Below the pieces are notes generated by a model. It did no database searches. It had not been told where the DNA came from and worked only from the letters and a program-made list of their open reading frames with translations. Source: Burkholderiales bacterium (GTDB lineage Bacteria; Pseudomonadota; Gammaproteobacteria; Burkholderiales; Burkholderiaceae_C). From it: a DNA stretch of 64,000 nucleotides. The stretch lies in assembly GCA_013044035.1 (NCBI GenBank), contig JABEVE010000004.1, forward strand, positions 7,588 to 71,587. Direction: 5' to 3'. The translations under genes were made by a program, and so were the position numbers. Numbering within the stretch: the stretch's first letter is position 1; the number at the start of each line of letters is the position of its first letter. Shown piece after piece: positions 1 to 64,000 of this stretch.

Positions 1-684
1 GGCCTAGGCGCCAAGACGTTCGAGCAGGCCGCAGGTTTTCTGCGCATCATGGATGGCGACAACCCGCTCGACTGCTCCGCCGTCCATCCTGAAAGCTACC
101 CGCTGGTCGAGCGCATTCTTGCCGCTGCCGGTCAGCCCATTCAGGTGCTGTTGGGCAATGCGCAGGCCTTGCAAGCTGTCCGCGCCGAAGCCCTGGTGGA
201 CGATCGCTTTGGTCTCTACACCGTGCGCGACGTGCTGGCTGAACTCGACAAGCCCGGCCGCGATCCGCGTCCCGTCTTCCGCGTGGCCAGGCTGCAAGAC
301 GATGTGCAAAGCATCAAGGACTTGCAACCTGGCATGCGCCTGGAGGGCACGGTGAGCAATGTGGCTGCCTTCGGCGCCTTCGTCGATCTGGGCGTGCATT
401 GCGATGGCCTGGTGCATATGTCGCAGCTGGCCGACCGCTTCGTGAAAGACGCCGCCGAAGTGGTGAAGGTCGGTGACATTGTCACGGTCACGGTGCTGGA
501 GGTGGATGTCCCCCGGCAACGCATTAGTTTGAGCATGCGCACCCAGACGCTCAGTGGGAGCGCCGCAGACATGGGCGGCAGCGGTATGGGACGTCAGCCG
601 CCAGAGCAGGGCGGCAGGACGCGACCGGCGCCAGCCCAATCAGCCATGGCGGCGGCCTTTTCGCGCATGGGCAAGGGCCGATGA
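1..684 (+). CDS. tex: Tex/YhgF family RNA-binding transcriptional accessory protein, C-terminal part (5'-truncated by window)
   Basis: Frame open from base 1 (GLGAKTFEQAAGFLRI); HhH segment RFGLYTVRDVLAELDKPGRDPR; S1 domain LEGTVSNVAAFGAFVDLGVHCDGLVHMS...QRISLSMR. Confidence 0.92.
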   Translation, partial: GLGAKTFEQAAGFLRIMDGDNPLDCSAVHPESYPLVERILAAAGQPIQVLLGNAQALQAVRAEALVDDRFGLYTVRDVLAELDKPGRDPRPVFRVARLQDDVQSIKDLQPGMRLEGTVSNVAAFGAFVDLGVHCDGLVHMSQLADRFVKDAAEVVKVGDIVTVTVLEVDVPRQRISLSMRTQTLSGSAADMGGSGMGRQPPEQGGRTRPAPAQSAMAAAFSRMGKGR

Positions 685-763
685 CTGCGATTGATCGCTG
701 GCACCGATCGCTGGCCGATGGACACCTTGCCATGCTGCGCTGCGGCCCATCTGCGCGCCGAAC

Positions 764-1504
764 TCAATGCTCCTGTGGAACCAGCAACTCGGTCAGACCT
801 TCGCGGTTGGTGATGCGCACCTGTCGCTGCGCCACGTGAACCAGCCCGGCTTGGTGAAAGCGCGACATCAGACGGCTGATGGTTTCCAGTTTGAGCCCAA
901 GGTAACTGCCGATTTCCTCACGGCTCATGCGCAACACGAATTCTTCGGGTGAGAGGCCGCGCGACTTGTAGCGCTCTGATAAGTCGAGCAGGAATCGCGC
1001 CAGACGCTCGTCGGCCTGCATGCTGCCGAGCACGAATTGATCTTGCTGCGCCCGCGCCAGCCGGTTGCCGATAAGGCAATGGATCTGGTGCTGCAAGGTG
1101 GGCAGTTCGCGGGCATTGCTCTCCAAGATGCGGACGTCGATTTCACAAGCTTCGCTATCTTCCAGCGCGATCACGTCCGTCATGTAAATGCGTGCGGAAA
1201 AACCTTCCAAGCCCATCAATTCCCCGGGAACGTGGAAGCCCACGATCTGCTGGCGCCCATCGGCACTGCTGATCATCGATTTGAACGATCCGGCATGCAC
1301 CGAATACACCTTGTCCATGGCTTGTCCTGACTCGAACAACCGCTCTCCCTTGGTCAGCCTGATGGTGGTCTGCATGATGTCGCGCATGCGTGCCAACTCA
1401 TCTTGCGGCAGCGAGATCGGCAGACAGAACCGACTCTGAAAACACACATCGCAAGGATGGGGCTTGTCCATGCGATGCATGGGAGCGGTAGGAATGGCTT
1501 TCAT
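764..1504 (-). CDS. fnr: FNR/CRP-family oxygen-sensing regulator (start may lie further upstream, up to 1546)
   Basis: N-terminal Cys cluster CDVC..SRFC, GSFKS, FHVPGELMGLEG, ADERLARFL, HTH MSREEIGSYLGLKLETISR. Confidence 0.88.
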   Translation of the reverse strand: MKAIPTAPMHRMDKPHPCDVCFQSRFCLPISLPQDELARMRDIMQTTIRLTKGERLFESGQAMDKVYSVHAGSFKSMISSADGRQQIVGFHVPGELMGLEGFSARIYMTDVIALEDSEACEIDVRILESNARELPTLQHQIHCLIGNRLARAQQDQFVLGSMQADERLARFLLDLSERYKSRGLSPEEFVLRMSREEIGSYLGLKLETISRLMSRFHQAGLVHVAQRQVRITNREGLTELLVPQEH

Positions 1505-1705
1505 GGTGCGGCAGAGGTCGGAGCGAATGGGGCAACTATCGCACATCTTGCATGGGTTCGGGCATTGTTTCGGCGCGGCTGTTCAAAGCGCCCCGTCTGC
1601 CCGTGCGTTGCGCCATCATGATGAATTGGGCAACGTCGCATTCGCAGCCAGTGTCTGTCACCAACTTCTCCAGCCCCGGTCTGGGGCAGATCGCGGCGCG
1701 GCGCA

Positions 1706-2248
1706 TCAATCGATGTCGAACACCTGCAGGTTGTAGTGTCCGGTCTGCTGCTCGGCAAAAAAGCGCCGGAGTGTTTCGCCCACGGTGCGAAAGGCCAGTT
1801 GTTCCCACGGTACTTCGCTGGGGCTGAACAGCCGCGCTTCCAGGGTTTCGGGCCCTGGGGCCCATCGGGGCTGCAACATGCGTGCGCGGTACAGCAGGTA
1901 AACCTGGCTCACGGGCCTGACGTTGACCACGCAGTACAAGCCGTCGATCTCGACGTCGACACCGGCCTCTTCCTGGGTTTCACGCAGTGCGCCTTGTTCG
2001 GAGGTTTCATGCAATTCCATGAACCCGGCTGGCAGGGTCCAGAGGCCGTGGCGCGGTTCGATGGCACGCTTGCACAACAGCACGCGGCCTTCCCACACTG
2101 GCACCGTTCCTACGATATTGCGCGGATTTTCGTATTGCACATGACCGCAGGTAGGGCAGACCGCACGCAGATGCGTGTCGCCTTCGGGAACGCGGTACTC
2201 GACGGGCGCACCGCAATGGTTGCAGTGTTGGATGTGGCGTGAATGCAT
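1706..2248 (-). CDS. NUDIX hydrolase with N-terminal zinc ribbon
   Basis: CxxC..CxxC ribbon, YENPRNIV, Nudix box LPAGFMELHETSEQGALRETQEEAG. Confidence 0.9.
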   Translation of the reverse strand: MHSRHIQHCNHCGAPVEYRVPEGDTHLRAVCPTCGHVQYENPRNIVGTVPVWEGRVLLCKRAIEPRHGLWTLPAGFMELHETSEQGALRETQEEAGVDVEIDGLYCVVNVRPVSQVYLLYRARMLQPRWAPGPETLEARLFSPSEVPWEQLAFRTVGETLRRFFAEQQTGHYNLQVFDID

Positions 2249-2372
2249 TCTCCCATTGTTGCAGGGCCTTCAGGGCCGGGCGGTACCGCGGGCTTTTCAG
2301 TCCTTGTCACCATGTTTCGCGCAATTTTGAAACAATATCAGCATTACGCGCTAAACGCGCTGCGACGATTCC

Positions 2373-3494
2373 ATGCCCATCATTTCCATCCCCACAAACG
2401 GTCTCGAACTCGAGGCCGACGCTGACGACAACCTGTTGAAGGTGTTGCGCCGCTACAAGGTTCCCATCCACTATTCCTGCAAACAGGGGGAATGCGGCAG
2501 TTGCAAATGCGTGCTCGAGGGGGGCGAGGTGGATATGCACGGCTACAAGGGCAGCGCCTTGCCGCCAGCGCAGCGCGAGCAGGGTTTGATCCTGGCATGC
2601 TGCAGCCGGCTCAAGGGCGACGTGCAATTGCGCCTGATTGATAGCGACGACTACATCGTTCACCCCGAACGCCATCTCGTCGCCGAGGTCATTGCTCTGC
2701 GCGAACTGGCGCCAGAAGTTTTTGGATTGCGGCTGAAGATTCGCTATGTCGACCGTGATGGCGAACCCTTCCTTTTCTCCGCCGGTCAATACGTCCAACT
2801 CAGTGTGCAAACTGGCCCCGACACCCTGATCGCACGCGACTTTTCCATGGCCAGCACCCCGGTGGACGCGGAATACGACGACGAACTTGAATTTCACATC
2901 CGTCGCACCTCCACCGGCGCTTTCAGTGGCCTTCTCGGGAGCGGCATCCAATTGGGCAGCATCATTGCTGTCGACGGGCCCATGGGCTCCAGCCATTTTC
3001 GCCCTCGGCACCAAGGCCCGCTCTACGCCGTGGCGGCAGGTACCGGCTTCGCGCCCATGCTCAGCATCGTGAAAACGGCGCTGAATAACGGCAAGCTCGA
3101 ACCCGTGGTGTTCTATGCCGGCTTCAAGACGCCGGCCGAGGTCTATGGCCGTGAGGGCCTTGCCCAACTGCAGCGCGAGTTCAATAACTTCCGCTTCGAC
3201 GTCGTGGTGGAGCAGGACGCCGGCGCGAGTGACCGCAGCGGTCGCGTCGGTGATGTGCTGCTGGACGATGTGGCCGATTTCGCTGGCGCCAAGGTTTATC
3301 TCGCGGGTTCGCCGGGCATGGTCGAAGCGGTGAGTGCCTGCCTGCTGGAACGAGGCCTGCCCGCCGCAGACGTGCATGCTGACGCCTTCTATGCGCCCAA
3401 ACCCGGACTGAGTCTGTCTGCGCAAGCCGTCGTGGACGCCGCCGAAGAAAATGACCGGTTGACCTTGCCATCACCACTGCAATCCGAGATCTGA
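2373..3494 (+). CDS. 2Fe-2S ferredoxin / FAD-NAD(P) oxidoreductase
   Basis: YSCKQGECGSCKC 2Fe-2S motif, RDFSMAS flavin motif, AAGTGFAP, YLAGSPGMV. Confidence 0.88.
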   Translation: MPIISIPTNGLELEADADDNLLKVLRRYKVPIHYSCKQGECGSCKCVLEGGEVDMHGYKGSALPPAQREQGLILACCSRLKGDVQLRLIDSDDYIVHPERHLVAEVIALRELAPEVFGLRLKIRYVDRDGEPFLFSAGQYVQLSVQTGPDTLIARDFSMASTPVDAEYDDELEFHIRRTSTGAFSGLLGSGIQLGSIIAVDGPMGSSHFRPRHQGPLYAVAAGTGFAPMLSIVKTALNNGKLEPVVFYAGFKTPAEVYGREGLAQLQREFNNFRFDVVVEQDAGASDRSGRVGDVLLDDVADFAGAKVYLAGSPGMVEAVSACLLERGLPAADVHADAFYAPKPGLSLSAQAVVDAAEENDRLTLPSPLQSEI

Positions 3495-4139
3495 ATGCGT
3501 ACGCTTTACAGCTACTTTCGCTCCTCCGCGGCGTTCCGCGTGCGCATCGCCCTCAACCTCAAGGGCCTGCCCTACGACATTGTGCCGGTGCATCTGGCCC
3601 ATGGCGAGCAACGGCTACCGGAGCATTTGCGGCGTTCGCCGCAAGGGCTCATCCCGGTGCTGGAGGACGACGGCATCAGCCTCACGCAGTCGCTGGCCAT
3701 CCTGGAATATCTCGACGAACAGTACCCTGATCCACCGCTGCTGCCCGCCGACGCTGCCGGTCGGGCGCGGGTGCGCGCCCTGGCCCTGGCGATTGCCTGC
3801 GACATTCATCCGCTGAACAATCTGCGGGTGCTCAACCATCTGCAAAGTCAATTCGGTGCCGACGAGGCGTCGCGTCAGCGCTGGTATCGGCACTGGGTGG
3901 ACACCGGGCTTGTGGCCTGGCAGGAGCAATGGCGCCGCTGGCCCGGCCCAACCGGCCCCTACGTGCATGGACAAGCGCCGGGCCTCGCAGACTGCTGCCT
4001 GATTCCGCAGATCTGCAACGCACAGCGCTTCAAATGCGATCTCCAAGCCGTTCCAGACCTCATGCGCCTGTTCGATGCTTGCATGCAGTTGCCGGCATTC
4101 ATCGATGCCCATCCGGCACGGCAAGCAGACGCGATCTGA
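3495..4139 (+). CDS. maiA: Maleylacetoacetate isomerase (GST zeta class)
   Basis: LYSYFRSSAAFRVRIALNLKGL, LTQSLAILEYLDE, IACDIHPLNNLRVL. Confidence 0.92.
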   Translation: MRTLYSYFRSSAAFRVRIALNLKGLPYDIVPVHLAHGEQRLPEHLRRSPQGLIPVLEDDGISLTQSLAILEYLDEQYPDPPLLPADAAGRARVRALALAIACDIHPLNNLRVLNHLQSQFGADEASRQRWYRHWVDTGLVAWQEQWRRWPGPTGPYVHGQAPGLADCCLIPQICNAQRFKCDLQAVPDLMRLFDACMQLPAFIDAHPARQADAI

Positions 4140-4275
4140 ATGCCGGTAGCTCCGGCTGGCAGACTGGGCTAAAATACAACGGCGTCGCGCTACAGCAGCT
4201 TTCCAGGGTTCGCGCAACCCGCTTGCCGAAGTCCCATTCCGGCAACCCACTATCGGCGCACGATTCCTGACACGC

Positions 4276-5031
4276 ATGAACATTGCACTGGCCAAGCGGG
4301 TCGTCGAGACCGCGCTGATGTGTGCCACACAACCTTTGAGCCTTGAGCGCCTGCGCAACCTGTTCGACGAACAGGTCGGCGCCGATACCCTGCGCGTGCT
4401 GCTCGACGAATTGCGCCACGACTGGCGCGACCGCGGTGTAGAGTTGCGCGCCGTAGCTGGCGGCTGGCGCATGCAAAGTCGCGAGGATATGCAGCCTTAT
4501 CTGCAGCGACTCAACCCTGAAAAGCCGCCACGCTACTCCCGAGCAGTCCAGGAAACGCTGGCCATCATTGCCCACCGGCAACCCGTGACACGCGGGGATA
4601 TCGAAGACATCCGCGGCGTGTCGGTCAATACGCAGATCCTGCGCCAACTCGAAGATCGCGGCTGGATCGAGCCTATCGGCCATCGTGAGGGGCCAGGGCG
4701 GCCGGTGCTGTTTGCCACGACACGCCTGTTCCTCGATGATCTCGGTCTGGCCACGATTGGCGATCTTCCCGCGATGCAGGCCGAGGGCGCTCACGCCGAC
4801 CCGCAGCAAATCGATCTGCTGCCCATGGGTGGCGAGATGGAGGGTCCGTCTGGACCTGCATCCGCCAGTCGAGCAACTGCAGGCGACGACACCGAGGCGA
4901 CTGAATCATTCTGCGCTGCCGCTGCAGACGCAGACATCGCCATTCGGCAACCATCTCTCGCATTCCAGATTTCATCCGAATCGGCGGCTTCCGACAGTCT
5001 TGCCGCACCTGATCCCCTGCCCGCCGCCTGA
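4276..5031 (+). CDS. scpB: SMC-Scp complex subunit ScpB
   Basis: [47 protein letters not shown]; acidic tail. Confidence 0.93.
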
Positions 5032-5064
5032 ACAGACCGGACCGTACCCCACACCAACAACTCC

Positions 5065-7020
5065 ATGCAACACGACGAATCCACTTCTGACGCTGACGCC
5101 AGCCCCAACCTTGCCACACCAGTGGTCACCGAACCAGCCCCGCACCGCCCGGCGCGGCGGCGCAAGGCTGCGGCAGTTGAAGCAGCAATGTCGGCACACG
5201 ATGCAAGTGAAGACGCGCAGACAGATTGCTCCGAGCCGCCCGCAATCGCCTCGCCGAGCAACACGGTCTCCGGCACCAATCCCGTTGCCGCCGCAGGGCC
5301 TGCCGAAGGCACGAGTTCGCAAGCCGTGCAGGCTGCGGGCGATGACACGACGCCACGCGATGCGCCTCGACGTCGCAAGCGCAAATCCTCCGGCCCCGAC
5401 CTCGCCGAGACCGAAGCCGAAACTCAACCGACAGAATTCCTCGGTCTGGAGACGCAGCAAACCGAGCCGACTGAGGCCCAACACGATGCCAACGGCAACC
5501 CGGTGCAGCCTCATCGTCCCGCGCGTGTGGATCGCCCGAACCGGCCTGATCGTCCGCGTCAAAACCAGAACCAGCGGAAGAAGAAGCACAACACACCGCT
5601 GCGCGGCCCAGCTAAAACCATGCCCGCGGTGCGCATCGAGGAAGTTATTTCCGGCGATTTCGACCGCGCCGTCGAAATCGCCGAGGCTGTCGAGCCTGGT
5701 GCCCGACGTGTGCTGCCGCCATCACCCGAGGCGCCGAAACTGCACAAGGTCCTGGCCCAGGCCGGTGTCGGATCGCGCCGTGAAATGGAGCAACTCATCG
5801 TTGACGGCCTGGTGTCCGTCAACGGCGAGCCGGCACATCTGGGCCAGCGCATTCAGCCTGGCGACCAGATCCGCGTCAACGGCAAGCCGCTGAAGTTCCG
5901 CATCAGCCCGCCGCCAGCGCGTGTACTGGTCTATCACAAGCCGGTGGGCGAGGTCGTCACCTTCAAAGACCCGGAAGGCCGCCCCACGGTGTTCCGCAAT
6001 CTGCCGCGGGTGCAGAACGCGAAATGGACGGCGATCGGCCGGCTGGATATCAACACCGAAGGCCTGCTGCTGTTCACCACCTCGGGTGAACTGGCCAACA
6101 AGCTGATGCATCCCAGCCAGGGCGTCGAGCGGGAGTACGCGGTGCGCGTGCTGGGGGAAGTGGACAACCAGACACGTGAGAAATTGCTCGAGGGGGTGGA
6201 ACTGAGTGACGGGCCCGCGCGTTTCATGAGTCTGGAAGAGGCCGGCGGCGAGGGCGCCAATCGCTGGTACCGGGTCATCATCGCCGAGGGTCGCAACCGC
6301 GAGGTGCGCCGTCTGTTCGAAGCTGTGGGCCTGACGGTGAGCCGCCTGATCCGGGTGCGCTATGGTTCCATCGCCTTGCCCGCCGGCTTGCGCCGTGGCG
6401 ACTTCGCGGAAATCGAGCGTGAAGACGTGAAGGCCATGATGAATCATTCCGGTTCGGTTCAGGCTTTCGATGACCGCGCCAAAGGCCAGAGGCAAGGCGG
6501 CAGTGGCCCTAACAGCGTGAATAGCCAGTCCCAGCGCAAGCACGGCGGACGTCACGACAAGCGGCATGAAACCCGTGGTCAGGGCGGACACAACGACAGC
6601 CGCAATCAAGATTGGCAAGACGGCCCATCCGGCGCCCATGGTCATCCTAAGCGTGGCGGCACGAGTGGTGAGCGCGAGCCCGGCCCCAACAGCTATGCCA
6701 TGAGCGCCGTGGATGCGCTCTTTGGCCGGGCCAGCCGCGAGGCGCGTCGCGCGGCTCCGCGCCATGAGCACGATGACCGACAACTTCCTGAGCGCGAGCC
6801 CGGCCCCAACAGCTACGCCATGAGCGCGGTCGATGCCTTGTTCGGCAAAGGCGCTGGCGGGTCAGGTGGCCAGAACAAGCCACGCTCGGCGCGTGGTGGC
6901 AAGAAGGGTGGGTCGGGCGGCCAACCGGACCCCATGCGCTCAGCCTTGGGACAAGGGTTTGGCCAGGGTCCGCGCTCGGGCCCGGGGCAGGGCGGCAAAC
7001 GGCGCCATTTTCCGCGTTGA
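5065..7020 (+). CDS. rluB: 23S rRNA pseudouridine synthase RluB with long disordered N- and C-terminal extensions
   Basis: S4 domain [16 protein letters not shown], catalytic [21 protein letters not shown]; follows scpB. Confidence 0.9.
6670..6846 (+). repeat. Two copies of a 57-bp coding repeat ([19 protein letters not shown]) in the RluB tail
   Basis: Copies at 6670-6726 and 6790-6846, 120 bp apart, identical peptide with synonymous differences. Confidence 0.9.
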
Positions 7021-7205
7021 GACGGCCCCAGGCACAAACAGGGGTAGGTCTTCCCGCAAGGGCTCAGGGCGGGTCAGAGTGGTCTTGACGTGGCCGGGCA
7101 ATGGTCTCCCCAGCGTGGCATTCAGGGTTGGGAGGCTCATCATTGGGTGTGAGTGGCAGCCTTACAATTCATTTTTAATCACTTGATTTCCGGAGAAAAA
7201 ATCTT

Positions 7206-7625
7206 ATGGAGCGCACGCTCTCAATCATCAAGCCCGACGCTGTGGCCAAGAACTGCATCGGCAAGATCATCGACCGTTTCGAGACAGCCGGTCTCAAGGT
7301 CGCGGCCGTTCGCATGATGCATCTCTCGCGCGCCGAGGCCGAAGGCTTCTACGCCGTGCACAAGGATCGCTCTTTCTTCAAGGATCTGGTTGATTTCATG
7401 GTTTCCGGCCCTGTGCTGGTGCAGGTGCTGGAAGGCAGCAATGCCATCGCCAAGAATCGTGAGCTGATGGGTGCGACCGACCCGAAGAAGGCTGCTCCCG
7501 GTACGATACGCGCCGACTTTGCCGACAGCATTGATGCCAATGCCGTGCATGGTTCGGACAGTGCTGAAAACGCGGCAACCGAGATCGCCTTTTTCTTTCC
7601 TGCGAACTGGGTCTTCAGTCGCTGA
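7206..7625 (+). CDS. ndk: Nucleoside diphosphate kinase
   Basis: [28 protein letters not shown]. Confidence 0.97.
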
Positions 7626-7641
7626 TTCCCGCTGCGCGGCC

Positions 7642-8814
7642 ATGTCCCCCACCAACCTGCTTCAGTTCGACCGTGCCGGTCTGGTGGACTGGTTCGCCGC
7701 GCATGGGGAGAAACCCTTCCGTGCCCGCCAGGTGTTCCGTTGGATGCACCAGAGGGGCGTGGCCGATTTCGCCGACATGAGTGATCTGGCCAAGCCTCTG
7801 CGGGCCTGGTTGCGGGACGCAGCACGGCTCGAATCTCTGCCGGTGCTCGCCGAGCAGCGCTCGCGCGACGGCACAGTGAAGTGGCTGTTTGATGTAGGCG
7901 CAGGCGATGCCGTGGAAACCGTGTTCATTCCCGAGGCTCAGCGCAACACCCTGTGCGTGTCGTCGCAGGCCGGATGCGCCATGGCCTGCCGCTTTTGTTC
8001 CACGGGGGCGCAGGGCTTCAGTCGCAACCTGACCACGGCTGAAATCCTGGCGCAGCTCTGGCAGGCGGAGTTCAACATGCGGACATCCCTCGGACTTGCG
8101 GCCGGGGAGCGGGCCATCTCCAATGTGGTGATGATGGGCATGGGGGAGCCACTTCAGAATTACAGCGCCCTGGTTCCCGCGTTGCGATCCATGCTCGATG
8201 ATGACGGCTACGGCTTATCGCGTCGCCGCGTGACTGTGTCCACCTCGGGCGTGGTACCCATGATCGATCGTCTCGCGGCCGATTGTCCTGTCGCGCTCGC
8301 GGTTTCCCTGCATGCGCCGAACGATGCTTTGCGTGATGATCTGGTCCCGCTCAATCGCAAATACCCACTGGCCGAACTGCTGGACGCCTGCGAACGCTAT
8401 CTGGTGCATGCACCGCGTGACTTCATCACCTTCGAGTATTGCATGCTCGATGGTGTGAACGACGCTCCCGAACATGCTCGGCAACTGGTCCACTTGTTGC
8501 GCGATCGCATACCGTGCAAGTTCAACCTCATTCCCTTCAATCCATTTCCACAGTCTGGCCTCGCCAGATCGCCTGCCGGGCGCATGGCTGCATTCGCCCA
8601 GATCCTCCTGGACGCGGGCTTCGTTACCACAGTGCGCAAGACGCGTGGCGACGACATCGATGCCGCCTGCGGTCAACTGGCCGGCGATGTGCAAGACCGC
8701 ATTCGTCGCAAGCCGGGGCGTGCGGGCACGTCATCCGTGGTGCCGCCACAGACCATCATCCCCATTCGGGTGGAGACCGCTAGCCCGACCACCCACTTGT
8801 CCAACTTGGACTGA
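7642..8814 (+). CDS. rlmN: Dual-specificity RNA methyltransferase RlmN
   Basis: [20 protein letters not shown] radical-SAM motif, [16 protein letters not shown]. Confidence 0.96.
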
Positions 8815-8818
8815 CGCT

Positions 8819-9670
8819 ATGAGCAAGCAAACCCGCTGGACCGAAGGTGGTTGTTCCGCATGGCCATTGCTTTCCATCCTCATGCTGACTCTTGCCTTGT
8901 TGCAACTCGGTGGTTGCGCCGGCAATACGGCCCTAAGCAACGGTTCGGCGAACTCGACGCCCAGCACGGGCAGCGCCGAGGCCGACAAAAACGCGCAAAT
9001 CCGCCTGGAGTTGGCCGAAGGTTATTACCAGCGCGGTCAGGCCGAGGTCGCACTCTCCGAAGTGGCCAAAGCGCTGGATCAGGCTCCCGATTATGTGCCG
9101 GCCTACACCATGCAGGCGCTGATTCAAATGAGCCTGGGTCAGAATCCCCAGGCTGAACAGAGCTTCCGCAAAGCGCTGTCGATTGCGCCGAGCAATGCCG
9201 ATGCACTGCATAACTATGGCTGGTTCCTCTGCGCCAATCGGCGCTATCCGGAGTCGTTCGCCATGTTCCGGCGCGCCTTGGCGGTTCCCGGTTACCGCTA
9301 CCCGGAACGCACCGACCTGGCCTACGGCGTCTGCCAGTACCGGGATGGTGATCTTGCAGCGGCCGAGAAAACGCTGCGTGCTGGTTTTGCCCTCGATCCA
9401 GCCAATCCTGCGCTGTCCACCAACCTGGCATTGGTGCTGTACCGCCAGAGCAAATTCAAGGATGCGTTGTTCTATATCCAGCGCGTCAACTCGGGTCAGT
9501 ACGCCAGCGCTCAATCGCTCTGGGTGGGGATTCTCATCGCGCGACGCGCTGGCGATACGCTGGATACCAACACCTGGACCACGCAACTGGAGCAGCGCTT
9601 CCCGGACTCGCGCGAGGCCATTGCCGTCCAGCAGGGCAGATTTGACGACCCGAGCCTGCTTCCCCGCTGA
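8819..9670 (+). CDS. pilW: Type IV pilus biogenesis/stability TPR lipoprotein PilW (PilF)
   Basis: Lipobox LGGC, TPR repeats, LHNYGWFLC; conserved position after rlmN. Confidence 0.88.
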   Translation: MSKQTRWTEGGCSAWPLLSILMLTLALLQLGGCAGNTALSNGSANSTPSTGSAEADKNAQIRLELAEGYYQRGQAEVALSEVAKALDQAPDYVPAYTMQALIQMSLGQNPQAEQSFRKALSIAPSNADALHNYGWFLCANRRYPESFAMFRRALAVPGYRYPERTDLAYGVCQYRDGDLAAAEKTLRAGFALDPANPALSTNLALVLYRQSKFKDALFYIQRVNSGQYASAQSLWVGILIARRAGDTLDTNTWTTQLEQRFPDSREAIAVQQGRFDDPSLLPR

Positions 9671-9679
9671 CTTCAGTCG

Positions 9680-10606
9680 ATGACAAGTCCCCATTCACAA
9701 GCTGATGCGCAGCGCGCGGCGCGTGCTCAGGCGGGAGACATGCTGCGTGCGGCGCGCGAGGCCGCGGGTAAAAGCGCCAGCGAACTCGCAACCCAGCTCA
9801 AGGTCTCGTCCGACAAGATCTTGGCGCTTGAGGCTGGAGATTGGGAGCGCCTGCCGGACATGGCCTTTGCTCGTGGCCTGCTTCGCGCCGCCAGCAAGGC
9901 GCTGAAGGCCGACACCGAGGCCATCATGCAGGTGCTGCCGCCGCTGCTGCATGCCACAATGATCTCGACCCGGTCAACGGCTACAGGCTCCAGCAGATCC
10001 ATGCCTGCGGCTTCCGGGGGTACGCTCCATGGCGCACGCAGGCTGTGGTGGCTGGCGGTGGCGGGGCTTGTCATCGCAGCGTTGCTCGTGTTCTTCCTGC
10101 CTCATGCGGAGGACCTGGGCAAGTGGTTGCCTCGGGCCATGCCTGCAAAACCGGCCTCTGCCGTCATAGCGCAGTCAAATCCGTCGCTTGTTCCGACCCC
10201 GGCTACTGCATCGACCGCGGCAACGATGCCGTGTGATGACTCGTCTGCCACCGTCTCGACATCGTCGACTGCTGCCGTGCCCGATTCCAGCGACGGCTTG
10301 GCGCAAGCCCGGCGGCCAGCCGCAGCTTCCAGTAACCCCGTTGCCGCGACCGCGGGGGCGGCACTGAGCATTCAGGCCGTTGCCGAGAGTTGGATTGAGG
10401 TGACCAGCGGCCAGGGTACCGTCTTGTTTTCAGGTCTTGTTCCTGCGGCGGGGCAGCAACGTGTCACGCTGTCCCAACAGGATTTTCCGTTGCAACTCGT
10501 GGTGGGTAACGCAGCTCAAACGCAAGTGACCCTGGACGGCCAGCCTGTCGATCTGGCCTCCAAGACCAACAACAACGTCGCCCGCTTGACCATCCCGCAA
10601 CCCTGA
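9680..10606 (+). CDS. rodZ: RodZ-like HTH / TM / DUF4115 protein
   Basis: N-terminal HTH ([14 protein letters not shown]), single TM, C-terminal ESWIEV..LVVGNAA domain. Confidence 0.85.
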
Positions 10607-11967
10607 TGCAAAACGTTTTCATGCCAGATGCTGACTTGATTCCGGATGCTGTGCCGCAGCGGCGGTTGACACGCCAGGCGCTCGTGAGTTGGGGCGGGAA
10701 CACCGTGGGCATTGGTGGCGACGCCCCGGTGCGGGTGCAGTCCATGACCAACACCGACACCGCGGACGTCATCGGTACAGCCATCCAGGTCAAGGAACTG
10801 GCACAAGCCGGATCGGAACTGGTACGCATCACGGTCAACACCCCTGAGGCGGCGGCAGCCGTGCCGGCGATTCGGGAGCAACTCGACCGCATGGGCGTGG
10901 ATGTCCCCCTGATCGGCGACTTCCACTACAACGGTCATCTGCTGCTGACCCAATACCCGGACTGCGCCCAAGCTCTGTCGAAGTACCGCATCAACCCCGG
11001 CAACGTCGGCAAGGGCGACAAGAAAGACCGCCAGTTCTCCCAAATGATCGAGGTTGCCGCGCGTTGGAATAAACCGGTGCGCATCGGCGTGAACTGGGGC
11101 AGCCTGGACCAGGATCTGCTTGCCGGTTTGATGGACAGCAACGCGAGGCAGCCGCAGCCGCGCGATGCGCAACAGGTGATGTACGAAGCGCTGATTGCAT
11201 CAGCCTTGCAATCGGCCGAGCGCGCCGAGGACCTGGGTCTTCCCGGCCACCAAATCCTGCTGTCGTGCAAAGTCTCGGGCGTGCGCGACCTCATCGCCGT
11301 GTATCGCGAGCTTTCGCGCCGCTGCGACTACGCTTTGCACCTCGGCTTGACCGAAGCCGGCATGGGCACCAAGGGCACCGTGGGATCGGCCGCGGCTCTT
11401 TCGGTTTTGCTGCAGGACGGCATCGGCGACACCATTCGTGTCTCGCTGACCCCGGCGCCAGGCGAAGCGCGCACCCAGGAGGTGGTGGTCGCGCTGGAAA
11501 TTCTCCAGGCTTTGGGTCTGCGCAGCTTCGTCCCCAGCGTCACGGCCTGTCCGGGGTGCGGACGTACCACGAGCAGCGTATTCCAGGAGTTGGCACAAGC
11601 CATCGATCGCCATCTGCGGGCGCAGATGCCGGTTTGGCGGGCGCAATATCCCGGCGTTGAAACTCTGCGCCTGGCGGTGATGGGATGCATCGTCAACGGC
11701 CCGGGTGAAAGCCGCCACGCCGACATCGGCATCAGTCTGCCGGGGACTGGCGAGCAACCCTCGGCACCGGTCTTCATCGATGGCGAGAAACGCTACACCT
11801 TGCGCGGTGACGGTATTGCCGAACAGTTTCTCGACATTGTCAACAGTTATATCCAACGGCGTTGGGGTCTGGATGTCCCGGCCGCTGTCCCGCTGCAGCC
11901 TCCGCCCGACGGGGATGAGGATGCATGCGACGGCAGCAATGCTGCACAGCAGGCTCACGCGAATTAG
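10606..11967 (+). CDS. ispG: 4-hydroxy-3-methylbut-2-enyl diphosphate synthase
   Basis: [44 protein letters not shown]. Confidence 0.97.
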
Positions 11968-11974
11968 TCTCCGC

Positions 11975-13279
11975 ATGAATGCAAAACTGAATGCCGTCAA
12001 AGGCATGAATGATCTGTTGCCGCCGCGATCGGCAGTCTGGGAGTGGTTCGAGTCCCAGGTGCGCGAACTCATGCGCGCCTACGGCTATCGCAACATCCGC
12101 ACCCCCATCGTCGAGCCCACGGCGTTGTTCGTGCGTGGCATCGGCGAAGTGACCGACATCGTCGAGAAAGAGATGTACAGCTTCACTGACGCGCTCAATG
12201 GCGAGCAGCTCACCTTGCGGCCGGAGAACACCGCCGCCGTGGTGCGTGCCTGCATCGAGCACAACCTGCTGTACGACGGCGGCAAGCGCCTTTGGTACAC
12301 CGGGCCGATGTTCCGCCACGAGCGCCCGCAGCGCGGTCGCTACCGCCAGTTCCATCAGGTGGGTGCCGAAGCCCTGGGTTTCGCCGGGCCGGATGTCGAC
12401 GCCGAGCTCATGTTGATGGTGCGCCGCTTGTGGCAGTTGCTGGGTTTGCGCGATGTGCGCCTCGAGATCAACTGCCTGGGTGAGCCCGAGGAGCGACAGC
12501 GCCACCGACTCAAACTCATCAGCTATTTCGAGCAGCATCAGAACGAGCTGGATGACGATGCGCGCCGCCGGCTGCACAGCAATCCGCTGCGCATTCTCGA
12601 CACGAAGAATCCGCAGATGCAAGCGCTGGTGAATGCCGCGCCGCGCCTGATCGATGAACTCGGCGAAACATCCCTGACACACTTCCATGGCGTGCAGGCC
12701 TTGCTGCGTGCAGCCGGGCAGGATTTCAGCGTCAACCCGCGTTTGGTGCGGGGGCTGGACTACTACAACCTCACGGTGTTCGAGTGGATCACTGACCGTC
12801 TGGGCGCGCAGGGCACGGTGTGCGCGGGTGGACGCTACGACGGTTTGATCGAGCAGATCGGTGGCAAGCCGGCGCCAGCCTGCGGCTGGGCGCTGGGAGT
12901 TGAGCGGGTGCTCGATCTGTTGGAGCAGGCGGGCATGCAGCTTCCAGCCCTGGAGCCGCACGTCTACATCGTTCTGGCGCATGCTCCAGCCCTGGACGTC
13001 GCCATGCAAACCGCAGAACGCCTGCGTGCAGCAGGCCTGCATGTCGTGCTGCATGCTGGCGGCGGCGGGATGAAATCACAGATGAAAAAAGCCGATGCCA
13101 GCGCTGCGCGCCATGCGCTCATCTTCGGCGCGGAAGAGTTCGCCGCCGGAGTCGTGACGGTCAAATCCTTGCGTCAAAACCAGAGGGAAGCCAGCCAGCA
13201 GTGCCTGGTTGCGCTCCAGCCGCCGGAGGTTCTGATCGAACACCTCGCTGCCTCTCCGCCCCCAGCCTCGGCCCCCTAG
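11975..13279 (+). CDS. hisS: Histidine--tRNA ligase
   Basis: [48 protein letters not shown]. Confidence 0.97.
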
Positions 13280-13309
13280 AATGGCGCGCTGCACTGAACG
13301 CCAAAATCC

Positions 13310-13948
13310 ATGAGCTACAACCTCGAAGAACAAGACCAAATCGAAAGCCTGCGTGACTTTTGGGGCCGCTGGGGGACGCCGATTTCGTCTCTCGTGCTGA
13401 TCGTCGCCCTCGCCTGGGCCGGTTATGCCGGCTGGCAATGGTGGCAAGTGCGTCAAACCACCCAGGCATCCGCCCTGTTCGCCCAGATCAGCAAGGAGCT
13501 TCAGGCCGGTGATTTGCCAAAAGCGGCTCCTGCCTGGACCGATTTGCAGAATAAATTTTCCTCCAGTCCCTATGCACAAATGGGTGGTTTGAGAATGGCC
13601 AAGGCCTATGCCGATGCGGGTCAGACGGCCGCGGCCGAAGACTTGCTGCACTGGACCTCCGAGCATGCTGAAAGCACGTCTTACCGCGCCATGGCCTTGC
13701 TCAATCTGTCGGCACTGCAGGTTGATGCCAAACAGCTCCAGGCAGCGCTGGCCACGGTGAAGCAGTCTCCCGCTCCGGCGTTCGACGCGCTGTTCGCAAC
13801 GCGCCGTGGCGACATCGAAGTGCTGCTCGGGAAGCCGCAAGAGGCGCGCAAGTCCTACGAGGATGCGCTGCGGCTGCTTCCGGCTGATTCCAGCTACCGT
13901 CAGTTGGTGCAAATCAAGCTGCAGAGCGTTGGGGGCCTGGCATCATGA
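13310..13948 (+). CDS. yfgM: YfgM family TPR-like membrane protein
   Basis: YNLEEQDQIESLRDFW start, single TM, TPR-like helices; between hisS and bamB. Confidence 0.88.
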   Translation: MSYNLEEQDQIESLRDFWGRWGTPISSLVLIVALAWAGYAGWQWWQVRQTTQASALFAQISKELQAGDLPKAAPAWTDLQNKFSSSPYAQMGGLRMAKAYADAGQTAAAEDLLHWTSEHAESTSYRAMALLNLSALQVDAKQLQAALATVKQSPAPAFDALFATRRGDIEVLLGKPQEARKSYEDALRLLPADSSYRQLVQIKLQSVGGLAS

Positions 13949-15072
13949 TGCGCACTCTGGTTGGTGTTCTTGCGGCAAGTTCCGCCTTGTTGCTGGCCTC
14001 CTGCGCATCCGGGCCGAAGCTGCCGGATCCCACTCCACTGACTCCGGTCGCGTCCATCCTGCAGGCGAAAACGGCCTGGAGAACGCGTATCGGCCCGGTT
14101 CCAGCCACGTTCTCGACCGCCGTTGCTGCTGGCAGCGTGGTGGTCGCCTCGAGCAACGGTACGGTGGAACGCCTGGATGCAAGAACCGGGCACACCCTGT
14201 GGAGCAGCAGAATTGCCGGTGGCATCAGCGCCGGCACGGGCAGCGACGGCACGTTCACGGCCGTGGTCAACACGCACAACCAGGTTGTATCAATCGGACC
14301 GCAAGGGCAGGTGTTGTGGCTGTACCAACTGCCCACGAGTGTGATCACCGCGCCGGCGGTGGTAGACGGAACCATCGTCGTTCAAGGCGCCGACCAGCGT
14401 CTATGGGCATTCAATGCCGCGAATGGGCAAAAGCTCTGGACTGCTGACTCGCGCCCTCCAGCGCTGCTGTTGCAACAGGCTTCCGGCATCACCCCGCAGG
14501 GGGGCAGCCTACTGTTGGGGACGGCGCTGGGACGGATCGAATCCATCTCCGTGGCAACGGGCGCAGTGCAGTGGCAGGCCACTCTGGCGCGACCACGCGG
14601 CATCACCGAAGTCGAGCGTGTGGTGGACATCACCGGAGCGCCATCGGTCGCGGCATCTATGGTGTGCGCCCGCGCGTACCAATCGGTCGTGGGTTGTGCC
14701 GATCTCGACACCGGGCGCCTGCTCTGGACCGACAAGGCCGACGGGGATACCGGCATCAGCCAGAATGGCGATGTGCTCCTCGCCACACAGGGCGATGGCG
14801 TGGTGCAGGCTTACAACGCCGTGGATGGCGCCAAGCGCTGGAGCAACGACCAGCTCAAGTACCGCAATCTGAGCGCGCCGCTGCTGGTGGGTGTCACGGT
14901 TGCGGTGGGTGATTACCAGGGCTACATCACCTTCCTGTCGGCCAAGGACGGCAAGCTCATCGGCCGCGTCAGCACCGACGGAGCAGCGATTCATTCGCCT
15001 CTGGTCATCTCCGGCAACACTGTCGTGGCCGCCACTGCGGATGGTGGTGTTTTCGGTTTCCTCCCGCAATGA
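13945..15072 (+). CDS. bamB: Outer membrane protein assembly factor BamB
   Basis: Lipobox LLASC, PQQ-like propeller repeats, [11 protein letters not shown]. Confidence 0.92.
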
Positions 15073-15097
15073 GTATGACCCTGGCAACTGCCTTCAC

Positions 15098-16522
15098 ATG
15101 ATCCCCGTCGTTGCTCTGGTGGGTCGCCCCAACGTGGGCAAGTCCACGCTGTTCAATCGCATCACGCGCTCGCGCGATGCGATCGTGGCCAATATTCCGG
15201 GCCTCACACGCGATCGTCACTACGCCAAAACGCAATGGGATGGCCAGTCCTTCCTCGTCGTCGATACCGGTGGCTTCGAGCCCGTGGTGGATGGCGGCAT
15301 CGTCGCCGAGATGGCCAAACAGACCAAGCAGGCCATCGCCGAATCGGACGTCGTCGTTTTCCTGACCGATGCCAGAACCGGATTGGCGCCGCAGGACCAA
15401 CGCATCGCCGCCTATCTGCGCAAGACCGGCAAGTCGGTGTTGCTGGCCGTGAACAAGGCCGAAGGCCTGCCGCCCACGGCCATGGCCGAGTTTCACGAAC
15501 TGGGGCTGGGTGTGCCCTTGCCGGTCAGCGCGGCACATGGCAGTGGTGTTGGCATGTTGCTCGATGCGGTTGGTGATCTGCTGCGTCCACCCGCGCCACC
15601 GCTGACCGAGGAAGGCGCAGCCGATGATGCCGCAACTGCGCTCGAGGCGGAATCGGCATTGCCCGATAGTGATAGTGTCACCCCCGAGGGTCCCGCCCTC
15701 AGCCTCCAACCGCGCGTCATCAAATTGGCGATTGTGGGTCGGCCCAATGTCGGGAAATCGACCCTGATCAACGCCTTGGTGGGTGAAGAGCGCGTGATTG
15801 CCTTCGATCAGCCCGGAACCACACGCGATGCGATCGAAGTGCCGTTCAGCCGCGATGGGGTGGAGTACATCCTGATCGACACTGCCGGTCTGCGGCGTAA
15901 AGGCAAGGTGTTCGAGACCATCGAGAAATTCTCGGTGCTGAAAACGCTTCAGGCGATCGAGTCCGCCAATGTCGTTGTGCTCTTGCTCGACGCCAGCGAA
16001 GGTGTGTCCGATCAGGACGCCCATATTGCCGGTTTCGCTGTGGAGTCAGGCCGTGCCGTGGTCGTGGCCTCGAACAAGTGGGACATGGTCGACGACTACC
16101 AGCGGCACCAGTTCAGCCACGCCCTCGTCGAGCGCCTGCCGTTTCTCGGTTTTGCCCGTCAACACGAAATTTCCGCCCTTTCACGCAAGGGTCTGTCGGC
16201 CGTGCTCAGATCCGTGAACGAGGCTTACAAGGCGGCATTCGCCAAGATGTCCACTCCCAAACTCACGCGTGCCTTGCAAGAGGCGGTCGCCTTCCAGCAA
16301 CCACCGCGCGCCGGTACCGTCAGGCCCAAACTGCGCTATGCCCACCAGGGTGGCCAAAACCCTCCTGTCATCGTCATCCACGGCAACGCACTGGATCGGG
16401 TGCCCAACAGCTACACGCGCTACCTGGAGTCGCGTTTTTCAAGGGCTTTCAAGCTCAGCGGAACCCCGCTTCGGGTGGAATATCGGTCCTCCAGCAATCC
16501 CTACGCCACGGAGCGCTGGTGA
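15098..16522 (+). CDS. der: Ribosome biogenesis GTPase Der (EngA)
   Basis: Tandem G domains (two [16 protein letters not shown]), C-terminal KH-like domain. Confidence 0.97.
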
Positions 16523-16645
16523 CCGCCGTTGGCAGTCACTTTGGCAAAATTTCCCGATTGTTTGACAAGCCTGCGTCGACAAGGGTTTGTGCTATGTTCA
16601 ACAGCAGTTTGCAGTTTTCGCACACAATCACAACTGGAGTTTTTC

Positions 16646-16891
16646 ATGAGTAACAAAGGGCAGTTGCTACAAGACCCCTTTTTGAACCTGCTGCGCAAGG
16701 AGCATGTTCAGGTTTCGATTTACTTGGTCAACGGCATCAAACTGCAAGGCCATATCGAATCGTTTGACCAATATGTGGTCCTGTTGCGCAATACCGTGAC
16801 GCAGATGGTTTACAAGCATGCGATTTCTACCGTTGTGCCGGCCCGTCCCGTGAGTTTCAACGTCGGTGAGTCTGAGTCAGACGCGGCCTGA
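16646..16891 (+). CDS. hfq: RNA chaperone Hfq
   Basis: [27 protein letters not shown]. Confidence 0.98.
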
Positions 16892-18023
16892 GGCTACCCC
16901 CGGCGCAGTGCTTGTCGGGGTCGACACTGGGCAGCCCAACCCCGATTCCACGCTTGGCGAGTTGCGTGAGTTGGCGTTATCGGCAGGCCTGCTTCCGTCC
17001 GCCAGTATGTGGAGCACTCGTCGTCGCCTCGACCCTGCGCTGTATATCGGCAGCGGCAAGGTGGCCGAACTCAAGCAGCAGGTGCTGGATAACCAGGCCT
17101 CTTGCGTGCTCTTCGACAATCCCTTGTCTCCTGTACAGCAACGCAATCTCGAGCGTGAGCTTGGTGTTTCTGTCTGGGATCGAACGGCGCTGATCCTGGA
17201 GATTTTCGCGCGCCGCGCTCGCAGCGGCGAGGGCAAATTGCAAGTTGAATTGGCACGACTGCGTCATGCGGCAACCCGCCTGGTTCGTGGCTGGACGCAC
17301 CTCGAGCGCCAGCAAGGAGGCATTGGCCTGCGCGGAGGCCCGGGTGAAAAGCAGATCGAACTGGATCGCCGCATGCTGGAAGACAAAATCAAGAACCTGC
17401 AAACGCGGCTGCACAAGCTCGAACGCCAGCGCCTCACACAGCGCCGTGCTCGCGCCCGAGCGGGACAGCTGCGCGTTTCCATCGTCGGCTACACCAACGC
17501 AGGCAAGAGCACCCTGTTCAATGCGCTGACGCATGCTCATGGCTATGTTGCCGACCAACTGTTCGCCACCTTGGACACGACCACGCGACGCGTATTTCTC
17601 GCGCCTGGTCGTTTCGCGGTGGTATCCGACACCGTGGGTTTCATCCGCGATTTGCCGCACCCGCTGGTCGATGCTTTCAAGGCCACCCTGGACGAAACCG
17701 TGGACGCCGACGTCTTGCTCCATGTGGTCGACCTGTCGAACGAGCAACGTGAGCAGCAGATTGAGCAAGTCAACGACGTCCTGGCGGAGATCGGCGCCGA
17801 GGACATCCCGCAAATCCTGATCTACAACAAAATCGACAAACTCCAAGTTCCCGTTCCGTTTACAGTTCGTTACGGAGCGCATGCCGGATTTGGTGATCGT
17901 GATAGGATCAAAAGCTTTGACGTCAGCGCCTTGACAGGTGCGGGCGTCGATACGATTAGGGAGTATCTGGCGGGCCTGATTGCCCGCGGTGAAACCGACA
18001 CCAATCCCACTCTCCACGCTTGA
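16866..18023 (+). CDS. hflX: GTPase HflX (start approximate)
   Basis: [36 protein letters not shown]. Confidence 0.95.
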
Positions 18024-18040
18024 CATCCAACGCCTTCACC

Positions 18041-19450
18041 ATGCAACTCAAGTGGCCCCGAGCGGCGACATCTGCCGCTTCTGCCTCGCCCGAAGCCAGC
18101 CGGAATTTGAACGATCCCAACTGGGGGCGAGGCGGTTCGGACCAACCGCCCCAAAGCCCCGATCCCAAGAACGGTAACGGCACGGGTCAGGGTGACAAGC
18201 GTCCGGGTCAGGACGGCAAGCGTCCTGGTCAAGGCAGTGGCCCGCCGGATCTCGACGAACTGTGGCGCGACTTCAATCGCAAGCTCAATGGTCTGTTTGG
18301 CCGCAAGGGCCGCGGCGGTGGCGGCTTCAAACCTCCGCGCAGGCCCGACTTCCAGACCTCGCCCAAGATTGCAGGCTTGGGGCTCATCATCCTGGTTGTC
18401 GTTCTGGTGCTGGCTTGGCTCGGTTCCGGCTTCTTCATCGTGCAGGAAGGTCAGCAGGCCGTCGTCACGCGCTTTGGCAAGCTTGCTTACATCGAAGAGG
18501 CGGGTTTTCACTGGCGTCTGCCTTATCCCATCGAGTCCGAGGAAATCGTCAACGTGTCGCAAGTGCGCTCGGTCGAAATTGGCCGTGGAGGAGAAATTCG
18601 CACCACCGGACTGCCGGCTTCGGCCATGTTGACCGAGGATGAGAACATCGTCGACATCCGCTTTGCCGTGCAGTACCGCATCAGCAATGTGGTGAACTAC
18701 CTCTACAGCAATCGCAGCCCTGACGATGTGGTGACACAGGCTGCCGAAACCGCCATCCGTGAAGTGGTCGGCAACAAGACCCTGGACTACGTGCTGTACG
18801 AGGGCCGCGCGGAAGTCGCGATCAAGGTGCAGGATTTGATCCAGTCCATACTGGATCGCTACAAGACCGGGATTCTGGTGACCAACGTCACGCTCCAAAG
18901 CGTGCAGCCACCGGAGCAGGTGCAATCCGCCTTCAACGATGCCATCAAAGCCGGCCAGGACCGTGAGCGTTTGAAGAACGAGGCCGAAGCCTACGCCAAC
19001 GACGTGGTGCCGCGTGCCAAGGGCACCGCTTCGCGCTTGATCCAGGAAGCCGAGGGCTACAAGGCTCGAGTCGTGGCGGAAGCGCAAGGTGACAGCTCGC
19101 GTTTCGATCTCATCTTGCAGCAGTACGAAAAGGCACCGCAAGTGACGCGTGAACGCATGTACCTGGAAACCATGCAGCACATCTTGTCGAACGTGAGCAA
19201 GGTGATGGTGGAGTCGCGCGGCTCAAACAACCTGCTGTACCTGCCGCTCGACAAACTCCTGCAACAGGGCGCAGCGCCGCGGCCGGTGACGCCGACACGT
19301 TCGGCAGCGGCAGGCCTGCCGCTGCCCAATCTGCCCGCCTCCGCGCCCGCAGCCGGCGACAGCGCGGCCGCATTGGTGAGTTCCAACCCCGTTGCTAACG
19401 CCTCAGACAGCAGTTCGCGCGACAGCCTGCGCGAGCGCAACTCCCGCTGA
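18041..19450 (+). CDS. hflK: FtsH protease modulator HflK
   Basis: GPPDLDELWRDFNRKL, TM then SPFH domain, MLTEDENIVD. Confidence 0.95.
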   Translation: MQLKWPRAATSAASASPEASRNLNDPNWGRGGSDQPPQSPDPKNGNGTGQGDKRPGQDGKRPGQGSGPPDLDELWRDFNRKLNGLFGRKGRGGGGFKPPRRPDFQTSPKIAGLGLIILVVVLVLAWLGSGFFIVQEGQQAVVTRFGKLAYIEEAGFHWRLPYPIESEEIVNVSQVRSVEIGRGGEIRTTGLPASAMLTEDENIVDIRFAVQYRISNVVNYLYSNRSPDDVVTQAAETAIREVVGNKTLDYVLYEGRAEVAIKVQDLIQSILDRYKTGILVTNVTLQSVQPPEQVQSAFNDAIKAGQDRERLKNEAEAYANDVVPRAKGTASRLIQEAEGYKARVVAEAQGDSSRFDLILQQYEKAPQVTRERMYLETMQHILSNVSKVMVESRGSNNLLYLPLDKLLQQGAAPRPVTPTRSAAAGLPLPNLPASAPAAGDSAAALVSSNPVANASDSSSRDSLRERNSR

Positions 19451-19459
19451 GGTCCAGTC

Positions 19460-20362
19460 ATGAACCGAATCATTCTTGCCATCGTTGCCCTGGCCGTCGT
19501 TCTGGGCATCCTTGTGTCCTCCATGTTCGTCGTCGATCAGCGGCAATACGCCGCAGTCTTTGCTCTGGGCGAAATCAAGCGGGTGATCAAGTCGCCCGGG
19601 CTGAACTTCAAATGGCCAGCTCCCTTGGAGAACGTGGTGTTTCTGGACAAGCGCGTGCTGACGCTGCAAAGTCCCGAAACCGACCGTTTCATCACCGCGG
19701 AGAAGAAGAATGTGGTGGTCGATTGGTACCTGAAATGGCGCATCGTCAACCCCACCGAATTCATTCGCAGTTACGGTGGCAGCGAGCAGCGCGCCAACGA
19801 TCGCCTCTATCAGATCGTGAAGGCTGCGTTGAATGAACAGATCACGCGTCGCACGGTCGGTCAGGTTCTGGCTTCCGAACGCGACAAAATCATGACCGAT
19901 GTGCAGAAAGTCATCACGCAATCCGTCAGCGGCACCGGCCTGCAAATCGTCGACATGCGCCTGACGCGGGTTGATTTCGTCGCCGACATCACGCAATCCG
20001 TGTACCGCCGCATGGCTGCAGAGCGCAAGCGTGTCGCCAATGAATTGCGTTCCACCGGTCAGGCCGAGGCTGAAAAAATTCGCGCTGAAGCCGACAAGCA
20101 ACGCGAAATCCTCATCGCAGATGCCTACAGCCGTGCCCAGACCGTCAAGGGCGAGGGTGACGCCAAGGCGTCGGAAATCTACGCCAAGGCCTTCGGCCAG
20201 AATCCGAAGTTCGCCGAGTTCTATCGCAGTCTGGAGGCTTATCGCGCGAGCTTCAACAGCCGCAACGACGTCGTCGTGCTCGACCCATCCTCCGCTTTTT
20301 TCCGCTTCTTTCGCAATCCAGACGGCGACGCCCCAGCGAAAGTAGGTCCGGCCCGACATTGA
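19460..20362 (+). CDS. hflC: FtsH protease modulator HflC
   Basis: TM, SPFH domain, RMAAERKRVANELRS, FYRSLEAY. Confidence 0.95.
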   Translation: MNRIILAIVALAVVLGILVSSMFVVDQRQYAAVFALGEIKRVIKSPGLNFKWPAPLENVVFLDKRVLTLQSPETDRFITAEKKNVVVDWYLKWRIVNPTEFIRSYGGSEQRANDRLYQIVKAALNEQITRRTVGQVLASERDKIMTDVQKVITQSVSGTGLQIVDMRLTRVDFVADITQSVYRRMAAERKRVANELRSTGQAEAEKIRAEADKQREILIADAYSRAQTVKGEGDAKASEIYAKAFGQNPKFAEFYRSLEAYRASFNSRNDVVVLDPSSAFFRFFRNPDGDAPAKVGPARH

Positions 20363-20529
20363 GCGCAGACATGGCGCTGCCGCGCCCGGCGCCATGTCCA
20401 CGAGCACGACGCATCGTCTTCGCTGACCCAGCAGATGAGTATCCCTGGTGCCACACGACTGTCGGGTCTGCAGGGCCTGCGACCTAGAATGCCGGCTTGA
20501 TCTCAGCAAGCATCCATTTCCCACCGCTC

Positions 20530-21693
20530 ATGACCGCCTGGCTCCTGCCCGAGCAATTTTCCGACGTGCTGCCAGCCGAGGCGCGCGCGATTGAACAGTT
20601 GCGCCGCATTGTGTTGGATGCCGCGCGTGGCTATGGTTACGAGCTGGTCATTCCACCGCTGGTCGAGTATGTGGATTCGCTGCTTTCCGGCACGGGACAG
20701 GATCTCGATCTGCAGACCTTCAAGCTGGTCGACCAGTTGTCCGGGCGCACGCTCGGATTGCGCGCCGACATGACGCCGCAAGCCACCCGCATCGACACGC
20801 ATCTGCTCAATCGCCGCGGCATCGTGCGCCTGTGCTACTGCGGCAGTGTGGTGCACACGCGGGCCCAGGGTGTGTTTGCCACACGCGAGCCGCTGCAGTT
20901 CGGTGCCGAGTTCTATGGTCATGCCGGGTTGGACGCCGATCGCGAGGTCCAGCAGTTGGCCGTGCGCAGCCTGCAATTGGGGGGTGTGCAGCGTATGACC
21001 CTGACCTTGTCCGATGTGCGCATCGTCCGCGGCGTGCTTGCCGGAATGGTCGCGGGACCCCAACAGTTGGGCGAGATTCTCGAAGCCCTGTCGCGCAAGG
21101 ACCATGCGCGACTGCTGGAGTTGACACAGGCTGCAGCGCCGACGCAGCGCGATGCCATTCTCGCGTTGCCCGACTTGTTTGGCGATGCTGCAATCCTGAA
21201 GCGGGCCGCCAAGGCCCTGCCGGATCGTCCGCTGATTCGTGAGGCACTGGCTGATTTGGCGCATCTGGCCGCCACGCATGTGCATGCCGGGGTTGATGTT
21301 CAAATCGATCTGGCCGATCTGCGCGGCTACAACTACCACAGCGGCGTCATTTTCGGCCTTTATGCGCAGGGCCAGCCGGATGCCCTGGCCAGGGGAGGGC
21401 GCTATGACGAAATTGGCGCCACCTTCGGCCGTCCGCGCGCAGCCACCGGTTTTTCGCTGGATCTACGCGAGTTGGTGCGTCATGCACAGGCGCCGGACCC
21501 GACGCCGGCCATCAGGGCTGCATGGTCGCAACACCCCGGTTACGGTCGGGCTGTCCACGATCTGCGGCAGCGGGGGCACACCGTGATCGAGCTGCCTGAG
21601 GGCGCCGCGCTCGAAGGCAAGCAATTCCTATTCGACCGCCAACTGACCTGCACTGATGGTCAGTGGCAAGTGCATTCCTATTCCCCCAGTTGA
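20530..21693 (+). CDS. hisZ: ATP phosphoribosyltransferase regulatory subunit
   Basis: WLLPEQFSDVLP, LRADMTPQ, GGRYD; directly before purA. Confidence 0.92.
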   Translation: MTAWLLPEQFSDVLPAEARAIEQLRRIVLDAARGYGYELVIPPLVEYVDSLLSGTGQDLDLQTFKLVDQLSGRTLGLRADMTPQATRIDTHLLNRRGIVRLCYCGSVVHTRAQGVFATREPLQFGAEFYGHAGLDADREVQQLAVRSLQLGGVQRMTLTLSDVRIVRGVLAGMVAGPQQLGEILEALSRKDHARLLELTQAAAPTQRDAILALPDLFGDAAILKRAAKALPDRPLIREALADLAHLAATHVHAGVDVQIDLADLRGYNYHSGVIFGLYAQGQPDALARGGRYDEIGATFGRPRAATGFSLDLRELVRHAQAPDPTPAIRAAWSQHPGYGRAVHDLRQRGHTVIELPEGAALEGKQFLFDRQLTCTDGQWQVHSYSPS

Positions 21694-23061
<1,368 letters not shown>

Positions 23062-23111
23062 GTCGCGCAGAACCATCCCCCACTCCCATCCTCTCACCGG
23101 CCCTATCCATC

Positions 23112-23636
23112 ATGCTCAGCGAAGACGGCAAGCACATGTATGTGTCCTGGGACGAATACCACGCCCTGATCGAAAAACTTGCGCTCAAGGTCTACAAGTC
23201 GGGCTGGGACTTCGATCAGATTTTGTGCCTCGCCAGGGGCGGCGCCAGGCCTGGCGACATCCTGTCGCGAGTGTTTGACAAACCTCTAGCCATCATGTCC
23301 ACCAGTTCCTACAGAGAAGCCGCAGGCACCAAGCAGGGGCGCTTGGATATTGCCAACTACATCACGCTGCCGCGTGGCGAGCTCGAAGGGCGTGTCTTGC
23401 TGGTGGATGATTTGGCCGATTCGGGTGAAACCCTGAAGGCCGTGGCGGATCGCCTCCTACACAGCCCGCTCAAGATCAGCGAGATGCGCACTGCCGTGAT
23501 CTGGGTCAAGGGCATTTCAACGGTTCTGCCGGACTACTACGTCGACATGTTGCCTTCCAGCCCCTGGATTCACCAGCCATTCGAGGAATACGACAGCTTG
23601 CGGCCATCCAAATTGGCTGAGCGTTGGAAGATCTGA
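23112..23636 (+). CDS. Purine phosphoribosyltransferase (Gpt-like)
   Basis: LARGG, PRPP motif VLLVDDLADSGETL, WIHQPFE. Confidence 0.9.
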   Translation: MLSEDGKHMYVSWDEYHALIEKLALKVYKSGWDFDQILCLARGGARPGDILSRVFDKPLAIMSTSSYREAAGTKQGRLDIANYITLPRGELEGRVLLVDDLADSGETLKAVADRLLHSPLKISEMRTAVIWVKGISTVLPDYYVDMLPSSPWIHQPFEEYDSLRPSKLAERWKI

Positions 23637-23645
23637 AACAACATC

Positions 23646-23666
23646 TGGTGGGGAGGGGGACTCGAA
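23646..23666 (-). repeat. Distal att site: displaced copy of tRNA-Leu 3' end with 2-bp deletion
   Basis: TGGTG--GGGAGGGGGACTCGAA versus TGGTGCCGGGAGGGGGACTCGAA at 44130-44152. Confidence 0.9.
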
Positions 23667-23707
23667 AAAATCACGCAAGTCCTTGGCACACAAAGCAAAA
23701 TACGCTT

Positions 23708-23740
23708 CCAGTAACTCAGACTTACTCCCCGACTTACTGG
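23708..23740. repeat. Putative integrase arm-type sites at the distal end
   Basis: CCAGTAAC at 23708 and CTTACT at 23721 and 23733 (12-bp spacing); same CAGTAAC word recurs at 43931-44014. Confidence 0.65.
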
Positions 23741-23872
23741 AAAAAAGGCGGAAAATTTATCCGCCCCAATCAAACTTTGGTCATCAGGCCGTTGCGCGGG
23801 ATTATAGACCACGGCATAGGGGAATTATTGCGCACGCTTGCGTAAGAATTGGAACCTGATAGAGTTATGAAC

Positions 23873-24199
23873 ATGAACACCTTGCAGGCCAAACTCACCC
23901 AAGCAGCCGGCGCGAAATACCGCGCCCAGGCCGACTTTGGCATGAGGTTTGGAATCTGCAGGATGCTTTTTATGCCGCGTGGCCTTGGCGGCGGCGACCT
24001 GCTGGCCTTGGGCGCTGCCGCGGCCCTTGAGCCAAAACAAATCGCCGAGGCTCTTGCTGTGGCGAGCCTGAAAGCCAGCCACCAGCACGCGATGCCACCG
24101 CCGCCACCGGCCATCGGCATGCGCGCCTTGGCGTCGCTTGCCCTGACTCCCCGAATCCTGGCTCAAAAGCCCATCGCTACCCCGTCTCGCGCGGGGTAG
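23873..24199 (+). CDS. Hypothetical protein, possibly a leaderless regulator
   Basis: ORF with TTGCGT-N16-TAGAGT (23838-23865) 7 nt before the ATG and a terminator after it; no recognised domain. Confidence 0.45.
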   Translation: MNTLQAKLTQAAGAKYRAQADFGMRFGICRMLFMPRGLGGGDLLALGAAAALEPKQIAEALAVASLKASHQHAMPPPPPAIGMRALASLALTPRILAQKPIATPSRAG

Positions 24200-24220
24200 G
24201 CCTCTTTCTTTCATCTCAGT

Positions 24221-24259
24221 AAAAAGCCGCCCCGCGCACCGTGCGTCGGGCGGCTTTTT
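24221..24259. terminator. Bidirectional rho-independent terminator
   Basis: AAAAAGCCGCCC...GGGCGGCTTTTT. Confidence 0.8.
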
Positions 24260-24339
24260 GCTGTGCGCCGCCCGCCCGGCCGCGTGGGAGTGACGACCTA
24301 AAACCATCTTTTGGCGCACTGATTTTCACAGGTGTCGCG

Positions 24340-24555
24340 ATGGAAAACGAAGTGAAACGTGGCCTGGCTGAGCCAGCAGAGGCCCGGGCTTTTTTGAGGG
24401 TGAGCAGCACCACTTTGTGGCGGGCTCAGCAGGTCGGGGCACTGGTGCCAGTGAGATTGGGCCGGCATCTGCGCTATCGCTGGTCTGACTTGGAGCGCAT
24501 TGCCAGCGAGGGCTTGCCAAGCCTGGCCGGGGTCAAAAGGGGGGGCAAGCAATGA
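24340..24555 (+). CDS. AlpA/excisionase-like HTH protein
   Basis: 71 aa, EARAFLRVSSTTLWR..LVPVRLGRHLRYRWSDL winged-HTH pattern; heads the replication operon. Confidence 0.8.
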   Translation: MENEVKRGLAEPAEARAFLRVSSTTLWRAQQVGALVPVRLGRHLRYRWSDLERIASEGLPSLAGVKRGGKQ

Positions 24556-24764
24556 GCGGTGGCGAACGCAATCGCAATCGGTTCGCCACCGCGCGGGAGG
24601 TCGAAGCCTTGCGCCAGCGCATGGCGCGGGCCGCGCTCGAAGCCTTGTCGCAGGAGGCCCGCGCCGCGGCACTTGAGGCCGCCGAGCTCGGCGACGCCCT
24701 CGGCGAAATCGTGGCCTTGGCTTGGCTGCTCGAGGTCGGCGCCGACATGCGGGGGCTCACATGA
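24552..24764 (+). CDS. Hypothetical protein
   Basis: ATGA-coupled to neighbours on both sides. Confidence 0.6.
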   Translation: MSGGERNRNRFATAREVEALRQRMARAALEALSQEARAAALEAAELGDALGEIVALAWLLEVGADMRGLT

Positions 24765-25219
24765 CCGCGCCCACCCTCACCCAAAGGCTGAAAAGCCTCA
24801 TGCGTAACGCCCGCCGCCAGGGGGGCAGCCAAGGCCCCAAGTCGTGCGCGTCACTCGCAGTTGACAAGCAGGCGCGCAAGCTCGACGCCGAGATGACGGC
24901 TGCCATCCAAGACGGTGACACCAACCATGAGCTTGAGGCCCGGCGCGACCTGCTGGCGCAAGCCAGGGCGCTGTATTCGACTTCCTGGCTCTCCAGCTCG
25001 GCGCGCTGCACGATTCGCCGCGCCCAGCAGCTGCTGGCGCAGCGCGTGGTGTGGCTGGCGCGCTGCGGGGACATGTGGGGCTTCGGCGACCTGCCCGAGC
25101 TGCGCCAGCGTGCGCTACGCCTTGCCCAGCAGGCCGAGCAGGCCAAGGTGGCGGTGCCCATGGCCGCAGGCCATCAGCACTTGCAGCTTGAGCTTTTTGA
25201 GGTGGAGGCAGCCCAATGA
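24761..25219 (+). CDS. Hypothetical protein
   Basis: ATGA-coupled to upstream ORF and to repA. Confidence 0.6.
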   Translation: MTAPTLTQRLKSLMRNARRQGGSQGPKSCASLAVDKQARKLDAEMTAAIQDGDTNHELEARRDLLAQARALYSTSWLSSSARCTIRRAQQLLAQRVVWLARCGDMWGFGDLPELRQRALRLAQQAEQAKVAVPMAAGHQHLQLELFEVEAAQ

Positions 25220-26118
25220 GAATCGACATTGGTTCTGCTTTTGAGAATGAGCCGCCACCACTCGATTTCGTTTTGCCAGGCTTGCTTGCTGGCACTGTCG
25301 GCGCCTTGTTCAGCCCTGGAGCAACAGGCAAAAGTTTCCTGCTGCTGGAGGCGGCAATGGGGATTGCGTGCGGCGTGGCCGGCGGTGATTTGCTGGGTTT
25401 GAAGATGCACACCGGGCGCGTGGTTTATCTCGCGGCAGAAGACCCGGCGCCGGTGTTGAAGCATCGCGTCCACGCGATGGGCCGGCACTTGCCACCAGCC
25501 GCACGCGAAGAAGTCGCGGCGAGCCTGGAGATTGAATGCGTCATTGGTAAGCGCATGAATCTCATGGAAGAACGTCAACTCGAGCAGCTTTGCAAAAAAG
25601 TGGAGGGAGCGCGGTTGCTCGTGATCGACACAATCAGCCGAGTCCACACGCTCGATGAAAACAGTTCATCTGACATGGGGCAACTCCTTGCCGCGCTTGA
25701 GTACCTCTCGGCAGAGAGCGGGGCGGCGGTCGTCTTTGCGCATCATGTGGCAAAAAGCGCGGTGCGTGACGGCCAGGGCGACCAGCAGCATGCAGCCAGG
25801 GGATCTAGCGCGCTTACAGACAGCGCACGCTGGGGCGCTGCGCTCACTCGGATGATGCAAGAAGAGGCCAAGAAGCTAAGCGACGACCCCACAAAAATGC
25901 GCCCGATTGGAGAAGCTTCGAGGCATTGGTACGTGCGTATGTCGGTGCCAAAGAACAATTATGCCGAGCCAATACCCGATCAATGGTTCGTGCGCGGAGC
26001 GGGCGGGGTTTTAGTGCCGGCCACGTTGCTTGAGGTAGGCGGACATCCAGATTCGGCGGCCAAAACAAATAGCTATAAGGTCGGCAAGGATGGGGGGCGA
26101 AATGCAAACCCCTTCTAA
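25216..26118 (+). CDS. repA: IncQ/RSF1010-type replicative helicase RepA (AAA_25)
   Basis: PPPLDFVLPGLLAGTVGALFSPGATGKS, YLAAEDP, LLVIDT, VFAHHVAK, QQHAARGSSAL, KNNY match RSF1010 RepA motifs. Confidence 0.9.
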   Translation: MRIDIGSAFENEPPPLDFVLPGLLAGTVGALFSPGATGKSFLLLEAAMGIACGVAGGDLLGLKMHTGRVVYLAAEDPAPVLKHRVHAMGRHLPPAAREEVAASLEIECVIGKRMNLMEERQLEQLCKKVEGARLLVIDTISRVHTLDENSSSDMGQLLAALEYLSAESGAAVVFAHHVAKSAVRDGQGDQQHAARGSSALTDSARWGAALTRMMQEEAKKLSDDPTKMRPIGEASRHWYVRMSVPKNNYAEPIPDQWFVRGAGGVLVPATLLEVGGHPDSAAKTNSYKVGKDGGRNANPF

Positions 26119-27220
26119 GCCAAAAGGAGTGCGGCGCAAGCGCCTGCCGGCGGCGGCGCGGGCCGACATGCAGCGAACGCGGCAGGTCGCACGGCATGAG
26201 ATGGCCCTGGGGCTGATGAGCATGTTCCGCCCTCTGCCCGATGGGGCGCAGCGCCGTGAGGTGCGCATCGAGCAGAAATTCGCGGGCGGCCTGGTGCGCA
26301 TCATGGGCGTGGAGATGAGCCAGCTTGAGCAAGGCGTGTTTCTCGCCTTGCTCGCCATCGCGGCGCGCGGTGGAAGTCTGAAAACCGCGCTCGATGCTGG
26401 GCTGTTGCCAGGCTTGCCGCACCAAAATGCCCCCAAGGATGCCAAGCCCGAACAGAACATAGCCGGGGCCGCGCAGACCATCGAAATCAAGACTTCGCTT
26501 GCAGAGCTTTGCCGGGTTGCGGGCCTATCAGACCGGCCCGGCAGTAATACGAGGGAAAGCGTCAGGCTGGCATTCCAGCGGCTCGCGATGATCACGGTCT
26601 ATGCCGAGGGCGGCAATGGCGCCTGGGGTATCACACACCTGATTGCCGGGGCAATCGGGCGGGGAGATGAGGCGGGTAGCGTCGTCGCCAGGTTGAATCC
26701 GCGCAGCACTGCTGCGGCGCTGGGGGGACGGAGCTACGCGCCCATATCGATGCCGGATTACAGGTCTCTGCCAACGCCCACGGCTCGCGTGCTTTATGCC
26801 TGGCTTTGCTCATGGTTTGCAGGTCGAACTGGCGCGCGGCTGATCGGCCTGGACAAGCTCGAGGGGCATGTGTTCGGCGCGATTGCCGAGGACCGCAGGC
26901 GGCGCAGCGAGCGCCGTGCGCAGATCAAGAGGGCGCTCGAAGCCATTCAGAACTGCGGCAGCCAATTCAACTGCGCCATCCTGGGCGAGCAGGCCAGCAT
27001 CACCCGGGAATTTGAGCCCGGCGTTGAACCTGAACTTCTGGTACGCCGAGCGCCGGACACTGATACGCCGAGCGCCGGACAGTCCCCCCATGAAAAAAAC
27101 CCCGTACAAGTAGCTGCTACAAGTAGCAGCAGCGCAGTGCTGCGCGCTGATCGCTTGCACTGCTCTGAAAACCAAAAAGACAAAAAGACGGGGCAGACGG
27201 GGGAGGAATTTGCAACATGA
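26102..27220 (+). CDS. repC: IncQ-like replication initiator RepC (divergent)
   Basis: Overlaps repA end; RHE..GLMSMFRPL, VARLNPRSTAAALGG, PISMPDYRSL..TARVLYAWLCSW resemble RSF1010 RepC blocks. Confidence 0.75.
   Translation: MQTPSKPKGVRRKRLPAAARADMQRTRQVARHEMALGLMSMFRPLPDGAQRREVRIEQKFAGGLVRIMGVEMSQLEQGVFLALLAIAARGGSLKTALDAGLLPGLPHQNAPKDAKPEQNIAGAAQTIEIKTSLAELCRVAGLSDRPGSNTRESVRLAFQRLAMITVYAEGGNGAWGITHLIAGAIGRGDEAGSVVARLNPRSTAAALGGRSYAPISMPDYRSLPTPTARVLYAWLCSWFAGRTGARLIGLDKLEGHVFGAIAEDRRRRSERRAQIKRALEAIQNCGSQFNCAILGEQASITREFEPGVEPELLVRRAPDTDTPSAGQSPHEKNPVQVAATSSSSAVLRADRLHCSENQKDKKTGQTGEEFAT
27167..27213 (-). repeat. Left arm of imperfect inverted repeat flanking the primase gene
   Basis: Reverse complement contains CCCCCGTCTGCCCCGTCTTTTTG, matching 28195-28231. 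Confidence 0.6.
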
Positions 27221-28194
27221 ACACCACCACCAACCCCAGGCAAGAGCTCGATGCCCTGCGCCACCTGCCGCCCCAGGGCGTGGCTGACCTGCTCGGGCTA
27301 ACCCACGACCAAGCTGCCCAGCGCCGCCATGGCGGCGCCGGCTATACCTACTGGCACCTGCCGGACGGCACGCTCATCACCGTGCGCATGGGCCGCTCAG
27401 GCTGGGTCTGGCACCCGACCCAGCGCGACGACGACGGCGGAGGCGACTGGCTGGCTCTGTACCAGCACCTGCATCCCGGCGCAACCCTGGGCCACGCGCG
27501 CAAAGCCCTGCGCCAAGCCCTGGCGGGCGGCCATGCGGCGCAGCAGCGGGCTTCCGCGCCCCTGCTGGCGCCCCAGGCGGCCACCGCGACCGTGGAGCCG
27601 CCCAAGCCTTTGAAGTTGTGCGAACCGCCCGCGTGGGCTGTGGACTATCTGCAGCGCGAGCGCGGCATCCCCATGTCCACCATCGAGCACGCGCTGATGC
27701 ATGCGGCCGTGTCAGGCCATATGCCCGACCTCAAGGCCGTGCACCTGGCTTTCCCACACAGCCAGCGCGACCAGACCGTGACTTGGGCGGAATTGAGGGG
27801 GCCGCTCGAAGCTGATGGAACGCGCGGCAAAAAGGCGAGCAGGGGTGTCAAGGGCCTTTGGATTCTCCCCCCAGAGGGGGAGAGCCGCCACATGGTTGTG
27901 ACTGAAGGCGCCATCAAAGGCCTGGCGCTGCATGCCCGGCTTGCCCAGGCCTCAAAGCCGGCCTGGATCGTGAGCACCGGGGGCAATCCTGGGCAGCACC
28001 AGCAGCAGATGTTGGCCTGGCTGGCCGCCGAGCTTGGTATCAGCACCCTGGCCCTGGCCCAGGACGGCGATGACCCAGGCCATCACCAGGCTGGCCGCCT
28101 GGCCGCCACCCTGCGCGATGCGCGGGGTCTCAAGGTCGTCCGCATGGCGCCACCACCGGGGTGCAAGGGCTGGGACGACTGGATTTCGCCCTGA
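27217..28194 (+). CDS. Toprim-domain primase-like protein (DUF3991/Toprim type)
   Basis: GDWLALYQHL, YLQRERGI, VVTEGAIKGLA, VSTGGN, LAQDGDDPG Toprim motifs. Confidence 0.8.
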   Translation: MNTTTNPRQELDALRHLPPQGVADLLGLTHDQAAQRRHGGAGYTYWHLPDGTLITVRMGRSGWVWHPTQRDDDGGGDWLALYQHLHPGATLGHARKALRQALAGGHAAQQRASAPLLAPQAATATVEPPKPLKLCEPPAWAVDYLQRERGIPMSTIEHALMHAAVSGHMPDLKAVHLAFPHSQRDQTVTWAELRGPLEADGTRGKKASRGVKGLWILPPEGESRHMVVTEGAIKGLALHARLAQASKPAWIVSTGGNPGQHQQQMLAWLAAELGISTLALAQDGDDPGHHQAGRLAATLRDARGLKVVRMAPPPGCKGWDDWISP

Positions 28195-28231
28195 GCACTT
28201 TCCCCCCGTCTGCCCGTCCTTTTGATTTTCA
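28195..28231 (+). repeat. Right arm of imperfect inverted repeat flanking the primase gene
   Basis: GCACTTTCCCCCCGTCTGCCCGTCCTTTTGATTTTCA. Confidence 0.6.
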
Positions 28232-28232
28232 T

Positions 28233-28249
28233 TTCGCCGCCGACTGAAT
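28233..28249 (+). promoter_or_regulatory. Island motif TTCGC-N8-GAAT, degenerate copy
   Basis: TTCGCCGCCGACTGAAT about 54 nt before ATG 28302. Confidence 0.5.
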
Positions 28250-28301
28250 AGAGGTAGGCGCCCAATCAGCGCCTCCCCCACTTAACCACCAGGAACCCAT
28301 C

Positions 28302-28772
28302 ATGACCACCACTATCACCCATCCAAACCTTCAAAATCAAATCGACAACCTCGCCCGCCGAATTTATGCCGAAAATTATCTGCGTTCGCGCGGCGACAAA
28401 ATCGGCTTATTCGGAGCGCTGAAGGCCTGCAATTTTCAGAATTTCCACCAGTTTTTCGCATCGGGCAATGTGGATTATCAGAAGATACCCGAAGAAATCC
28501 AACGGGCTGTTTTCGCGGCCACCGTGGAAATCGCCCGGATCGAGGCCGAGAAACAAAACCCCGGCACGCCGCGCCACTTCCATATCACCCAGAAGCACAA
28601 CGGCGGGTATGAGATCGAGTATTGGAGCGATGCCGACCGCGCATTTATCTCGGAAACGCTGAATGCAAAAGAGAAAGCCTTGCTGCACGTTCTGCTCGGT
28701 GAGATTGCCGACCGTCGCCGAGTTAATCCGGCAACTCAATTACCCGAGCCGACCAACCCAACTCAGCATTAA
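28302..28772 (+). CDS. Hypothetical protein
   Basis: 156 aa ORF with AGGA RBS; more AT-rich than host genes. Confidence 0.7.
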   Translation: MTTTITHPNLQNQIDNLARRIYAENYLRSRGDKIGLFGALKACNFQNFHQFFASGNVDYQKIPEEIQRAVFAATVEIARIEAEKQNPGTPRHFHITQKHNGGYEIEYWSDADRAFISETLNAKEKALLHVLLGEIADRRRVNPATQLPEPTNPTQH

Positions 28773-28786
28773 ACAGGAGTATCCAA

Positions 28787-28939
28787 ATGGAAAAGAACTT
28801 GCGCTTTTGGCTGCCGATGCTGCTAACCATGCAGATTATACAAGCCATATTCATGACCTATTTGCTGTCGCCCACACCGACGCTTGCGCAATTGAATCAC
28901 GCGCACGCCGTCATTTTCAACCAGGAGCGCGGCAAATGA
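28787..28939 (+). CDS. 50-aa small membrane protein (below ORF-track cutoff)
   Basis: AGGAG RBS; MEKNLRFWLPMLLTMQIIQAIFMTYLLSP...; stop overlaps next ATG. Confidence 0.65.
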   Translation: MEKNLRFWLPMLLTMQIIQAIFMTYLLSPTPTLAQLNHAHAVIFNQERGK

Positions 28940-29163
28940 TTTACATCGAACTCGAAATCACGCAGGAAGGCCTGGCGCTGGCAACGGTAGAGCACTACCA
29001 CTCCCCCGGCGCGTGCAGCTACCGCGCCGCCCACGTCCTGCCGCCTGACCTGGCCGAGCAGGCCAAGCAAATCGGCGACTTCCTGCTGCAGGACTACTCC
29101 AAGCGCGCCAGCCTGCCCGAACTTGGTTATCAGGCGCCAGGCGCTTCGCCTGCCGCTGAATAA
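28936..29163 (+). CDS. 75-aa hypothetical protein
   Basis: ATGA-coupled start, MIYIELEITQEGLALA... Confidence 0.6.
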   Translation: MIYIELEITQEGLALATVEHYHSPGACSYRAAHVLPPDLAEQAKQIGDFLLQDYSKRASLPELGYQAPGASPAAE

Positions 29164-29190
29164 CCTCATCACATCCATCCGGAGCAAATC

Positions 29191-29388
29191 ATGTTCATGA
29201 CCAAGGCCTTTCAAAACAAACAGCAATACATCCTCGCCATCATTATTCGCCTCGCATTTTTCGCCAGCGGCCCGCTGCTTTTGCAGTCGCACCCGCTGTA
29301 TTTGATTGTCTGGATCGGCGGCCTCTACGCGATGTTTTTCCACCGCTGGGGCTGGCCGGTGTATCGCCCCGCACCCAAGCAGGAGTAA
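29191..29388 (+). CDS. 65-aa two-TM membrane protein
   Basis: GGAG RBS; hydrophobic YILAIIIRLAFFASGPLLL and LYLIVWIGGLYAMFF. Confidence 0.65.
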   Translation: MFMTKAFQNKQQYILAIIIRLAFFASGPLLLQSHPLYLIVWIGGLYAMFFHRWGWPVYRPAPKQE

Positions 29389-29391
29389 GCC

Positions 29392-29747
29392 ATGCTCGAC
29401 AAAATGGACAAAATCAGGGTGGCACATTTTCGCATCCGCGTCACCCTGTTTTGCATGATTTCGGCGCATTACTCGCGGGCGGGGGTTATCTCGCGCACGA
29501 GCAATTGCTGGCGCCTGCCTTTTCTTATTTGCTCGGCTCGGTATTGAATGCCTGGGGCGCGGGTGGCTGGTTTATCCAGCACACGCACGGCCCCTTTGCT
29601 GTGGCCGCCTTGTTTTATCGGAGCATGCAGCCGGGCGGATTTGGTTGGGCAAAAGCACTGGAAGCGGCTGGGGCAGGAGCGTTTCTCGGTCTGCTGGTCC
29701 CGGTTTCGATTTTCAGCATCAAGAAACAAGGAGTTGAAAATGCTTAA
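29392..29747 (+). pseudogene. Probable frameshifted small membrane protein gene
   Basis: RBS and ATG at 29392 are out of frame with the hydrophobic ORF 29451-29747; one extra A in the run at 29401-29404 would join them. Confidence 0.4.
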
Positions 29748-31323
29748 ATTTCTGAGGGCGCTCAAAATGTTTGGGCTGATGTTTGGCGCTGGCTTTGCCG
29801 CATATATTCTTTTTTCTTTATTCGGCCACCCTCAAGCCGGCGCTGGGATTTTCGTGGCGGCGTTTTTGCTCGCCGGCGTTTTGGTCTGGACTGAGTTCTT
29901 CGCCGCGCCGGCGCCGGCGGTGCGTTCTGGGATTCGGGACGTGAGCGAGGATGCGGCGTATCTGCGCACCCTGGCCCAGGGCTTCGACCCGGAGCAGTTC
30001 ATCGACTTGCGCAAAGGCATCTTCATTGGCCTGGATGGCAACCGCAAGCCCATCTATCTGCCTCTCCAGACGCTCGACAAAAATCACCTGGAAATCTTGG
30101 GCGAGAGCGGAGTGGGCAAGTCGTCGTTGGCGGGAGTGCTGTTGAGCCAGCTCGCTGCATCGGGCGAAGCGGTGATCGTGTTCGACCCCAAACCGGACGA
30201 GAAACTGCCTGGCGTGCTGGCACGCCAGGGCGAAAAGCACGACTTTCCGGTCGTGGTGATCGACCTGCGGCACACGGCCAGCTTCCCCCAGATCAATCCA
30301 TTCCATGGATGCCGACCAGACCAGGTGGAAGAGCTTTTGCAGGTGGCCTTGGAGCTCGGCAAAACCGGCGACGCAGGGGTGGATTTTTATCGCGGTGGCG
30401 ATCGCGAGGCAACCTCATGGATTGCCGAAGCCGTGGCCGCAGACCCCTCCCGCAGCCTGCCTGACATCATCAAGGCGGCGAGTGATGATGAGGCGATCAC
30501 CGAGAAAGAAAACCTGTGGCGCGAGCTGCGGCAGTTGGGCCGCATCAAGGCCTTTTCGACGCGCGAGCAAGGCATCGACCTGGCGGCGTTGCTAGAGCAG
30601 CCGGGCGGCGTCGTGCTCTATGTGATGGGCTCGACGACCAAGTTGGAAATCGGCTCGGCGCAAAAGCTGCTTTTGCAGCGCGTGCTCCAGGTGCTGGAGG
30701 ATCGCAGCGACAAGTCGAAGCCAGTGGCCTTGTTCCTAGACGAGCTCAAATACCTGTTGAGTCCAGCAGCCCTCAGGGCCGCAGGGACTATTCGTGACCG
30801 CAATTCGCACCTTGTATTTGCGCATCAAAGCCTCGGTGACTTGGACGACTGCCCGGGCTTGAGCCCCAAGGCTGTGCGGGGCGCGATCTGGGGTAACAGC
30901 GGCATCAAGTTCGCGTACAAGATGCTCGACAGCGCAACGGCCTTGGAGCTCTCGCGCCTGGCCGGCGCGTCGCGCGCCGACGTGCAGACGATGAGCAACA
31001 CGGCCAACGACAACGGCGGAAGCACAAACACATCATGGACCCAGGCGGCCCGCGAGTTCATGCCGCCCCACATCTTCAGCCACCTGCCCAAGCCGGCAGG
31101 TGGCGAGGCATCAGTGGGTGTCGTGTTCGGGCTTGGGACCGCGTTTTATCTGTCCACCCGCTGGCTCCAGACCGGCGAAACACCCGCGCCGTTGCGCGTC
31201 GAAGAGCCGGCCGACCAGGCCGACGCCGCACCGATTTCGCATGCCGCTGAATCAGGTCAAGAGGCACCCGAAGCCCAGGCCGAAGCGGCCCGCGCTGACA
31301 GCCTCGAAGACTTGTTGAAGTGA
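29740..31323 (+). CDS. mobB: Type IV coupling protein, CloDF13 MobB-like
   Basis: Two N-terminal TMs, Walker A GESGVGKS, VIVFDPK, Walker B LFLDE, FAHQSLGDL; directly before a MOBC relaxase. Confidence 0.8.
   Translation: MLKFLRALKMFGLMFGAGFAAYILFSLFGHPQAGAGIFVAAFLLAGVLVWTEFFAAPAPAVRSGIRDVSEDAAYLRTLAQGFDPEQFIDLRKGIFIGLDGNRKPIYLPLQTLDKNHLEILGESGVGKSSLAGVLLSQLAASGEAVIVFDPKPDEKLPGVLARQGEKHDFPVVVIDLRHTASFPQINPFHGCRPDQVEELLQVALELGKTGDAGVDFYRGGDREATSWIAEAVAADPSRSLPDIIKAASDDEAITEKENLWRELRQLGRIKAFSTREQGIDLAALLEQPGGVVLYVMGSTTKLEIGSAQKLLLQRVLQVLEDRSDKSKPVALFLDELKYLLSPAALRAAGTIRDRNSHLVFAHQSLGDLDDCPGLSPKAVRGAIWGNSGIKFAYKMLDSATALELSRLAGASRADVQTMSNTANDNGGSTNTSWTQAAREFMPPHIFSHLPKPAGGEASVGVVFGLGTAFYLSTRWLQTGETPAPLRVEEPADQADAAPISHAAESGQEAPEAQAEAARADSLEDLLK
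31236..31252 (+). promoter_or_regulatory. Island motif TTCGC-N8-GAAT upstream of mobC (within mobB 3' end)
   Basis: TTCGCATGCCGCTGAAT, identical to copies at 33321 and 38462. Confidence 0.6.
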
Positions 31324-31373
31324 ACCACAGCCCCGGCGCCGGCCGGGGGCTGTATAGACAAAGGTGAATCATC

Positions 31374-32114
31374 ATGCCCATCATCGCAGACCCCAAACAA
31401 CGCATGGAACGCGCTGAGCAAAAGAAAACTTTGCTGCTGCGTTTTTTGCGCGAAGAGCTCTACACCACGCCACATGTTGCAGCCAAGGTCATGGGCGTGG
31501 CGCCGCGCGCTGCACGGGCCACCGTGGCCGCCCTTGAGGCGGCCGGCTTCGTCAAGCGCCACCGCATCCCGCTCGTGCCCGGCCTCCCCCCCTTGGTTCT
31601 CATCGGCATCACGCCGTCAGGTCAAAGCATGGCGTTCGACCCGTCAACAGAAGTGCCCATCGAGCGCAGCTTCGAGCCCGGAAGGTTCAGCTTGAACTAC
31701 CTCAAGCACACGCTCGAAACCCAGCAGCTTCGCATCCAGGCGCAATACGCCGGTATCACCAAATGGGTGAGCGGCGACCGCATGGCTGCCGTGCAAAAGG
31801 GCATCAAAAAGCCCGACGCCGTGGCGCTCGATGCGGCCGGACGGCGCGTCGCAATCGAGGTCGAGCGCAGCGTGAAAGGCCCGAAAAGCTATGCAGACGT
31901 GCTGGCCGGTCACCTGACCGCCATGCATCAAAACAAGTGGCAGCGCGTGATCTGGTCAAGCCCAGACGCCAAGACCCGAGACCGCGTGAAGACCTTGATT
32001 CTTGCCGTCAAGCGCGTGCGAATCCTAGGCATCGACACACGCATCGACCCAGCCAAGCATCACCAAAATTTAGCGTTTTGCGAGCACAAAGAGTTCGTCC
32101 ACCTGCTCACCTGA
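31374..32114 (+). CDS. mobC: MOBC-family relaxase, CloDF13 MobC-like
   Basis: LRFLREEL N-terminus, HTL, and PDAV..AIEVERSVKG (D..ExE) motif. Confidence 0.82.
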   Translation: MPIIADPKQRMERAEQKKTLLLRFLREELYTTPHVAAKVMGVAPRAARATVAALEAAGFVKRHRIPLVPGLPPLVLIGITPSGQSMAFDPSTEVPIERSFEPGRFSLNYLKHTLETQQLRIQAQYAGITKWVSGDRMAAVQKGIKKPDAVALDAAGRRVAIEVERSVKGPKSYADVLAGHLTAMHQNKWQRVIWSSPDAKTRDRVKTLILAVKRVRILGIDTRIDPAKHHQNLAFCEHKEFVHLLT

Positions 32115-32125
32115 AAGGAGAAATC

Positions 32126-32365
32126 ATGAGCATCCTCAAGCCCAAAGCCCCCGCCAAAACCGCTGCCATGTCGCTGCGCCTGCCTGCCGAATTGCACCAG
32201 CAGTTGCAGGCCTTGCAGGCCGATGCCGACCGCGCCGGGTTCATTTTTGACGCATCCGATGTATGCGTCAAAGCCCTGGCCGCAGCGGTGAAAACTGCCC
32301 GCGCCGAACTGGCCGGCGCAGGGGCGGAACGTGCTGCGCACGACCGCCAGCAGGCCGCCTCGTAG
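32126..32365 (+). CDS. Ribbon-helix-helix (CopG/Arc-like) protein, probable relaxosome accessory or regulator
   Basis: AAGGAG RBS; AMSLRLPAELHQQLQAL pattern. Confidence 0.7.
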   Translation: MSILKPKAPAKTAAMSLRLPAELHQQLQALQADADRAGFIFDASDVCVKALAAAVKTARAELAGAGAERAAHDRQQAAS

Positions 32366-32384
32366 CCTTCCCTCCCGTCTGCCC

Positions 32385-32408
32385 AAGCCCGCAGCGTGCG
32401 GGCTTTTT
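32385..32408 (+). terminator. Rho-independent terminator of the mob operon
   Basis: AAGCCCGC-AGCGT-GCGGGCTTTTT. Confidence 0.75.
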
Positions 32409-32665
32409 GCTGTCCAGCGCATACAGCCGTATATACGACTGCTTACAGCCCTCGCGCCGTTGTCTTATGTCTTGCGGATGGCGCATGCCGACTGGCGCAA
32501 GCGGGCGGCGCGAGAAAGCGCACAAAGGCACGGCGCCTGACCAGGGTAAGCCTCCCCTGCGCCTGCGGCGCTGCCCTAGGGGGCACCGGGGAGGCCGCGG
32601 GCTGGACGCCCGCGCCCCTGCTCATTCTCCGCCCAAGACGGGCACGGCACGACCCCGCCCCTGCG

Positions 32666-32754
32666 GAGCGAGTGCGCGCGAAGCGCGGGGCTTGATTCTG
32701 TTGTTGCTCAAGTTGTGAGCAAAACGCCGCCCCGCGCTTCGCGCGCACTCGCTC
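32666..32754. repeat. Perfect 26-bp inverted repeat with nested hairpin; oriT candidate
   Basis: GAGCGAGTGCGCGCGAAGCGCGGGGC (32666-32691) and its complement (32729-32754) enclose TTGCTCA-AGTTG-TGAGCAA. Confidence 0.65.
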
Positions 32755-33320
32755 CCAAGGGGAGCTCGGCTTCGGGCGGTGAACCTGCCCTCGGCCCCAG
32801 CCTGCCCTAGGGGGCAGTCCGTGGCTCGGCTCCACTTCGCCCTGGGGGGCTCAGTGGCCCGACCTGCGCTGAGGGAACGTCCTTCGGACGACCCTCGCTT
32901 GTGCCGTGCGGGCTCTGCCCCCACTGGAAGCGCTCGGCTTGGGCCTCGCTTGCTCGGGCGGTGCAGGGGCTCGGCTGCGCTGGCGCTTGCCAAGCCATGC
33001 CCCGTCCACTCGCATTCCAGCGGCCCCCCCGAAACAAACCGGTCTGGACGACCGGCACCAGGCAAGCCGGGCGCTGCGGCCCGGCACCAAGCGCCACCCA
33101 AACGCCACTGCCAACCGTGCTTGCTCGCACCGCGCCCTGCAAGGCAGACGGGCTCCGCCCGAAGAGGGCCTGCGGCCCGATGCTTGCCCAGAGGCGACGC
33201 CCTGCGGGCGGGACGTTCGCCAACTGCAAGGGCCTGCGGCCCAGCCCCAGGCCGTGGACAAGTGACGTGCAAACCAAGGTTGCTCACTTGCCCACCGCCA
33301 CCACCCAGAGCGCCGCGCAT

Positions 33321-33337
33321 TTCGCATGCCGCTGAAT
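33321..33337 (+). promoter_or_regulatory. Island motif TTCGC-N8-GAAT
   Basis: TTCGCATGCCGCTGAAT, followed by hairpin, GGAG RBS and ATG 33382. Confidence 0.65.
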
Positions 33338-33381
33338 GCAGGTGCGGACCCCGCATTCACCTTCAACAACCGGAGCACATC

Positions 33382-34209
33382 ATGATCGACATCCACCAGC
33401 ACATCAACGCGGCACGCGCTCGGCTCGACGCCATCGCCCAGCGTCTCGGCGTCGAGCCCTTTGTCATGTACCTCGGACTCGCCTTCCTCATCACCCTGGT
33501 CTTGGCACTTCTGATCGTGCCGAGCCAGAGCACCCCACATCCATCTTTGCCCGCGCCGTTGCCGATGGCCTCGCCGCCGAAGCAGCCGGCCGCCACCACG
33601 GGTGCAGCCGCCCCAGCGTCAGCACCCGCATCCCTGATGCAAGCCGAGCTCCCCGCGCTGACCTTGAGCCCAAACCAAGCCGTTGAATCTGGGGCGTGGC
33701 AATTGAGGGTGGAAACCGTCGCAGCCGTGCAGGGTCAAGACCCCGCGACCCTGCCTGCTCAGTTGATCGGCACCATCGTGCAGTCGGCGCCCAGCGCGAG
33801 TTTTTCCGGCGCCATCCCGAGCTCGATTGCCCCGTTCATCACCCCAGGGCAACCAGCGCGTCTTGCCTACAGCTTTGACTTCGACGCCCCTGCTGCTGGC
33901 TCCTACCTGTTGACGGCTGTGCTGGGTGGCAAAGCCTCCGGCGAAGTCCGCCTGACGCTCGACGACCGGGCCGACACGCAGGTCTCACTGACTCGCAAGT
34001 ACAACGTGATCTGGACACCCGACGCGCCGCCCGTGACGATCTCATCCACCGTCAACCTCGCGGCTGGGCTGCACGCCATCAAGGCCGTGCTCGACACCAC
34101 CGCGACGACCGACGCCGGCGCAGCGCCCGTGCTCGACTTCTACATCAAGCCACAGGCCGCGAGCTTGCCCACGGCCATGGTGCCGATGTGGCCGGCGGCT
34201 CGGCGCTAA
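33382..34209 (+). CDS. Membrane-anchored protein with Pro/Ala linker and PA14-like beta-sandwich
   Basis: TM YLGLAFLITLVLALLIV; FDAPAAGSYLL, VRLTLDD, VNLAAGLHAIKA resemble PA14 strand pattern. Confidence 0.6.
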   Translation: MIDIHQHINAARARLDAIAQRLGVEPFVMYLGLAFLITLVLALLIVPSQSTPHPSLPAPLPMASPPKQPAATTGAAAPASAPASLMQAELPALTLSPNQAVESGAWQLRVETVAAVQGQDPATLPAQLIGTIVQSAPSASFSGAIPSSIAPFITPGQPARLAYSFDFDAPAAGSYLLTAVLGGKASGEVRLTLDDRADTQVSLTRKYNVIWTPDAPPVTISSTVNLAAGLHAIKAVLDTTATTDAGAAPVLDFYIKPQAASLPTAMVPMWPAARR

Positions 34210-34220
34210 AGGAGACGGCC

Positions 34221-34517
34221 ATGCGCCACCGCCTTCTCAAACTCGAACTGGTCGCGGCTGTGGCCGGGTTCCTGATCGCCGGCGAGCTGGCCGGGCCTGT
34301 GTGGGCGCTGGCCGGCGCGCTGGGGGGTTTGCTGGCATGGATGGCGCTCAAGCGCGCAGCGCCGACGCTGATCCGCGGAAGCGTGGTGTTTGCAGCCGCA
34401 TTCGCAATCGCCGCCGACAAGGCTGTTGGGCCGAGGTGGGCCTGGGCTGGCGCCGTGCTCGGCGCTCTGTTCTGGCTTGGCCTGGCCGACCTGCGCGAGC
34501 GACTGCGCAAGTCGTAG
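34221..34517 (+). CDS. Small multi-pass membrane protein
   Basis: AAGGAG RBS; 98 aa, about four Gly/Ala-rich TM helices. Confidence 0.7.
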   Translation: MRHRLLKLELVAAVAGFLIAGELAGPVWALAGALGGLLAWMALKRAAPTLIRGSVVFAAAFAIAADKAVGPRWAWAGAVLGALFWLGLADLRERLRKS

Positions 34518-34520
34518 CCA

Positions 34521-34592
34521 GATCAAGGACTTGCGGACACCCTGCGCAGCACCCTGGCTGTCACCCTGACAGACACCCTGCGGCATGCCCTG
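34521..34592. repeat. IHF-like box plus 12-bp-period CACCCTG repeats
   Basis: GATCAAGGACTTG at 34521; CACCCTG at 34538, 34550, 34562, 34574, degenerate at 34586. Confidence 0.7.
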
Positions 34593-34595
34593 CCC

Positions 34596-34631
34596 AGCCC
34601 GCCCCATCGTGATGATGCGGCGGGCTTTTTT
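34596..34631 (+). terminator. Rho-independent terminator
   Basis: AGCCCGCC...GGCGGGCTTTTTT. Confidence 0.75.
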
Positions 34632-34643
34632 GCGCCCGCTGAT

Positions 34644-34660
34644 TTCGCATGCAGCGGAAT
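34644..34660 (+). promoter_or_regulatory. Island motif TTCGC-N8-GAAT
   Basis: TTCGCATGCAGCGGAAT about 51 nt before ATG 34710. Confidence 0.6.
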
Positions 34661-34709
34661 GGTTTCGAGCGCCCGGAATCCCGAGCGCCATCCCCAAAGG
34701 ACCGAAGCC

Positions 34710-35258
34710 ATGCAAACCAAGCAGCACACCCTCATCATCATCGCCGTCGCCATGGCCCTTGCGCTGGGCACCGCCCATGCCCAGGGCATCAAGGGCATCA
34801 GCATGGACGCTCCCATGACCGCGCCAGTCCCCTCTGCCCCCGACCACGGGGCGTGGGCGCTCGACATCAGCACCACCAGCTATCACCTGCGCCAGTGGGC
34901 CAGGGACAGCCTCAATCAGGACAACCCAGGGCTGGGCGTTGAGTACCAGTACAGCCACAACTGGGGCGCGGCCGCGGGCTTCTACAAAAACAGTTACAGC
35001 CGCACCAGCGTCTACGCCACAGCCACCTACACCCCGCTGCACATCAGCCTGCCAGAAGGCTTCTCCATGGCCGCTGGCGGGCTTGCGGGCGCCATCAGCG
35101 GCTACACCAGCGCCGAAGCCCCCGACCGGCCCTTGATGGCCGCCGCGCTCCTGGAAATCCGTTCGCGGCAGGGGTATGGCATCAACCTGGTCGGCGTGCC
35201 CAACGCTGGGCAGTCGGCCGGCTTCATCGGCCTGCAACTGGTGGTGCCACTGACCTGA
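34710..35258 (+). CDS. Exported small beta-barrel outer membrane protein, PagP-like
   Basis: Signal peptide (AHA); SYH..NQDNPGLGVEY..GFYKNSYSRTS pattern reminiscent of PagP-like barrels; alternating C-terminal strand. Confidence 0.55.
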   Translation: MQTKQHTLIIIAVAMALALGTAHAQGIKGISMDAPMTAPVPSAPDHGAWALDISTTSYHLRQWARDSLNQDNPGLGVEYQYSHNWGAAAGFYKNSYSRTSVYATATYTPLHISLPEGFSMAAGGLAGAISGYTSAEAPDRPLMAAALLEIRSRQGYGINLVGVPNAGQSAGFIGLQLVVPLT

Positions 35259-35269
35259 GCGCCGCGCAT

Positions 35270-35286
35270 TTCGCATCCGCCCGAAT
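35270..35286 (+). promoter_or_regulatory. Island motif TTCGC-N8-GAAT
   Basis: TTCGCATCCGCCCGAAT just after the upstream stop codon, then hairpin GTGTGCCGGC..GCCGGCACAC, RBS and ATG 35337. Confidence 0.65.
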
Positions 35287-35336
35287 CCGTGTGCCGGCCC
35301 AGGCCGGCACACGCCAACACCCAAAAAGGAACCGTC

Positions 35337-36809
35337 ATGCAAACCAAACAACGCAGCTTCACCCTCGCCCCGCTGACCCTCGCCCTGGCGCTGGCCTTCG
35401 CGTCCCCGCTGGCCCATGCCGATACAGCCGGCGGCACGGTCTCCGGCTCTGGAAACGTGACCACCCAGGACAGCTCGGGCAACCTGGCGTCTGGCAACGG
35501 CGCCCTGGCTGCCGTCCAGAGCAACAACACCGCCATCGGTCAGCAAGCCCAAGCCAACGAAGGTGCCGCAACCGCCGTGGGCGCTGGCAGTCTGGCAAAC
35601 CAGAGCAGCACCGCGCTCGGCGCTGCGGCCACCGGCCAGGGCGTCGGCTCGGTCGCGGTCGGTGCGGGGGCGCAAGGGCTTCAAGGATCGTCAGTTGCGG
35701 TCGGCCAAAACGCAACCGCCAGCGTTGCCGGCGTCGCCATTGGTGCGGGCGCCAGCGTGCCCATCGCGCCAGGCGGCGCGGGGACTGCTGGTGTGGCGCT
35801 TGGCTATCAAGCCACGAGCACAGGGATTGACAGCGTTTCGCTCGGCGCTGGCAGCACGGACTTAGGCCTTGCAGGTGTTGTGAGCGTGGGCACCACATCC
35901 CAGCAGCGCCGCATCATCAACCTGGCCGCCGGTCAGGCGCCCACCGATGCGGTCAACTTGCAGCAGCTCGACGCCGCCGCTCAGGCCGCGCAGGTCTACA
36001 TCAACACCGCCACGGCCGGCGCAGTCACCACGGCGAACAGCTACACCAACCAGCAAATCACGGCCCTGCAAAACATCATCAACAGCGCCACGGCATCGGG
36101 CCTGTGCAAGTACAACCCCGCCGGAGGCATCGTGTGCGGCACCAACACCACCGCCGCCGCTGGTGCCGTCGCGCAGGGCAATGGTGCATCAGCCAACTAC
36201 GCCGGCAGCCTCGCCATCGGCCAGGGCGCAACCATCACCGCGCCCACTGGCAATGACGGCCTGACCACCGGAGCCATCGCCATCGGCAACGGTGCCCAGG
36301 CCAATGCCGACCCCGCAACGGCCATCGGCTTTCAAGCCGACGCGGCAGGAGCCAACTCGGTTGCTCTCGGCTACCAAGCCCAGGCCTACGGCACCAACAG
36401 CGTGGCGCTCGGCGCGGGCAGTGTCGCCAACCGCCCCAACAGCGTGAGCGTGGGCAGCGGCGCGCAGCAACGCCAAATCACCAACGTCGCCCCCGGCACG
36501 CAAGCGACCGATGCGGTGAACCTGGGCCAGTTGCAGCAAGCCACCGCTGGCCTGCTCGGCCAGGCCGACACCTACGCCGCCCAAGGCATCGCCATGGCCG
36601 CAGCCCTCGACATCGCGCCGCTGTACGGCCCGGATGGCTACAGCCTGAGCGCAGGCCTCGGCAGCTACGGCGGGCAGAACGCCGTGGGCATCGCGTTCTC
36701 GCGCCGCACGGCTTACTACCAGTACCCCGTGGCCTGGACCGTGGGCCTCGGCTTCAACGGCGGCAGCGGCGCGGCAGTGGGCAAGGTCGGGGCGAGCATC
36801 GGCTGGTGA
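35337..36809 (+). CDS. YadA-like trimeric autotransporter adhesin
   Basis: Signal peptide; Hep/Hag head repeats (xAIG/xALG); two neck motifs RRIINLAAG..TDAVNLQQL and RQITNVAPG..TDAVNLGQL; C-terminal anchor ending ASIGW. Confidence 0.9.
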   Translation: MQTKQRSFTLAPLTLALALAFASPLAHADTAGGTVSGSGNVTTQDSSGNLASGNGALAAVQSNNTAIGQQAQANEGAATAVGAGSLANQSSTALGAAATGQGVGSVAVGAGAQGLQGSSVAVGQNATASVAGVAIGAGASVPIAPGGAGTAGVALGYQATSTGIDSVSLGAGSTDLGLAGVVSVGTTSQQRRIINLAAGQAPTDAVNLQQLDAAAQAAQVYINTATAGAVTTANSYTNQQITALQNIINSATASGLCKYNPAGGIVCGTNTTAAAGAVAQGNGASANYAGSLAIGQGATITAPTGNDGLTTGAIAIGNGAQANADPATAIGFQADAAGANSVALGYQAQAYGTNSVALGAGSVANRPNSVSVGSGAQQRQITNVAPGTQATDAVNLGQLQQATAGLLGQADTYAAQGIAMAAALDIAPLYGPDGYSLSAGLGSYGGQNAVGIAFSRRTAYYQYPVAWTVGLGFNGGSGAAVGKVGASIGW

Positions 36810-37237
36810 GCCTAGACCATGCCCCGGCTGCGCCGGGGCATGCCTTCAGTGGGTTCGTGGCGGCGTGCATGGGGTCGGTGCCGCGTGTGTGCGGCGGCCT
36901 GCTGTGGGCCTTGCTGCTGTGGTCGGAGGTCTCCCTCACAACCAGGGTGATGCCTTCGGCCCGCGCTGCTGCGGCTTCGCCCCGAGCCCCGACGGGTCTC
37001 AGCCCTTCGGGGCTGCATCGCTATCACAAGGCATCGGCGTCAGCGCCGCCGACAACACCACTGCCACGGCCAAGGCAGTGCCCGGCTTTGCTCGGCACCC
37101 CAGGCGACGCCCGGCTACGCCCGGCTAAGGCTAGGCCCAGCCAGTGCCGCCCATGGCGGCAGGGATACGGCGCGGTGAGGCCGCGCCGCCAGGGCTCTGC
37201 ATCGCTGACTTGCGCGGGCCGGTTTGCCGTGGTCGAC

Positions 37238-37440
37238 CCCCTGTGTTGACAAGCCCGGCTGAAGCCGCCCGCGACTTTCTGCGCCTTTCTGGGATGGCGT
37301 CAGTCCCGCCAGCCCGCAAGCGGGCGCTGCGCGGCCTACGGCCTGTCATGCCTTCCGCAACCCCTCATCGCCTACGGCGACCGGCTTGAAAGATCGGCCA
37401 ATGAGGGCGGCTCCATCCGGGCAGAACATCAACACAGGGG
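37238..37440. other. Long stem-loop (about 33-bp imperfect stem, structured loop); ssi/Frpo-like candidate
   Basis: CCCCTGTGTTGA (37238-37249) pairs with TCAACACAGGGG (37429-37440); inner GCCCGGCTGAAGCCGCCC pairs with GGGCGGCTCCATCCGGGC with 2 mismatches. Confidence 0.6.
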
Positions 37441-37447
37441 ATCAATC

Positions 37448-37732
37448 GTGACCACAGCAAACCTCTACACCCCCGCGCAAGCCAGCCATTCCGAGCCCCT
37501 TCACGCCGAGGGGCTCACCACCCAGGCAGGTGGCAAGGCCAAACCAACCCAAAACCTGCCGTCTTTCGTCATCAATCAGGCCTTGGAATTCATGCAAAAG
37601 CAGGCCGCAGCCAAGGGCGTGAGCGTGAGCAAAACCGAGATTCTGTTCACCATCACCCAAGACCCGAAAGGCAACACAGCCAAGCGTTTTGAAGCGCTTT
37701 GCGACCTCGGCTTCAAGGTCGTTTTGAACTGA
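37448..37732 (+). CDS. Hypothetical protein
   Basis: 94 aa, GTG start just after the stem-loop. Confidence 0.55.
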   Translation: MTTANLYTPAQASHSEPLHAEGLTTQAGGKAKPTQNLPSFVINQALEFMQKQAAAKGVSVSKTEILFTITQDPKGNTAKRFEALCDLGFKVVLN

Positions 37733-37791
37733 TTTCAACCATCAACCAGGAGCACAACATGACCGCCACCAGCCCCGCCACCCTGGCCGAT

Positions 37792-37808
37792 TTCGCCTGG
37801 CGATGAAT
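37792..37808 (+). promoter_or_regulatory. Island motif TTCGC-N8-GAAT, degenerate copy
   Basis: TTCGCCTGGCGATGAAT about 59 nt before ATG 37866. Confidence 0.4.
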
Positions 37809-37865
37809 GGCAGTGAAGGCATCGGTCAGGCCCGCGTTGGCGAACTGACCCATTGAACTGAAAGG

Positions 37866-38174
37866 ATGACTGAAATGGCTAACTTGGAAAAGATGTCTGA
37901 GAACCTGCGGGCCGCACTTTCGCGGTCGGGGCAGGCCTCGATCGATCTGCACGCCTCGAATGATGACCGCGGCCTGAAGGATTTGATCATCGTTGAACGC
38001 GGTGGCGGCCAAATCGCGGGCGCGAGGCCGCTGGGCAACGTGCACATCGGAATCAATCGCGCGCCGACCACCAGGGCGCTCATCAGGGCGCAGCTGCGCG
38101 AATTGTTCGCGGCGCATGGCTTGACTGGCCGCGATTTTTTTGATGATGAGCCCATCATTTACGAATACGTCTGA
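37866..38174 (+). CDS. Hypothetical protein
   Basis: 102 aa with AAAGGA RBS. Confidence 0.6.
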   Translation: MTEMANLEKMSENLRAALSRSGQASIDLHASNDDRGLKDLIIVERGGGQIAGARPLGNVHIGINRAPTTRALIRAQLRELFAAHGLTGRDFFDDEPIIYEYV

Positions 38175-38230
38175 TCACGCAGCCCGGCCATCGCGCCGGG
38201 CATCACCAGCACCGCCGCCAGGAGCAAGCC

Positions 38231-38446
38231 ATGACCTACAAAACCATCACCCGCGCCCAATTTCTCGCCGAAGCTCGCGCGTGGGACATCAAGCGTCGCG
38301 CCATGCGCAGGGCCGCGTTTTTCGAGGCGATCTTCAACACATTCATGGCCGTCTTCAGCATCGTGTTCATCGCCTTGTCCTGCGTCGCCATCGCCGGCCC
38401 CGGCCTGCTGGCCCTGGCCGCCTTTTTCGGCATCGCCCCGACCTGA
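38231..38446 (+). CDS. 71-aa membrane protein
   Basis: AGGAG RBS; basic N-terminus and long hydrophobic C-terminal half. Confidence 0.65.
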   Translation: MTYKTITRAQFLAEARAWDIKRRAMRRAAFFEAIFNTFMAVFSIVFIALSCVAIAGPGLLALAAFFGIAPT

Positions 38447-38461
38447 TCGCGCCGCCCGCGT

Positions 38462-38478
38462 TTCGCATGCCGCTGAAT
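38462..38478 (+). promoter_or_regulatory. Island motif TTCGC-N8-GAAT
   Basis: TTCGCATGCCGCTGAAT, then hairpin, AAGGAG RBS and ATG 38530. Confidence 0.65.
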
Positions 38479-38529
38479 CACCATGCCGGCGCGTGCCGGC
38501 ACACCACACACCAACCAAGGAGCATCACC

Positions 38530-39042
38530 ATGCAACACACCAAAACCATCCTCACCCTCTCCAGCCTGGCCCTCGCCCTGGCCCTGGGCGGCTGCGCCGG
38601 CGTGCCTCCGGGCATGGGAGGTCAGTATCAGTCTTCGGCCTACAACTACAGCACCAGCCAGGCCCAACAGGTCCAGCAGGTGCAGCTGGGCACGGTGCTG
38701 GCCGTGCAGCAAGTCGTCATCCATGCCGGCCAAGGCGTGACCGGCGCTGGCGCGGGGCTCGGCGCCGTCGCAGGCGGCTTCGTGGGCAGCCGTGTCGGTA
38801 ACGGCAATGGGTCCACGGTCGGGGCCGTCATCGGCGCTCTTGCAGGCGCTGCTGGAGGCAACATGGTGGCGGGTAACGCTTACCAACAGCCCGGGTTGCA
38901 GATCACGGTGCGACTGGACAACGGCCAGACCATCGCCGTCACGCAAGCCTCCGATGTGCCCGTTCGAGCCGGGCAACGTGTCGAGCTCTTGGGTAGCCCC
39001 TACGGCTGGAACTCAACCGCCCGTGTCGTTCCCATCGGTTGA
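38530..39042 (+). CDS. Glycine-zipper 2TM outer membrane lipoprotein (SlyB/Pcp-like)
   Basis: Lipobox LGGC; GAGLGAVAGGFVGS..GAVIGALAGAAGG; C-terminal LQITVRLDNGQTIAVTQ..GQRV. Confidence 0.85.
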   Translation: MQHTKTILTLSSLALALALGGCAGVPPGMGGQYQSSAYNYSTSQAQQVQQVQLGTVLAVQQVVIHAGQGVTGAGAGLGAVAGGFVGSRVGNGNGSTVGAVIGALAGAAGGNMVAGNAYQQPGLQITVRLDNGQTIAVTQASDVPVRAGQRVELLGSPYGWNSTARVVPIG

Positions 39043-39057
39043 TCCCGACCCGCGCGT

Positions 39058-39074
39058 TTCGCATCCGCCTGAAT
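39058..39074 (+). promoter_or_regulatory. Island motif TTCGC-N8-GAAT
   Basis: TTCGCATCCGCCTGAAT just after upstream stop; AAGGAG RBS and ATG 39110. Confidence 0.65.
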
Positions 39075-39109
39075 ACCAGTGCCGGCGCAACCAACCAAGG
39101 AGCCTCACC

Positions 39110-39529
39110 ATGCAACCCATCCAAACCACCAAACCCGTCATCACCCTTGCCCTTACCCTGGCCCTGGCCGCCGCCTTCGGCGGCTTCTGGGTGGGCCGTA
39201 ACCAAGGCCAGGAACAGGCCAGGCAACAGGTATACGAGCTCGCCAAAGAAGCCAATCCACTGTGGCGGTTCGGTGGCCACCAAGCCCCGACTAAAGACTC
39301 TCAAACTCTGAAACTCAGGGTCGCGCAGGGGAATATTCGGGCGGCGCTCACCCTGTCAGATCGCTACCTGATTCAGGCCTCGAATACATCAGGAAAGGGC
39401 AGCCATGATGACCATGAGATCAAACTTTTACTTGAGGCTTTCCAAGCCCAGGACCAGGCCTACTCAATCCTGTATCAAAACATCCTCCGCCTGGCCTCCC
39501 CGGACCATAAGCCCTGGCCGATCTTCTGA
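39110..39529 (+). CDS. Hypothetical protein with N-terminal signal/anchor
   Basis: MQPIQTTKPVITLALTLALAAAFGGFWVG leader then helical soluble domain. Confidence 0.7.
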   Translation: MQPIQTTKPVITLALTLALAAAFGGFWVGRNQGQEQARQQVYELAKEANPLWRFGGHQAPTKDSQTLKLRVAQGNIRAALTLSDRYLIQASNTSGKGSHDDHEIKLLLEAFQAQDQAYSILYQNILRLASPDHKPWPIF

Positions 39530-39540
39530 GCCACATAGCT

Positions 39541-39664
39541 CCTAGGCCCTAGGGCCTAGGATTTCCAAGGGGAAACCCTTTGAAAATGGCATTTCGTAGG
39601 AATTTTTATGACAGACACCCAATCCTAGGGCCTATTACCTAGGGCCTAGGTCCTAGTTCCTAGG
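39541..39664. repeat. CCTAGG array flanking an AT-rich spacer
   Basis: CCTAGG at 39541, 39548, 39555, 39624, 39638, 39645, 39659; variants CCTATT 39631 and CCTAGT 39652; 7-bp period. Confidence 0.85.
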
Positions 39665-40044
39665 ATTCTATTTGTAACCAGCCAGCCGAAGGCTGGGCAG
39701 GGCCGCATGGCCCGGTGGCTGGGGTTCCGGGGCCGCATGGCGGCCCCTGCAGGCCCGGTTTTCCTGGCTTCCCAGCTTCCCCCAACTTCCGACCAGCCGA
39801 CTTGCTGCAAAAAAATCGCTGGAATGATAACAGCAGTTATCATGCATGCAATCTCGCGTACGCGGTGCAATGCCGCAAAAGATGACACGATAGGAAGCGC
39901 TAGGAGCCGTTAAACCACGCCGGCCTAGGCTACCCACAGGACACACCACCGCGAGCCAGCCAGCGGGCCGCTATTTCGGCCGCTTGCACATCACCCCAGC
40001 TTCACCGCCGCAACGTGGGTGTACCGCTTGAGCTTGTCCAGGTG

Positions 40045-40069
40045 AAAAGGCGCCCCGAGGGCGCCTTTT
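40045..40069. terminator. Bidirectional terminator
   Basis: AAAAGGCGCCC-CGA-GGGCGCCTTTT. Confidence 0.75.
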
Positions 40070-40133
40070 CAATTGCTTTGATTCTCGGAACCGGTGGTTA
40101 TTGGCAAGTAGTGAATTGTTAAGTGTCGTGTCG

Positions 40134-40159
40134 AAAAAAAGCCGCCTTGCGGCGGCTTT
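40134..40159 (-). terminator. Terminator downstream of the pilin gene
   Basis: A7-GCCGCC-TTGC-GGCGGC-TTT; reads hairpin plus U7 on minus strand. Confidence 0.8.
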
Positions 40160-40176
40160 AAGTCCCGGTAATTCTA

Positions 40177-40710
40177 TTACTGGCAGCTCGTTGGCAGATA
40201 TTGTTGCGGAATTGTCGAAGTGGCATTCGCGCCTGTCGAAGCGGCGGTGGTGCAAGTCCATTTGGCGCCACCATTCGTCGTTTCCATAATCAAGGTTTTC
40301 CCAGCAATGGCGCTGCTGATGCCACTTGTACCGGCAGCGTTAAATGTCATTTTCAGATCAAGGCCGTAATCAGTCCCAGCTGCAGCGCCGGCGGGAAGTG
40401 TTCCAGCAAACGGAGTTGCAGCCATGGAGTTAACATAACGACCGCTTTGAGTCTGAACATCAACGCACGTTGTCGTTGTGCAAGTGGCACCTGCAACATT
40501 AAGTGTCAGATTTTGAAACCCACCATTTGTATTGAAATATTCCATGAGTGAGGTTTTTGCGCCATCGGATAAGCTCAGGCCCTCAGCAACCTGCGCTCTT
40601 GCGGTGTATTGCATGTATTGAGGAATGGCGATGGCCGCCAAAATGCCGATGATGGCCACCACGATCATCAATTCGATCAGGGTGAAGCCCTGTTGCAGTT
40701 GTTTCTTCAT
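40177..40710 (-). CDS. pilA: Type IVa major pilin (PilA-like), island-borne
   Basis: Class III signal [27 protein letters not shown]; [10 protein letters not shown]; C-terminal WTC...LPTSC disulfide loop; AGGAG RBS. Confidence 0.93.
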
Positions 40711-40830
40711 CAAAAACTCCTAGGTGAGTTGGTTGTGTGCTGCGGCTTCTGCGCCATGAAAAACACCGGTATAGACGCTTGGCTGCAGCAGGGTTGGCGT
40801 CAATCCCCCCTGAAGGGGCAGGTGAAGTCG

Positions 40831-40846
40831 AGCAAGCGCCGTGCCA
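40831..40846 (-). promoter_or_regulatory. Sigma-54 (-24/-12) promoter for the pilin
   Basis: Minus strand reads TGGCACGGCGCTTGCT, matching TGGCACG-N4-TTGCW. Confidence 0.85.
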
Positions 40847-40906
40847 TGTGCGAATGCGTGCAATAGTTCACAGAAGCTTGCTTTCGGGCTTTGCGTGATG
40901 GAGCCA

Positions 40907-40959
40907 TGTCGGGGCGATAAGCCGACACGGTTCCGTCATGTCGCATAAAAACAGCGACA
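40907..40959. promoter_or_regulatory. Two tandem TGTCG-N11-CGACA dyads; candidate bEBP (PilR-type) enhancer
   Basis: 40907-40927 and 40939-40959, further CGACA half-site at 40976; about 60-115 bp upstream of the -24 box. Confidence 0.65.
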
Positions 40960-41023
40960 TGACGCGGTACTCGCGCGACATGCTTGCCATCTATGATGAC
41001 TCTGTCGTGACCCTGAGGAGGAG

Positions 41024-41563
41024 ATGCTTATGATGAACAAGCCACCAACTGACCAACCATCTTCGTGCAGCATCCAGACGGCATCCATTCTGTTGGGGCG
41101 CAGCAAACGAACCTTGCAGCGCTGGTGTGAAGATGGGACGTTGCATGTTGTTGTGCAGTGTGGCCCGGGTAGGGCCCAACGCCAGCTCATCGACCTGACG
41201 CAGATTCTGGAGATGTTCGGGCCATGCCCAGAGCCGGACTTTACTGAGTTGGTCGTTGCAGCCGACGAAGGCGAGGCGGATGCCCAGAATGACTTGGGCA
41301 TGGTTTTGCTGCAAGAAGGCAAAGCGGAATCGGCTGTGGCGTTCTTTCAGGAATCGGCACGGCAGGAGTACCCGGAAGCGATGCACTGGCTATCCCAGTG
41401 CTACATGAAAGGGCTGGGAGTTGAGAGAGATGAAAACCTCGCGATGATGTGGCTCAACAAGGCTGCCGCACACGGGCATGTCATCGCCAAGGCGCAGGCT
41501 GACGCCATCCGCGCCATGGCCTTGCAGCAGTTACAGGCAAGCGGTCCACCGGCGCCTCAGTGA
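41024..41563 (+). CDS. N-terminal Xis/MerR-like HTH fused to Sel1 repeats
   Basis: IQTASILLGRSKRTLQRWCEDG; DAQNDLG, EAMHWLSQCYMKGLGVERDENLAMMWLNKAA. Confidence 0.8.
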   Translation: MLMMNKPPTDQPSSCSIQTASILLGRSKRTLQRWCEDGTLHVVVQCGPGRAQRQLIDLTQILEMFGPCPEPDFTELVVAADEGEADAQNDLGMVLLQEGKAESAVAFFQESARQEYPEAMHWLSQCYMKGLGVERDENLAMMWLNKAAAHGHVIAKAQADAIRAMALQQLQASGPPAPQ

Positions 41564-41566
41564 ACG

Positions 41567-41842
41567 ATGCCTGCGCCGAAGGATGTTCCACCGCTGCGCA
41601 AGCCAGGAAGGCCGCGCAAGGGCGAGGTTCGACTGGAAACCACCGATGCAGAGCGAGCCCGGCGCTATCAGATGCGTAAGCGTGCCGAGGCTAAACAGGA
41701 CGGACGTGTGGAAGTGCTGTTGTTCGTGCCCAGGCAGGCCGCGGACCGACTGACCGAACTCAGCATTCGCCGAGGTTGCACCAGGGCCGAAGTGGTGGAG
41801 AAACTTATCCTGCAGGCGGATGAGTTCAGCCGTGGAGAGTGA
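41567..41842 (+). CDS. Small DNA-binding protein (AT-hook-like GRPR plus RHH-like C-terminus)
   Basis: KPGRPRK, AERARRYQMRKR, DRLTELSIRRGCTRAEVVEKLI. Confidence 0.6.
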   Translation: MPAPKDVPPLRKPGRPRKGEVRLETTDAERARRYQMRKRAEAKQDGRVEVLLFVPRQAADRLTELSIRRGCTRAEVVEKLILQADEFSRGE

Positions 41843-41987
41843 CGCGCAATCATGGCCTCTTCAAAGTCAACGGCCCTATTCTGAGGCGTTTTTCACCTCA
41901 CGCACCTGCCGACAGCGGGCCCCTGGCACAAGAAATGCTTATCTCAAATTGTTTCACCGTTGTTGTACTTCTCATCTCCGGGACCTT

Positions 41988-42011
41988 AGCCCGCCTTGCG
42001 GCGGGCTTTTT
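41988..42011 (+). terminator. Rho-independent terminator
   Basis: AGCCCGCC-TTGC-GGCGGGCTTTTT. Confidence 0.75.
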
Positions 42012-42084
42012 CTTGGTGGGATGTTGAATCCCAAAAACCAGACGTTTTGCGCCAGATTGTCTAGTTTCCACGGTGCGGCGCACC

Positions 42085-42396
42085 TCACGCCGCCACAGCA
42101 AGCTCACCGAACGTCGCTCGTGCGCACAGGTCGGGAATATAAAGACCTTCGTCGAGATCGGGCATGTAGAGATCATGCCCAGTGCCTTCAATTTGCACGC
42201 TGACAAAGCCTTGTGCTTGCGCCTGCCTGACCGCTGGTGGCAGCAGCGCAACTGGAACGGCAACCTCCGCACCGTTGTCGAATTCCAGAATTAACCGGTC
42301 GTTGACAAACCGCGCGGAGATGGCCCTGGGTTGGATCGCGTCGAGGTGGCGCCCGTGTTCCAGGGCTAGCTTGATGGACTCATCAGAAATCGCCAT
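42085..42396 (-). CDS. DUF2442-like protein, putative antitoxin
   Basis: ISARFVNDRLILEFDNGAEVAVP, IEGTGHDLYMPDLDEGLYIP. Confidence 0.75.
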   Translation of the reverse strand: MAISDESIKLALEHGRHLDAIQPRAISARFVNDRLILEFDNGAEVAVPVALLPPAVRQAQAQGFVSVQIEGTGHDLYMPDLDEGLYIPDLCARATFGELAVAA

Positions 42397-42631
42397 GTTG
42401 CGTTCTCCATGCTTGGCAAAGCGTTTGCAGGTGCTCATCGACGGCAACCATCAGGTGGCGCAATGTGGGGGCGTCAATACCGCGCGCCTCTTGCGCCACG
42501 ATGGGTCCACCAGGGCAGTTGAGCAGGATCTTGGCCCGCCCATCGGGCGAGACGGCATGCACATGGGCTGGTCGATGATCATTGGTGTAGATCATGATCC
42601 GCCAGCCGCCAATCCGCAAGACCGTGCCCAT
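42383..42631 (-). CDS. DUF4160-like protein, putative toxin
   Basis: MGTVLRIGGWRIMIYTNDHRPAHVH; overlaps DUF2442 gene. Confidence 0.8.
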   Translation of the reverse strand: MGTVLRIGGWRIMIYTNDHRPAHVHAVSPDGRAKILLNCPGGPIVAQEARGIDAPTLRHLMVAVDEHLQTLCQAWRTQHGDF

Positions 42632-42716
42632 GCGCGCATTATCCGAGCTTTTGCGCCAGTTTCGCTGCTTCGATGTGGGTGAAGCGCTTGAGCATCGCCA
42701 GGCTCTTGTGGTCTTG

Positions 42717-43928
42717 TCACGCCCGCATCTTCACCACATCAGCCCCAGCCTTGAGCTTGTCCAGATAGTCCCCCCAGGCCTGCATCATCGCTGCCCGCTC
42801 TTCGAGGTAGCGGGTGCGGTTGTAGGCGCGGCCCAGTGGGTCGCGCACCGCGTGGGCGAGCTGCATTTCGATGACCTCGACCCGATAGCGCAGCTTCTCA
42901 TCCAGCAGGGTGCGCGCCGTGGCACGGAATCCGTGGCCGGTGACAACATCCCCGCCGAAACCCAGGGTTCGCAGCGCAGCAGTGACCGCGTTCTCACTCA
43001 TGCATCGCTCTCGCGTGCGCGGCGACGGAAACACGAAGCGACTACCACGCGTGAAGGGGTGAAGGTCCTGCAAAATCTTCCTGGCCTGCAAGGGCAGGGG
43101 CACGATGTGAGGCTCGCGCATCTTCATCTTTTCGCCAGGGATGCGCCACTCGTTACGGTCGAAGTCAATCTCTGACCACTCGGCCTGTCGCAGCTCACCA
43201 GGCCGCACAAAGAGCAGCGCTTGCAGATGGAGCGCCGCCCGGACCACTGGCCCGCCGGTGTAGCCATCGAACGCCCGCAGCATCTTGCCCAGCTCAGCAG
43301 GGTCCAGCACGGCGGCGCGATGCTGCTCCACAAGCGGCTTGAGCGCCCCGCGAAGGGCAGGGGTAGGATCAACATCAGCGCGGCCCGTGGCGACCGCATA
43401 GCGCATCACCTGGCCGATGATCTGATGCACGCGCCTGGCCGTTTCGCCCAGGCCACGCGCCTCGATGCGCTGGAGCACGTTGAGCACGTCAGGTGCGCGC
43501 AAGCCGCGCACGGACTTTTGGCCGATGATGGGGAATGCGTTGGCTTCAAGGCGCTTGATGAGGTTGCCGGCGGTGTTACTGGACAGGGTAGGGGCGCGCC
43601 TGGCGTGCCATTCCCTGGCGATGGCCTCGAAGGAATCGGAGACCACGCCCGCCGCCTTGGCCTTGCGCATGGCCGAGGGGTCGATGCCATCGAGCAACTG
43701 CTCGCGAATCTCCGCAGCGCGATCACGAGCACGCTTGAGGGACACAGCAGGATAGACCCCGAGTGACAAGGTGCGGTCCTTGCCGTGGAAGCGGTAGTCC
43801 ATGCGCCACCACATTGCGCCGTCAGGCCGCACGATGATGAAAAGGCCAGCGCCATCGCTCAAGCGATAGGGCTTTTCTCCAGGCGCTGCGCGCTTGAGCG
43901 CCGTGTCCGTCAACAGGTTGTTTGCCAT
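42717..43928 (-). CDS. int: P4-type (IntA-like) tyrosine integrase
   Basis: Arm-binding KPYRLSDGAGLF..LSLGVYPAVSL; catalytic VRPGEL, HGFR, LAH, AYNR; next to tRNA. Confidence 0.95.
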   Translation of the reverse strand: MANNLLTDTALKRAAPGEKPYRLSDGAGLFIIVRPDGAMWWRMDYRFHGKDRTLSLGVYPAVSLKRARDRAAEIREQLLDGIDPSAMRKAKAAGVVSDSFEAIAREWHARRAPTLSSNTAGNLIKRLEANAFPIIGQKSVRGLRAPDVLNVLQRIEARGLGETARRVHQIIGQVMRYAVATGRADVDPTPALRGALKPLVEQHRAAVLDPAELGKMLRAFDGYTGGPVVRAALHLQALLFVRPGELRQAEWSEIDFDRNEWRIPGEKMKMREPHIVPLPLQARKILQDLHPFTRGSRFVFPSPRTRERCMSENAVTAALRTLGFGGDVVTGHGFRATARTLLDEKLRYRVEVIEMQLAHAVRDPLGRAYNRTRYLEERAAMMQAWGDYLDKLKAGADVVKMRA

Positions 43929-43930
43929 TC

Positions 43931-44014
43931 CAGTAACCCCCCCCCCAGTAACTTTTGCCAGTAACCGTTTTCCGGTCGCTGGAGTTACTGCCTAGGTTAC
44001 TCCCTGAGTTGCTG
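43931..44014. repeat. Two opposed triplets of CAGTAAC arm-type sites, with a C10 tract at 43937-43946
   Basis: CAGTAAC at 43931, 43946, 43959; inverted GTTACTG/GTTACTC/GTTGCTG at 43984, 43996, 44008. Confidence 0.75.
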
Positions 44015-44060
44015 GCAAGACAAGAAATCTGCCGCAACCTTGGGAAACGTCGAAACCTCC

Positions 44061-44073
44061 TAAACCCTTGATT
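44061..44073 (-). promoter_or_regulatory. IHF binding site in the att arm
   Basis: Minus strand AATCAAGGGTTTA matches WATCAANNNNTTR; lies between arm sites and att core. Confidence 0.65.
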
Positions 44074-44129
44074 TTTCAAGAAAAACCGACGCGATTAGAA
44101 ACGTCGGGGAACTGTTGGAAATGTGCTAC

Positions 44130-44216
44130 TGGTGCCGGGAGGGGGACTCGAACCCCCACGCTTTTAAGGGCGGCGGATTTTGAGTCCGCTGCGTCTACCG
44201 ATTCCGCCATCCCGGC
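44130..44216 (-). tRNA. tRNA-Leu (CAA), 87 nt with encoded CCA
   Basis: GCCGGGA/TCCCGGC acceptor stem, anticodon loop CTCAAAA, long variable arm, GGTTCGAGTCC T-loop. Confidence 0.97.
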
Positions 44217-44227
44217 AAAACACAAGA

Positions 44228-45670
44228 TTATTTCACAGTTGGCGGCCCTGGCCGGTTGTCGTCTTGTGTGCGCGCAAGAGGGGGCGGCGTGCCATGCGTG
44301 GCGGCTGATTGCGTCAACTGGCTGTAGCGCAGGCGCAGACCGCCTTCGGGGCGGTTATCGAGGGTGATCTGGCCGCCGAGGTTTTGCGCGATGTTGCGCA
44401 TGATGGCCAGCCCCAGCCCGCTGCCAGTGGGCTCGGCGGCGCGGTCCAACCGCTCGAAGGGTTGGAAGGCGCGCTCCATGTCCTGCGCTGCGATGCCCGG
44501 GCCGGTGTCAGCAATGTCGATGTGCACCCAGGACTTGCCGTCACCTGCGCTTTCGGTGCTAAGAGCGAGGTCGACACGCCCGCCCTCGGGGGTGTAGCGC
44601 AGCGCGTTGTCGAGACCGTTGCGCAACAAGGTATAGAGCTGGGTGGAGTCGGCCAGAATGGGGGCGCCGTCCTGGCGTTCCAGACCAAGATCGATCCGGC
44701 GTTGCTCGGCAAGCGGCATCAGGTCTTCGAGGACGTGGCGGACCACCTGGACTGGATCGATGCGTTGGAGCGTGCTGGCCGGGCCGGTCTGCACCCGGGC
44801 AAGACTCAGCAACTGCTCGACCACGGCACGGGTGCGCGTCAGTCCTTGCTGAAGACTATGCAGTCGACTGCGGGTTGCGGCGGGCAGCGTGGCGTGGTCC
44901 AGGTTTTCGGCCTGCAGAGTCAGGGCGGCAATCGGGGTGCGCAGTTCGTGCGCGGCGTCGGCGACGAAGCGACGTTCACGTTCGAGCATGCTCGCCACTC
45001 TCGCCAGCAGGCTGTTGATGGAGGCGAGGAATGGTCGCAGTTCGAGCGGCACCTCGTTCAGCGGCAAAGGGTCGAGGCGGTGGTCGTCACGCGCATCCAC
45101 AACACTCGCGAGGTGGCGCACGGGACGCAGTGCGCGGCGCACCACCCAACTCACCAGCAGCACCAGCAAGGGCACGAGGGTCAGCATGGGCACGAGAGTT
45201 CGCAGGCCGCTGTCGACGGCGGCCTCGTTGCGTACGCTGGTGCGCTGGGCCACGGCGATATCGCCGCTGGAATCTTGGCGCACGAACACGCGCCACGAGT
45301 GCCCAACGGCCTCAATGGTGTGCATGCCTGGTGTGAGCTTGCTCGGCAGCGCCAGCCCGTTTGCCAGCTTGTGGGAGCCCGAGCCGAGTGCGCGCAGGCG
45401 CTCGATGATGAAACGGGCGTCGCGGTCAGCGTCAGCGCCGTGGGACTCGATCACGCTGGTCGGTTTCAATCCATAGCGGTGCACCAGGCTGGCGATCTGG
45501 CGCAACTGTGCGTCCTGTAACTCATTTGCCTCCTGGTAGCCGAAAAAGTAGGACACCGCACCGGTGCTCAGCCCGGCGACGGCGACGATGATGGTCATCC
45601 ACAGCCACAGACGACGACGCAAGGACTGCGCCGCCCAGTGGCGCAGCGGGGGGACAGGGTTCAGGCGCAT
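44228..45670 (-). CDS. Sensor histidine kinase (QseC/PmrB-like); start may be 45694
   Basis: Two TMs, HAMP, FVADAAHELRTP, NGLDNALRY, DTGPG, GSGLGL. Confidence 0.93.
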   Translation of the reverse strand: MRLNPVPPLRHWAAQSLRRRLWLWMTIIVAVAGLSTGAVSYFFGYQEANELQDAQLRQIASLVHRYGLKPTSVIESHGADADRDARFIIERLRALGSGSHKLANGLALPSKLTPGMHTIEAVGHSWRVFVRQDSSGDIAVAQRTSVRNEAAVDSGLRTLVPMLTLVPLLVLLVSWVVRRALRPVRHLASVVDARDDHRLDPLPLNEVPLELRPFLASINSLLARVASMLERERRFVADAAHELRTPIAALTLQAENLDHATLPAATRSRLHSLQQGLTRTRAVVEQLLSLARVQTGPASTLQRIDPVQVVRHVLEDLMPLAEQRRIDLGLERQDGAPILADSTQLYTLLRNGLDNALRYTPEGGRVDLALSTESAGDGKSWVHIDIADTGPGIAAQDMERAFQPFERLDRAAEPTGSGLGLAIMRNIAQNLGGQITLDNRPEGGLRLRYSQLTQSAATHGTPPPLARTQDDNRPGPPTVK

Positions 45671-45708
45671 TGGGGCGTGGCGTGATGGCGGCACTGGACA
45701 GTGGCTGC

Positions 45709-46422
45709 TCAGTCCGGTTGCCGTGGCGCCTGACGGCCGGATTGCGCCGAACCTTCGCGTTCGACCATCCAGCCCACGCCGCGCACGTTCTTGATGGTGG
45801 ACTGCCCCAGCTTTTTGCGGATGCCGTGGATGAGAAACTCCACCGCGTTGCTCTCCACTTCTTCGTTCCAGCCGTAGATGCGCTCCTCGAGTTCGCTGCG
45901 CGAGAGGATGGCGCCCGGCCGCAGCAACAGCGCGTGCAGCAGCGCGTACTCGCGCGCTGAAAGCCGCGCGCTCGTGGCGCCGGTGCCGCCGCCGACGCTG
46001 GCCTCGCGCGTAGTCGGATCCAGGCTCAGGTTGCCGTTACTGAGCACGGGCTGGCCCTGGCCGCCTTTGCGCCGGGCCACGGCGCGCAGTCGCGCCAGCA
46101 ACTCGCCGGACTCGAAGGGCTTGATGAGGTAATCGTCGGCGCCGAGGTCGAGGCCGCGAATGCGGTCGTCCACGCCATCACGGGCGGTGACGATGATGAC
46201 CGGCAGGTTGTTGCCGCCCTGGCGCAAGGCCTGCAGCACGTCCAGGCCGTCGCGCTTGGGCAGTCCCAGGTCCAGCAACATGGCCTCGTAGGGTGTGGAT
46301 TTGACTGCGCTGAGTGCCGATTCTCCATCCAGCACCCAGTCCACAGCGTGGGCGGCGTCGCGCAGCGACTGCTGCGTGGCGGCGCCCAGCATGCGATCGT
46401 CTTCAACCAGCAGGATGCGCAT
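45709..46422 (-). CDS. OmpR-family response regulator (QseB/PmrA-like)
   Basis: MRILLVEDD, LLDLGLP, GADDYLIKPF, IKNVRGVGW. Confidence 0.95.
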   Translation of the reverse strand: MRILLVEDDRMLGAATQQSLRDAAHAVDWVLDGESALSAVKSTPYEAMLLDLGLPKRDGLDVLQALRQGGNNLPVIIVTARDGVDDRIRGLDLGADDYLIKPFESGELLARLRAVARRKGGQGQPVLSNGNLSLDPTTREASVGGGTGATSARLSAREYALLHALLLRPGAILSRSELEERIYGWNEEVESNAVEFLIHGIRKKLGQSTIKNVRGVGWMVEREGSAQSGRQAPRQPD

Positions 46423-49400
46423 CGGGTGTCACCTTGTCGATTGTCGTAGGGTCATTGTCTTCGCTGGCGAGGCTGCCGCCCAGCAGCTTGAACAGCGCCG
46501 GCATGAGCAGCAGCACCAGCGGCAGTTGCACCGCCAGGCCGGCGATGATGGCCACCGCCAGTGGCTGTTGCATGGCCGAGCCCTGGCCGATGGCCAGCGC
46601 CAGTGGCGCCAGCGTCAGCATCGCGGCCAGCGTGGTCATGGCGATCGGGCGCATGCGATTGATGCCGGCCTGCACCAGCGCGGCGTCGAGCGAGATGTCG
46701 GGATGCGCCTGCTGCAGTTCCTGCACCTCGCTGAAGTAGAAGATGGCGACCTCGGTGACGATGCCCACGATCATGGTCATGCCCATCATGGCCGAGATGT
46801 TCAGCTCGATGCCCGATACCCACAGCCCGACGAACACCGCCGGCAATGCCGCCAGTGGCATGGCGAGAATGGCGAGCGCCACCTTGAAACGCTCGTACAG
46901 GAACAGCAGCAGGAAGAACACCAGCAGCACCGCGGCCACCAGCACCTGCAGCAAGCCCTTGAAGGCGATCTGCTGCTGCTTGTACAGGCCGCCGAGCTTG
47001 GTGTAGACCCCTTCGGGGTAATAGTTCGGGGCGTCGATCACGCGTTTGACCGCCACGATCGTCGAGCCGAGGTCGCGCCCGCTGATGCGCGCCGTCACCG
47101 CTGCCATGCGCTTGAGGTTTTCGCGCGTGATCTCGGGTTGGCCGGTCAGAATGTTGATGTTGGCGACTTCGCTCAAGGCGAATACATGGCCGTCGGGCGC
47201 GCGCAGGGGAAGCGCGGCGATGTCCTCGGGCGTTTGGCGCAGGTCGGGCGCGTCCCACACCCGCACGCCGACCATTTTCGGCCCCTGCTCGATCTGCGTC
47301 GCCACGCTGCCGCCGATGAGCGCCGCCAATTGGGACTGCACCTGTTGCGCGTCCACCCCCTGCAGCGCCATGCGCGTGGGGTCGAGGCGGATGTCGAGGG
47401 CGTCCCCGGCAGGCTTGATGCCGCTTTTCACATCGACGATGCCCGCAATCTTGGCGATGGCCGCTGACGTCTTGTCGGCCAACTGCGCGAGTTGTCGCGG
47501 GTTGTCGTCGAAGATCTTGATCTCGACCGGCTGGGGCACGGCCGTCAGATCGCCGATCAGGTCCTCCATCAGTTGGGCCATCTCGATCTTCAGCCCCGGC
47601 ACCTGCGTTTCGATGCGCTGCCGCACCGATTCCATGACCTGATCGATGGGCCTGCGCGGCGGGGGTTTGAGGCGCACGAAAAAGTCGCCCTCATTCGCTT
47701 CGGTGATGCCCCCACCCAACTGCGCTCCGGTGCGCCGCGACCAGGTCTGCACTTCCGGCGTCTGGCGCAAGATGGTTTCGACTTGCATCAGCAGGCGGTT
47801 GGTTTCCGTCAACGATGTTCCTGGCGGGCTGCGGTAATCGAGGATAAATCCGCCCTCATCCATATGCGGCATGAAGCCGCTGCCCACATGGTGATAGGCG
47901 ATCCAACCCACCAGCAGCAATGGCACCAACCCCAGCAGCAACAAGACGGGCCGGCGCAGCAGCGCCGGCAGCAGGCGGCCGTAGCCGCGCTGGAAGGCCG
48001 AAAGCAGGCGGCCATGCTCGCGCTGCTGTTCCTTTTCCACGTCGCGCCGGGTGATGAAGCGGTCGGCCAGCAGCGGCACCGCCAGCCACGAGACGAAAAA
48101 GGAAATGACCAGGGCAGCGGCCATGGTCAGTGCCAGCGCCTTGAAGAAGGCGCCGGTCACGCCCGACAGAAAGGCCAGTGGCACGAAGATGATGACGGTG
48201 GAGGCGCTCGACCCGGCCAGCGGACGGAAGAACTCCATGGCGGCGTGCATCACGCCGCTGTGGTGCGCCGTGTCGTTGACCGTATGGCCCTCGTTGGCCA
48301 CATTGGCCTTGTCGCCTTGCCGACGAGATTCGCCGAGTCGTCGCACGATGTGCTCGCTCATGACGATGGCATCGTCGATCACCAGTCCCACCGCAGCGGC
48401 CATGCCGCCCAGGGTCATGATGTTGAAGCTCATGCCCAGGGCGTACAGCAGCACCACGGTGGCGGCCAGCACCGCCGGAACCGTGATCATCGCAATCAGC
48501 GTGATCTTGAAGCTGCGCAGGAACAGCAGCAGCACCAGCCCCGCCAGGACCACGCCGATGAGGATGGCGTCGCGCACGCTGGCGGCGGAGGCCACCACCA
48601 GCCTGCTCTGGTCGTACCAGTTCGCCAGCTTCACGCCCGGGGGCAGTTTGTAGCTGGCCAGAGCCTGGCGAACCATGCGTGCGATCTGCACACTGTTGCC
48701 GCCGGGCTGCTGGTAGATGTTGAGCAGCACGGCATTATGGCCATCCGCCGTCACGCGGATCCACTGCGGAACCGTGCTGCGCGTGACCACGGCCACATCG
48801 CGCACGCGCACCACCCCGGTGGGCGTGGCCCTGAGCACCAGATTGCCGATTTGCGCGGCGTCATGCAGGCGCGAGTCAGCCAGCGCGAGCAAGAGCTTGT
48901 AGCGATCCTCCAGCTTGCCGACGGCCTGCACACCGTTGCCGGTGGCGAGGGTGCGCTCCACATCGCCCAGACTCAGGCCATCGCCCTGCAGCTTGGCCGG
49001 ATTGACGATGACGTGGTATTCCTCCTGCTCTCCACCCTGGACCTGCACCCGCCCGACGCCGTTGATGCTGGACAGCAGCGGGCGCAACTGGAATTGCGCC
49101 AGGTCGTAAATACGGGTCAGAGGCACCGTGTCAGACGTCAGGCTGTAGGCGATGATCGGATCGACCGTCGGATCCATGCGCTTGCTGGACAGGATCGTTC
49201 CCGGCGGCAGTTGGGGGAGCTTCTGCGTCACCGCCTCATTCACCTGGACTGCGGCCACATTCATGTCCGTTCCCCAGTGAAAACTCACGGAGATATCGGC
49301 GGTGCCACGGCTGGTGGTCGAGCGCACGTCGACCACTCCGGGCACCCGTCTCACCGCCTGTTCCAGGGGATAAGTTACCTGCAGCATCATCTGGCGCGAA

Positions 49401-49564
49401 GGCCGATCGCCGGCGTCCGCGCTCACCACCACGCGCGGAAAATCGACATTGGGGAACAGACCCACCGGCAGCTTGAACGCCGCCATCACCCCGCCGGCAG
49501 CCAGCAGCGCAAGCAAAAACAGCACCGAGCGGCGATGCCGCTGCAACCACGCCGAGACATTCAT
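46403..49564 (-). CDS. RND efflux permease (CzcA/AcrB superfamily)
   Basis: 1053 aa; VIDDAIVMSE, RMRPIAMTT; duplicated RND topology. Confidence 0.95.
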   Translation of the reverse strand: MNVSAWLQRHRRSVLFLLALLAAGGVMAAFKLPVGLFPNVDFPRVVVSADAGDRPSRQMMLQVTYPLEQAVRRVPGVVDVRSTTSRGTADISVSFHWGTDMNVAAVQVNEAVTQKLPQLPPGTILSSKRMDPTVDPIIAYSLTSDTVPLTRIYDLAQFQLRPLLSSINGVGRVQVQGGEQEEYHVIVNPAKLQGDGLSLGDVERTLATGNGVQAVGKLEDRYKLLLALADSRLHDAAQIGNLVLRATPTGVVRVRDVAVVTRSTVPQWIRVTADGHNAVLLNIYQQPGGNSVQIARMVRQALASYKLPPGVKLANWYDQSRLVVASAASVRDAILIGVVLAGLVLLLFLRSFKITLIAMITVPAVLAATVVLLYALGMSFNIMTLGGMAAAVGLVIDDAIVMSEHIVRRLGESRRQGDKANVANEGHTVNDTAHHSGVMHAAMEFFRPLAGSSASTVIIFVPLAFLSGVTGAFFKALALTMAAALVISFFVSWLAVPLLADRFITRRDVEKEQQREHGRLLSAFQRGYGRLLPALLRRPVLLLLGLVPLLLVGWIAYHHVGSGFMPHMDEGGFILDYRSPPGTSLTETNRLLMQVETILRQTPEVQTWSRRTGAQLGGGITEANEGDFFVRLKPPPRRPIDQVMESVRQRIETQVPGLKIEMAQLMEDLIGDLTAVPQPVEIKIFDDNPRQLAQLADKTSAAIAKIAGIVDVKSGIKPAGDALDIRLDPTRMALQGVDAQQVQSQLAALIGGSVATQIEQGPKMVGVRVWDAPDLRQTPEDIAALPLRAPDGHVFALSEVANINILTGQPEITRENLKRMAAVTARISGRDLGSTIVAVKRVIDAPNYYPEGVYTKLGGLYKQQQIAFKGLLQVLVAAVLLVFFLLLFLYERFKVALAILAMPLAALPAVFVGLWVSGIELNISAMMGMTMIVGIVTEVAIFYFSEVQELQQAHPDISLDAALVQAGINRMRPIAMTTLAAMLTLAPLALAIGQGSAMQQPLAVAIIAGLAVQLPLVLLLMPALFKLLGGSLASEDNDPTTIDKVTPDAHPAG

Positions 49565-50643
49565 TGCGCCACCCGCAAGGCCATGCCCGGGCGCAGTTCG
49601 TAGTTGCCCAGAACCACCAGCGGCAGGCCGGGGTTCAACGGCCCGCTGATACCCGTGCGCTCGGCCTGATCGAGTTCGATCTTCACGTTCACGCGCTGCG
49701 CCTTGCCGTGATCGTCCTGGAACACATAGGCCTGTCCCGAGGCGTCACGCAACACGGCCTCACGCGGCACGACCCAGCCCCGCCAGTGGCGCAGGTCCAT
49801 CTGGGCCTGGACCGCAAGGCCAGGCAGCAAGGCCGTGGCTTGAGGCGACAGCGCGAGGGTGACGTTCACGAGGTGGCTCTGCGGGTCCACCACGCCGGCG
49901 ATGGCCAACACCGTGGCGGCGTCCGTCTTGTCGGGGTCGAACACGGGTTGCAGGCGTGCTGGCTGGCCTGCGACCAGCGCGGCCGCGACCTCGGGCGTCA
50001 CGCCGACGACGGCTTGTAAACCCGCCGATGGCGCCAGTGTCAACGCGGCGCTGCCGGCGGCCAGCAAGGCACCGGGCGTGGTCTGCACCGCAGTCACCAC
50101 GCCGGCGAATGGCGCCATCGTCCGGTGCGCGCCGCTGCCCAAGCCCTGCTGCTGTGTGGCGGCCAGCTGTGCCTGGGCATCGGCCAAGGTCTTGCGCGCG
50201 GCGTTCACCTGCGTCTCGGTGGCGAGTTGTTGCGTGGCCAGTTGCTGCACGCGCTGCAAGTCGGCCTGGGCGTAGCGCACGGCATTCCGGGCCTGGGCGT
50301 AAGCCAGATCGGCACCCGGGGCGGTCTGTACCGTCAACAAGGGCTGACCCTGTTTCACGCGCTGGCCCATGCGCACCAGAACCTGCCGCACCTGCACCTG
50401 ACGCGGAAATGCAATCGCCAGGCTCTGGCTGCTGGCCGTCGTCACGCTGCCGAGCGCATGTACCGTCTGCGCGAGTTGACCCTGGCGCAGCGGTGCCACT
50501 TGCGCCAGCACCGATACCGTTGGTGTGGCCTCGGCATGGGCGCGGCCCGGCACGGCGGCTGCGAGCGTCAGACCGAGAAAAAGCAGCGGCAACAGACGAC
50601 GCAGTGGGTGGTCATGACATGGTGCGCAGGGGAGGGAAGTCAT
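49561..50643 (-). CDS. RND membrane fusion protein
   Basis: N-terminal TM, lipoyl and hairpin segments, WVVPREAV; ATGA-coupled. Confidence 0.9.
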   Translation of the reverse strand: MTSLPCAPCHDHPLRRLLPLLFLGLTLAAAVPGRAHAEATPTVSVLAQVAPLRQGQLAQTVHALGSVTTASSQSLAIAFPRQVQVRQVLVRMGQRVKQGQPLLTVQTAPGADLAYAQARNAVRYAQADLQRVQQLATQQLATETQVNAARKTLADAQAQLAATQQQGLGSGAHRTMAPFAGVVTAVQTTPGALLAAGSAALTLAPSAGLQAVVGVTPEVAAALVAGQPARLQPVFDPDKTDAATVLAIAGVVDPQSHLVNVTLALSPQATALLPGLAVQAQMDLRHWRGWVVPREAVLRDASGQAYVFQDDHGKAQRVNVKIELDQAERTGISGPLNPGLPLVVLGNYELRPGMALRVAQ

Positions 50644-52253
50644 CGGGATGGGCTCCGCATTTCGGACGTTGTCTGGGGCAGGTCGGGAGGCTGTGCGGCC
50701 GTGGTCGTGACGGCAGCCGGGCGGTACACCCCGGTGCCAGTCAGCAGGTCCAGGGCCACGGCCTGCTCGGCGGCCTGTTGGGCGTTGGCCTGCAGGGCCA
50801 GGCGCTGCTGCAGCAAGGCCATGCGCTGGGCCTGGGCCTGGGGCAGGGTGATGGCGCCCGCATCCAGCGCCGAGGTGGCGGCGCGTTCGGCACTTTCGAG
50901 TTGCGGCAAGCCGGCTTCCAGTTTCTGGCGCTGGCGCCGCAACAGGTCGAGGTTGGCGAGAGCCTGGGCCACATCGGCGTGGGCCTGGTCCAGCCGCAAC
51001 TGGTAGGCGTCGAACAACGCTTGCCGCGTGGCGCGCTGCACCGCGATGGCGCCGCGGCTGCCATTGAAGATGGGCAGGCTGAAACTCACGCCAAAGCCGA
51101 GGGTGTTGACGTTGGCCGTGTCGCGCGCCCGGTTCAGACCGACGCTGAACGAGGGAAACTGCGCCAGCACCGCCTCGCGCAGTTTCTGCTCCTGGCTGGC
51201 GTAGCCGGCGCGCAAGGCCATGAGGTCGGGACGGATGGCGGCGATATGCGCCAGGGCCTCGTGTGTGGCGGCGGCGTCGTGCGCCGGCAGGGCCGGCAGC
51301 GGCGCCAGTTGCAACGGCACCGCGGGGGCCAGGCCGAGCAGGGCGTGAAGCCTGGATTCGAACTGGAGTCGCTGCTGTGCGTCGATCGCCAGGCGCTGCT
51401 CCACGGCTTGAAGCTCGACCAAGGCCGCGTCGGCATTGGTGCGCGGCAGGTTGCCGGCCGCAACCGCCTGGCGCGTGCGCAGCAGCCCTCGTTGCACCAA
51501 GTCGCGCTGGCTCTGGAGCAAGGCGTCACGCTGCTGCAGGCCGCTCAGTTGCACGAACAGCAGTTGTGCCTGGCCCACGGTCTGCCATTCCTGCCACAGC
51601 AGTTGCAGGTCGATGTCGCGCGCATGGGCTTTGGCTGCGGCACGCGCGGCCGGGCGGGTGATGAGACTGCCGAGGTCGAAATTCAGCGAATAGTTGTAGG
51701 CACTGCTGGTGGCTCCTGCGCTGTTGCCGGGGAAGTCCTGCGTGGTGGAAAACTGCGGATCGGGCAGCAGTCCGGCGGCAAAGGCCTGTGCCTGGGCGAT
51801 GCCGGTCTGGTCGCGCGCCAGTTGCAGTTGCGGGTTGTTCAGCACCGCCAGCGTGGCCACGGCATCCAGAGTCAGCGGGGCATGCAGGTCGATGGGTTGC
51901 GCCGCAAGCTGCGGCAGGGCCATGCGGCTGCGATTCACCTGGAGTCCGGCAAGACTGCGCTGGAGTTGTGCCTGCTCGGGCAGTGGCTTGGGGGCATAAC
52001 TGGCGCAGGCGCCCAGCGCCAGGGTCAAGGCCACCAGGCTGGCAGAGAGCACCAGGTGGCGGGCGCAGCGCCGTTGCTGTCGCTCGGCAACGACGAAAGG
52101 GCGCAGAGCCGAGACCGGCATGGCCACTGCACCGGGCCGTGCGAGCTGGGGTGGACATGCTTCCGGGCTTTTGCTTTGCAAACGCGGTGTCCCCACGGGG
52201 CTGAGTACGTTTCCGATCGCTGCGCGCTTGTTCATGGTTCGCGTGGAGGTCAT
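50640..52253 (-). CDS. TolC-family outer membrane efflux lipoprotein
   Basis: Lipobox LGAC, OEP repeats; ATG overlaps PAP2 stop. Confidence 0.88.
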   Translation of the reverse strand: MTSTRTMNKRAAIGNVLSPVGTPRLQSKSPEACPPQLARPGAVAMPVSALRPFVVAERQQRRCARHLVLSASLVALTLALGACASYAPKPLPEQAQLQRSLAGLQVNRSRMALPQLAAQPIDLHAPLTLDAVATLAVLNNPQLQLARDQTGIAQAQAFAAGLLPDPQFSTTQDFPGNSAGATSSAYNYSLNFDLGSLITRPAARAAAKAHARDIDLQLLWQEWQTVGQAQLLFVQLSGLQQRDALLQSQRDLVQRGLLRTRQAVAAGNLPRTNADAALVELQAVEQRLAIDAQQRLQFESRLHALLGLAPAVPLQLAPLPALPAHDAAATHEALAHIAAIRPDLMALRAGYASQEQKLREAVLAQFPSFSVGLNRARDTANVNTLGFGVSFSLPIFNGSRGAIAVQRATRQALFDAYQLRLDQAHADVAQALANLDLLRRQRQKLEAGLPQLESAERAATSALDAGAITLPQAQAQRMALLQQRLALQANAQQAAEQAVALDLLTGTGVYRPAAVTTTAAQPPDLPQTTSEMRSPSR

Positions 52254-52843
52254 GCCCGGATCCAGCGCCTGGAAATCAGCCGCTTGCCAAGCTTGTGGTA
52301 AGCAAGGTTCATCGCGGCAGTGAGGTTGCCCACCTTTGCATGCCAGGGCTGGATCAGCAACGCGCTGGCCAAACCCACCGCGGCGGCGCCGATCATGTCC
52401 AGCGGCCAGTGCACGCCGAGGTAGATGCGTGCCCAGGCTACCGGCAGGCCGAGCAGGGCCAAACCGAACCCGGCACGACGCCAGTCGCGATGCAGCATGA
52501 GTGCGAAGGCCACACCCCAGATGACGGTGAGGTGGTCGCTGGGAAAACTGCTGTCGGCCGCATGTGCGAGGAATTGGTGACCAACGCCGAGCACGAAAGG
52601 CCGTGGCTCGGTCCAGGCCAGGCCAATGAACTGGTTGAGTCCCAGACCCAGAAGCGCGGTCAGTGCCGCATGCACCAATGCCGCTCGCGGCGCCTGCCGG
52701 CGCCACAGCCAGCCGACCACCAGCAGCAGGGGTGCGGCGAAGATCAGATCTTGCGCCGCGAAACGCGCCAAGGCCAACAGCCACGTCGCGGGTTGCGCCG
52801 TGGCGTTGAGCCAGAGAAAGACTGTCGTGTTGAAGGCAAGCAT
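52250..52843 (-). CDS. PAP2-family phosphatase (BcrC-like undecaprenyl-diphosphatase)
   Basis: EPRPF, SFPSDH, RIYLGVHWPLD. Confidence 0.9.
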   Translation of the reverse strand: MLAFNTTVFLWLNATAQPATWLLALARFAAQDLIFAAPLLLVVGWLWRRQAPRAALVHAALTALLGLGLNQFIGLAWTEPRPFVLGVGHQFLAHAADSSFPSDHLTVIWGVAFALMLHRDWRRAGFGLALLGLPVAWARIYLGVHWPLDMIGAAAVGLASALLIQPWHAKVGNLTAAMNLAYHKLGKRLISRRWIRA

Positions 52844-52929
52844 CTGAACCCTGCGCCGGCACGCAACAAGCTGCCAGCAACCCCATGAGGCCCGCCCGAT
52901 CGGCGTGAGACGCAGCCTAGGCAGGGAGA

Positions 52930-52945
52930 CTTAGAAGTTTCTTAG
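52930..52945. promoter_or_regulatory. Direct repeat CTTAG-N6-CTTAG, candidate OmpR-family (QseB/PmrA-like) box
   Basis: 11-bp-period repeat about 90 bp upstream of the PAP2-RND-TCS operon. Confidence 0.45.
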
Positions 52946-52974
52946 CGGGCCTGGTTCCAGCGGCGGTTCCGGGC

Positions 52975-55800
52975 TCAACCCGTATTGCGCAGTCCCGCGG
53001 CAATGCCGTTGATGCTCAGGTGGATGCCGCGTTTGGTGCGCTCGTCGGTCTGGCCTTCACGGAAGCGGCGTAACAGCTCGATCTGCAGGTGATTGAGCGG
53101 ATCGATGTAGGGGAAGCGGGCGCGGATGGAACGGGCCAGGGTGGGGTTGCTTTGCAGGAACTCCTGCTCGCCGGTGATCTGGCGCATGGCCTGCACCGTG
53201 CGCTGCCATTCCTGCTCAAGGGCGGCGAACACCTGCTTGCGCGTGCGCGTGTCGGTGACGAGCTGGGCATAGTGCGAAGCCACAGCCAGGTCGGATTTCG
53301 CCAGCACCATGTCCATGTTCGACAGCAGGGCGCGGAAGAAGGGCCATTGCTTGTGCATGCGCGCCAGCAACTCGGCGCCGTTGTCCGGGTGGTCGATGAT
53401 GAATTGTTCCACCGCCGAGCCAAAGCCGAACCAACCGGGCAGGGCCACGCGGCACTGGCCCCACGAAAAGCTCCAGGGGATGGCGCGCAGGTCGGCAATA
53501 CTCTGGCTGGCCTTGCGCGAAGCCGGCCGGCTGCCGATGTTGAGTCCGGCAATTTCGCTGATGGGAGTGGCGGTGTAGAAATAGTCGATGAAGCGCGGAT
53601 TGCCATAGACCAGATCGCGATAGGCGCTGATGGCCACCTGCGATAGCTGTGCTGCCGCCTGCAGGAAGGGCAGTGGCGCACCTGTGCGCACGCCTTGGCG
53701 AAGCGGGGTCTCGCCACCCTTGGCACGGGACGACAGCAGGGTTGCTTCCATCGTTGCGGCCACCAGCGTTTCCAGGTTCTGGCGGCCGATTTCGGGGTTG
53801 GCATATTTGCTGGAGATGACTTCGCCCTGCTCAGTCAGGCGGATGCTCCCCCCCACGGTGCCGGCCGGCTGGGCGAGGATGGCCTCGTAGCTGGGGCCGC
53901 CGCCACGGCCCACGCTGCCGCCGCGGCCATGGAACAGACGCAGACGAATGCCGTGGTCGGCGCCCAGTTGGGCGAACAGTTCGGCCAAGGCCACCGAGGC
54001 TTTGTGCAATTCCCAGTTGGATGTGAAGAAGCCGCCGTCCTTGTTGCTGTCGGAATAGCCCAGCATGATTTCCTGCAGCGCGCTCGACTCCTGCACCAGA
54101 TCGGCCATGCCGGGAAGAGCGAAGAAGCCGCGCATGATCTCGGGCGCGTTGCGCAAGTCGTCGATGGTCTCGAACAGCGGCACCACCAGCAGTTCGGCGC
54201 TGGCGCCTGGCTGGCCCAAGGTGCCGTGGAACAGGCCGCATTCCTTTTGCAGGACCAACACTTCGAGCAGATCACTGACGCTTTCGGTGTGCGAGATGAT
54301 GGTCTGGCGGATGGTGTCTTCCCCCAGAAGCCTGCGCGCGGCGCGGGCCTGCTCGAACACGGCAAGTTCTGCGCGCGTCCAGTCGGAGTAGGTGGCGTCG
54401 GGCACGCGCAGCGGGCGCGGGTCTTGCAGGGTGTGCAGCAAAAGGTCGATGCGCCCGGCCTCGTCCAGGGCGGAGTAATCGGTGCAAATGCGGGCGGTGG
54501 CCAGCAACTCGCGCACCACCTCCTCGTGTTTGTCGGAGCTCTGGCGCAGATCGATGGTGGCGAGGTGAAAGCCGAACACCTCCACCGCGCGAATCAGCGG
54601 GTCCAGACGGGGTCGCGCCAGCGCCGCAGCGTGGTGGCCGGCGAGTGAATCGCGTGCGATGCGCAGATCGGCGGCGAAGGCCTCGGCGCTGGGGTAGGGG
54701 TCGGCCTGGCCCACTTCATGGCGCAGCACATCGGCGTCACCGAGTTTGCGCAAGGTGGCGGCAAGGCGCGCGTACACCCCGATGAGGGCGCGGCGGTAGG
54801 GCTCGTCCTTGCGATGCTCGGAGTTGTCGGGCGACGCCTCGGCTAGCGCCAGCAGCTCCGGGCTGCTCGACGCCAGCATCAGCGAGACCGACAGCTCGGC
54901 GCCGAGCGCATGCACCTGGTTGATGTAATGCTCCAGCGCGGTGCGCGCCTGCTTGCGCAGGGCATAGGCCAGGGTTTCGGCGGTGACGAAGGGGTTGCCG
55001 TCGCGATCACCGCCGATCCAGTGACCCATGCGGAAAAACGGCCGCAGGCGCCAGGGCTGGCCATCGTCACGCGGGAAGAGCTCGTCGAGGTCGCTTTCCA
55101 GTTCGATGTACAGCCGTGGCACTTCGCTGAAAAATGTGCTGTCGTAATACGACAGCGCATTTTTGATCTCGTCCGAAACGCGCAGCTTGGTGAAGCGCAG
55201 CAGGCGCGTCTGCCACAACTGCGTGACGCGCGCGCGCAACTCGGCGTCGATGTCGCGCTGTCGTTTCGGAGACAGCAGTTGGTCGCGCTCGGCCAGCAGC
55301 CGCGCGATGACGCGCTCGGCGTCGAGCAGGCTCTTGCGCTGCACCTCGGTGGGGTGGGCGGTGAGCACGGGGGAAATCAGGGAGTGGGCGAAAAATTCCT
55401 CGATCTGCGCAGACCCGATGCCTGTCTTGCGCAGTTTGTCGAGCGCGGCGCGCACGCTGCCCGGCTGCGGCTTGTCGCCCGCCAACTCATGCGCATGGCG
55501 GCGGCGCAGGGCGTGCCGATCCTCGGCAATGTTGGCGAGGATGGAGAAAAAGCTGAAGGCGCGAATCACGCTGACCGCCTGATCGCGCGACAGACCTTGC
55601 AGCAGTCGGTCGAGCGTGCGGCGTTGCTGCGCCTCGCCGTCGCGGTGGAAGGTGACCGACTGCTGCCGCACTTTTTCCACGATGTCGTACATGGCCTGCC
55701 CCTCCTGCTCGCGAATCACATCGCCGAGCAGGCGACCGAGATGGCGAATGTCGTCGAACAGGGCGTGGTCGGAGGGCTTGGTGGTTGAACGTTCAGGCAT
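52975..55800 (-). CDS. ppc: Phosphoenolpyruvate carboxylase
   Basis: [54 protein letters not shown]. Confidence 0.98.
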
Positions 55801-56108
55801 GGGGTTGGGTCGGTGAGCGCGTCAGCAGGGAATGGCGGTGAGGAATTGGCAAACGAATTGCCGATGGGCAGATTGGCCACCCGCAAGCAAGAATCGAGCA
55901 AGCATCGGGCCATGGATCGAAAACAACAGAGAAACCAGAGCAAGATTCATGCTATCAGTCGCTGCGCCGCATGCCCGCCAGCGGCGGCATCGCGCATTGG
56001 ACCTTGGGCAAGCTTTGCGCTGGGTGTGGAGGGGGCGCCTGTGGGCTGTGGTGCCGCTGCTACGATTTCCGCATGCATTGCGCCACCTTGCCAGCCCGGC
56101 TTCCATCC

Positions 56109-57044
56109 ATGCCCGCACGCCTCGTCATCGCCACGCGCGAAAGCCGTCTCGCACTCTGGCAGGCCGAGCATGTCCAGGCCCTGCTGCGCGGGTTGCACCC
56201 GGGTTGTGCGATCGCCCTCAACGGCATGACCACGCGCGGGGACCAGATCCTGGACAAGACCTTGTCCAAGGTCGGCGGCAAGGGCCTGTTTGTCAAAGAG
56301 TTGGAAACGGCGATGGAAGCCGGCGAGGCCGATTTGGCGGTGCATTCCCTCAAGGATGTGCCCATGGTGTTGCCCGCAGGTTTTGCCCTGCCGGTCATCA
56401 TGCAGCGCGAAGATGCTCGCGACGCCTGGGTTTCGGGTAAGGCAGCGCATTTCACGGCGCTGCCTCGGGGGGCGGTGGTCGGCACGTCCAGCCTGCGCCG
56501 GGAAATGCAGATCCGCGCACTGCGCCCCGACGTGCATGTGGTGCCGTTGCGCGGCAACCTCGACACTCGTCTGCGCAAGCTCGACGAAGGCCAGTATGAC
56601 GGCATCGTCCTGGCGGCTGCCGGGTTGAAGCGTCTCGGTCTGGAGAGCCGCATCCGCGCGTTGATCGACACCACCGACATGCTGCCGGCGGTGGGCCAAG
56701 CGGCGCTGGGCATCGAAACGCGTGCCGACCGCCCCGACGTGGCCGCGGCGTTGAAGCCCCTGGACCACATGCCTACGCATCTGTGCGCTGCAGCCGAGCG
56801 CGCCGTGGCGCGCGCACTGGGCGGCAGTTGTAGTACGCCGCTTGGCGCGCATGCCGCCTGGTCGGGGTCGACCCTGCAACTGCGTGCCCTGCTTGGCCTG
56901 CCGGATGGCAGCCGCGTGCTGCGCGCCGACCTCGCCGCCCCGGTGAACAGCTTGCAGGCCGCCGAGGCGCTGGGTCGCGAAGCGGCGCTCGTCTTGCTGG
57001 CGCAGGGGGCGCAGGCCATGCTCGAGCAATTGCAGGCGGTCTGA
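56109..57044 (+). CDS. hemC: Porphobilinogen deaminase
   Basis: [40 protein letters not shown]. Confidence 0.97.
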
Positions 57045-57050
57045 GCGGTC

Positions 57051-57914
57051 GTGGGCAGACCACCCGAGGCAAGACCCATGCCCGCCGATCCGCTTTCAGC
57101 CCCGAGCCTCATCCTGACGCATCCGCAGGACGACGCGCGTGACGATGCGCGCAGTCTGGCGTTACACCGAGCCGGCGTCGCGCTGCTCCACTTTCCGCTC
57201 ATCCGCATCCTGCCGCCGCGCGATGCGGCGCCCGCGGCGCAAGCGCTCGCCGCGCTGGCCGATTTCGACCTGGCCGTGCCGGTCAGCCCGGCGGCGGTTC
57301 GCGCAACGCTGAGCATGTTGCGTGCTCCCTGGCCGAAAACCTGCGCCGTGGGCCTGGTCGGACCCGGCAGCCGCGCTGCATTCGAGCAAGCGCTGCGCCT
57401 GCGCGGCGAGTCGCCCGAGGCGTTGCGCATCGTGGCTGCGCCTGCGGCCGCGGCCGACTCGGAAGGGCTCTGGCTGGCACTCCAGGGACTTGGCGCCAGC
57501 TTGCCGCGGCACGGCTGGGCCAACGCACGCGTGCTGCTGTTGCGAGGCGGCCCGGGCCGCAACTGGCTTGCCGACACCCTCACGGCTGCCGGCGCCCGCG
57601 TGTGCCGCGTCAGCGTCTACCGTCGCAAGGCACCCGCGCCCGACGCGGCCACGCTCGACCGGTTGCGCAACGTGCTGGCGCATTCCGGGAATTTCGCCCC
57701 CGGGGCGACCTGGCTGCTGACCGCCTCCGAGGGAGTGCGCAATCTGCAAAACCTGCTCGCGTCGGCCGGGCTGCAGGCCAGTGTGCTGGCGCAACATCGC
57801 GCTCTGGCGACGCATGCGCGCATTGCGGTGTCGGCGCGGGACATTGGCTTTGGACGTGTCGACCTGTGCACACCCGATACCGCCTCCATCCTGCAGGCCT
57901 TGCATGGGTCTTGA
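57051..57914 (+). CDS. hemD: Uroporphyrinogen-III synthase (start may be 57078)
   Basis: VSPAAV, VGPGS, DSEGL, LLRGGPGR, VYRR; follows hemC. Confidence 0.85.
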   Translation: MGRPPEARPMPADPLSAPSLILTHPQDDARDDARSLALHRAGVALLHFPLIRILPPRDAAPAAQALAALADFDLAVPVSPAAVRATLSMLRAPWPKTCAVGLVGPGSRAAFEQALRLRGESPEALRIVAAPAAAADSEGLWLALQGLGASLPRHGWANARVLLLRGGPGRNWLADTLTAAGARVCRVSVYRRKAPAPDAATLDRLRNVLAHSGNFAPGATWLLTASEGVRNLQNLLASAGLQASVLAQHRALATHARIAVSARDIGFGRVDLCTPDTASILQALHGS

Positions 57915-58104
57915 GGTCTTCTGGGCCTATCCTGGCCATGGGACTTCTGGCCGCGGAATGTCTCGAGCCATGGCATGGCGGTGTGCGGCGTCCATGGCGC
58001 CTCGCGCCATGATGCGCGGCCCGCGGCACGCCCACGAAGCGTTGTCCCTGGACGGGGGACACGTGGACCCGGAACCGGGGTGAACAGGCCCTAGAATCAG
58101 CCGC

Positions 58105-59274
58105 ATGTCCGAGCCGATTCAACCCCAAGCAGCAGGCGTTGCAACGCCGTCCGAGCCCCTGGGCTCCCATCTCGGCGATCAGGCAATGCCAGCGGACATG
58201 CCATCCCCCGAGACTCCGATGACGCCAGGCTTGCCGCCTGCCGGCTGGCCCGAGCAGCGCCCCGCTGCCGCGCACGACTGGCGCCTGGTGTGGCTGGCCA
58301 TGGCCGCTTTGCTGGTGTTGGTGGCGTTGGTGGCTTGGTGGCTCGATGGCCGGCTTTATGCCACGCAGGCCGAAATTGCCCGCCGCCTGCAGAACGCCGA
58401 CACCGCCTCCATCGAGGCGCGCACGATCGCCAAGCAGTCGGCCGAGGCCTCGCGCGAACTGACGGCCAGAGTGGCCGTGCTGGAGTCGCACGAACAAGAT
58501 CTGGTGGCTCAGCGTCAAGCGCTGCAGCAGATCTACCAGGACTTCGCCAAGAGCCGCGATGATGCCTTTCTCGGCCAGACCGCCGAACTCATCGCGCTGG
58601 CGCAGCAGCAGGCTGAACTCACTGGCAGCCTGAGCCCGCTGGTGAGCACGCTGGAGTCGTCCGTGGCGCGACTCAAGCGTGCCAGCAACCCGCGCGCCGT
58701 CATGGTGTTGCGCGCCGTGCAACAGGATCTGAGCCGGCTCAAGAGCAGTGTCGCGCCCGATGTCCCCGCCGCTGCGCAGCGCCTGGACGCCTTGGCCGCC
58801 CTGGTGGATGAGCTGCAGCCCCTGTCTTCGGCTGGGCCGCTGCAAGGCATGGCCGCCGGGGAGGCGGCGATGAACGCCCAGCACGACGCATGGGGGCCAA
58901 ACTGGGCGCCGTGGCTGGGTCGCTGGACGCATGCCGCATGGGAGCAGGTGCGCCAACTCGTCAGCATCACCAAGGTCGATCATCCCCATGCGCTGCTGAT
59001 GGCTCCGACACAGACCGATTTCCTGCGTGAGAACCTCAAGTTGCGGGTGCTCAACGCCCGGCTTGACCTGCTGTCGCGCAACGCCTCGGGCTACAAGGCC
59101 GATATGCGCAACATCGAGCAGGCGCTGCGCGACAGCTTCAACCTGCGCCAGCCGCGTACCCAAACCGCCATGGCCCTGGCGCGGCAGGCGGGGCAAATCG
59201 ATCTCGCTGCCCAGCCCGCCACCAACCTGCAATCGCTCGCGGTGCTGGCCACCCTCGGCTTGGGGAGCAACTGA
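58105..59274 (+). CDS. hemX: HemX-family membrane protein
   Basis: TM plus coiled coil; FLRENLKLRVLNARLDLL. Confidence 0.85.
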   Translation: MSEPIQPQAAGVATPSEPLGSHLGDQAMPADMPSPETPMTPGLPPAGWPEQRPAAAHDWRLVWLAMAALLVLVALVAWWLDGRLYATQAEIARRLQNADTASIEARTIAKQSAEASRELTARVAVLESHEQDLVAQRQALQQIYQDFAKSRDDAFLGQTAELIALAQQQAELTGSLSPLVSTLESSVARLKRASNPRAVMVLRAVQQDLSRLKSSVAPDVPAAAQRLDALAALVDELQPLSSAGPLQGMAAGEAAMNAQHDAWGPNWAPWLGRWTHAAWEQVRQLVSITKVDHPHALLMAPTQTDFLRENLKLRVLNARLDLLSRNASGYKADMRNIEQALRDSFNLRQPRTQTAMALARQAGQIDLAAQPATNLQSLAVLATLGLGSN

Positions 59275-60491
59275 TGCGCTGGCTTGCCTGGGTGGTTGCA
59301 CTAGCGCTGGCCGCGGCGCTGCTGGCCATGGCGGCCAGCGGCAGGCCTGGCAATGTGGCGATCCTGGTGCCGCCGTACCGCATCGACCTGTCGCTCAACC
59401 TGGCTGTGCTCTTGCTCCTGCTCGGCTTCGTGCTGTTCTACATCGCCATCCGTGCCTTCAGCCTCCTGCTCGGTCTGCCCCGCGCTGCGGCCCTGTTTCG
59501 CTCGCGACGGCGCATGCAGGTGGCGGCCGCGGCGCTGCACGAGTCGATCATGCATTTGCTGGGAGGGCGCTTTCGCCGCGCCGAGCGGGCGGCCGGCAAG
59601 GCTTCGGAAGTAGAGGCTTTCAAGCCCGGCGCGCTGCTGACTGCGGCACAGGCCGCGCAGGCGATGCAGGCCTATGAACGGCGCGATGCTTATCTTCAGG
59701 CCTTGCCTGGCCCGGCGCGCGAGACCGGCACGTTGATGCAGGCCGACTGGCAGATCGAGGCGCGCGACGCCCAAGCTGCGCAGCTGGCCTTGCGTAGACT
59801 TTCCGGCGGCATGCAGCGTCGCACCCAGACCATGCGCCTTGCCCTGTCGGCTGCGCGCGCGCTGCACGATCACGCCGAAGTCTTGCGCCTGGCCACCACA
59901 CTGCGCAAGCATCATGGGCTGCACCCCACAGCGGCCCAGGCCATGATGCACGGCGCGGCGCTCGGCCTCATCCGCCAGGCCAACCACGACGCTGAGTCTC
60001 TGGACGTCCTGTGGAGGTCCTTCGACCCGGCCTTGCGACACGATCCGCAAATTGCCGTGGCGGGCGCTCGCGGTCTGTTCGCAGCCGGCCAGGCGCAGCA
60101 GGCTCGCGCCCTGCTGGTCGAGGCTTTGCGCGCTCCAGGCGCCGAACCCGCGGCGTTGATGCCTGCGCTGCGCGGCATGCTCGCCGGCATCGACGCCAAT
60201 TTCGTGGCCCAGGCCGAAGCCTGGATCGATCGCTGGCCGCAGGAAGCCCAGGCCTTGTTTCTTGCAGCGCGTGCCTGCGCCGAACTGGAGCTCTGGGGCA
60301 AGGCGCAACAGTATCTGCACAAGGCGTTGGAGCTGTGCCAGCCCGATGAACGCCGCCTGCGCGGGGCCATTCATGCGGCCTTGGCGCGTTTGCAGGAGCG
60401 CATCGAGCGAGAAGACCAGGCCGGACGGCATTGGCGATTGGCGGCGATGGACCTCACCAGCGACGACTCGGCTGCGAACAGTGGCGTCTGA
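59274..60491 (+). CDS. hemY: HemY-family TPR membrane protein
   Basis: PGNVAILVPPYRIDLSLN, LGGRFRRAER, ELWGKAQQYL. Confidence 0.88.
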   Translation: MRWLAWVVALALAAALLAMAASGRPGNVAILVPPYRIDLSLNLAVLLLLLGFVLFYIAIRAFSLLLGLPRAAALFRSRRRMQVAAAALHESIMHLLGGRFRRAERAAGKASEVEAFKPGALLTAAQAAQAMQAYERRDAYLQALPGPARETGTLMQADWQIEARDAQAAQLALRRLSGGMQRRTQTMRLALSAARALHDHAEVLRLATTLRKHHGLHPTAAQAMMHGAALGLIRQANHDAESLDVLWRSFDPALRHDPQIAVAGARGLFAAGQAQQARALLVEALRAPGAEPAALMPALRGMLAGIDANFVAQAEAWIDRWPQEAQALFLAARACAELELWGKAQQYLHKALELCQPDERRLRGAIHAALARLQERIEREDQAGRHWRLAAMDLTSDDSAANSGV

Positions 60492-60492
60492 G

Positions 60493-61644
60493 GTGCTGCG
60501 GGCCCCGCTGCGGCGCTGGTTCGCCGCCCTGCTTCAGGAGCGTCTGCTGCTCATTTTCGGCCTGCTCGCACTGGTCCTCGGAGTGGTCGATCCGCGCCCT
60601 TGGAGCCACTATCGTGGCTGGCTCGACCTTTCCACCCTGTTGGGGCTGGTGGCCTTGCTCGTCAGCATCGAGGCCATTCGCAGCAGCGGCTACGTTCAGC
60701 AGGCAGCGCGGGCTCTGACCCGGCGCATGCACAGCCTGCGCGAACTGGCACTACTGCTCGTGAGCGCCGCCGCCTTGCTGTCGATGCTGCTGACCAATGA
60801 CGTCAGCCTGTTCCTGCTCGTGCCCCTCACCGTGGCGCTTGGCGCCGAAGCCGAGATCCCGGTGCTCAGACTGGTGATCTTCGAGGCGCTGGCGGTGAAT
60901 GCCGGCTCCACCCTGAGCCCCATCGGCAATCCGCAGAACCTGCTGCTGTGGCAGCGCTCGGGCTTGTCGATGGTCGAGTTCCTCGCTGCCATGGCTCCCG
61001 CCTTCCTGGTGATGGCGGCCTTGCTGCTGGCCCTGACCTGGTTTGCATTTCCAGTCCGAGCCTTGCGACTGGGTGCAAGCGATGCAGCGTCCGTGCCGGG
61101 GTCGGCGCGCGATCCCGAACCCACACGCCCCATGCTCGGCGCGGTCGCGGGCCTGCTGCTCGCAGCCACCGTGGTTTTGCTCCAGGAAGGACGCGCTTCA
61201 TTGGCTTGCGGCGTGGTGCTGGTTGTTTTCGCTTTGGCTGACCGCAACGTGCTGAAGCGCGTCGACTGGCTGCTGCTGGCAACGTTTGCGACCATGTTCC
61301 TGGGGCTGGGGCATTTGGCGCAGTGGCCTCCAGTGCAGGCGCTGGTGCAGGCCCTGGACTGGAAGCAGGCCTGGGTGATGTTTCTGGGCGGCACGCTGCT
61401 GTCGCAGGTCATCAGCAACGTGCCCACCGCCGTGCTGCTATCGCACTACACCACAGACTACACCGCGCTGGCCGTGGCCGTGAACGTTGGCGGCTTTGGC
61501 CTGGGCATCGGTTCTCTGGCCAACTTGATTGCGCTGCGCCTGGAAGGCAGTCAGGGCGCGCTTGCAGTCTTCCACCGCACCAGCGTTCCATTCCTGTTGG
61601 TTTGTGCGCCACTGGTCTGGCTGGCGCAGCACGCCCTGGCCTGA
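60493..61644 (+). CDS. ArsB/NhaD/SLC13-type permease (YbiR-like)
   Basis: LTNDVSL, AVNAGSTLSPIGNPQNL, VDWLLL, SQVISNVP, GSLANLIA. Confidence 0.85.
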   Translation: MLRAPLRRWFAALLQERLLLIFGLLALVLGVVDPRPWSHYRGWLDLSTLLGLVALLVSIEAIRSSGYVQQAARALTRRMHSLRELALLLVSAAALLSMLLTNDVSLFLLVPLTVALGAEAEIPVLRLVIFEALAVNAGSTLSPIGNPQNLLLWQRSGLSMVEFLAAMAPAFLVMAALLLALTWFAFPVRALRLGASDAASVPGSARDPEPTRPMLGAVAGLLLAATVVLLQEGRASLACGVVLVVFALADRNVLKRVDWLLLATFATMFLGLGHLAQWPPVQALVQALDWKQAWVMFLGGTLLSQVISNVPTAVLLSHYTTDYTALAVAVNVGGFGLGIGSLANLIALRLEGSQGALAVFHRTSVPFLLVCAPLVWLAQHALA

Positions 61645-61888
61645 CGGCGGGCCCGTATCGTCGGGCTGCCCACAGGCCTGGCTTGCGGGGGGCATGCCTT
61701 GCGCAGCAGCTCGCAGCCGGCAGGCGCAGCCAGTCGAGGTCGTGGGTCGATGTCTCCAGCGCAGGCAACAGGCACATGTCAGAATGTTGCTTTGCGCGGG
61801 ACTGGGTCCAGCGGCGACTGCGCTGCCACATCCCCAGGGATTGCGCCGCCACGCTGGGCGGACTACGTGCAGGCCATACGGAGATGCC

Positions 61889-62791
61889 ATGCCCTACCTC
61901 ACCCTCGAACAAACCGTCGGCAACACCCCGCTGGTGCAACTGCAGCGCATCGCCGGCGCGGACAACGCGCGGCGTGGCAACGTCATTCTCGGCAAGCTCG
62001 AGGGCAACAACCCTGCAGGCTCGGTGAAAGATCGCCCAGCGCTGTCGATGATTCGCCGGGCGCAGGAGCGCGGCCAGATCAAGCCGGGCGACGTGCTGAT
62101 CGAGGCCACCTCCGGCAACACCGGCATCGCTCTGGCCATGGCTGCCGCCATCCTCGGCTACCGCATGATCCTCGTCATGCCTGAAGACCTGAGCATCGAA
62201 CGCGCCCAGACCATGAAGGCCTATGGTGCCGAAATCCTCCTGACTCCCAAGGCCGGCGGCATGGAGTACGCCCGCGATCTGGCCGAGCAGATGCAGCGCG
62301 ACGGCAAGGGCTTGATGCTCGACCAGTTCGCCAACGCCGACAACCCGCGCATTCATTTCGAGACCACCGGCCCTGAAATCTGGCGCGATACCGAAGGCCG
62401 CATCACCCATTTCGTCAGTGCCATGGGCACTACCGGCACCATCACCGGAGTGTCACGCTATCTCAAGACCCGGAACGAAGCCGTACAGATCATCGGAGCC
62501 CAGCCCGACGAGGGCTCGCGCATTCCCGGCATTCGCAAATGGCCGCAGGAATACCTGCCCAAGATTTACGAGCCGCAGCGTGTGGATCGGCTGGAGTACG
62601 TCAGCCAGAGCGCGGCCGAAAACATGGCACGCAAACTCGCGCGGGAAGAAGGTTTGTTCTGCGGCATCAGCGCCGCCGGCGCCTGTGAAGTGGCGCTGCG
62701 CATCGCCCGCGAGGTGGATAACGCCACCATCGTGTTCATCGTCTGCGATCGCGGCGACCGCTACCTGAGCACCGGGGTGTTTCCGGCATAG
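61889..62791 (+). CDS. cysM: Cysteine synthase B
   Basis: VGNTPLV, LEGNNPAGSVKDR, EATSGNTGI, IPGIRKWP, CDRGDRYLSTG. Confidence 0.96.
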   Translation: MPYLTLEQTVGNTPLVQLQRIAGADNARRGNVILGKLEGNNPAGSVKDRPALSMIRRAQERGQIKPGDVLIEATSGNTGIALAMAAAILGYRMILVMPEDLSIERAQTMKAYGAEILLTPKAGGMEYARDLAEQMQRDGKGLMLDQFANADNPRIHFETTGPEIWRDTEGRITHFVSAMGTTGTITGVSRYLKTRNEAVQIIGAQPDEGSRIPGIRKWPQEYLPKIYEPQRVDRLEYVSQSAAENMARKLAREEGLFCGISAAGACEVALRIAREVDNATIVFIVCDRGDRYLSTGVFPA

Positions 62792-63275
62792 CGTGTGACC
62801 TCGACGTTGCACTGAAAGCTTGCGACGTCCAATGCGTAGGGCCGTCGCGCCCGCCATCAACTGAGCGGTCAAGCCCAATTCGCTGCGAAAGTTGGTCTGC
62901 GGCTCCCGACAGCGGTCGAACAGCAGAACTTGCCTTGCAGTGTGGCAGTTTTACACAGGGCATTCTTCCGCAACCAGCCCGCGAAAGCCGCAATGTTTCA
63001 CGGCCGGAGGCGCTAGAAATTGCGTGCGGGATCCAGCGCCAACTTTGATGTATGTCAGCCTGCGATGGAATTGCGACCCTAAACTGGCATTAAGAATACC
63101 GCTTAATGCTTTGACTTTTACCAGCACGTTTGCATGGAACCGACAACACGCGAATTGTGAAAGGACGCGTCTCCGGAGCGCCCTGCTGGGGTTGGCGAGT
63201 GGATCTTCTACGCTCTCATCCCAACGCAAAAAATGCTGAGGCGAGCAGCGGCTCACCCGTGATCCGGAGGGTCTG

Positions 63276-63821
63276 ATGATCAATATCTATGCGGGCGTGA
63301 TTGCGATGGTTGGAATTTTTCTGATCATGGGCATCGGTTTTTTCGTCATTTCCCAAAGCACGGCAGACGAAGATGCCGCGAAGGTGACCCGCAGTGTCTA
63401 CCGGGTGCGGAAGTATTGGTTTTTCGCGCTCACGCTGATCCTCCTCGTCATTCTTGGTTTCACGATGCCGCGTGCCCCAAACCTCGATCAGTTCAAGGAA
63501 ACACCGCAGGCGGTCGTCGCGGTCAACGGAAAAATGTGGCAATGGACTCTCACGTCGGTGTCGGGCGCGACCACTGCCGACGGCATGCTGGTGCTCGGTT
63601 TGAACCGGACAGTCGAGTTTCGTGTCACGTCCAGCGATGTCAACCATGGCTTTGGCATCTATAACGCCGCCGGAACCCTGTTGACACAGGTGCAGGCCAT
63701 GCCCGGCTACACCAACCGCCTGCTCTATACGTTTCATACACCAGGGCTTTACAGCATTTTGTGCTTGGAATACTGCGGCGTCGGCCACCAAGTGATGGTT
63801 TCCCAATTCAAGGTCGAATGA
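63276..63821 (+). CDS. Heme-copper oxidase subunit II (CuA), B-family/ba3-like
   Basis: DVNHGF and CLEYCGVGHQVM CuA motif; short hydrophobic N-terminus. Confidence 0.88.
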   Translation: MINIYAGVIAMVGIFLIMGIGFFVISQSTADEDAAKVTRSVYRVRKYWFFALTLILLVILGFTMPRAPNLDQFKETPQAVVAVNGKMWQWTLTSVSGATTADGMLVLGLNRTVEFRVTSSDVNHGFGIYNAAGTLLTQVQAMPGYTNRLLYTFHTPGLYSILCLEYCGVGHQVMVSQFKVE

Positions 63822-63831
63822 GAGAACTTCC

Positions 63832-64000
63832 ATGAAACGCTCCGATTTGCTGCTCTACGCCGTCACGGTGCCTCTGGTGTTTATCGTTTTGCTGCTCGCC
63901 GGCATCGCCATGCGGCTGAACCAGGCGGATGTGCTGGCCATCGGTCCGACGCGTTTCTATGCGCTGATGACACTCCACGGGCTGGGCATGGTGGGCACCA
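63832..64000 (+). CDS. Heme-copper oxidase subunit I, N-terminus (truncated by window)
   Basis: TM then FYALMTLHGLGMV heme-ligand motif; follows subunit II. Confidence 0.8.
   Translation, partial: MKRSDLLLYAVTVPLVFIVLLLAGIAMRLNQADVLAIGPTRFYALMTLHGLGMVGT

Follow-up and report, generated by a model that had tools for sequence, protein, structure and literature searches.

A tRNA-Leu mobilizable island of Thiomonas and the conserved envelope module that accompanies its mobilisation genes

Why does a mobile island that encodes no mating pore carry so many genes for the cell envelope? The question arises from a Thiomonas genome in which a window of 64,000 nucleotides (the whole stretch of DNA analysed here) contains a mobile island of about 20.5 kb within a tRNA-Leu(CAA) gene. 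An earlier note on this DNA described an integrative mobilizable element with a hybrid backbone and took the envelope genes to be its cargo. The features of the island are collected in Table 1.

Table 1. Features of the island and of its target gene (positions in the window)
Feature	Position	Strand	Evidence or remark
attL	23646-23666		TGGTG--GGGAGGGGGACTCGAA; displaced copy of the tRNA-Leu 3′ end, slightly decayed
HTH_17 (AlpA/Xis-like) small DNA-binding protein	24241-24555	+	probable start 24337
Two small conserved ORFs, 70 aa and about 152 aa	24552-25219	+	L057 and X19 69-81% identical
RepA, IncQ-type AAA_25 helicase	25216-26118	+	AAA_25 E 9e-36
RepC-family initiator	26090-27220	+	PF06504, 54 bits
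Toprim_2/DUF3991 primase-like protein	27217-28194	+	domain matches
TTCGC-N8-GAAT motif, nine copies	28233-39074	+	starts 28233, 29145, 31236, 33321, 34644, 35270, 37792, 38462, 39058
orf156, orf166, orf65 (TM protein), orf98: small conserved ORFs	28302-29747	+	5′ of the coupling-protein gene
MobB-like type IV coupling protein	29740-31323	+	T4SS-DNA_transf, TraG-D_C domains
MobC (MOBC) relaxase, PD-(D/E)XK motif	31374-32114	+	NF041423, 213.9 bits (NCBIfam cut-off 200)
79-aa protein after mobC	32126-32365	+	ribbon-helix-helix-like by eye; homologue in all close relatives
Conserved non-coding stretch, oriT candidate	32366-33320		no reading frame favoured
Membrane-anchored PA14-like protein	33382-34209	+	N-terminal helix and TM, Pro/Ala linker, C-terminal PA14/CBM-like beta-sandwich
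109-aa protein (mem109), two TM-like segments	34188-34517	+	homologues in L053, L054, L060, X19
PagP-fold 8-stranded outer-membrane barrel	34710-35258	+	PagP structures 3gp6 and 1thq top matches
YadA-type trimeric autotransporter adhesin	35337-36809	+	YadA_head, YadA_stalk; 88% identical in X19
Conserved stretch, coding status uncertain	36806-37447		L065, X19 80-85% nt identity
orf94, orf102, TM protein orf71: small ORFs	37448-38446	+	
Glycine-zipper lipoprotein, Rick_17kDa_Anti family	38530-39042	+	46-85% identical in relatives
139-aa protein (orf139)	39110-39529	+	N-terminal hydrophobic segment
Two CCTAGG arrays flanking an AT-rich core	39541-39664		L065 89% nt identity, there adjoining int
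Island-specific accessory insert	39858-42717		missing from X19 and L065
Type IV pilin	40177-40713	-	N-methylation motif and pilin domain
HTH_17/Sel1 protein	41024-41563		within accessory insert
RHH-like protein	41567-41842		within accessory insert
DUF2442 and DUF4160 pair (toxin-antitoxin)	42085-42631	-	domain matches
P4-type tyrosine integrase	42717-43928	-	Arm-DNA-bind_3, Phage_int_M, Phage_integrase domains
attR	44130-44152		sequence TGGTGCCGGGAGGGGGACTCGAA
tRNA-Leu(CAA)	44130-44216	-	attR is the tRNA 3′ end

Is the island a real insertion? The att repeats that had been proposed are present, though imperfect: the exact core is 16 nt plus TGGTG, and in attL two nucleotides of attR are missing. 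In a genome of the same genus (G004), the site is empty. The joined flanks form a single 1516-nt match at 96% identity, and the junction falls exactly at the 3′ end of the tRNA. Thus, the island limits were set at 23646-44152. The insertion is genuine, its borders are exact, and a chance repeat is ruled out. The attL gap might suggest that the island is a decaying, immobile remnant whose movement was ended by this defect and by the missing pore genes, and no other record has exactly the same MobC and RepA proteins. However, the 16-nt core is undamaged, T-loop included. All core genes align over their full length with their homologues in Thiomonas sp. X19 without frameshifts, and the integrase is 99% identical to that of a related element, L065, whose copy lies on another contig and uses the same site. 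Moreover, the absence of pore genes is what defines mobilizable elements. A remnant is thus improbable. With its integrase, att repeats, empty site, relaxase and coupling protein, and with pore genes absent, the locus very likely represents an integrative mobilizable element at a tRNA-Leu gene, as the note had claimed; it is intact and lies in the 3′ end of tRNA-Leu(CAA).

The P4-type integrase, RepA, RepC and primase named in the note were each identified by domain match. The Xis-like protein is also there, but its HTH_17 match is weak (24.3 bits, under the Pfam cut-off of 27), and no homologues were found when they were looked for in related elements. With this reservation for the alpA-like gene, the int-alpA-repA-repC backbone of GIsul2-like islands is present as a whole. 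A helicase of the RepA type and a RepC initiator are found as in IncQ-type replicons, and repA is 67% identical in nucleotide sequence to the repA of IncQ-like plasmids. On the other hand, no RepB′-type primase was found; a Toprim_2/DUF3991 protein is encoded instead, which is 73% identical in the X19 element and has RepB_primase in its place in L057. A set of iterons as in the IncQ oriV was sought in the island, and all that came up was a tandem repeat of 2 x 22 bp within the 3′ end of repC (27038-27081) and the CCTAGG arrays, which may possibly be an oriV, a partition site or arm sites. The P4-type integrase, the AlpA-like HTH protein and the primase would also suit a P4- or PICI-type phage satellite that does not depend on conjugation. 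However, a relaxase and a coupling protein are encoded, capsid-redirecting and packaging genes are absent, and PHROGs matches are negligible, so that a satellite is scarcely credible.

The relaxase and coupling protein resemble those of CloDF13-type plasmids, as had been suggested. The MobC profile match exceeds its cut-off, the nuclease motif is present, and a MobB-like gene lies directly upstream of mobC, which is the gene order of a MOBC ColRNAI plasmid. The identity is about 35% to plasmid MobC, and 30% over 408 aa (E 8e-37) between the coupling protein and the one whose gene precedes mobC in a CloDF13-like plasmid. Residues D148, E162, E164 and K168, presumably the catalytic PD-(D/E)XK residues, are invariant in 16 MobC sequences. 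Thus, the island and the small ColE-like plasmids of the CloDF13 type share the two-gene order, family-level homology and these residues. Unlike the plasmids, the island is chromosomal and integrase-borne, has a RepA/RepC replicon, an envelope module and a family-wide upstream motif, and lacks bacteriocin genes. A Pfam scan of the 79-aa protein encoded after mobC gave no match. The following non-coding stretch is 81-83% identical in nucleotide sequence to L057, and 70-75% to L053, L054 and L064. A scan of about 50 island ORFs gave no match to VirB4, TrbL or any other pore family, in agreement with the note. Judging from this gene content, the island would require the mating pore of another element to move. 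The sole VirB4 of the genome (as VirB4/TrbE) is on contig C30, together with a VirB11-like ATPase, TrbL, TraG, a MOBP relaxase and ArdC. This IncP-like conjugative cluster could be the helper.

What are the envelope proteins? The YadA-type adhesin, the glycine-zipper lipoprotein and the type IV pilin were borne out by domain matches, and the several small membrane proteins by TM-like segments in orf65, orf71, mem109 and orf139. No Pfam match to YadA_anchor was found in the adhesin even at E up to 1; its C-terminus, with a Gly-rich stretch and W, is anchor-like by eye. Protein matches of the conserved stretch that follows are spread over three frames. For two proteins, it was the fold rather than the family that stood. 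The PA14-like protein has no match in Pfam or NCBIfam, but the beta-sandwich of its structure model (pLDDT 69) matches the adhesin domains of Flo, Epa and Cea1, the PA14 inserts of GH31 and GH3 enzymes, and CBM6/35 modules (E 3e-6 to 1e-4, with low TM scores of 0.3-0.47). Likewise, the PagP-like protein has no match in Pfam, NCBIfam or a profile search of PDB sequences, but its model (pLDDT 83) superposes on 3gp6 and 1thq with TM scores of 0.65-0.67. The catalytic residues of PagP are His, Asp and Ser. A non-significant hhalign alignment (E 0.18) places the invariant H59 on the WH of PagP and N94-S95 on its DS, so that by this alignment Asn would replace Asp. None of the envelope proteins is like any known mating-pair, exclusion or pore protein. 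The toxin-antitoxin pair of the note was found as DUF4160/DUF2442, and no resistance or catabolic genes were found in the island.

Are the envelope genes cargo? The note proposed to test for co-occurrence of the envelope cassette and the backbone. This check was run, with a positive result across relatives. The closest relative is L057, whose MobC is 88% identical; its RepA is just 26% identical, its primase is of the RepB type, and it lies at tRNA-Thr. L065 shares the integrase and the site, but has a TrwC/TrwB mobilisation module. Despite its TrwC relaxase, L065 keeps the PagP-like, orf94, orf71 and glycine-zipper genes at 78-85%. L053, L054, L060, L062 and L064 have envelope genes of 45-58% identity next to MobC homologues that are 57-72% identical. 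The element of X19 runs collinear with the island (80% nucleotide identity over 29392-37029), with a different integrase and 47-bp tRNA-Arg repeats. In summary, at least seven related elements combine the envelope genes with the mobilisation module, and these elements differ in integrase, tRNA site, replication genes and even relaxase. The comparison shows a modular family, as the hybrid backbone of the note implied, in which the integrase with its tRNA target, the replication genes and even the relaxase type are swapped; its centre is in Thiomonas and other Betaproteobacteria of acid mine drainage. The module tied to the mobilisation genes consists of the PA14-like protein, the PagP-fold barrel, often the YadA-type adhesin, the glycine-zipper lipoprotein and small membrane proteins. 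Thus, the view of these genes as cargo was not upheld; they form the most conserved module, and quite probably the core of the family. The true island-specific cargo is the pilin/HTH-Sel1/RHH/toxin-antitoxin block only. In relatives, a variable slot holds defence-like genes (AAA_21/AAA_15; reverse transcriptase and STM3845; methylase).

The module might still serve the host rather than transfer, through adhesion, biofilm formation or hardening of the outer membrane (lipid A acylation, lipoprotein) in acid mine drainage. Every relative found comes from Thiomonas or from Betaproteobacteria of mine drainage, adhesins and PagP-type enzymes are classic factors of host fitness, and MobC elements that are more distant (at most 51% identity) and from other habitats lack the cassette. 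However, one copy per cell should suffice for such a role, and X19 has eight PagP-like copies and one partial copy. In X19, a PagP-like gene lies within 4-11 kb of all seven coupling-protein genes without a nearby VirB4, and of none of the four with VirB4; seven of the PagP-like copies are each by a separate pore-less coupling-protein gene, and none is by a conjugative cluster. Host adaptation is therefore rather unlikely. It should be added that several cassette copies per genome could stem from proliferation of the elements rather than from an element-specific function.

A further observation concerns regulation. A 19-bp near-palindrome, ATTTCGCC-N6-GCTGAAT, lies upstream of mobilisation and envelope genes alike. 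In total, 50 copies were counted in 10 elements (42 in nine elements and eight in X19). All nine island copies are on the gene strand, and eight of them lie 29-66 nt 5′ of a gene start; the remaining one, at 31236, falls within the 3′ end of the gene for the coupling protein, and mobC starts about 120 nt further on. A GC-rich hairpin comes after most copies. Elsewhere, 25 copies occur in 7.4 Mb on both strands, which is about chance. By eye, the promoter-like motif matches no sigma-factor consensus. No DNA-binding protein common to all motif-bearing elements is visible, since neither MobC nor the 79-aa protein occurs in L065. A single element-restricted motif common to both gene sets argues against host-adaptive cargo. 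It also bears on the idea that the module shields the host against phages or rival elements, by masking receptors or altering lipopolysaccharide, as prophage-encoded outer-membrane lipoproteins do, since co-regulation with a relaxase gene is unexpected of a constitutive shield. The lipoprotein, the PagP-fold barrel and the small membrane proteins would suit a shield, as would the defence-like genes in the adjacent variable slot of relatives. In contrast, an adhesin and a lectin-fold protein fit masking poorly, and scans of Pfam, NCBIfam and PHROGs gave no envelope match to known exclusion or defence families. A shield is thus quite unlikely.

The reading that I prefer is as follows. The excised circle would replicate. 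MobC would nick an oriT, whose probable place is the conserved non-coding sequence behind the mobC operon, and the element's own coupling protein would dock the circle onto the pore that a resident conjugative element provides, such as the cluster on contig C30. A single factor, probably element-encoded, would bind the motif and switch on mobilisation and envelope genes jointly. Since the motif is common to both and they would be switched on together, the envelope module would most likely help the element itself to spread, acting at the cell surface through contact between donor and recipient, through exclusion, or both. Mating contact, exclusion of competitors and receptor masking had been put forward in the note as conceivable functions. 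Taken by itself, the relation of the module to transfer is a plausible but tentative proposal. As a whole, with its observed and inferred parts together, this explanation has a probability of roughly 0.6.

How does the family relate to known systems? With PIMEs, GIsul2 and IncP-island elements (bioRxiv 10.64898/2026.01.12.698999; PMC5704250), the island shares the int/alpA-like/repA(-repC) logic, a modular build, a conserved host gene as target (here a tRNA) and a probable dependence on an IncP-like helper. Although trbJ and trbL are core search criteria for PIMEs (bioRxiv 10.64898/2026.01.12.698999), no TrbJ or TrbL homologue was matched in the island ORFs scanned. Unlike PIMEs, the island has its own coupling protein and MobC relaxase, and the module conserved in addition is made up of non-pore envelope proteins. 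In streptococci, putative mobilizable elements with VirD4 and MobC (PMC5357655, cited in PMC5704250) are likewise integrated and encode their own coupling protein and MobC relaxase; they differ in phylum, integrase and cargo, and have no envelope module. For a surface module in an element that lacks a pore, the best functional analogy is SGI1, which remodels the IncA/C mating apparatus by means of its own TraN, TraG and TraH (PMC5704250). Both are mobilizable islands with envelope proteins apparently linked to their own transfer. Unlike the pore-subunit homologues of SGI1, the PA14-fold, PagP-fold, YadA-type and glycine-zipper proteins have no such homology, and their role is putative.

In the boldest form of the proposal, which is very improbable, the coupling protein, the relaxase and the envelope module would constitute a VirB4-less contact and transfer apparatus. 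The envelope part, in the same far-fetched scheme, would comprise an anchored lectin-fold protein that spans the periplasm, an outer-membrane barrel, an adhesin, a lipoprotein and small proteins of the inner membrane. If this were true, such elements would need a classical type IV secretion helper only in part or not at all. In a milder form, which belongs to the preferred reading and is possible though still doubtful, the module may be a device dedicated to mating contact or exclusion and a hallmark of pore-less elements.

A single tRNA gene was found in the window by ARAGORN, and the 3′ end of this tRNA-Leu(CAA) gene is repeated at the other border of the island (see the table of features). 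Rfam matched nothing else in the island than the tRNA, plus one chance-level match. To locate an empty site, the left flank, which carries hisS, purA, and a phosphoribosyltransferase gene, was fused to the tRNA side and searched across the genus Thiomonas. One genome (G004) aligns to the fused flanks over their full length (1516 nt, 96% identity), and the two flanks meet precisely where the tRNA gene ends. Thus, the att-bounded tRNA-Leu island of the earlier note, 23646-44152, is a true 20.5-kb insertion and its borders are exact. The att identity block begins in the T-loop of the tRNA. On the usual model, the host copy would have been displaced to attL, where decay since integration would explain the 2-nt gap. 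In the genome of Thiomonas sp. X19 (G014), the same tRNA-Leu(CAA) gene is filled by an insert of about 30 kb (C1:3213888-3243895, loci L024 and L025). This insert was rejected as a relative of the island, being unrelated at the nucleotide level, and the related X19 element lies elsewhere; the tRNA-Leu site is thus an integration hotspot. In a further genome (G024), the left and right flanks of the site are on separate contigs.

Features of the island, of the window's own genome (G000) and of related elements (L numbers)
Feature	Position	Strand	Content
attL	23646-23666		TGGTG--GGGAGGGGGACTCGAA, second copy of the tRNA 3′ end
Tandem repeat	27038-27081		2 x 22 bp, CTGrTACGCCGAGCGCCGGACA
Possible oriT	32366-32930		non-coding, after the mobC operon
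Homologous leaders	35317-35409; 38510-38602; 39090-39182		ribosome-binding site, start codon, signal-peptide region
Conserved DNA	36806-37447		coding status uncertain
CCTAGG arrays	39541-39664		two arrays flanking a 63-bp AT-rich core
CCTAGG region	39541-39858		conserved beside int
Accessory insert	39858-42716		pilin, HTH/Sel1 protein, RHH-like protein, toxin pair
Type IV pilin gene	40177-40713	minus	extra major-pilin gene
Toxin-antitoxin pair	42085-42631	minus	DUF4160 + DUF2442
attR	44130-44152		tRNA-Leu(CAA) 3′ end, TGGTGCCGGGAGGGGGACTCGAA
tRNA-Leu(CAA)	44130-44216	minus	
IncP-like conjugative cluster	G000 C30:13000-45000 (L070, L071)		topoisomerase, VirB11-like ATPase, MOBP relaxase, TrbE/VirB4, TrbL, ArdC, TraG-type coupling protein
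Partial envelope genes	G000 C9:22143-23693		PagP-fold copy (35%), YadA-type fragment (48%)
Partial envelope gene	G000 C58:5139-5585		PagP-fold copy (56%)
Variable slot	L053:9229-10752		AAA_21/AAA_15 ATPase
Variable slot	L054:12988-14370		AAA+ protein with weak Zeta_toxin match
Variable slot	L060:12954-14784		reverse transcriptase + STM3845

All backbone genes claimed by eye were recovered with Pfam and NCBIfam: a P4-type integrase with three domains, an HTH_17 protein (a weak match), RepA (AAA_25), RepC (PF06504), a Toprim_2/DUF3991 primase-like protein, a coupling protein, and the relaxase MobC, which scored 213.9 bits against a curated cut-off of 200. Residues D148, E162, E164, and K168 are kept across the MobC relatives in a PD-(D/E)XK pattern. 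The MobC proteins of about 1200 small plasmids are about 35% identical to the island MobC. In a MOBC ColRNAI bacteriocin plasmid, the coupling-protein gene lies directly upstream of mobC, and its product is 30% identical over 408 aa to that of the island. A plasmid nucleotide search with the island backbone matched repA alone (67%). The tandem repeat inside the 3′ end of repC is iteron-like, with two copies only. The mobC operon is followed by a non-coding stretch that is 81–83% identical in the related element L057 and 70–75% identical in L053, L054, and L064; this conserved DNA has no preferred reading frame and is a candidate oriT.

No pore family was matched in the roughly 50 ORFs of the island that were scanned, in agreement with the claimed absence of a mating pore. 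A phage-satellite reading was dropped because the island has a relaxase and a coupling protein. The sole VirB4 of the window's genome is on contig C30, away from the island, in an IncP-like conjugative cluster. This cluster is a plausible helper for the island; its TraG and the island coupling protein were unrelated in a BLASTP comparison.

MobC homologues are scarce, falling into 36 clusters, and the source-named ones are from Thiomonas, Rugosibacter, or unclassified Betaproteobacteria MAGs. Five elements have a MobC at 57–72% identity, namely L053, L054, L060 (T. arsenitoxydans 3As), L062, and L064. In these, the envelope genes lie downstream of the coupling-protein gene, mobC, and an 80-aa gene, and they encode a PA14-like protein (49–58% identity to that of the island), a PagP-fold protein (49–55%), a glycine-zipper lipoprotein (46%), and, in three of the five, a YadA-type adhesin (45–54%). 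The island lacks equivalents of three small genes that come after the adhesin gene in L053 and L054. The envelope module is absent from MobC elements that are more distant (at most 51% identity), namely those of Hydrogenophilus, Methylophilaceae, and Rugosibacter.

Three closer comparisons show which parts change. The Thiomonas sp. X19 element is collinear with the island, with 80% nucleotide identity over 29392-37029 in one stretch, followed by orf94, orf71, the lipoprotein gene, orf139, and the CCTAGG region; its ends are perfect 47-bp tRNA-Arg(TCT) repeats, and its integrase (370 aa) is unrelated to that of the island. In L057, whose MobC is 88% identical and whose integration site was read as tRNA-Thr, the repA-repC-primase block has been swapped (RepA at 26% identity, a RepB-type primase) between flanking genes at 69–92%. 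The mine-drainage contig L065 has a 99% identical integrase at the same tRNA-Leu site and has TrwC/TrwB where the island has MobC/MobB; despite this, it retains the PagP-fold, orf94, orf71, and lipoprotein genes at 78–85%. Modules for integration, replication, and relaxase function can thus be exchanged, and the envelope module is constant. The earlier note had treated the envelope genes as cargo, which is not borne out, since the module stays with the mobilization genes while integrase, replicon, and relaxase change; its observation is confirmed and its interpretation partly supported, with the question of cargo or core corrected.

The true accessory insert of the island is the block holding the pilin gene and the toxin pair, which is absent from the X19 element and from L065; in both of these, int comes straight after the CCTAGG region. 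This region reaches 89% identity in L065 and is conserved in X19 too, adjoining an identical int in one and a different int in the other; its role may be that of an oriV, a partition site, or a set of arm sites. A second variable position is the slot after the PA14-like gene, which is empty in the island and looks like an accessory hotspot for defence-like genes in the relatives.

Is the envelope module linked to the lack of a pore? PagP-fold, coupling-protein, integrase, and VirB4 genes were mapped in one complete genome, that of X19, which has 11 full-length coupling-protein genes. Four of them are 4–31 kb from a VirB4 gene, and no PagP-fold gene lies within 30 kb of any of the four. In contrast, the other seven have no VirB4 gene within 100 kb, and all seven have a PagP-fold gene 4–11 kb away (7/7 vs 0/4; Fisher's exact p = 1/330 by my own calculation). 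One additional PagP-fold copy is an orphan. Further cassette-bearing elements seem to exist in the window's own genome: a coupling-protein gene is about 15 kb from the partial copies on contig C9, and an integrase is about 1.5 kb from that on C58.

I found that the mobilization and envelope genes share an upstream motif, TTCGC-N8-GAAT (consensus gcgcATTTCGCCAnCCGCTGAATa). It occurs nine times in the island, always on the gene strand, heading the orf156, orf65, mobC (at a distance), PA14-like, PagP-fold, YadA, orf102, lipoprotein, and orf139 genes. Of 34 matches across the genome, 25 lie outside the island, close to the chance expectation of 28 (7.4 Mb, both strands). The motif heads homologous genes in L053, L054, L057, L060, L062, L064, L065, L067, and X19, giving 42 instances in nine elements plus eight in X19. 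A GC hairpin lies 3′ of most copies, and the ribosome-binding site and start codon, where locatable, are about 29–76 nt downstream. By eye, no sigma-70, sigma-54, sigma-32, or ECF promoter fits, and the spacing is too short for TTCGC/GAAT to be a −35/−10 pair. The motif is rather taken as a putative promoter-associated operator, and the near-dyad form (ATTyMGC-N5-GCnnAAT) points to a regulator that binds as a dimer. Since a copy in L065 also precedes the NikA-like gene in the TrwC module, the reader of the motif is not tied to MobC. Several breakpoints of homology between the island and L065 are at motif copies (34657, 35268, and 37782), which fits cassette exchange by recombination at shared leaders. 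Three 93-nt leaders, 60–76% identical, front otherwise unrelated exported proteins; the motif seems to have been copied as part of whole leader modules.

The 182-aa and 275-aa proteins, called PagP-like and PA14-like by eye, matched no Pfam or NCBIfam family, and the calls hold at the fold level, on structure models. The model of the 182-aa protein (pLDDT 83) has PagP as its best two structural matches (TM 0.65–0.67, rmsd 3.4–4.0 Å), which supports a predicted PagP fold. A profile search of PDB sequences was empty, and the hhalign alignment to E. coli PagP was not significant, pairing the invariant H59 with WH and N94-S95 with DS; the likeness is thus limited to the fold. In the 275-aa protein, a helix and a TM segment at the N-terminus are followed by a disordered Pro/Ala linker and then by a beta-sandwich. 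The model of this beta-sandwich resembles the PA14 domains of glycosidases and yeast adhesins as well as CBM6/35 modules, at modest TM scores. The YadA adhesin, glycine-zipper lipoprotein, type IV pilin, and toxin-antitoxin pair were all confirmed; YadA head and stalk domains were matched by Pfam, and no C-terminal anchor was detected in the search. The proteins of orf65, mem109, orf71, and orf139 have TM-like segments. Host pilin genes on contigs C40 (two), C66, and C106 are 39–48% identical to the island pilin. A 147-aa ORF (36806-37249) is doubtful as a gene: its 221-aa L065 "homologue" is Arg/Pro/Ala-rich and matches in all three frames. The surrounding stretch, 80–85% identical to L065 and X19 with Arg/Pro/Ala-rich called ORFs, is thus taken as conserved DNA.

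On this anatomy, with its borders, family, linkage, and motif, a model may be proposed. The island would excise and replicate, and MobC would nick it, possibly in the non-coding stretch after its operon. The island's own coupling protein would dock the element onto a helper pore. The mobilization and envelope genes would be co-regulated via the motif, and the envelope module would act at the cell surface in the spread of the element. A parallel has been published for SGI1, which puts pore subunits of its own in place of those of its helper and switches exclusion off (PMC5704250); unlike those of SGI1, the envelope proteins of the island have no homology to pore subunits. By the definition in a 2026 preprint (bioRxiv 10.64898/2026.01.12.698999), which includes trbJ and trbL, the island falls outside the PIMEs, as neither gene was matched in the island ORFs scanned. 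A 2017 review (PMC5704250) lists a coupling protein together with MobC for a handful of plasmids and for two putative elements of streptococci only. To these, the island adds a MobB/MobC element on a proteobacterial chromosome.

Mobilizable islands are usually portrayed as a small hijacking kit with arbitrary cargo. Here, surface proteins unlike known pore subunits persist with the mobilization genes through swaps of integrase, replicon, and relaxase, and in X19 the envelope module marks all pore-less coupling-protein loci and no conjugative one. The main interest is therefore this conserved and probably co-regulated envelope module marking pore-less elements. If the module serves mating contact or exclusion, it would reveal a novel means by which hijacker elements affect conjugation, and it would also be a simple genomic marker of such elements in Betaproteobacteria.

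Follow-up and report, generated by a model that had tools for sequence, protein, structure and literature searches.

SetCD/AcaCD boxes are found in SXT/R391 ICEs and IncA/C plasmids, and also in mobilisable islands such as SGI1. The CUP repeats of IncN and IncW plasmids are sigma-70 promoter regions of hundreds of base pairs under repressor control. To our knowledge, clamp-activated 'late' transcription has been described only for phages T4 and Mu, and we know of little work on the timing of relaxase and surface gene expression in mobilisable islands. The late promoters of phage T4 are served by gp55, gp33 and the gp45 clamp (PMC2988020, PMC7892883). The MuC-dependent promoters of Mu have a -10 and no -35 element, and the MuC sites are dyads (TTAT-N5-6-ATAA) located upstream of the -10 (PMC12867686). 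The AlpA element of P. aeruginosa consists of 6 bp at -25 to -20 within the promoter, AlpA being a Q-like antiterminator whose target is a normal sigma-70 promoter followed by a pause site (PMC9371919).

The box analysed here, TTCGC-N8-GAAT, is probably (rough probability 0.68) the core of a private, -35-less promoter class in integrative mobilisable elements (IMEs) of Thiomonas and other acid-mine-drainage bacteria that lack a type IV secretion system (T4SS). No earlier description of the motif or of these Thiomonas islands turned up in literature searches.

Nine boxes in one mobilisable island

The window (the whole stretch of 64,000 nt that was analysed) contains nine exact matches to TTCGC-N8-GAAT, all on the plus strand, with cores starting at 28233, 29145, 31236, 33321, 34644, 35270, 37792, 38462 and 39058. 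The array spans 28233-39074. An earlier note on this DNA had listed eight copies, all on the plus strand; the eight and their orientation were recovered, and the count was one short because the copy at 29145 had been missed. The chance level of the pattern was 0.56 matches on average with a maximum of 5, and none of 100 shuffles reached nine. The boxes at 31236, 33321 and 38462 share the same 17 nt, as previously noticed. The full element is approximately 21 bp long and can be written as CAT-TTCGC-mwscc-GCTGAAT-a.

All nine boxes are enclosed by a 20.5-kb island (23651-44152) integrated at tRNA-Leu in a Thiomonas genome. The island is an IME: it has a 16-nt attL/attR repeat of the tRNA-Leu, a tyrosine integrase, a MobC relaxase (NF041423, 2e-63) and the T4CP MobB, and no match to VirB4-like or other T4SS genes was found in it. 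Its features are the following.

23651..23666, no strand: attL, left island boundary, 16-nt direct repeat (GGGAGGGGGACTCGAA) of the tRNA-Leu 3' end
24241..24555, plus: early gene 1, AlpA/Xis-like HTH_17 protein, 104 aa (Pfam HTH_17, 3.7e-5; PHROG excisionase/regulator); no upstream box
24758..25219, plus: early gene 2, orphan HTH protein (unk24722 family), 153 aa; recognition helix RCTIRRAQQ, C-terminal QLELF clamp-binding-like motif
25216-26118, plus: RepA-like AAA_25 helicase (Pfam), early module; no box
26090-27220, plus: RepC-like initiator (Pfam), early module; no box
27217-28194, plus: Toprim/DUF3991 primase (Pfam), early module; no box
28230..28301, plus: box 1 (core 28233-28249) and leader, heading u28302 (28302-28772)
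29142..29190, plus: box 2 (core 29145-29161), heading a gene for a small membrane protein (29191-29388) and the mobB T4CP gene (29548-31323)
31233..31373, plus: box 3 (core 31236-31252) within the mobB 3' end, 121 nt ahead of mobC (31374-32114, MOBC relaxase family NF041423)
32385..32412, plus: intrinsic terminator 3' of mobC, AAGCCCGCAGCGTGCGGGCTT followed by a T-run
33318..33381, plus: box 4 (core 33321-33337) and hairpin leader, heading u33382 (33382-34209)
34582..34631, plus: intrinsic terminator, long GC hairpin and TTTTTT, ending 12 nt 5' of box 5
34641..34709, plus: box 5 (core 34644-34660) and leader, heading a PagP-like gene (34710-35258; phrog_3600, 4.9e-15)
35267..35336, plus: box 6 (core 35270-35286) and leader with an 11-bp GC hairpin, heading a YadA-head/stalk protein gene (35337-36809)
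37789..37874, plus: box 7 (core 37792-37808), heading a 99-aa ORF (37875-38174)
38459..38529, plus: box 8 (core 38462-38478) and hairpin leader, heading a glycine-zipper lipoprotein gene (38530-39042)
39055..39109, plus: box 9 (core 39058-39074) and leader, heading the gene of a 139-aa exported protein (39110-39529)
42717..43928, minus: tyrosine integrase (Arm-DNA-bind_3, Phage_int_M, Phage_integrase)
44130..44216, minus: tRNA-Leu(CAA), whose 3' end (44137-44152) is attR, the right island boundary

The box heads the relaxase gene together with a set of exported and envelope genes, as had been proposed. Box ends are separated from the start codons by 52, 29, 121, 44, 49, 50, 66, 51 and 35 nt (boxes 1-9); the third value agrees with the earlier placement of one copy inside mobB, about 120 nt ahead of mobC. 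The counterpart of box 3 is intergenic in clade-2 islands. Box 2 overlaps the stop of ORF 28663-29163, box 7 is overlapped by a 15-codon micro-ORF (37760-37807), and about 0.9 kb of non-coding DNA lies between the mobC terminator and box 4. In most related elements, too, the first box heads a member of the u28302 gene family. The u33382 product, an exported protein with a Pro/Ala linker and a beta-rich domain, is present in all box-bearing element types.

The box is restricted to the island. When both strands of the core-genome flanks were scanned it was found on neither, in line with the earlier impression. In the whole 3.7-Mb assembly a loose pattern gave 34 matches, nine within the 11-kb array and 25 scattered at background rate. 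With a 33-column PWM the nine island sites scored 27.6-45.5 bits and the top site elsewhere in the genome 19.5, so the motif is not equally common outside the island; no dialect of the box was found there either.

The presence of ATGCCGCTGAA in clade-1 boxes and of a pilin gene in the island raised the possibility of a Neisseria-type DNA uptake sequence (DUS). It was rejected: the box occurs only in the island, without genome-wide over-representation, the DUS-like ATGCCGCTGAA falls within the variable interior of the box, and dialects 2 and 3 do not retain it. None of the related elements has the pilin gene.

Conservation of the box in related elements

Scans for the exact motif in 400 genomes of the order, and for the exact 18-mer of the box in 185k species genomes, yielded chance singles only. 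Since such scans are blind to dialects of the box, box-bearing relatives were traced through proteins instead; with MobC as query, the search for related loci gave no match. At least 12 related elements carry the box, always on the gene strand and in front of orthologous genes (mobC, u33382, PagP-like, Gly-zipper and others), although protein identity among these relatives is as low as 43% (range 43-88%). Carriers with a MOBC-type relaxase are G014, G780 and L043-L048. Those of MOBF/TrwC type (L047, L049 and one element of Thiomonas sp. X19) use a dialect of the box. Thiomonas sp. X19 has 20 box sites on one strand, none on the other and none for a reversed-pattern control. Three dialects were distinguished among the related elements, and two of them coexist in one cell, that of Thiomonas sp. 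X19, which points to element-encoded specificity.

Across 58 unique sites the information is concentrated between -2 and +18 of the box, and the flanks, including the -35 zone, are flat. Position 23 is a pyrimidine and position 24 a purine in 57/58 sites each, forming a Y-R step 6-7 nt 3' of the box. Positions 13-24 are approximately 59% A+T, in a genome of 64% G+C. The median distance from box to ATG is 48 nt; the shortest distances are 29-35 nt with the RBS included, so that any start site must lie within about 15 nt of the box. When ten orthologous u33382 leaders were aligned, conservation was confined to the box, the RBS, the ATG and the arms of the hairpin, which show compensatory changes.

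GC hairpins behind the boxes had been described before. They follow most island boxes, are variable in sequence and exceed random 36-mers of these loci in stability (mean -11.6 versus -8.9 kcal/mol, p about 1e-5). The hairpins begin at box positions 22-25. In 7/9 elements a canonical intrinsic terminator is located 12-32 nt upstream of the box of the PagP gene, and consequently this box must re-initiate transcription. One box of L047 comes after two opposite-strand genes. The genes of the array all share one orientation; for this reason strand specificity alone cannot separate readings of the box at the level of DNA, of RNA or of a single DNA strand.

The promoter reading, its candidate factor and the alternatives

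From the conserved footprint and the terminator-then-box layout we infer that the box is read on double-stranded DNA as a promoter. The downstream half (C12-T-G-A-A-T17), the AT-richer 6-nt stretch and the Y23-R24 step would constitute the melting region and the start site, with CTGAAT at -12 to -7 and the conserved purine as +1. The upstream half, CAT-TTCGC-mwscc (about -27 to -13, TTCGC at -23 to -19), would be the specificity determinant that replaces a -35 element. The 5' end of the transcript would then lie within a few nt of the GC stem-loop, which might stabilise it, and a C/A-rich linker and a strong RBS would come next; at roughly half of the sites the predicted stem reaches 1-4 nt upstream of the proposed +1. 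The nine boxes would define a 'late' regulon (u28302, mobB, the mobC relaxase, u33382, the PagP-like, YadA-like and Gly-zipper genes and other small exported proteins), separate from a box-less 'early' module that comprises the AlpA/Xis-like HTH protein, the orphan HTH protein and the replication genes.

Sigma-70 promoters have a TTGACA-like -35 and a TATAAT-like -10 element (A at -11, T at -7) 16-18 bp apart. Matches of a consensus scan coincided with boxes in 0/9 cases, the 58 sites carry no -35 information, and CTGAAT, which has T instead of the near-essential A at the inferred -11, is thus not a normal sigma-70 -10 element. A sigma-54 promoter was also rejected, because in spite of G11 (47/58) and C12 (52/58) positions -25/-24 are A (45/58) and T (57/58) instead of GG. 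An architecture without -35, conserved from -27 to -7 and with T at -11, fits no sigma consensus known to us, and this implies an unrecognised specificity factor.

Recognition of the box most likely requires an element-encoded factor from the early module. The first candidate is the orphan HTH protein encoded at 24758-25219, which is linked to the box by co-occurrence and to which we give slightly less than even odds. An early module with this family is present in the window island, G014 (three elements), G780, L044-L048 and L047; no member was detectable in L043, whose left arm is interrupted by IS21. The C-terminal tail of 42/48 family representatives contains Q-x-x-L-[FLMIW], which aligns with QPDLF of MuC (clamp-binding consensus QL[SD]LF / QPDLF). 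The family had no match in Pfam, NCBIfam, PHROGs, PDB sequences or by Foldseek; the first AF2 model of the protein was poor (pLDDT 59), the second usable (pLDDT 77). PF08765 (Mor/C) did not match any of 12 family members even at E<=10, and hhalign of the family profile with the MuC/Mor profile gave a probability of 2% (E 0.025), so homology is not demonstrable. Box dialect and HTH recognition helix show suggestive co-variation in three clades, which is broken by G780 with its clade-2 box and different helix. The distant family members in G1062 and G1143 are in unrelated contexts, and neither boxes nor a de novo repeated gapped word were found around them. The second candidate, the AlpA/Xis-like HTH_17 protein, is considerably less likely; an analogous gene of about 100 aa comes first in every related element. 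The u33382 protein was ruled out as regulator, being an exported protein of Pro/Ala linker and beta domain.

It is conceivable, though rather improbable, that the orphan HTH protein activates the boxes with the help of the host's beta sliding clamp. Once loaded on the excised island during replication or oriT nicking, clamps would slide to the co-oriented boxes, where they would be coupled to RNA polymerase by the C-terminal QLxLF tail of the protein. Expression of the relaxase and envelope genes would then be limited to island DNA that is replicating or nicked.

The earlier note had suggested that a helper element or an island regulator may control the boxes in the manner of SetCD/AcaCD. The island and strand specificity of the box and its conservation ahead of orthologous genes fit a set of co-regulated promoters of this kind. 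The box looks like a promoter core (about -27 to +1) and not like an upstream activator site. In the helper variant of the promoter reading the activator would be supplied by a co-resident conjugative element and transfer genes would be on only in the presence of a T4SS helper. The islands have relaxase and T4CP and no T4SS, and therefore must rely on the mating channel of a helper; moreover, the occurrence of the box with unrelated mobilisation modules (MOBC, MOBF/TrwC) would suit a shared signal. Control by the helper is nevertheless unlikely. Neither the box nor a dialect occurs outside the island in its genome (the assembly is 95% complete and a helper could be missed), all box-bearing elements found so far are without T4SS genes, no PLSDB plasmid encodes u33382 or the orphan HTH family, the dialects differ among elements inside one cell, and no FlhC/FlhD match was found among the island ORFs scanned with Pfam and NCBIfam.

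A little less likely still, box and hairpin could act in a long polycistronic mRNA, either in its processing or stabilisation or as the target of an RNA-binding translation regulator. The strict sense-strand orientation, the fixed distance to the RBS and the hairpin that always follows the box, its structure kept while its sequence varies, would agree with this. However, the terminators 12-32 nt ahead of one box in seven elements leave no room for another promoter, and an abrupt 5' boundary of conservation together with an invariant Y-R step suits a start site. Cognate complementarity between box interior and flank weakly exceeded swapped complementarity (permutation p=0.03), but in the stricter test with different interiors only it was not significant (p=0.19), and riboswitch-like alternative pairing of the interior with the downstream flank was accordingly rejected as unsupported. 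Rfam covariance models gave no match at the boxes at E<=1; only the tRNA-Leu passed.

That the box is a signal on single-stranded DNA of the transferred or lagging strand, i.e. an ssi priming site for the island primase or a guide for the T4CP, is very improbable. The KOPS of FtsK are polar guide sequences for a translocase; in the island, genes for a Toprim primase and an FtsK-like T4CP are present and all copies of the box lie on one strand, each followed by a hairpin. But the primase is absent from the clade-2 and MOBF elements that retain the box, the T4CPs of MOBC-type and MOBF-type elements have no detectable relationship, and such signals need not sit 44-52 nt before start codons or head the same orthologues. 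Least probable of all is the disfavoured view that the repeats are functionless leftovers from the duplication of 5' regions among paralogous genes for secreted proteins: several downstream genes do share similar leaders and leader peptides (MQTKQ..., MQHTK...), but conservation collapses directly outside the box (58 sites), unrelated genes (mobC, ParA, the TrwC operon, PagP-like) are headed too, and the box is kept where proteins are only about 45-60% identical, even inside the mobB coding sequence.

Comparison with known systems

A cis-element of about 21 bp such as this box lends itself to computational searches. The box is the mark of a family of T4SS-less elements of both MOBC and MOBF type in acid-mine-drainage bacteria and delimits a putative 'late' regulon, in which genes for envelope remodelling (PagP-like, YadA-like, glycine-zipper lipoproteins) are joined with the relaxase. 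If the activation via the clamp were true, clamp-activated transcription would extend to integrative mobilisable/conjugative elements, with an unrelated protein family and a new promoter architecture. The best candidate factor, the orphan HTH family with its conserved clamp-binding-like tail, makes the recently raised question of clamp-coupled transcription beyond T4 and Mu directly testable, and Thiomonas arsenitoxydans and Thiomonas sp. X19 are sequenced isolates suited to such a study.

As with SetCD/AcaCD, a short conserved box heads transfer genes across a family of elements; the SetCD/AcaCD boxes are common to self-encoded and hitch-hiking elements and bring about coordinated 'transfer-on' expression. 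The island system differs in that no FlhDC-like activator and no box-bearing helper were found, the sequence is unrelated, and the box is at a core-promoter and not at a -35/upstream position. The CUP repeats are likewise repeated conserved upstream promoter regions that head several plasmid genes, whereas the island box would be a 21-bp core-promoter box. In common with the -24/-12 promoters of sigma-54, the box has two blocks one helical turn apart, GC at the inferred -13/-12, no -35 and rigid spacing, but nearly all sites have A-T at -25/-24, where sigma-54 promoters have their hallmark GG. AlpA, a small HTH protein of a module derived from a mobile element, reads the same zone as that of TTCGC in the island box; the island boxes, however, are without a -35/-10 pair and are placed after terminators, not before them.

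The late promoters of T4 are also -35-less, with an extended -10 motif (GCTGAATA in the island, TATAAATA in T4, common ..T.AATA) and many co-regulated copies, and the C-terminal tail of the island candidate suggests a possible link to the clamp. On the other hand, no sigma-like gp55 and no gp33 homologue was detected in the island system, the island box has an extra conserved upstream half, and the host clamp would serve instead of an element-encoded one.

From the Mor/MuC system of Mu the island differs in the lack of detectable homology between its candidate factor and MuC and in the shape of the site, which is asymmetric and contiguous with the -10-like element (about -27 to -7), unlike the TTAT-N5-6-ATAA dyad. 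Both mobile elements have a co-oriented set of -10-like, -35-less promoters, predicted ones in the case of the island, where CTGAAT is at the right distance from the Y-R step, and in both these follow directly after intrinsic terminators. The Mu promoters depend on a small (about 140-150 aa) element-encoded HTH activator, and the candidate island factor would be of like kind: judged by their sequences, the two proteins share a C-terminal arrangement in which the HTH is followed by a short linker, the Q-x-[DE]-L-F clamp-binding motif and a short acidic tail.

Nine boxes in a mobilisable island

Nine matches to the pattern TTCGC-N8-GAAT (the box) were found in the window; they span 28233-39074 and are all on the + strand. 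In dinucleotide-preserving shuffles the mean expectation for the window was 0.56 matches and nine were never reached. The earlier note had given the same pattern, strand and stretch, and counted eight copies, overlooking the one at 29145; its statement that three of the copies share the same 17 nt was borne out by sequence comparison. A search of the complete assembly (3.7 Mb) with the loose pattern gave 34 matches, nine within this 11 kb stretch and 25 as single, scattered sites. The genome scan with a position weight matrix (PWM, 33 columns), which the earlier note had proposed, set the nine island sites (27.6-45.5 bits) apart from all other genomic sites, none of which exceeded 19.5 bits. 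A core pattern tolerating the clade-specific variants (dialects) of the box yielded only two further genomic matches, both isolated and devoid of the hairpin and RBS context. Neither scan revealed a second box-bearing element in the genome. The observation is thus confirmed, and it extends further than first noted. All nine boxes lie in an island of 20.5 kb; from the source names of homologous proteins, the host is a Thiomonas.

Features of the island (window coordinates)
23651-23666 and 44137-44152: 16-nt direct repeat of the tRNA-Leu(CAA) 3' end, the island boundaries
24241-24555, + strand: AlpA/Xis-like HTH_17 protein, first in the gene order
24758-25219, + strand: orphan HTH protein
25216-28194, + strand: RepA-like AAA_25, RepC-like and Toprim/DUF3991 primase genes
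from 28233, + strand: start of the box-headed series, with the genes for u28302, a small membrane protein and the MobB coupling protein
+ strand, box-headed: MobC, MOBC relaxase family (NF041423, 2e-63)
33382-34209, + strand, box-headed: u33382, exported protein
34710-35258, + strand, box-headed: PagP-like protein, 182 aa, lipid A acylation family (phrog_3600, 4.9e-15)
+ strand, box-headed: YadA head/stalk protein, after the PagP-like gene
+ strand, end of the box-headed series: small ORFs, a glycine-zipper lipoprotein and a further exported protein
42717-43928: tyrosine integrase

No T4SS genes were found in the island, which is therefore an integrative mobilisable element. Boxes are missing ahead of the early genes (24241-28194), the genes at 41024-42682 and a minus-strand gene for a PilA-like type IV pilin (40177-40713; Pilin 3.6e-15, N_methyl 5.8e-10). 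The pilin gene is cargo unique to this island and is missing from all related elements. Box 7 is crossed by a micro-ORF of 15 codons (37760-37807) with its own RBS (MTATSPATLADFAWR), whose stop is the TGA of TGAAT; it may encode a leader peptide or be a product of chance.

Related elements and their dialects

Related elements were recovered by searches with MobC and u33382. Every one of them carries the box, on the gene strand only and upstream of the same orthologous genes; conservation at orthologues, on which the earlier note had made its proposal depend, was thus found in all three clades.

Related elements by clade
Clade 1 (MOBC): Thiomonas sp. X19 island A (8 boxes) and L043 (6); dialect TTCGCATGCCGCTGAAT
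Clade 2 (MOBC): T. arsenitoxydans (5 boxes), L044 (7 by PWM, taken as 6 in later analyses), L045, L046 and L048 (6 each); dialect TTCGCCACCYGCTGAAT
Clade 3 (MOBF): L047, L049 and an X19 element; dialect TTCGCAyC...sTGAAT

The mobilisation module of clade 3 is a different one (TrwC relaxase, TrwB-like T4CP and AAA+ ATPase). Proteins of the related elements are 43-88% identical to those of the window, and the proteins shared by all element types are limited to u33382 and those of the early module. By tblastn, u33382 was the sole protein detected across every type (window 33382-34209; L047 6891-9171; L049 33-1938). It consists of a signal/TM segment, a Pro/Ala-rich linker and a beta-rich C-terminal domain, and the genes immediately after it in MOBF elements encode an AAA_5/AAA_2 ATPase and the T4CP. 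This neighbourhood hints at a part in the transfer apparatus; as an exported protein, u33382 was rejected as the regulator. The PagP-like gene is among the few that every box-bearing element, MOBC or MOBF, has kept; remodelling of the outer membrane may therefore belong to the transfer programme. In all clade-2 islands the box of this gene ends in CTGAAG, not CTGAAT (L044 11773, L045 8857, L046 11799, L048 11819, G780 19701), a conserved deviation at one gene that may tune promoter strength. In L043, a mine-drainage metagenome island, an IS21-family element (870-3220, IstB and rve transposase genes) splits the early module, and the orphan HTH family went undetected there.

All 20 box matches in the X19 genome lie on the same strand; the opposite strand and a reversed-pattern control gave none. 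The 20 matches form four clusters on one chromosomal strand (C1: 3.056-3.066, 3.679-3.690, 3.720-3.737 and 4.332-4.333 Mb). Among these are two MOBC-type islands, one lacking mobB, mobC and u33382, and a MOBF element (TrwC, T4CP, AAA-ATPase) with a different dialect, in which the box also heads a ParA gene; the fourth cluster is a remnant adjoining a lone PagP-like gene. T4SS genes were found neither in the four clusters nor in any other box-bearing element recovered.

The earlier note had envisaged a regulator supplied either by a helper element or by the island. A helper-borne activator is distinctly unlikely, since the genome of the window holds no other box-bearing element and different dialects coexist in one X19 cell. 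Together with the absence of T4SS genes from box-bearing elements, this favours a specificity factor encoded by the element itself, and not by host or helper.

The box as a probable start of transcription

In 58 unique sites, with positions counted from the start of TTCGC, information was restricted to -2 to +18 (CAT-TTCGC-mwscc-GCTGAAT-a) and to a few positions downstream: a pyrimidine at +23 and a purine at +24 (57/58 each), and G-rich positions 26-28. The flanks, including a potential -35 zone, are flat. A+T makes up about 59% of positions 13-24, although the genome has 64% G+C. The box is followed by a GC stem-loop of site-specific sequence beginning 1-7 nt downstream; a linker rich in C and A leads on to an AGGAG-type RBS and the start codon. 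Box end and ATG are a median of 48 nt apart, and 40-60 nt apart in 39 of 62 sites. The hairpins start at positions 22-25 and are more stable than random 36-mers of the same loci (p about 1e-5).

In seven of nine elements an intrinsic terminator (e.g. CCCCGCTTCGGCGGGG-TTTTTT; 34582-34631 in the window) lies 12-32 nt upstream of the PagP-gene box. Box 4 is preceded by the terminator after mobC and then by 0.9 kb of non-coding DNA, and one box of L047 stands after two opposite-strand genes. Because the gap between terminator and box is too short for a second promoter and lacks conserved sequence, we infer that the box itself starts transcription. The same terminators make it improbable, slightly more so than a helper's activator, that the box is an RNA-level processing or regulatory site. 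Pairing of the box interior with the flank was unsupported when tested, and Rfam gave no match at the boxes. A single-strand DNA signal for primase or T4CP is very improbable, since most box-bearing elements lack the primase and such signals would not be expected to track start codons. Least probable is passive duplication: in ten aligned orthologous u33382 leaders conservation is limited to box, RBS, ATG and the arms of the hairpin, which show compensatory changes. Such conservation amid flat flanks, across elements whose proteins are 43-88% identical, rules out that the boxes were passively inherited or recently duplicated.

If the box is a promoter, the shortest box-to-ATG distances (29-35 nt, RBS included) would leave no more than about 15 nt between the box and the start site. 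The Y23-R24 step, 6-7 nt after GAAT, is at the usual distance between a -10 hexamer and +1, which would put CTGAAT at -12 to -7, GC at -13/-12 and TTCGC at -23 to -19. A sigma-70 promoter was ruled out (no -35, T at -11), as was a sigma-54 promoter (no GG at -25/-24). The likeness of clade-1 boxes to DUS was judged coincidental. With this start site, the hairpin would stand at the extreme 5' end of each mRNA. Hairpins so arranged protect transcripts from 5'-end-dependent decay, and a similar role may be supposed here. Judged from sequence, the best description of the box is a new class of promoter, private to these elements and devoid of a -35, which would define a late regulon in a family of mobilisable islands without T4SS.

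Candidate factors and known systems

The order of the early module (an AlpA/Xis-like HTH protein of ~100 aa, the orphan HTH family, replication genes, first box) recurs across elements. The orphan gene always lies between the AlpA/Xis-like gene and the replication genes in the window (24758-25219), L044-L048 (L047 included), X19 and G780. In a set of 15 billion proteins its family (~150 aa) is represented by about 50 clusters; it has no match in Pfam, PDB, PHROG or Foldseek. A helix-turn-helix is confidently predicted (pLDDT above 90; signature DT..LA...G[ILV]T.RR.QQI). In 42 of 48 representatives the C-terminus contains G-Q-x-[DSEV]-L-[FL] with acidic residues after it, fitting the beta-clamp-binding consensus QL[SD]LF (PMC12867686). 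Dialect and recognition helix track each other imperfectly, G780 being the exception. From co-occurrence, the orphan protein is a tentative candidate for the box-specific factor, with somewhat less than an even chance.

The AlpA/Xis-like protein is the second candidate, for which the P. aeruginosa AlpA element at -25 to -20 is a precedent (PMC9371919). In the clade-2 and MOBF elements L044 (3666-3980) and L047 (4385-4678) it ends in an AT-hook-like RGRPRK/PGRPRK, which the HTH_17 protein of the window lacks.

The C protein of phage Mu (MuC) is a 16.5 kDa HTH late activator of promoters with a -10 and without a -35; its C-terminus contains QPDLF, and the host clamp is required for full activation, above all when the non-template strand of the template carries a nick (PMC12867686). 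The orphan family resembles MuC in its C-terminal layout of HTH and clamp-binding-like motif. By hhalign its HTH-linker-QxxLF segment aligned with the C-terminal 40 residues of MuC without significance (probability 2%), so the family is an architectural analogue of Mor/C and not a demonstrated homologue. Mor- and C-activated promoters of Mu lie directly after terminators, a placement that the PagP-gene box would share as a promoter. That late transcription on the mobilisable island is coupled to the clamp, as in Mu, is an unlikely extension of the parallel. Activator-box regulons of mobile elements are a familiar kind of system; what is new here is the box with its geometry, together with the candidate factor.

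Follow-up and report, generated by a model that had tools for sequence, protein, structure and literature searches.

A promoter-like motif and leader segment shared by four unrelated exported proteins of a Thiomonas-like mobilizable island

The closest analogue of the locus described here is the set of erp (OspE/F-related) 'upstream homology box' genes of Borrelia burgdorferi cp32. These genes lie on a mobile element, a prophage plasmid, and have a conserved promoter/operator and leader peptide, joined to mature surface-protein parts that are diverse in origin and recombine. In SGI1 and MGI elements, which have no mating-pore genes of their own, a repeated upstream box (the AcaCD or SetCD box) stands before many operons, and outer-membrane or surface components are among the products of these operons, as they are here. 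In the tandem lipoprotein (lpl) cluster of Staphylococcus aureus, the evolving unit runs from the 3' end of one ORF across the intergenic region into the 5' end of the following one, with centres that vary (PMC2568036).

Here we compare with these systems a genomic island of a Thiomonas-like bacterium (genome 3.7 Mb) in which four genes, A to D, share a homologous stretch of about 140 bases that comprises a promoter-like motif, a stem-loop, a ribosome site and a signal peptide. The whole stretch of DNA analysed, 64,000 nucleotides, is called the window, and coordinates are window positions. Nine related Thiomonas/acid-mine-drainage loci formed the comparison set; motif copies were counted over 10 related loci.

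The island and its four exported genes

The island is small (~20.5 kb) and is inserted at tRNA-Leu:

23651-23666, no strand: left att repeat, 16 bp identical to the tRNA-Leu 3' end (44137-44152)
42717-43928, - strand: P4-type tyrosine integrase (Arm-DNA-bind_3, Phage_int_M, Phage_integrase), adjoining tRNA-Leu
44130-44216: tRNA-Leu, the island insertion site

RepA/RepC/Toprim genes and a coupling protein (T4CP) were found directly in the island; the relaxase assignment (Replic_Relax domain) is taken from the ortholog in the related locus L129. No mating-pore genes were seen among the scanned ORFs of 23.6-44.2 kb. With its tRNA integrase, direct repeats, relaxase and coupling protein, the island is an integrative mobilizable element, and the element family is known from Thiomonas and acid-mine-drainage betaproteobacteria.

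The first-pass annotation had drawn attention to four ORFs starting at 34710, 35337, 38530 and 39110. All were present as described and all begin MQ..K (a slash marks the end of the leader):

34710-35258, + strand: gene A, 182 aa; signal peptide 34710-34781, MQTKQHTLIIIAVAMALALGTAHA/QG (AHA/QG)
35337-36809, + strand: gene B, 490 aa; signal peptide 35337-35420, ...PLAHA/DT
38530-39042, + strand: gene C, 170 aa; leader 38530-38592, lipobox LALGG/C with Cys as residue 22
39110-39529, + strand: gene D, 139 aa; hydrophobic N-terminal segment at about 39110-39175

Their mature domains had been called unrelated, and BLASTP of residues 29 to the end (E<=1e-3) together with Pfam placed them in separate families. 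Gene B, which matches the YadA head/stalk in Pfam, is a predicted YadA-like trimeric autotransporter adhesin, and gene C, which matches the glycine zipper, is a predicted SlyB/Pcp-like glycine-zipper lipoprotein. Genes A and D had no Pfam match. The mature domain of A (WALDISTTSYH.RQWARDSLNQDNPGLG) also had no NCBIfam match, and members of its family came only from Thiomonas and acid-mine-drainage sequences. The gene D family is fast-evolving and ends in WPIF. Inspection and a simple classifier identified Sec-type features in A (AHA/Q), B (AHA/D) and C (LGG/C); the N-terminus of D (AAA/F) is either a signal peptide or a signal anchor.

The motif and the unit it heads

Each of the four genes had been placed behind an island motif. 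The consensus, cgCGCR-TTTCGC-wT-N4-CyGAAT, is element-specific, and an exact TTTCGCATSCNSCNGAAT copy lies 35-51 nt upstream of all four ATGs (at 34643, 35269, 38461 and 39057); across related loci this distance is mostly 44-57 nt. The DNA preceding C and D had also been called nearly identical, and the 25-mers match at 24/25 positions. The motif copies and stem-loops are as follows:

28232-28249, + strand: weaker motif copy, heading a 156-aa ORF (28302-28772)
29144-29161: further degenerate motif copy
31235-31252, + strand: motif of the non-exported Replic_Relax-type relaxase gene (31374-32114)
33320-33337, + strand: motif, with stem-loop, of a gene (33382-34209) for a 275-aa protein that lacks an N-terminal signal peptide
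34643-34660, + strand: motif of gene A (TTTCGCATGCAGCGGAAT)
34667-34689, + strand: A-type stem-loop, starting at a conserved T-purine 6-7 nt after GAAT
35269-35286, + strand: motif of gene B
35289-35312, + strand: B-unit stem-loop, GTGTGCCGGC-CCAG-GCCGGCACAC
37791-37808, + strand: motif of the variable-slot gene (37875-38174, 99 aa, not exported)
38461-38478, + strand: motif of gene C
38485-38500, + strand: C-unit stem-loop, GCCGGC-GCGT-GCCGGC
39057-39074, + strand: motif of gene D
39081-39086, + strand: 5' arm of the D-unit stem-loop remnant

The exact TTTCGCATSCNSCNGAAT occurs six times in the 3.7-Mb genome, always in the island and on the + strand, and the rest of the host genome yielded no copy of the motif. 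Shuffled sequence yielded 0.28 copies per window with up to 2 mismatches. Of 401 genomes of the family, a single one has the motif cluster. The 10 related loci contain 46 copies, all of them on the + strand, although the sampled islands are mutually related and counts of units are not counts of independent events. Three Thiomonas island families have motif variants of their own (TTTCGC-N8-GAAT; CTGCGCATCGCCGCTGCAT; AATTTCCGC-N5-GCCTATG).

The unit extends over ~70 nt in the order motif, 5' stem-loop, A/C-rich and G-poor unstructured linker, SD and ATG. A purine stands 24 nt from the first T of the motif in all 46 copies, it is preceded by T in 39, and the stem-loop begins at that position. Units B, C and D can be aligned through motif and UTR, and A shares the motif. 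In the A-type stem-loop, four pairs covary in an alignment of 10 units (A and 'a') drawn from 8 loci. The GTGTGCCGGC/GCCGGCACAC type is common to units B, C and D and to the unit of a non-exported gene in L134, and GCCGGC-N4-GCCGGC is shared by the B, C and D units, one 'a' unit and the unit of a non-exported gene. The 3' arm of the D-unit stem-loop is absent here and present in the orthologous unit of L131.

No sigma-70 consensus promoter was found on the + strand of the module and no candidate transcription factor for the motif was identified; to our knowledge, the motif fits no sigma-70, sigma-54 or ECF consensus. Its conservation suggests that it is a promoter, with transcription probably starting at the pyrimidine-purine step 6-7 nt past GAAT. 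The GC-rich stem-loop would then form the extreme 5' end of the mRNA, where it may act as a stabiliser. The element would be made up of numerous short transcription units, with a copy of the ~70-nt unit in front of each, serving exported and non-exported genes alike. Since the unit also heads non-exported genes (the relaxase, a membrane protein and the variable-slot gene), it is better regarded as a general expression unit of the island than as an export module.

Extent and origin of the shared leaders

Cross-family local alignments start at a median of -63, at the motif, and end at a median of +58 (90th percentile +82), which is the end of the signal peptide, at the junction of leader and mature protein. 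The same pattern was seen in nine related loci, which bears out the proposal that unrelated genes share a homologous segment from motif through ribosome site to signal peptide. Among motif-headed genes, only the exported ones extend the homology into a signal peptide. Their leaders have Q as second codon, an n-region rich in T, K, H and P, and a LALA-type core.

The four leaders resemble one another more than host signal peptides do, a comparison that had been proposed as a check. The four leaders, which were chosen after the fact, had a mean pair score of 42.2 compared to 19.6±2.6 for the host, and none of 5000 random host quartets scored as high. All six pairs fall in the top 0.1-0.7% of 16,653 pairs from 183 host signal peptides, a set defined by a simple heuristic classifier. 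DNA identity over codons 1-15 averaged 70% for the four genes and 58.3±5.6% for host pairs; over +1..+45 it was 72-74% across families, 78% between orthologues and 58% between host pairs. Q is the second codon in 30 of 33 exported units (from only about five exported gene families), in 0 of 16 non-exported units and in 8 of 183 host signal peptides. A second proposed check, whether the genes have the same leader outside the island, also did not refute the proposal: more distant homologues of C and A carry ordinary, different leaders or N-termini, and the motif is absent from the examined contexts of C homologues in L162, L163 and L165 and of an A homologue in L165. The sister island families (L163, L165) have repeated motifs of their own and ordinary, dissimilar leaders, suggesting that the shared leader reflects history rather than a requirement of the promoter.

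The leaders are mosaic. A 49-nt tract of the A-family leader in L128 is identical to the B leader in L129, where other B leaders differ; L128 and L129 are two islands in one genome, and it is this genome that supplies the strongest shared tracts. Further exact cross-family tracts measure 30, 27, 25 and 21 nt, whereas 3000 host pairs gave no tract longer than 13 nt. On this sequence evidence, leader sequence has been exchanged by recombination between unrelated genes, and the mosaics point to gene conversion that starts from the repeated promoter unit. Mean cross-family identity was barely higher within islands (0.739) than between them (0.724), suggesting that conversion is episodic or mostly old rather than continuous.

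A to D are fixed, syntenic genes of the island's surface-protein arm, and we consider it probable that their ancestral promoter-leader segment has been kept alike by gene conversion. A single ancestral segment would have given rise to copies that were homogenised between units, conversion starting on the homology of the repeated promoter and 5' UTR. Tracts running through the signal peptides would be tolerated because signal peptides are interchangeable.

Two other explanations look to composition or function of the gene start. A G-free, unstructured initiation region could confine the first codons to those built from A and C alone (K, N, T, Q, H, P) and, with the ordinary rules for signal peptides, make leaders converge. 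Positions +4..+30 of exported units contain 4.7% G and 83% A+C, G at the start of non-exported island genes is also low (15.5%, compared to 22.8-27.4% in the host), and the n-regions are built almost entirely from Q, T, K, H, P and I; this extreme codon use accounts for part of the amino-acid likeness. Convergence is nevertheless quite unlikely as the whole explanation: the exact DNA tracts of 21-49 nt extend into the G-rich h/c region, Q is preferred as second codon though K, N and T would suit the constraint equally, homology is unbroken from the motif via the UTR into coding sequence, and in sister islands similar A/C-rich linkers accompany the dissimilar leaders. Purifying selection on a functional signal in the 5' coding sequence (an sRNA, Hfq/Crc-type CA-rich binding, or an export/sorting factor) would suit a CA-rich stretch that covers SD and start codon, and a cross-family similarity over +1..+45 close to that of orthologues. 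We regard it as very improbable, since leaders vary within families (MQTK, MQHK, MQIK, MHRN, MNKQ, MKQK) while the gene is retained, neither an Rfam match nor a candidate factor was found, and the mosaic tracts would be left unexplained.

The remaining explanations concern movement of the genes. The first-pass annotation had proposed a reusable unit onto which different surface domains were recombined, 'cassette capture with no integron'. The shared segment and the exchange of leaders stand, but the passengers are fixed: the order A-B-...-C-D, each gene with its own leader subtype, is kept in all related islands, the proteins at the D position form one divergent family, and the suggested survey for new passengers found no leader type with a different exported passenger among related islands. 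Capture is opposed also by the non-exported users of the unit and by the losses of gene B, which is missing from three islands with three different right-hand endpoints and has left remnants in L131. The differing endpoints indicate independent deletions, not site-specific excision. It is therefore unlikely that the motif-RBS-leader is a docking platform at which recurrent, integrase-independent capture diversifies the surface repertoire, even though the whole B unit (motif, UTR and ORF, window positions 35259-36816) is cleanly there in some islands and cleanly missing from others, the mature domain of A occurs with several kinds of N-terminus (including a cytoplasmic and transmembrane extension of roughly 50 aa) and the 'a' family is found behind two different unit types. 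Only one slot is hypervariable: behind a motif copy it holds at least six unrelated ORFs across islands, homology breaking between motif and ATG and resuming 10-25 nt past the stop, but these ORFs are non-exported and hence uninformative on leaders. A DUF6573 gene precedes the slot gene in related islands; here it is deleted save about 8 codons. The island contained no attC-like site or second recombinase, its sole recombinase being the P4-type integrase. Rather doubtful, too, is the idea that the units are portable homology for insertion, deletion and swapping of ORFs or export modules by homologous recombination, which would amount to promoter-anchored, integrase-independent exchange of whole ORFs and N-terminal export modules; the units might also define a private transcription system, with variant motifs possibly read by an island-encoded or helper-encoded factor.

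Comparison with known systems

If the favoured reading of fixed genes with converted leaders is correct, a mobile element gives unrelated surface proteins a common promoter-plus-leader segment that recombination keeps uniform. The segment would amount to a small, naturally occurring cassette for expression and export, made up of motif, 5' hairpin, G-free linker, SD and leader, and its motif would represent an uncharacterised putative promoter class around which entire mobilizable islands of acid-mine-drainage betaproteobacteria appear to be organised. The factor behind the motif, once found, would explain how these islands are turned on. Annotators should not take similar N-termini in such islands as a sign that the proteins are related.

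The motif is unrelated in sequence to the AcaCD and SetCD boxes, and no helper element or activator was identified. Integron cassettes resemble the island in their short genes of the same orientation, a boundary repeat, some presence/absence and one replaceable slot. An integron reading was considered and rejected: there is no IntI-type integrase, the repeat is promoter-like and lies 5' of the genes, followed by SD and ATG, the genes keep their order, and indels end at differing points. In the lpl cluster, the conserved segment that recombines likewise runs across the intergenic region into the leader-encoding 5' end of the following ORF (PMC2568036); the lpl genes form a single paralogous family, whereas the mature domains here are unrelated and the conserved unit excludes the 3' end of the preceding gene. 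As in erp, the island genes have shared upstream DNA (a predicted promoter), a leader joined to independent mature parts, and recombination. In contrast to erp, one allelic locus on many replicons, they occupy several syntenic positions in one ~20-kb proteobacterial island. Erp proteins are all lipoproteins, whereas the passengers here are a predicted autotransporter adhesin, a lipoprotein, a putative outer-membrane protein and a small anchored protein, and the island's promoter unit also serves non-exported genes and bears a 5' stem-loop. Judged by a limited literature search, this may be the first such promoter-leader case described outside spirochaetes and Firmicutes.

The island and its conserved gene order

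The four exported-protein genes, here called A to D, were present as ORFs at the starts read by the first-pass annotation. They lie in an element of about 20.5 kb, in a window of 64% GC, with the following main features (window coordinates).

23651-23666 and 44137-44152: 16-bp direct repeat of the tRNA-Leu 3' end, bounding the element
34710-35258: gene A, no family match
35337-36809: gene B, YadA-type trimeric autotransporter adhesin
38530-39042: gene C, glycine-zipper lipoprotein with lipobox
39110-39529: gene D, no family match
42717-43928, minus strand: P4-type integrase, at one end of the element, adjoining tRNA-Leu

The element encodes a RepA-like AAA_25 protein, RepC, a Toprim protein, a type IV coupling protein and a 246-aa protein whose ortholog carries a Replic_Relax domain. 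Mating-pore genes were absent among its scanned ORFs, which identifies it as an integrative mobilizable element. A type IV pilin gene (Pilin and N_methyl; 40177-40713, minus strand) is part of the lower-GC cargo between D and the integrase. Neither A nor D, nor the proteins of a variable slot described below, had a match in NCBIfam or PHROGs. The AlphaFold2 model of protein A, built from 9 sequences, had a mean pLDDT of 43 and was therefore unusable. The N-terminus of D is compatible with either a signal peptide or a signal anchor.

Homologues of lipoprotein C at 75-95% identity all came from Thiomonas or acid-mine-drainage samples, and their contigs yielded nine further distinct loci. Thiomonas sp. 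X19 carries two of them (L128, L129) and a single metagenome contig another two (L130, L131); the others are L132, L134, L157, L159 and L160. L131 occupies the same site as the window, beside tRNA-Leu and two-component/efflux genes. The arm had one order at all loci: coupling protein, relaxase (TrwC or Replic_Relax), small genes, A, B, a 93-aa gene, DUF6573, the variable gene, a 71-aa gene, C, D, cargo and integrase. Genes A to D are thus fixed, syntenic components of an island family rather than a variable array. A search of plasmids with the module (blastn) returned matches to the YadA stalk only.

Two relaxase modules accompany this one arm, TrwC (~1070 aa) in L128, L130, L131 and L134, and Replic_Relax (~247 aa) in the window, L129 and L157; L131 has TrwC despite sharing the window's tRNA-Leu site. 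Of the DUF6573 gene, ~155 aa in related islands, about 8 codons are left in the window (region 37760-37808), and homology to L131 ends at 37782.

A probable motif-driven expression unit

Each unit begins with a motif of consensus cgCGCR-TTTCGC-wT-N4-CyGAAT. The form TTTCGCATSCNSCNGAAT occurs exactly six times in the 3.7-Mb genome without mismatch, always within the island and on the plus strand, and a weight-matrix scan of the whole genome found no further strong site. A pattern search of 400 other genomes of the family found no second cluster. Across the whole genome-contig collection there were at least 120 lone matches, from all phyla, about the number expected by chance for 14-16 fixed bases, and none resembled the accessory arm of the island. 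Metagenome scans gave zero confirmed relatives with the lipoprotein alignment and 21 singletons, consistent with chance, with an exact 18-mer. The window and the nine related loci together hold 46 copies on the plus strand and none on the minus, usually 44-57 nt from the ATG.

At 6-7 nt past GAAT stands a T (39 of 46 copies) followed by a purine (46 of 46), and a GC-rich stem-loop starts exactly at this step. The linker that follows is A/C-rich and leads to the SD and ATG; all three are predicted to be unpaired. There are two main types of stem-loop. In the A-type, pairing is kept despite two-sided changes at four pairs; the GCCGGC-N4-GCCGGC type is common to units B, C and D and also occurs in a unit of 'a', a small exported protein family, and in that of the non-exported 71-aa gene (L134). 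The same motif precedes further non-exported genes (the relaxase, a 275-aa protein, NikA-like genes and the variable-slot genes), all lacking an N-terminal signal peptide. No consensus sigma-70 promoter was found on the plus strand of the arm, and no Rfam family matched the units. From its conservation we read the unit as a probable promoter of the element's own, followed by a putative hairpin that would stabilise the 5' end of the mRNA and by a ribosome-loading region predicted to be free of structure. The D unit of the window (39075-39109) has lost the 3' arm of the stem-loop, which the orthologous L131 unit retains, and its leader RNA is predicted to be unstructured. In the D-unit linker of L132 (2130-2218) an A/C-rich word of ~13 nt (acagcaacgcaac) is tandemly triplicated.

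Two sister mobilizable-island families each carry their own repeated motif before many genes: CTGCGCATCGCCGCTGCAT in L163 (Logan SRR28285704 contig) and AATTTCCGC-N5-GCCTATG in L165 (Thiomonas sp. X19, LT605203:3780047-3796658). A hairpin and A/C-rich linker follow most of the L163 copies and several of the L165 copies. This suggests a wider class of island-specific promoters. The exported proteins of both families have dissimilar, ordinary leaders, so the shared leader reflects the history of one island family and not a requirement of the promoter.

Homology and exchange among the leaders

The first-pass annotation had proposed that the four leaders form a homologous module with unrelated passengers, and had noted near-identical DNA before C and D; the 25-mers it quoted match at 24 of 25 positions. 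We compared the leaders with 183 host signal peptides called by a simple rule set. All six pairs scored within the top 0.1-0.7% of host pairs. The mean score of the quartet was 42.2 compared to 19.6 ± 2.6, a value reached by none of 5000 random quartets, so the likeness exceeds that among host signal peptides. In DNA, mean identity was 70% over coding bases 1-45, where host pairs gave 58.3 ± 5.6%, and 65.6% over the 30 bases 5' of the ATG, where they gave 54.0 ± 7.5%. Local alignments of exported units from different families started near -63, at the motif, and ended at a median of +58 (90th percentile +82), the end of the signal peptide. Alignments of exported to non-exported units stopped 5' of the ATG (median -6); homology past the ATG was confined to exported genes. 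Over +1 to +45, cross-family identity was 72-74%, compared to 78% for orthologues and only 58% against non-exported units, the same as between host signal peptides. Q, as CAA or CAG, was encoded at the second position by 30 of the 33 exported units, by none of the 16 non-exported ones and by 8 of the 183 host signal peptides. The likeness seen in the first-pass annotation is confirmed and extends to the island family, and a homologous leader module is supported.

A shared base composition accounts for part of the amino-acid likeness. Bases +4 to +30 of exported units have 4.7% G and 83% A+C, so that the first codons can hardly specify anything but K, N, T, Q, H and P. Composition cannot explain the remainder, given the longest identical stretches that units from different gene families have in common:

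49 nt: A-family leader (L128) and B leader (L129), hydrophobic core and cleavage region
30 nt: C (L131) and D (L132), before and across the ATG
27 nt: D (window) and C (L134), before and across the ATG
25 nt: C (L128) and D (L129), hydrophobic core
21 nt: C (L130 or L132) and B (L157), before and across the ATG

Among 3000 pairs of host signal peptides the longest shared word had a mean of 7 and a maximum of at most 13; the mean for cross-family island units was 11.9. L128 and L129 are two islands of one genome, and the remaining B leaders diverge in the 49-nt region. The mature part of 'a' is 53% identical between L130 and L160, yet stands behind an A-type unit with the leader MQTKPIIT in the former and a GCCGGC-type unit with MKQKILIA in the latter. 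Together with the exact tracts, this indicates that the leaders are mosaics, a pattern that fits gene conversion. Cross-family identity was negligibly different within islands (0.739) and between them (0.724), so any conversion would be occasional and not continuous; our inference of exchange is built on the tracts and not on this comparison. Recombination between the repeated expression units of the island, which would keep a common promoter-leader segment alike, is the best explanation, and we consider it somewhat better than an even prospect. In L128 a frameshifted second copy of gene A (6338-6745) adjoins the intact copy (7275-7790), which either gave or received the 49 nt that it has in common with the B leader in the second island.

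Cassette capture and known systems

The proposal that different surface domains were captured behind one leader was not supported. Genes A to D are syntenic throughout, and position D in five islands holds one divergent family. Gene B is missing from three islands (window coordinates):

L128: exactly 35259-36816 absent
L131: 35269-36795 replaced by filler, with a degenerate motif and the last ~20 nt of B kept
L160: 35259-37140 absent

The three right-hand endpoints differ, which points to separate deletions of B. Replacement was seen at one slot, which holds non-exported proteins: the gene flanked by DUF6573 and the 71-aa gene comes from at least six unrelated families (99-143 aa), in the manner of an exchangeable cassette. 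Homology breaks between motif and ATG and returns 10-25 nt past the stop; the flanks are conserved, with the motif at the left and a CCCGGCC...GCCGGG hairpin at the right. The slot ORFs had zero matches in PHROGs, and the window copy had none in Pfam.

Window: 37875-38174
L128: 9317-9640
L129: 9263-9622
L130: 9288-9641
L134: 9224-9655
L157: 5730-6116

More distant C homologues have ordinary leaders, and the TTTCGC motif was absent around them in three fetched contexts (L162, L163, L165). More distant A homologues start either with an ordinary leader or with a longer N-terminal segment, cytoplasmic and transmembrane. The A mature domain is joined to such an N-terminus of ~50 aa in P0133, P0146-P0157 and similar proteins (~202 aa) and in L165:8001-8612. 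BLASTP of this extension against the island 71-aa protein (38231-38446) gave 35% over 49 aa (E = 1.8, not significant); a link to the N-terminus of that protein is suggestive only.

The island has none of the three defining features of integrons that were checked. Its nearest parallel is the erp gene set carried by Borrelia cp32 prophages, which is described as descended from one promoter, leader and localisation sequence joined to many diverse, recombining mature parts (PMC10016077). The lpl cluster of S. aureus is described as evolving by a unit that takes in the intergenic region together with the 5' end of the following ORF (PMC2568036); the island unit likewise reaches from the intergenic region into the 5' end of the ORF. 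Unlike these two systems, the island resides in a betaproteobacterium and is a mobilizable element, its genes occupy several fixed loci of that one element, its passengers are of mixed kinds, and its promoter unit serves non-exported genes too and bears a 5' stem-loop.

Follow-up and report, generated by a model that had tools for sequence, protein, structure and literature searches.

The major pilin of type IV pili is usually viewed as the product of a chromosomal gene under the control of PilS-PilR and RpoN. The pili serve as phage receptors and mediate adhesion, twitching, and DNA uptake. In Pseudomonas aeruginosa, pilin alleles and accessory genes are exchanged horizontally next to a tRNA gene. 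The R64 thin pilus and PAPI-1 have type IVb pilins that reside on mobile elements together with their own complete assembly machinery. Among regulators, those of the RRNPP group, such as PlcR, combine an XRE helix-turn-helix with a TPR sensor domain and recognize palindromic boxes.

The 64-kb stretch of DNA analyzed here (the window) includes a pilin locus that we consider, with a probability of roughly 60%, to be a portable expression cassette for a pilin, governed by a private regulator and transported as accessory cargo by a 20.5-kb mobilizable island in a Thiomonas tRNA-Leu gene. We count five components in it: the type IVa major-pilin gene, which is monocistronic and ends in a terminator of its own; its sigma-54 promoter; three dyads, the presumed operators; a divergent gene for the putative regulator, here called HTH-Sel1; and, in mobile copies only, a gene for a RepB-like ribbon-helix-helix protein.

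A mobilizable island and its pilin gene

The integrative island (positions 23646 to 44152) is bounded by a direct repeat, with attL at 23646 to 23666 and attR at 44130 to 44152, the latter at the 3' end of the tRNA-Leu(CAA) gene (44130 to 44216, minus strand) that is the integration target. The att core is TGGTG(CC)GGGAGGGGGACTCGAA, with attL and attR differing by a 2-bp indel. Its 16-bp core was located by short-word BLAST, and no exact att copy starting at the tRNA 3' end was found. A tyrosine integrase with Arm-DNA-bind_3, Phage_int_M, and Phage_integrase domains is encoded beside the tRNA gene (42717 to 43928, minus strand), and the site is empty in the closest relative genome, G004, with 97% flank identity. 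This combination of a neighboring integrase gene, a duplicated tRNA 3' end, and an unoccupied site in a related genome defines a tRNA-integrated element.

The island encodes a primase-like protein, a TraD-like coupling protein, MobC, an outer-membrane barrel, a YadA-type adhesin, and a Gly-zipper lipoprotein, in addition to the pilin cassette, a DUF2442/DUF4160 pair, and the integrase. MobC_subf was matched at 213.9 bits (cut-off, 200); the matches of the TraD-like coupling protein were weak, and the island open reading frames included no VirB-type set. With its own relaxase/coupling protein and without mating-pore genes, the island has the makeup of a mobilizable element. Pilus assembly genes were not found among the island gene families either, as the first-pass annotation of this DNA had noted. 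Its proposal of a transferable alternative pilin is borne out to the extent that a genuine tRNA-integrated mobilizable island carries a pilin of the major type.

A homologous island in genome G014 keeps the backbone (82% identity for the coupling protein, 88% for YadA, and 64% for MobC) without the pilin, HTH-Sel1, and RepB-like genes. Because the backbone exists there without the cassette, the comparison identifies the pilin cassette as accessory cargo of the island. Homologous cassettes are located on a 26-kb ParA/relaxase/Tn3 replicon (G014:C2) and on ParA/TrfA/MobA contigs (L166 to L169). The same gene-dyads-sigma-54-pilA layout recurs at chromosomal pilA in most Thiomonas and also in Gallionellaceae and Acidithiobacillus, as well as on ParA/TrfA/Mob plasmids and at some 30 metagenome loci. 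Its regulatory half stays conserved, whereas different pilin bodies follow, the junction falling at position 40622; a comparison of pilins across homologous elements, which had been proposed earlier, finds alleles that do differ between cassettes. Some plasmid relatives of the cassette add minor pilins.

The pilin gene (40177 to 40713, minus strand) encodes a type IVa prepilin with Pfam Pilin and N_methyl domains. The open reading frame was listed from a TTG at 40713, whereas the likely start codon is the ATG at 40710. The 177-aa prepilin has an 8-aa leader, MKKQLQQG, followed by FTLIE (F+1/E+5), and it scored 38.8 bits against Pfam N_methyl, 38.9 bits against TIGR02532, and 57.3 bits against Pfam Pilin PF00114 (residues 38 to 178). 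It has four cysteines, including those of a C-terminal disulfide loop (W-T-C...T-S-C-Q near the C terminus). This combination of the leader/F+1/E+5 motif with a globular domain and C-terminal disulfide loop is that of a type IVa major pilin, in agreement with the earlier description of a full PilA-like pilin.

The island gene is not the only pilA of its host: three further PilA-like genes are present in the genome, and a sigma-54-like box accompanies each of them. Overall identity of the island pilin to the three host paralogs is 37 to 43%, and only one close homolog (77% identity) was found. The leader and first 30 residues, however, are identical to those of the resident PilA C40b. The host has PilB/T/U-type ATPases, and PilW lies within the open reading frame at 8474 to 9670 (TIGR02521, 181 bits), as expected from the first-pass annotation, which had credited the host with type IV pilus machinery including pilW. 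Because the leader and the first 30 residues match resident PilA, host PilD and the assembly machinery should accept the island pilin. If so, it could coassemble with the resident pilin or replace it. An altered phage receptor and PilS feedback, which the first-pass annotation also envisaged, would be hypothetical consequences.

The GC content of the island pilin coding sequence (50.7%) is lower than that of the island (62.8%) and the genome (64.4%). The pilin had been described as AT-rich relative to its neighbors, and this holds for the numbers. Low GC as a sign of foreign origin was rejected because resident pilA, at 46.8% GC, is lower still; AT richness is therefore typical of pilA here rather than a foreign mark. 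A ribosome-binding site, AGGAG (40717 to 40721, minus strand), lies 6 nt before the ATG at 40710 and is kept in L032, L126, and L166. A terminator scan and the sequence place an intrinsic terminator, GCCGCAAGGCGGC followed by T7 (40134 to 40153, minus strand), 24 nt beyond the pilin stop codon, and the pilin transcription unit reads as monocistronic.

The sigma-54 promoter and the upstream dyads

Upstream of the pilin gene, the -24/-12 element TGGCACGGCGCTTGCT (40831 to 40846, minus strand) matches TGGCAC-N5-TTGCW exactly, with GG at -24 and GC at -12 at the fixed spacing of sigma-54 promoters. The window contains no second exact match, and the 3.7-Mb genome contains 14 in all, so the consensus box reported in the first-pass annotation stands. 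The predicted transcription start is near 40820, which gives a 5' untranslated region of about 110 nt. Within this region, all matches to known RNAs in Rfam were far below gathering scores, and there was no unusually stable RNA (fold z-score, 0.1). The 19-nt core of the promoter is identical in L032, the element is kept in G014:C2, L126, and L166, and a sigma-54 promoter is present in every homologous cassette. The host encodes the proteins that such a promoter needs: one RpoN and seven Sigma54_activat proteins (enhancer-binding ATPases), including PilR next to PilS in a pair that adjoins ffh. A palindrome, TGTGAACTATTGCACG (40857 to 40872), centered near -45, resembles a CRP/Vfr-type site; other cassettes have a related element, as do resident pilA promoters of group A. 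A scan for a sigma-70 promoter of the HTH-Sel1 gene gave no convincing match.

Farther upstream are the two TGTCG-N11-CGACA dyads noted previously, both perfect: dyad A (40907 to 40927), centered near -97, and dyad B (40939 to 40959), centered near -129 and 32 bp from A. They are joined by a third, dyad C (TGACG-N11-CGACA; 40960 to 40980), centered near -150 and 21 bp from B, which has one mismatch and is perfect in the version on plasmid contig L166. The three are clustered within 74 bp, compared with an expectation of 2.35 matches with at most one mismatch in the whole 64 kb; the host genome contains 18 perfect dyads. In relatives the dyad spacing is 32 to 34 bp, and the nearest dyad stands equally far from the sigma-54 box in the window, in L032, and in plasmid contig L166. 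The half-sites are kept in L126 and L166, and the spacer varies. A comparison of the window with plasmid L166 shows a difference at 1 of 30 half-site bases and at 15 of 33 spacer bases (p = 1e-4), a pattern that marks the half-sites as being under selective constraint.

One explanation for these features is that the cassette is silent, hitchhiking cargo, a recent and mismatched acquisition that confers no phenotype. The single close pilin homolog, the related G014 island that does without the cassette, and the mismatch in dyad C relative to its plasmid version might be read in this way. However, no damage is seen in the open reading frame, ribosome-binding site, promoter, terminator, or regulator gene, the half-sites are constrained, and the N-terminal 30 residues equal those of the host pilin. 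Silent cargo is therefore highly improbable.

The HTH-Sel1 gene and its probable recognition of the dyads

The dyads lie 44 to 117 bp upstream of the start of the divergent HTH-Sel1 gene (41024 to 41563, plus strand), whose 179-aa product, a winged helix followed by Sel1 repeats, is a candidate dyad-binding regulator. The N terminus is an excisionase/MerR-like winged helix with the recognition segment GRSKRTLQRW. The Sel1 repeats are well supported (Pfam Sel1, 50.1 bits versus a cut-off of 30.7), and the family profile matched Sel1 proteins in the PDB with an E value of 3e-36, with matching folds. HTH_17 scored 19.4 bits, below its cut-off of 27. The AF2 model (pLDDT, 88.7) has a winged helix plus Sel1 repeats, and residues ~14 to 57 resemble the Pukovnik Xis 4j2n with a TM-score of 0.74 (normalized to the 54-residue target). 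This modeled resemblance supports a winged-helix fold, without membership in the HTH_17 family.

A word-indexed search with the N-terminal 80 residues returned only 5 close proteins; the wider HTH-Sel1 family was reached by pattern scans of genome and metagenome collections. The gene is divergent to pilA in 14 Thiomonas genomes, is next to pilA also in Gallionellaceae and Acidithiobacillus, and is beside pilA in most of 40 metagenome loci. Members of the family are labeled "TPR repeat protein" or "hypothetical protein" in the source records, and a literature search on a Sel1/HTH regulator of pilA and on Thiomonas island pilins found nothing relevant.

The RepB-RCR_reg-like ribbon-helix-helix gene (41567 to 41842, plus strand; Pfam, 21.6 bits versus a cut-off of 21) begins 4 nt after the HTH-Sel1 gene. 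It occurs only in mobile (plasmid or island) versions of the cassette; its product is 80 to 91% identical in L032 and G014:C2, and on plasmid contigs the gene adjoins ParE/ParA/TrfA. These associations, together with the placement of the dyads just upstream of the HTH-Sel1 start, suggest a further possibility, that the dyads are merely an auto-operator of an HTH-Sel1/RepB-like operon of plasmid origin for maintenance or copy control, without real influence on the pilin promoter, which the host would then drive from solution or from cryptic sites. A locus that lacks its pilin still has two TGTCG-N11-CGACA dyads beside the HTH-Sel1 gene, as this explanation would have it. It is nevertheless quite unlikely, given that HTH-Sel1 accompanies chromosomal pilA without RepB in three groups of bacteria and at some 30 metagenome loci and that the distance between the dyads and the sigma-54 box is constant in the window, L032, and L166. 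HTH-Sel1 probably does regulate its own gene as well.

Covariation points to a role of HTH-Sel1 at the dyads. All half-sites have a common TGTC core, and the fifth base distinguishes TGTCG from TGTCC. A Q or R residue in the HTH-Sel1 recognition helix tracks this base at 33 of 34 loci, a correspondence that rests on two independent residue switches and one base position. Where Q follows RT[VLW], the half-sites are mostly TGTCG (19 of 20 loci), the exception being L151, which has a Q-type helix and no TGTC half-site in the scanned stretch. Where the helix is of the R type, they are mostly TGTCC (14/14). The residue changes at least twice on the HTH-Sel1 protein tree, and the half-site follows each time. 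For example, the sister pair L089 and L131 has R with six TGTCC half-sites and Q with TGTCG, respectively.

In contrast, the first-pass annotation had interpreted the dyads as the enhancer of host PilR. In that case three dimers on the dyads would form the hexamer that opens the sigma-54 promoter and HTH-Sel1 would do something else. The arrangement is suitable for this: centers near -97, -129, and -150 fall where PilR sites are expected (80 to 150 bp upstream, with helical phasing), and three dyads at 21- to 34-bp spacing fit an NtrC-type enhancer and a hexameric enhancer-binding protein. The TGTC cores are reminiscent of elements that PMC6058289 cites for PilR sites of P. aeruginosa, the stretch from the dyads to the promoter shows no further PilR-like site, and at chromosomal Thiomonas loci the dyads and the HTH-Sel1 gene coincide with a distinct, divergent PilR DNA-binding domain (group B).

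However, the dyads do not behave as PilR sites in other comparisons. The resident pilA promoter of the host (contig C40) and its orthologs in G004, G014, and G011, relatives in the same PilR group, have AATTGTC direct repeats, and no TGTCG-N11-CGACA dyads were found in them. Thus, the dyads do not match the other PilR-dependent pilA promoter of the host; resident pilA promoters that lack the HTH-Sel1 gene also lack dyads. The PilR DNA-binding domain is identical in G000 and G014, yet their cassettes belong to different dyad classes. Conversely, one and the same dyad is found in Acidithiobacillus and in Thiomonas G017, whose PilR domains are very dissimilar, and TGTCG-N11-CGACA occurs alongside three PilR recognition helices that differ greatly from one another. 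The dyad classes are not separated by any PilR residue as they are by the Q/R residue of HTH-Sel1, and dyads remain beside the HTH-Sel1 gene where the pilin is absent. An assignment in which group B PilR reads TGTCC dyads and the host PilR reads TGTCG dyads was also considered; it was rejected because G014, with a host-type PilR domain, has a TGTCC cassette, and the PilR domains of Gallionellaceae and Acidithiobacillus misfit as well.

The dyads are therefore probably not host PilR sites, and PilR as their reader is unlikely, although, given the common TGTC core, PilR might bind them too. From the covariation we infer that HTH-Sel1, not PilR, reads the TGTC(G/C) half-sites. Because the dyads accompany the HTH-Sel1 gene and covary with its helix rather than with that of PilR, the cassette probably brings its own sequence-specific regulator, so that from the host only RpoN and an enhancer-binding ATPase would be needed. 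The earlier expectation that host regulators express the pilin thus survives in part: the sigma-54 promoter and the host RpoN, PilS, and PilR fit it, and the attribution of the dyads to PilR does not.

With HTH-Sel1 as the reader of the dyads, transcription would still need host RpoN and an AAA+ enhancer-binding protein, for which PilR is the obvious candidate. HTH-Sel1, at the usual enhancer position, most likely gates or helps the activator, and its effect could be positive or negative. The Sel1 repeats would bind a protein or peptide partner. We tentatively suggest that HTH-Sel1 might be a new kind of sigma-54 upstream factor, a small sequence-specific adaptor at the enhancer position that uses its Sel1 repeats to tether an enhancer-binding ATPase, for example PilR, or to gate it. 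If this were true, the pilin cassette could be expressed in hosts whose PilR has other DNA specificity, and plasmids and islands could install new pilus subunits, sometimes including minor pilins, on host machinery. Cooperation of HTH-Sel1 with an enhancer-binding protein would extend the known modes of sigma-54 promoter control.

Comparison with known systems

Two things appear to be new. One is a self-contained unit in which a major pilin shuttles among island, plasmid, and chromosome, its regulatory half conserved and its pilin body exchangeable. The other is an unannotated regulator family whose genes accompany pilA in Thiomonas, Gallionellaceae, and Acidithiobacillus and in many of their uncultured relatives. 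The correspondence between Q or R in the helix and G or C in the half-site is a simple, directly testable specificity rule.

The cassette resembles the RpoN/PilS-PilR-controlled pilA of P. aeruginosa in its -24/-12 promoter and upstream TGTC elements and in having a host with RpoN and an adjacent PilS-PilR pair. It differs in being mobile and in its three long dyads that covary with the linked HTH-Sel1 rather than with PilR. The hallmark of P. aeruginosa PilR sites, as cited in PMC6058289, is TGT-N11-AGA plus GTCT elements, and the geometry of the cassette dyads is different from this.

As in P. aeruginosa pilin exchange, the N-terminal coding segment stays conserved and the pilin body behind it is exchanged at a tRNA-associated locus, and some cassette copies (G014:C2) include an O-antigen-ligase-type pilin glycosylase, as P. 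aeruginosa pilin loci do. Unlike in that system, the cassette pilin is an additional copy, on an integrase-bearing island and on plasmids, with a dedicated regulator. Pilin genes on mobile elements are a point of likeness to R64 and PAPI-1. However, the cassette provides a type IVa major pilin only, which must use host machinery.

HTH-Sel1 is analogous to RRNPP regulators such as PlcR in joining a small DNA-binding domain to helical repeats that would be able to bind a signal and in having palindromic targets. The analogy is one of working principle, not membership, as HTH-Sel1 has a winged helix and Sel1 repeats, occurs in Proteobacteria, and has a sigma-54 target; no signaling-peptide gene was seen. 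With excisionase/AlpA/MerR-type proteins (HTH_17, Xis 4j2n) it shares its predicted fold, the HTH_17 profile match being weak. HTH-Sel1 is distinguished from them by its fusion to Sel1 repeats, its position in most genomes at pilA loci far from any att site, and its probable binding to dyads upstream of a sigma-54 promoter.

An additional pilin gene on a tRNA-Leu island

The gene at 40177-40713 (minus strand) encodes an intact type IVa prepilin (Pfam Pilin, 57.3 bits; N_methyl, 38.8 bits). The ORF finder placed the start at TTG 40713; ATG 40710 has AGGAG upstream and opens a leader, MKKQLQQG, followed by FTLIE. The leader and first 30 residues are identical to those of the resident PilA on host contig C40, and identity to the three host paralogs is 37-43% overall and about one third in the globular part. 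A hairpin and T-run detected 24 nt past the stop codon in a terminator scan indicate that the pilin gene is monocistronic. Low GC content was ruled out as a mark of island origin because the resident pilA (46.8%) is even lower than the island pilin gene (50.7%; genome, 64.4%), indicating that low GC is typical of pilA genes here.

The pilin gene lies within a 20.5-kb insert (23646-44152) in tRNA-Leu(CAA) (44130-44216), next to which is a tyrosine integrase. The tRNA 3' end, TGGTGCCGGGAGGGGGACTCGAA, is repeated at 23646-23666, minus 2 bp. In the closest relative (G004; flank 97% identical) a phosphoribosyltransferase gene abuts the tRNA directly, constituting the empty site. Besides the integrase, the insert encodes a primase-like protein, a TraD-like coupling protein, and a protein of the MobC relaxase family; gene-family searches of the island ORFs found no pilus assembly genes. 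Apart from the pilin cassette and a DUF2442/DUF4160 pair, the cargo (34659-39529) mainly encodes surface proteins: an outer-membrane barrel, a trimeric adhesin of the YadA type, a Gly-zipper lipoprotein, and small exported proteins. Taken together with the pilin, these make the island adhesion-oriented.

Three other PilA-like genes are present in the host genome (two on C40 and one on contig C66), each with a sigma-54-like box. It also encodes one RpoN, PilB/PilT/PilU-type ATPases, PilW (within the ORF at 8474-9670), and PilS-PilR, which adjoin ffh. The proposal in the first-pass annotation of a mobile extra pilin without assembly genes is borne out by the tRNA-Leu island, the empty site in G004, and the three other PilA-like genes. 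At the resident pilin locus on C40 (12.8 kb), two pilin genes flank PIN-domain toxin genes, with a large O-antigen-ligase-like gene adjacent. This composition resembles the plasmid arrangement (pilin, ligase, pilin, VapBC) on contig C2 of the relative G014, and the resident locus may itself be of mobile origin.

The sigma-54 promoter and its dyads

The perfect -24/-12 element TGGCACGGCGCTTGCT (40846-40831, on the strand of the pilin gene) is unique in the window as an exact match, and the whole genome contains 14. With the transcription start taken near 40820, two perfect TGTCG-N11-CGACA dyads are centered near -97 and -129, and a third, with one mismatch, near -150. The three are packed into 74 bp, whereas only 2.35 matches with ≤1 mismatch are expected in the whole 64 kb; perfect copies number 18 in the 3.7-Mb genome. 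The pilin gene, sigma-54 promoter, and dyads thus stand as first described, but the earlier interpretation as a whole is only partly supported, because the dyads are probably not an enhancer for host PilR.

Directly upstream of the -24 element is a palindrome, TGTGAACTATTGCACG (40857-40872; center near -45), a possible CRP/Vfr-type site. The other cassettes contain related TGTGA-N6-TCAC(G) elements, as do the promoters of resident pilA in the host (G000) and two relatives (G011 and G022). The 110-nt pilin 5' UTR (40714-40820) is partly conserved among the island cassette, plasmids, and resident pilA (e.g., CCCCTTCAGGGG and CAACACCGGTG); its predicted fold is no stabler than shuffled sequence, and an Rfam search returned no matching family.

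A linked protein as the probable dyad reader

HTH-Sel1, the 179-residue product of the divergent gene at 41024-41563, has Sel1 repeats (50.1 bits) and a weak HTH_17 match below cut-off (19.4 bits). In a confident structural model (pLDDT 88.7), a beta-alpha-alpha-beta-beta winged helix precedes the Sel1 helices, and the predicted N-terminal domain superposes on Xis of the mycobacteriophage Pukovnik. The gene is a conserved divergent neighbor of pilA in 14 Thiomonas genomes, one Gallionellaceae genome, and two Acidithiobacillus genomes, and at most of 40 metagenome loci. A sigma-54 box accompanies it every time, and two or three dyads or half-site arrays, spaced 21-34 bp, are present at nearly every locus (exceptions, L137 and L151). 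Resident pilA genes without HTH-Sel1 (host, G004, G014, G011, and G022) have no dyads and instead have AATTGTC direct repeats. Relatives of the protein are named "TPR repeat protein" or "hypothetical protein" in source annotations, and no account of a pilA regulator of the Sel1/HTH type was found in full-text literature searches.

Half-site sequence varies with a single residue in the predicted recognition helix of HTH-Sel1. Loci with Q after RT[V/L/W] have mostly TGTCG half-sites (19 of 20; the remaining locus, L151, lacks any TGTC half-site over the stretch scanned), whereas those with R have mostly TGTCC half-sites (14 of 14). By maximum-likelihood phylogeny, Q is ancestral and R arises in one well-supported clade, within which L131 (Q, TGTCG) and L089 (R, six TGTCC) form a sister pair (support, 100/99). 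The residue therefore changed twice independently, with the half-site DNA following both times; the covariation comprises one residue, one base, and these two events. The plasmid version of the cassette differs from the window at 1 of 30 half-site bases but at 15 of 33 bases in the spacers (Fisher p = 1e-4). At a locus with an IS element in place of the pilin, two perfect dyads are still found beside the HTH-Sel1 gene.

It is possible that PilR binds the shared TGTC core, as the dyads occupy the usual activator-binding place and no other PilR-like site is visible in the promoter. However, PilR recognition segments do not track half-site class. They are identical in G000 and G014, yet the cassettes of the two belong to different classes; the PilR helices of Thiomonas G017 and Acidithiobacillus look unrelated, but the TGTCG-N11-CGACA dyad is the same; and Gallionellaceae PilR resembles that of the host, although Gallionellaceae pilA has TGTCC sites. 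The covariation, this mismatch, the half-site constraint, and the retention of dyads without a pilin favor HTH-Sel1 over PilR as the dyad reader, by roughly 3 to 1 on sequence evidence.

The C-terminal DNA-binding segments of Thiomonas PilR are of two sharply different types, FNRTAAAQLLGLNLRQIRYRMERL and LDRDAAARRLGLDPRQLQWRLQRL (host gene, C25:167196-168740; PilR loci L043-L070). The divergent type, LDRDAAARRLGLDPRQLQWRLQRL, coincides with Thiomonas genomes having the HTH-Sel1 neighbor at chromosomal pilA.

The sigma-54 holoenzyme needs an AAA+ enhancer-binding protein to open a promoter. Because HTH-Sel1 lacks an ATPase domain, both RpoN and the activator must come from the host, whose PilR would be the natural candidate for the latter. 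With the dyads in the place of the activator site, HTH-Sel1 would either help to recruit the activator or block it until a signal arrives, with the Sel1 repeats as its likely partner-binding surface. We lean toward a gating or co-activating role because most Thiomonas retain the gene at their main chromosomal pilA. The operon of HTH-Sel1 and the RepB-like ribbon-helix-helix gene (41567-41842, plus strand) is likely autoregulated. Identity of the leader and N-terminal helix to the resident pilin makes it plausible that host proteins process and assemble the island pilin and that PilS senses it (PMC6058289).

Cassette mobility and comparison with known systems

Of 60 relatives, G014 alone has MobC islands related to this one. 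The closer of them keeps the backbone (coupling protein, 82% identity; YadA, 88%; Gly-zipper protein, 82%; MobC, 64%), but its orf39110 homolog lies directly before a different integrase, and the pilin, HTH-Sel1, and RepB-like genes are absent. G014 instead has the cassette on a contig of 26 kb that also encodes ParA, a relaxase of the MobA/VirD2 type, and a Tn3 transposase; a second pilin, a VapBC pair, and an O-antigen-ligase-type gene accompany the cassette there. An HTH-Sel1 protein of 79% identity is encoded together with ParA, TrfA, MobA_MobL, and ParE/ParD on metagenome contigs of 12-26 kb, which have one pilin, two, or two plus a minor-pilin set. L126, a 69-kb metagenome contig, is 92.5% identical to the window over 40622-42043, but its pilin body is entirely different. 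Homology breaks sharply at 40622, after pilin codon 31, in comparisons with both L126 and G014 contig C2, indicating that the regulatory half is conserved and that recombination within the conserved segment coding for the N-terminus exchanges the pilin body. As judged from these comparisons, the cassette is accessory to the island and mobile in its own right.

The plasmid-like metagenome contigs L166/L169, which bear this same cassette, additionally encode (1748-9692) a protein of 991 aa, two pilins of the major type, and a set of minor pilins (PilW, PF16074, and two N_methyl proteins), in effect a plasmid-borne kit of pilus tip and subunits without ATPases or secretin. The second, more distant MobC-type island of G014 has a different pilin-like gene (181 aa; G014:C1:3788772-3789317, or L124 8772-9317, minus strand) between its outer-membrane-barrel and Gly-zipper genes; this pilin-like gene lacks a sigma-54 box and is preceded by AATTTCCGCCGATGCCTATTGATGCACGG.

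The cassette resembles classical RpoN/PilSR systems in promoter type and host regulators but differs in its probable private regulator and its mobility. RRNPP regulators likewise join a helix-turn-helix to a helical-repeat sensor, a likeness in principle only. Mobile type IVb pili (R64 and PAPI-1) carry their own machinery, which this cassette lacks. Pilin alleles are also exchanged next to a tRNA in P. aeruginosa; there the resident locus itself is swapped, whereas here an extra copy travels on an integrase-bearing island or a plasmid.
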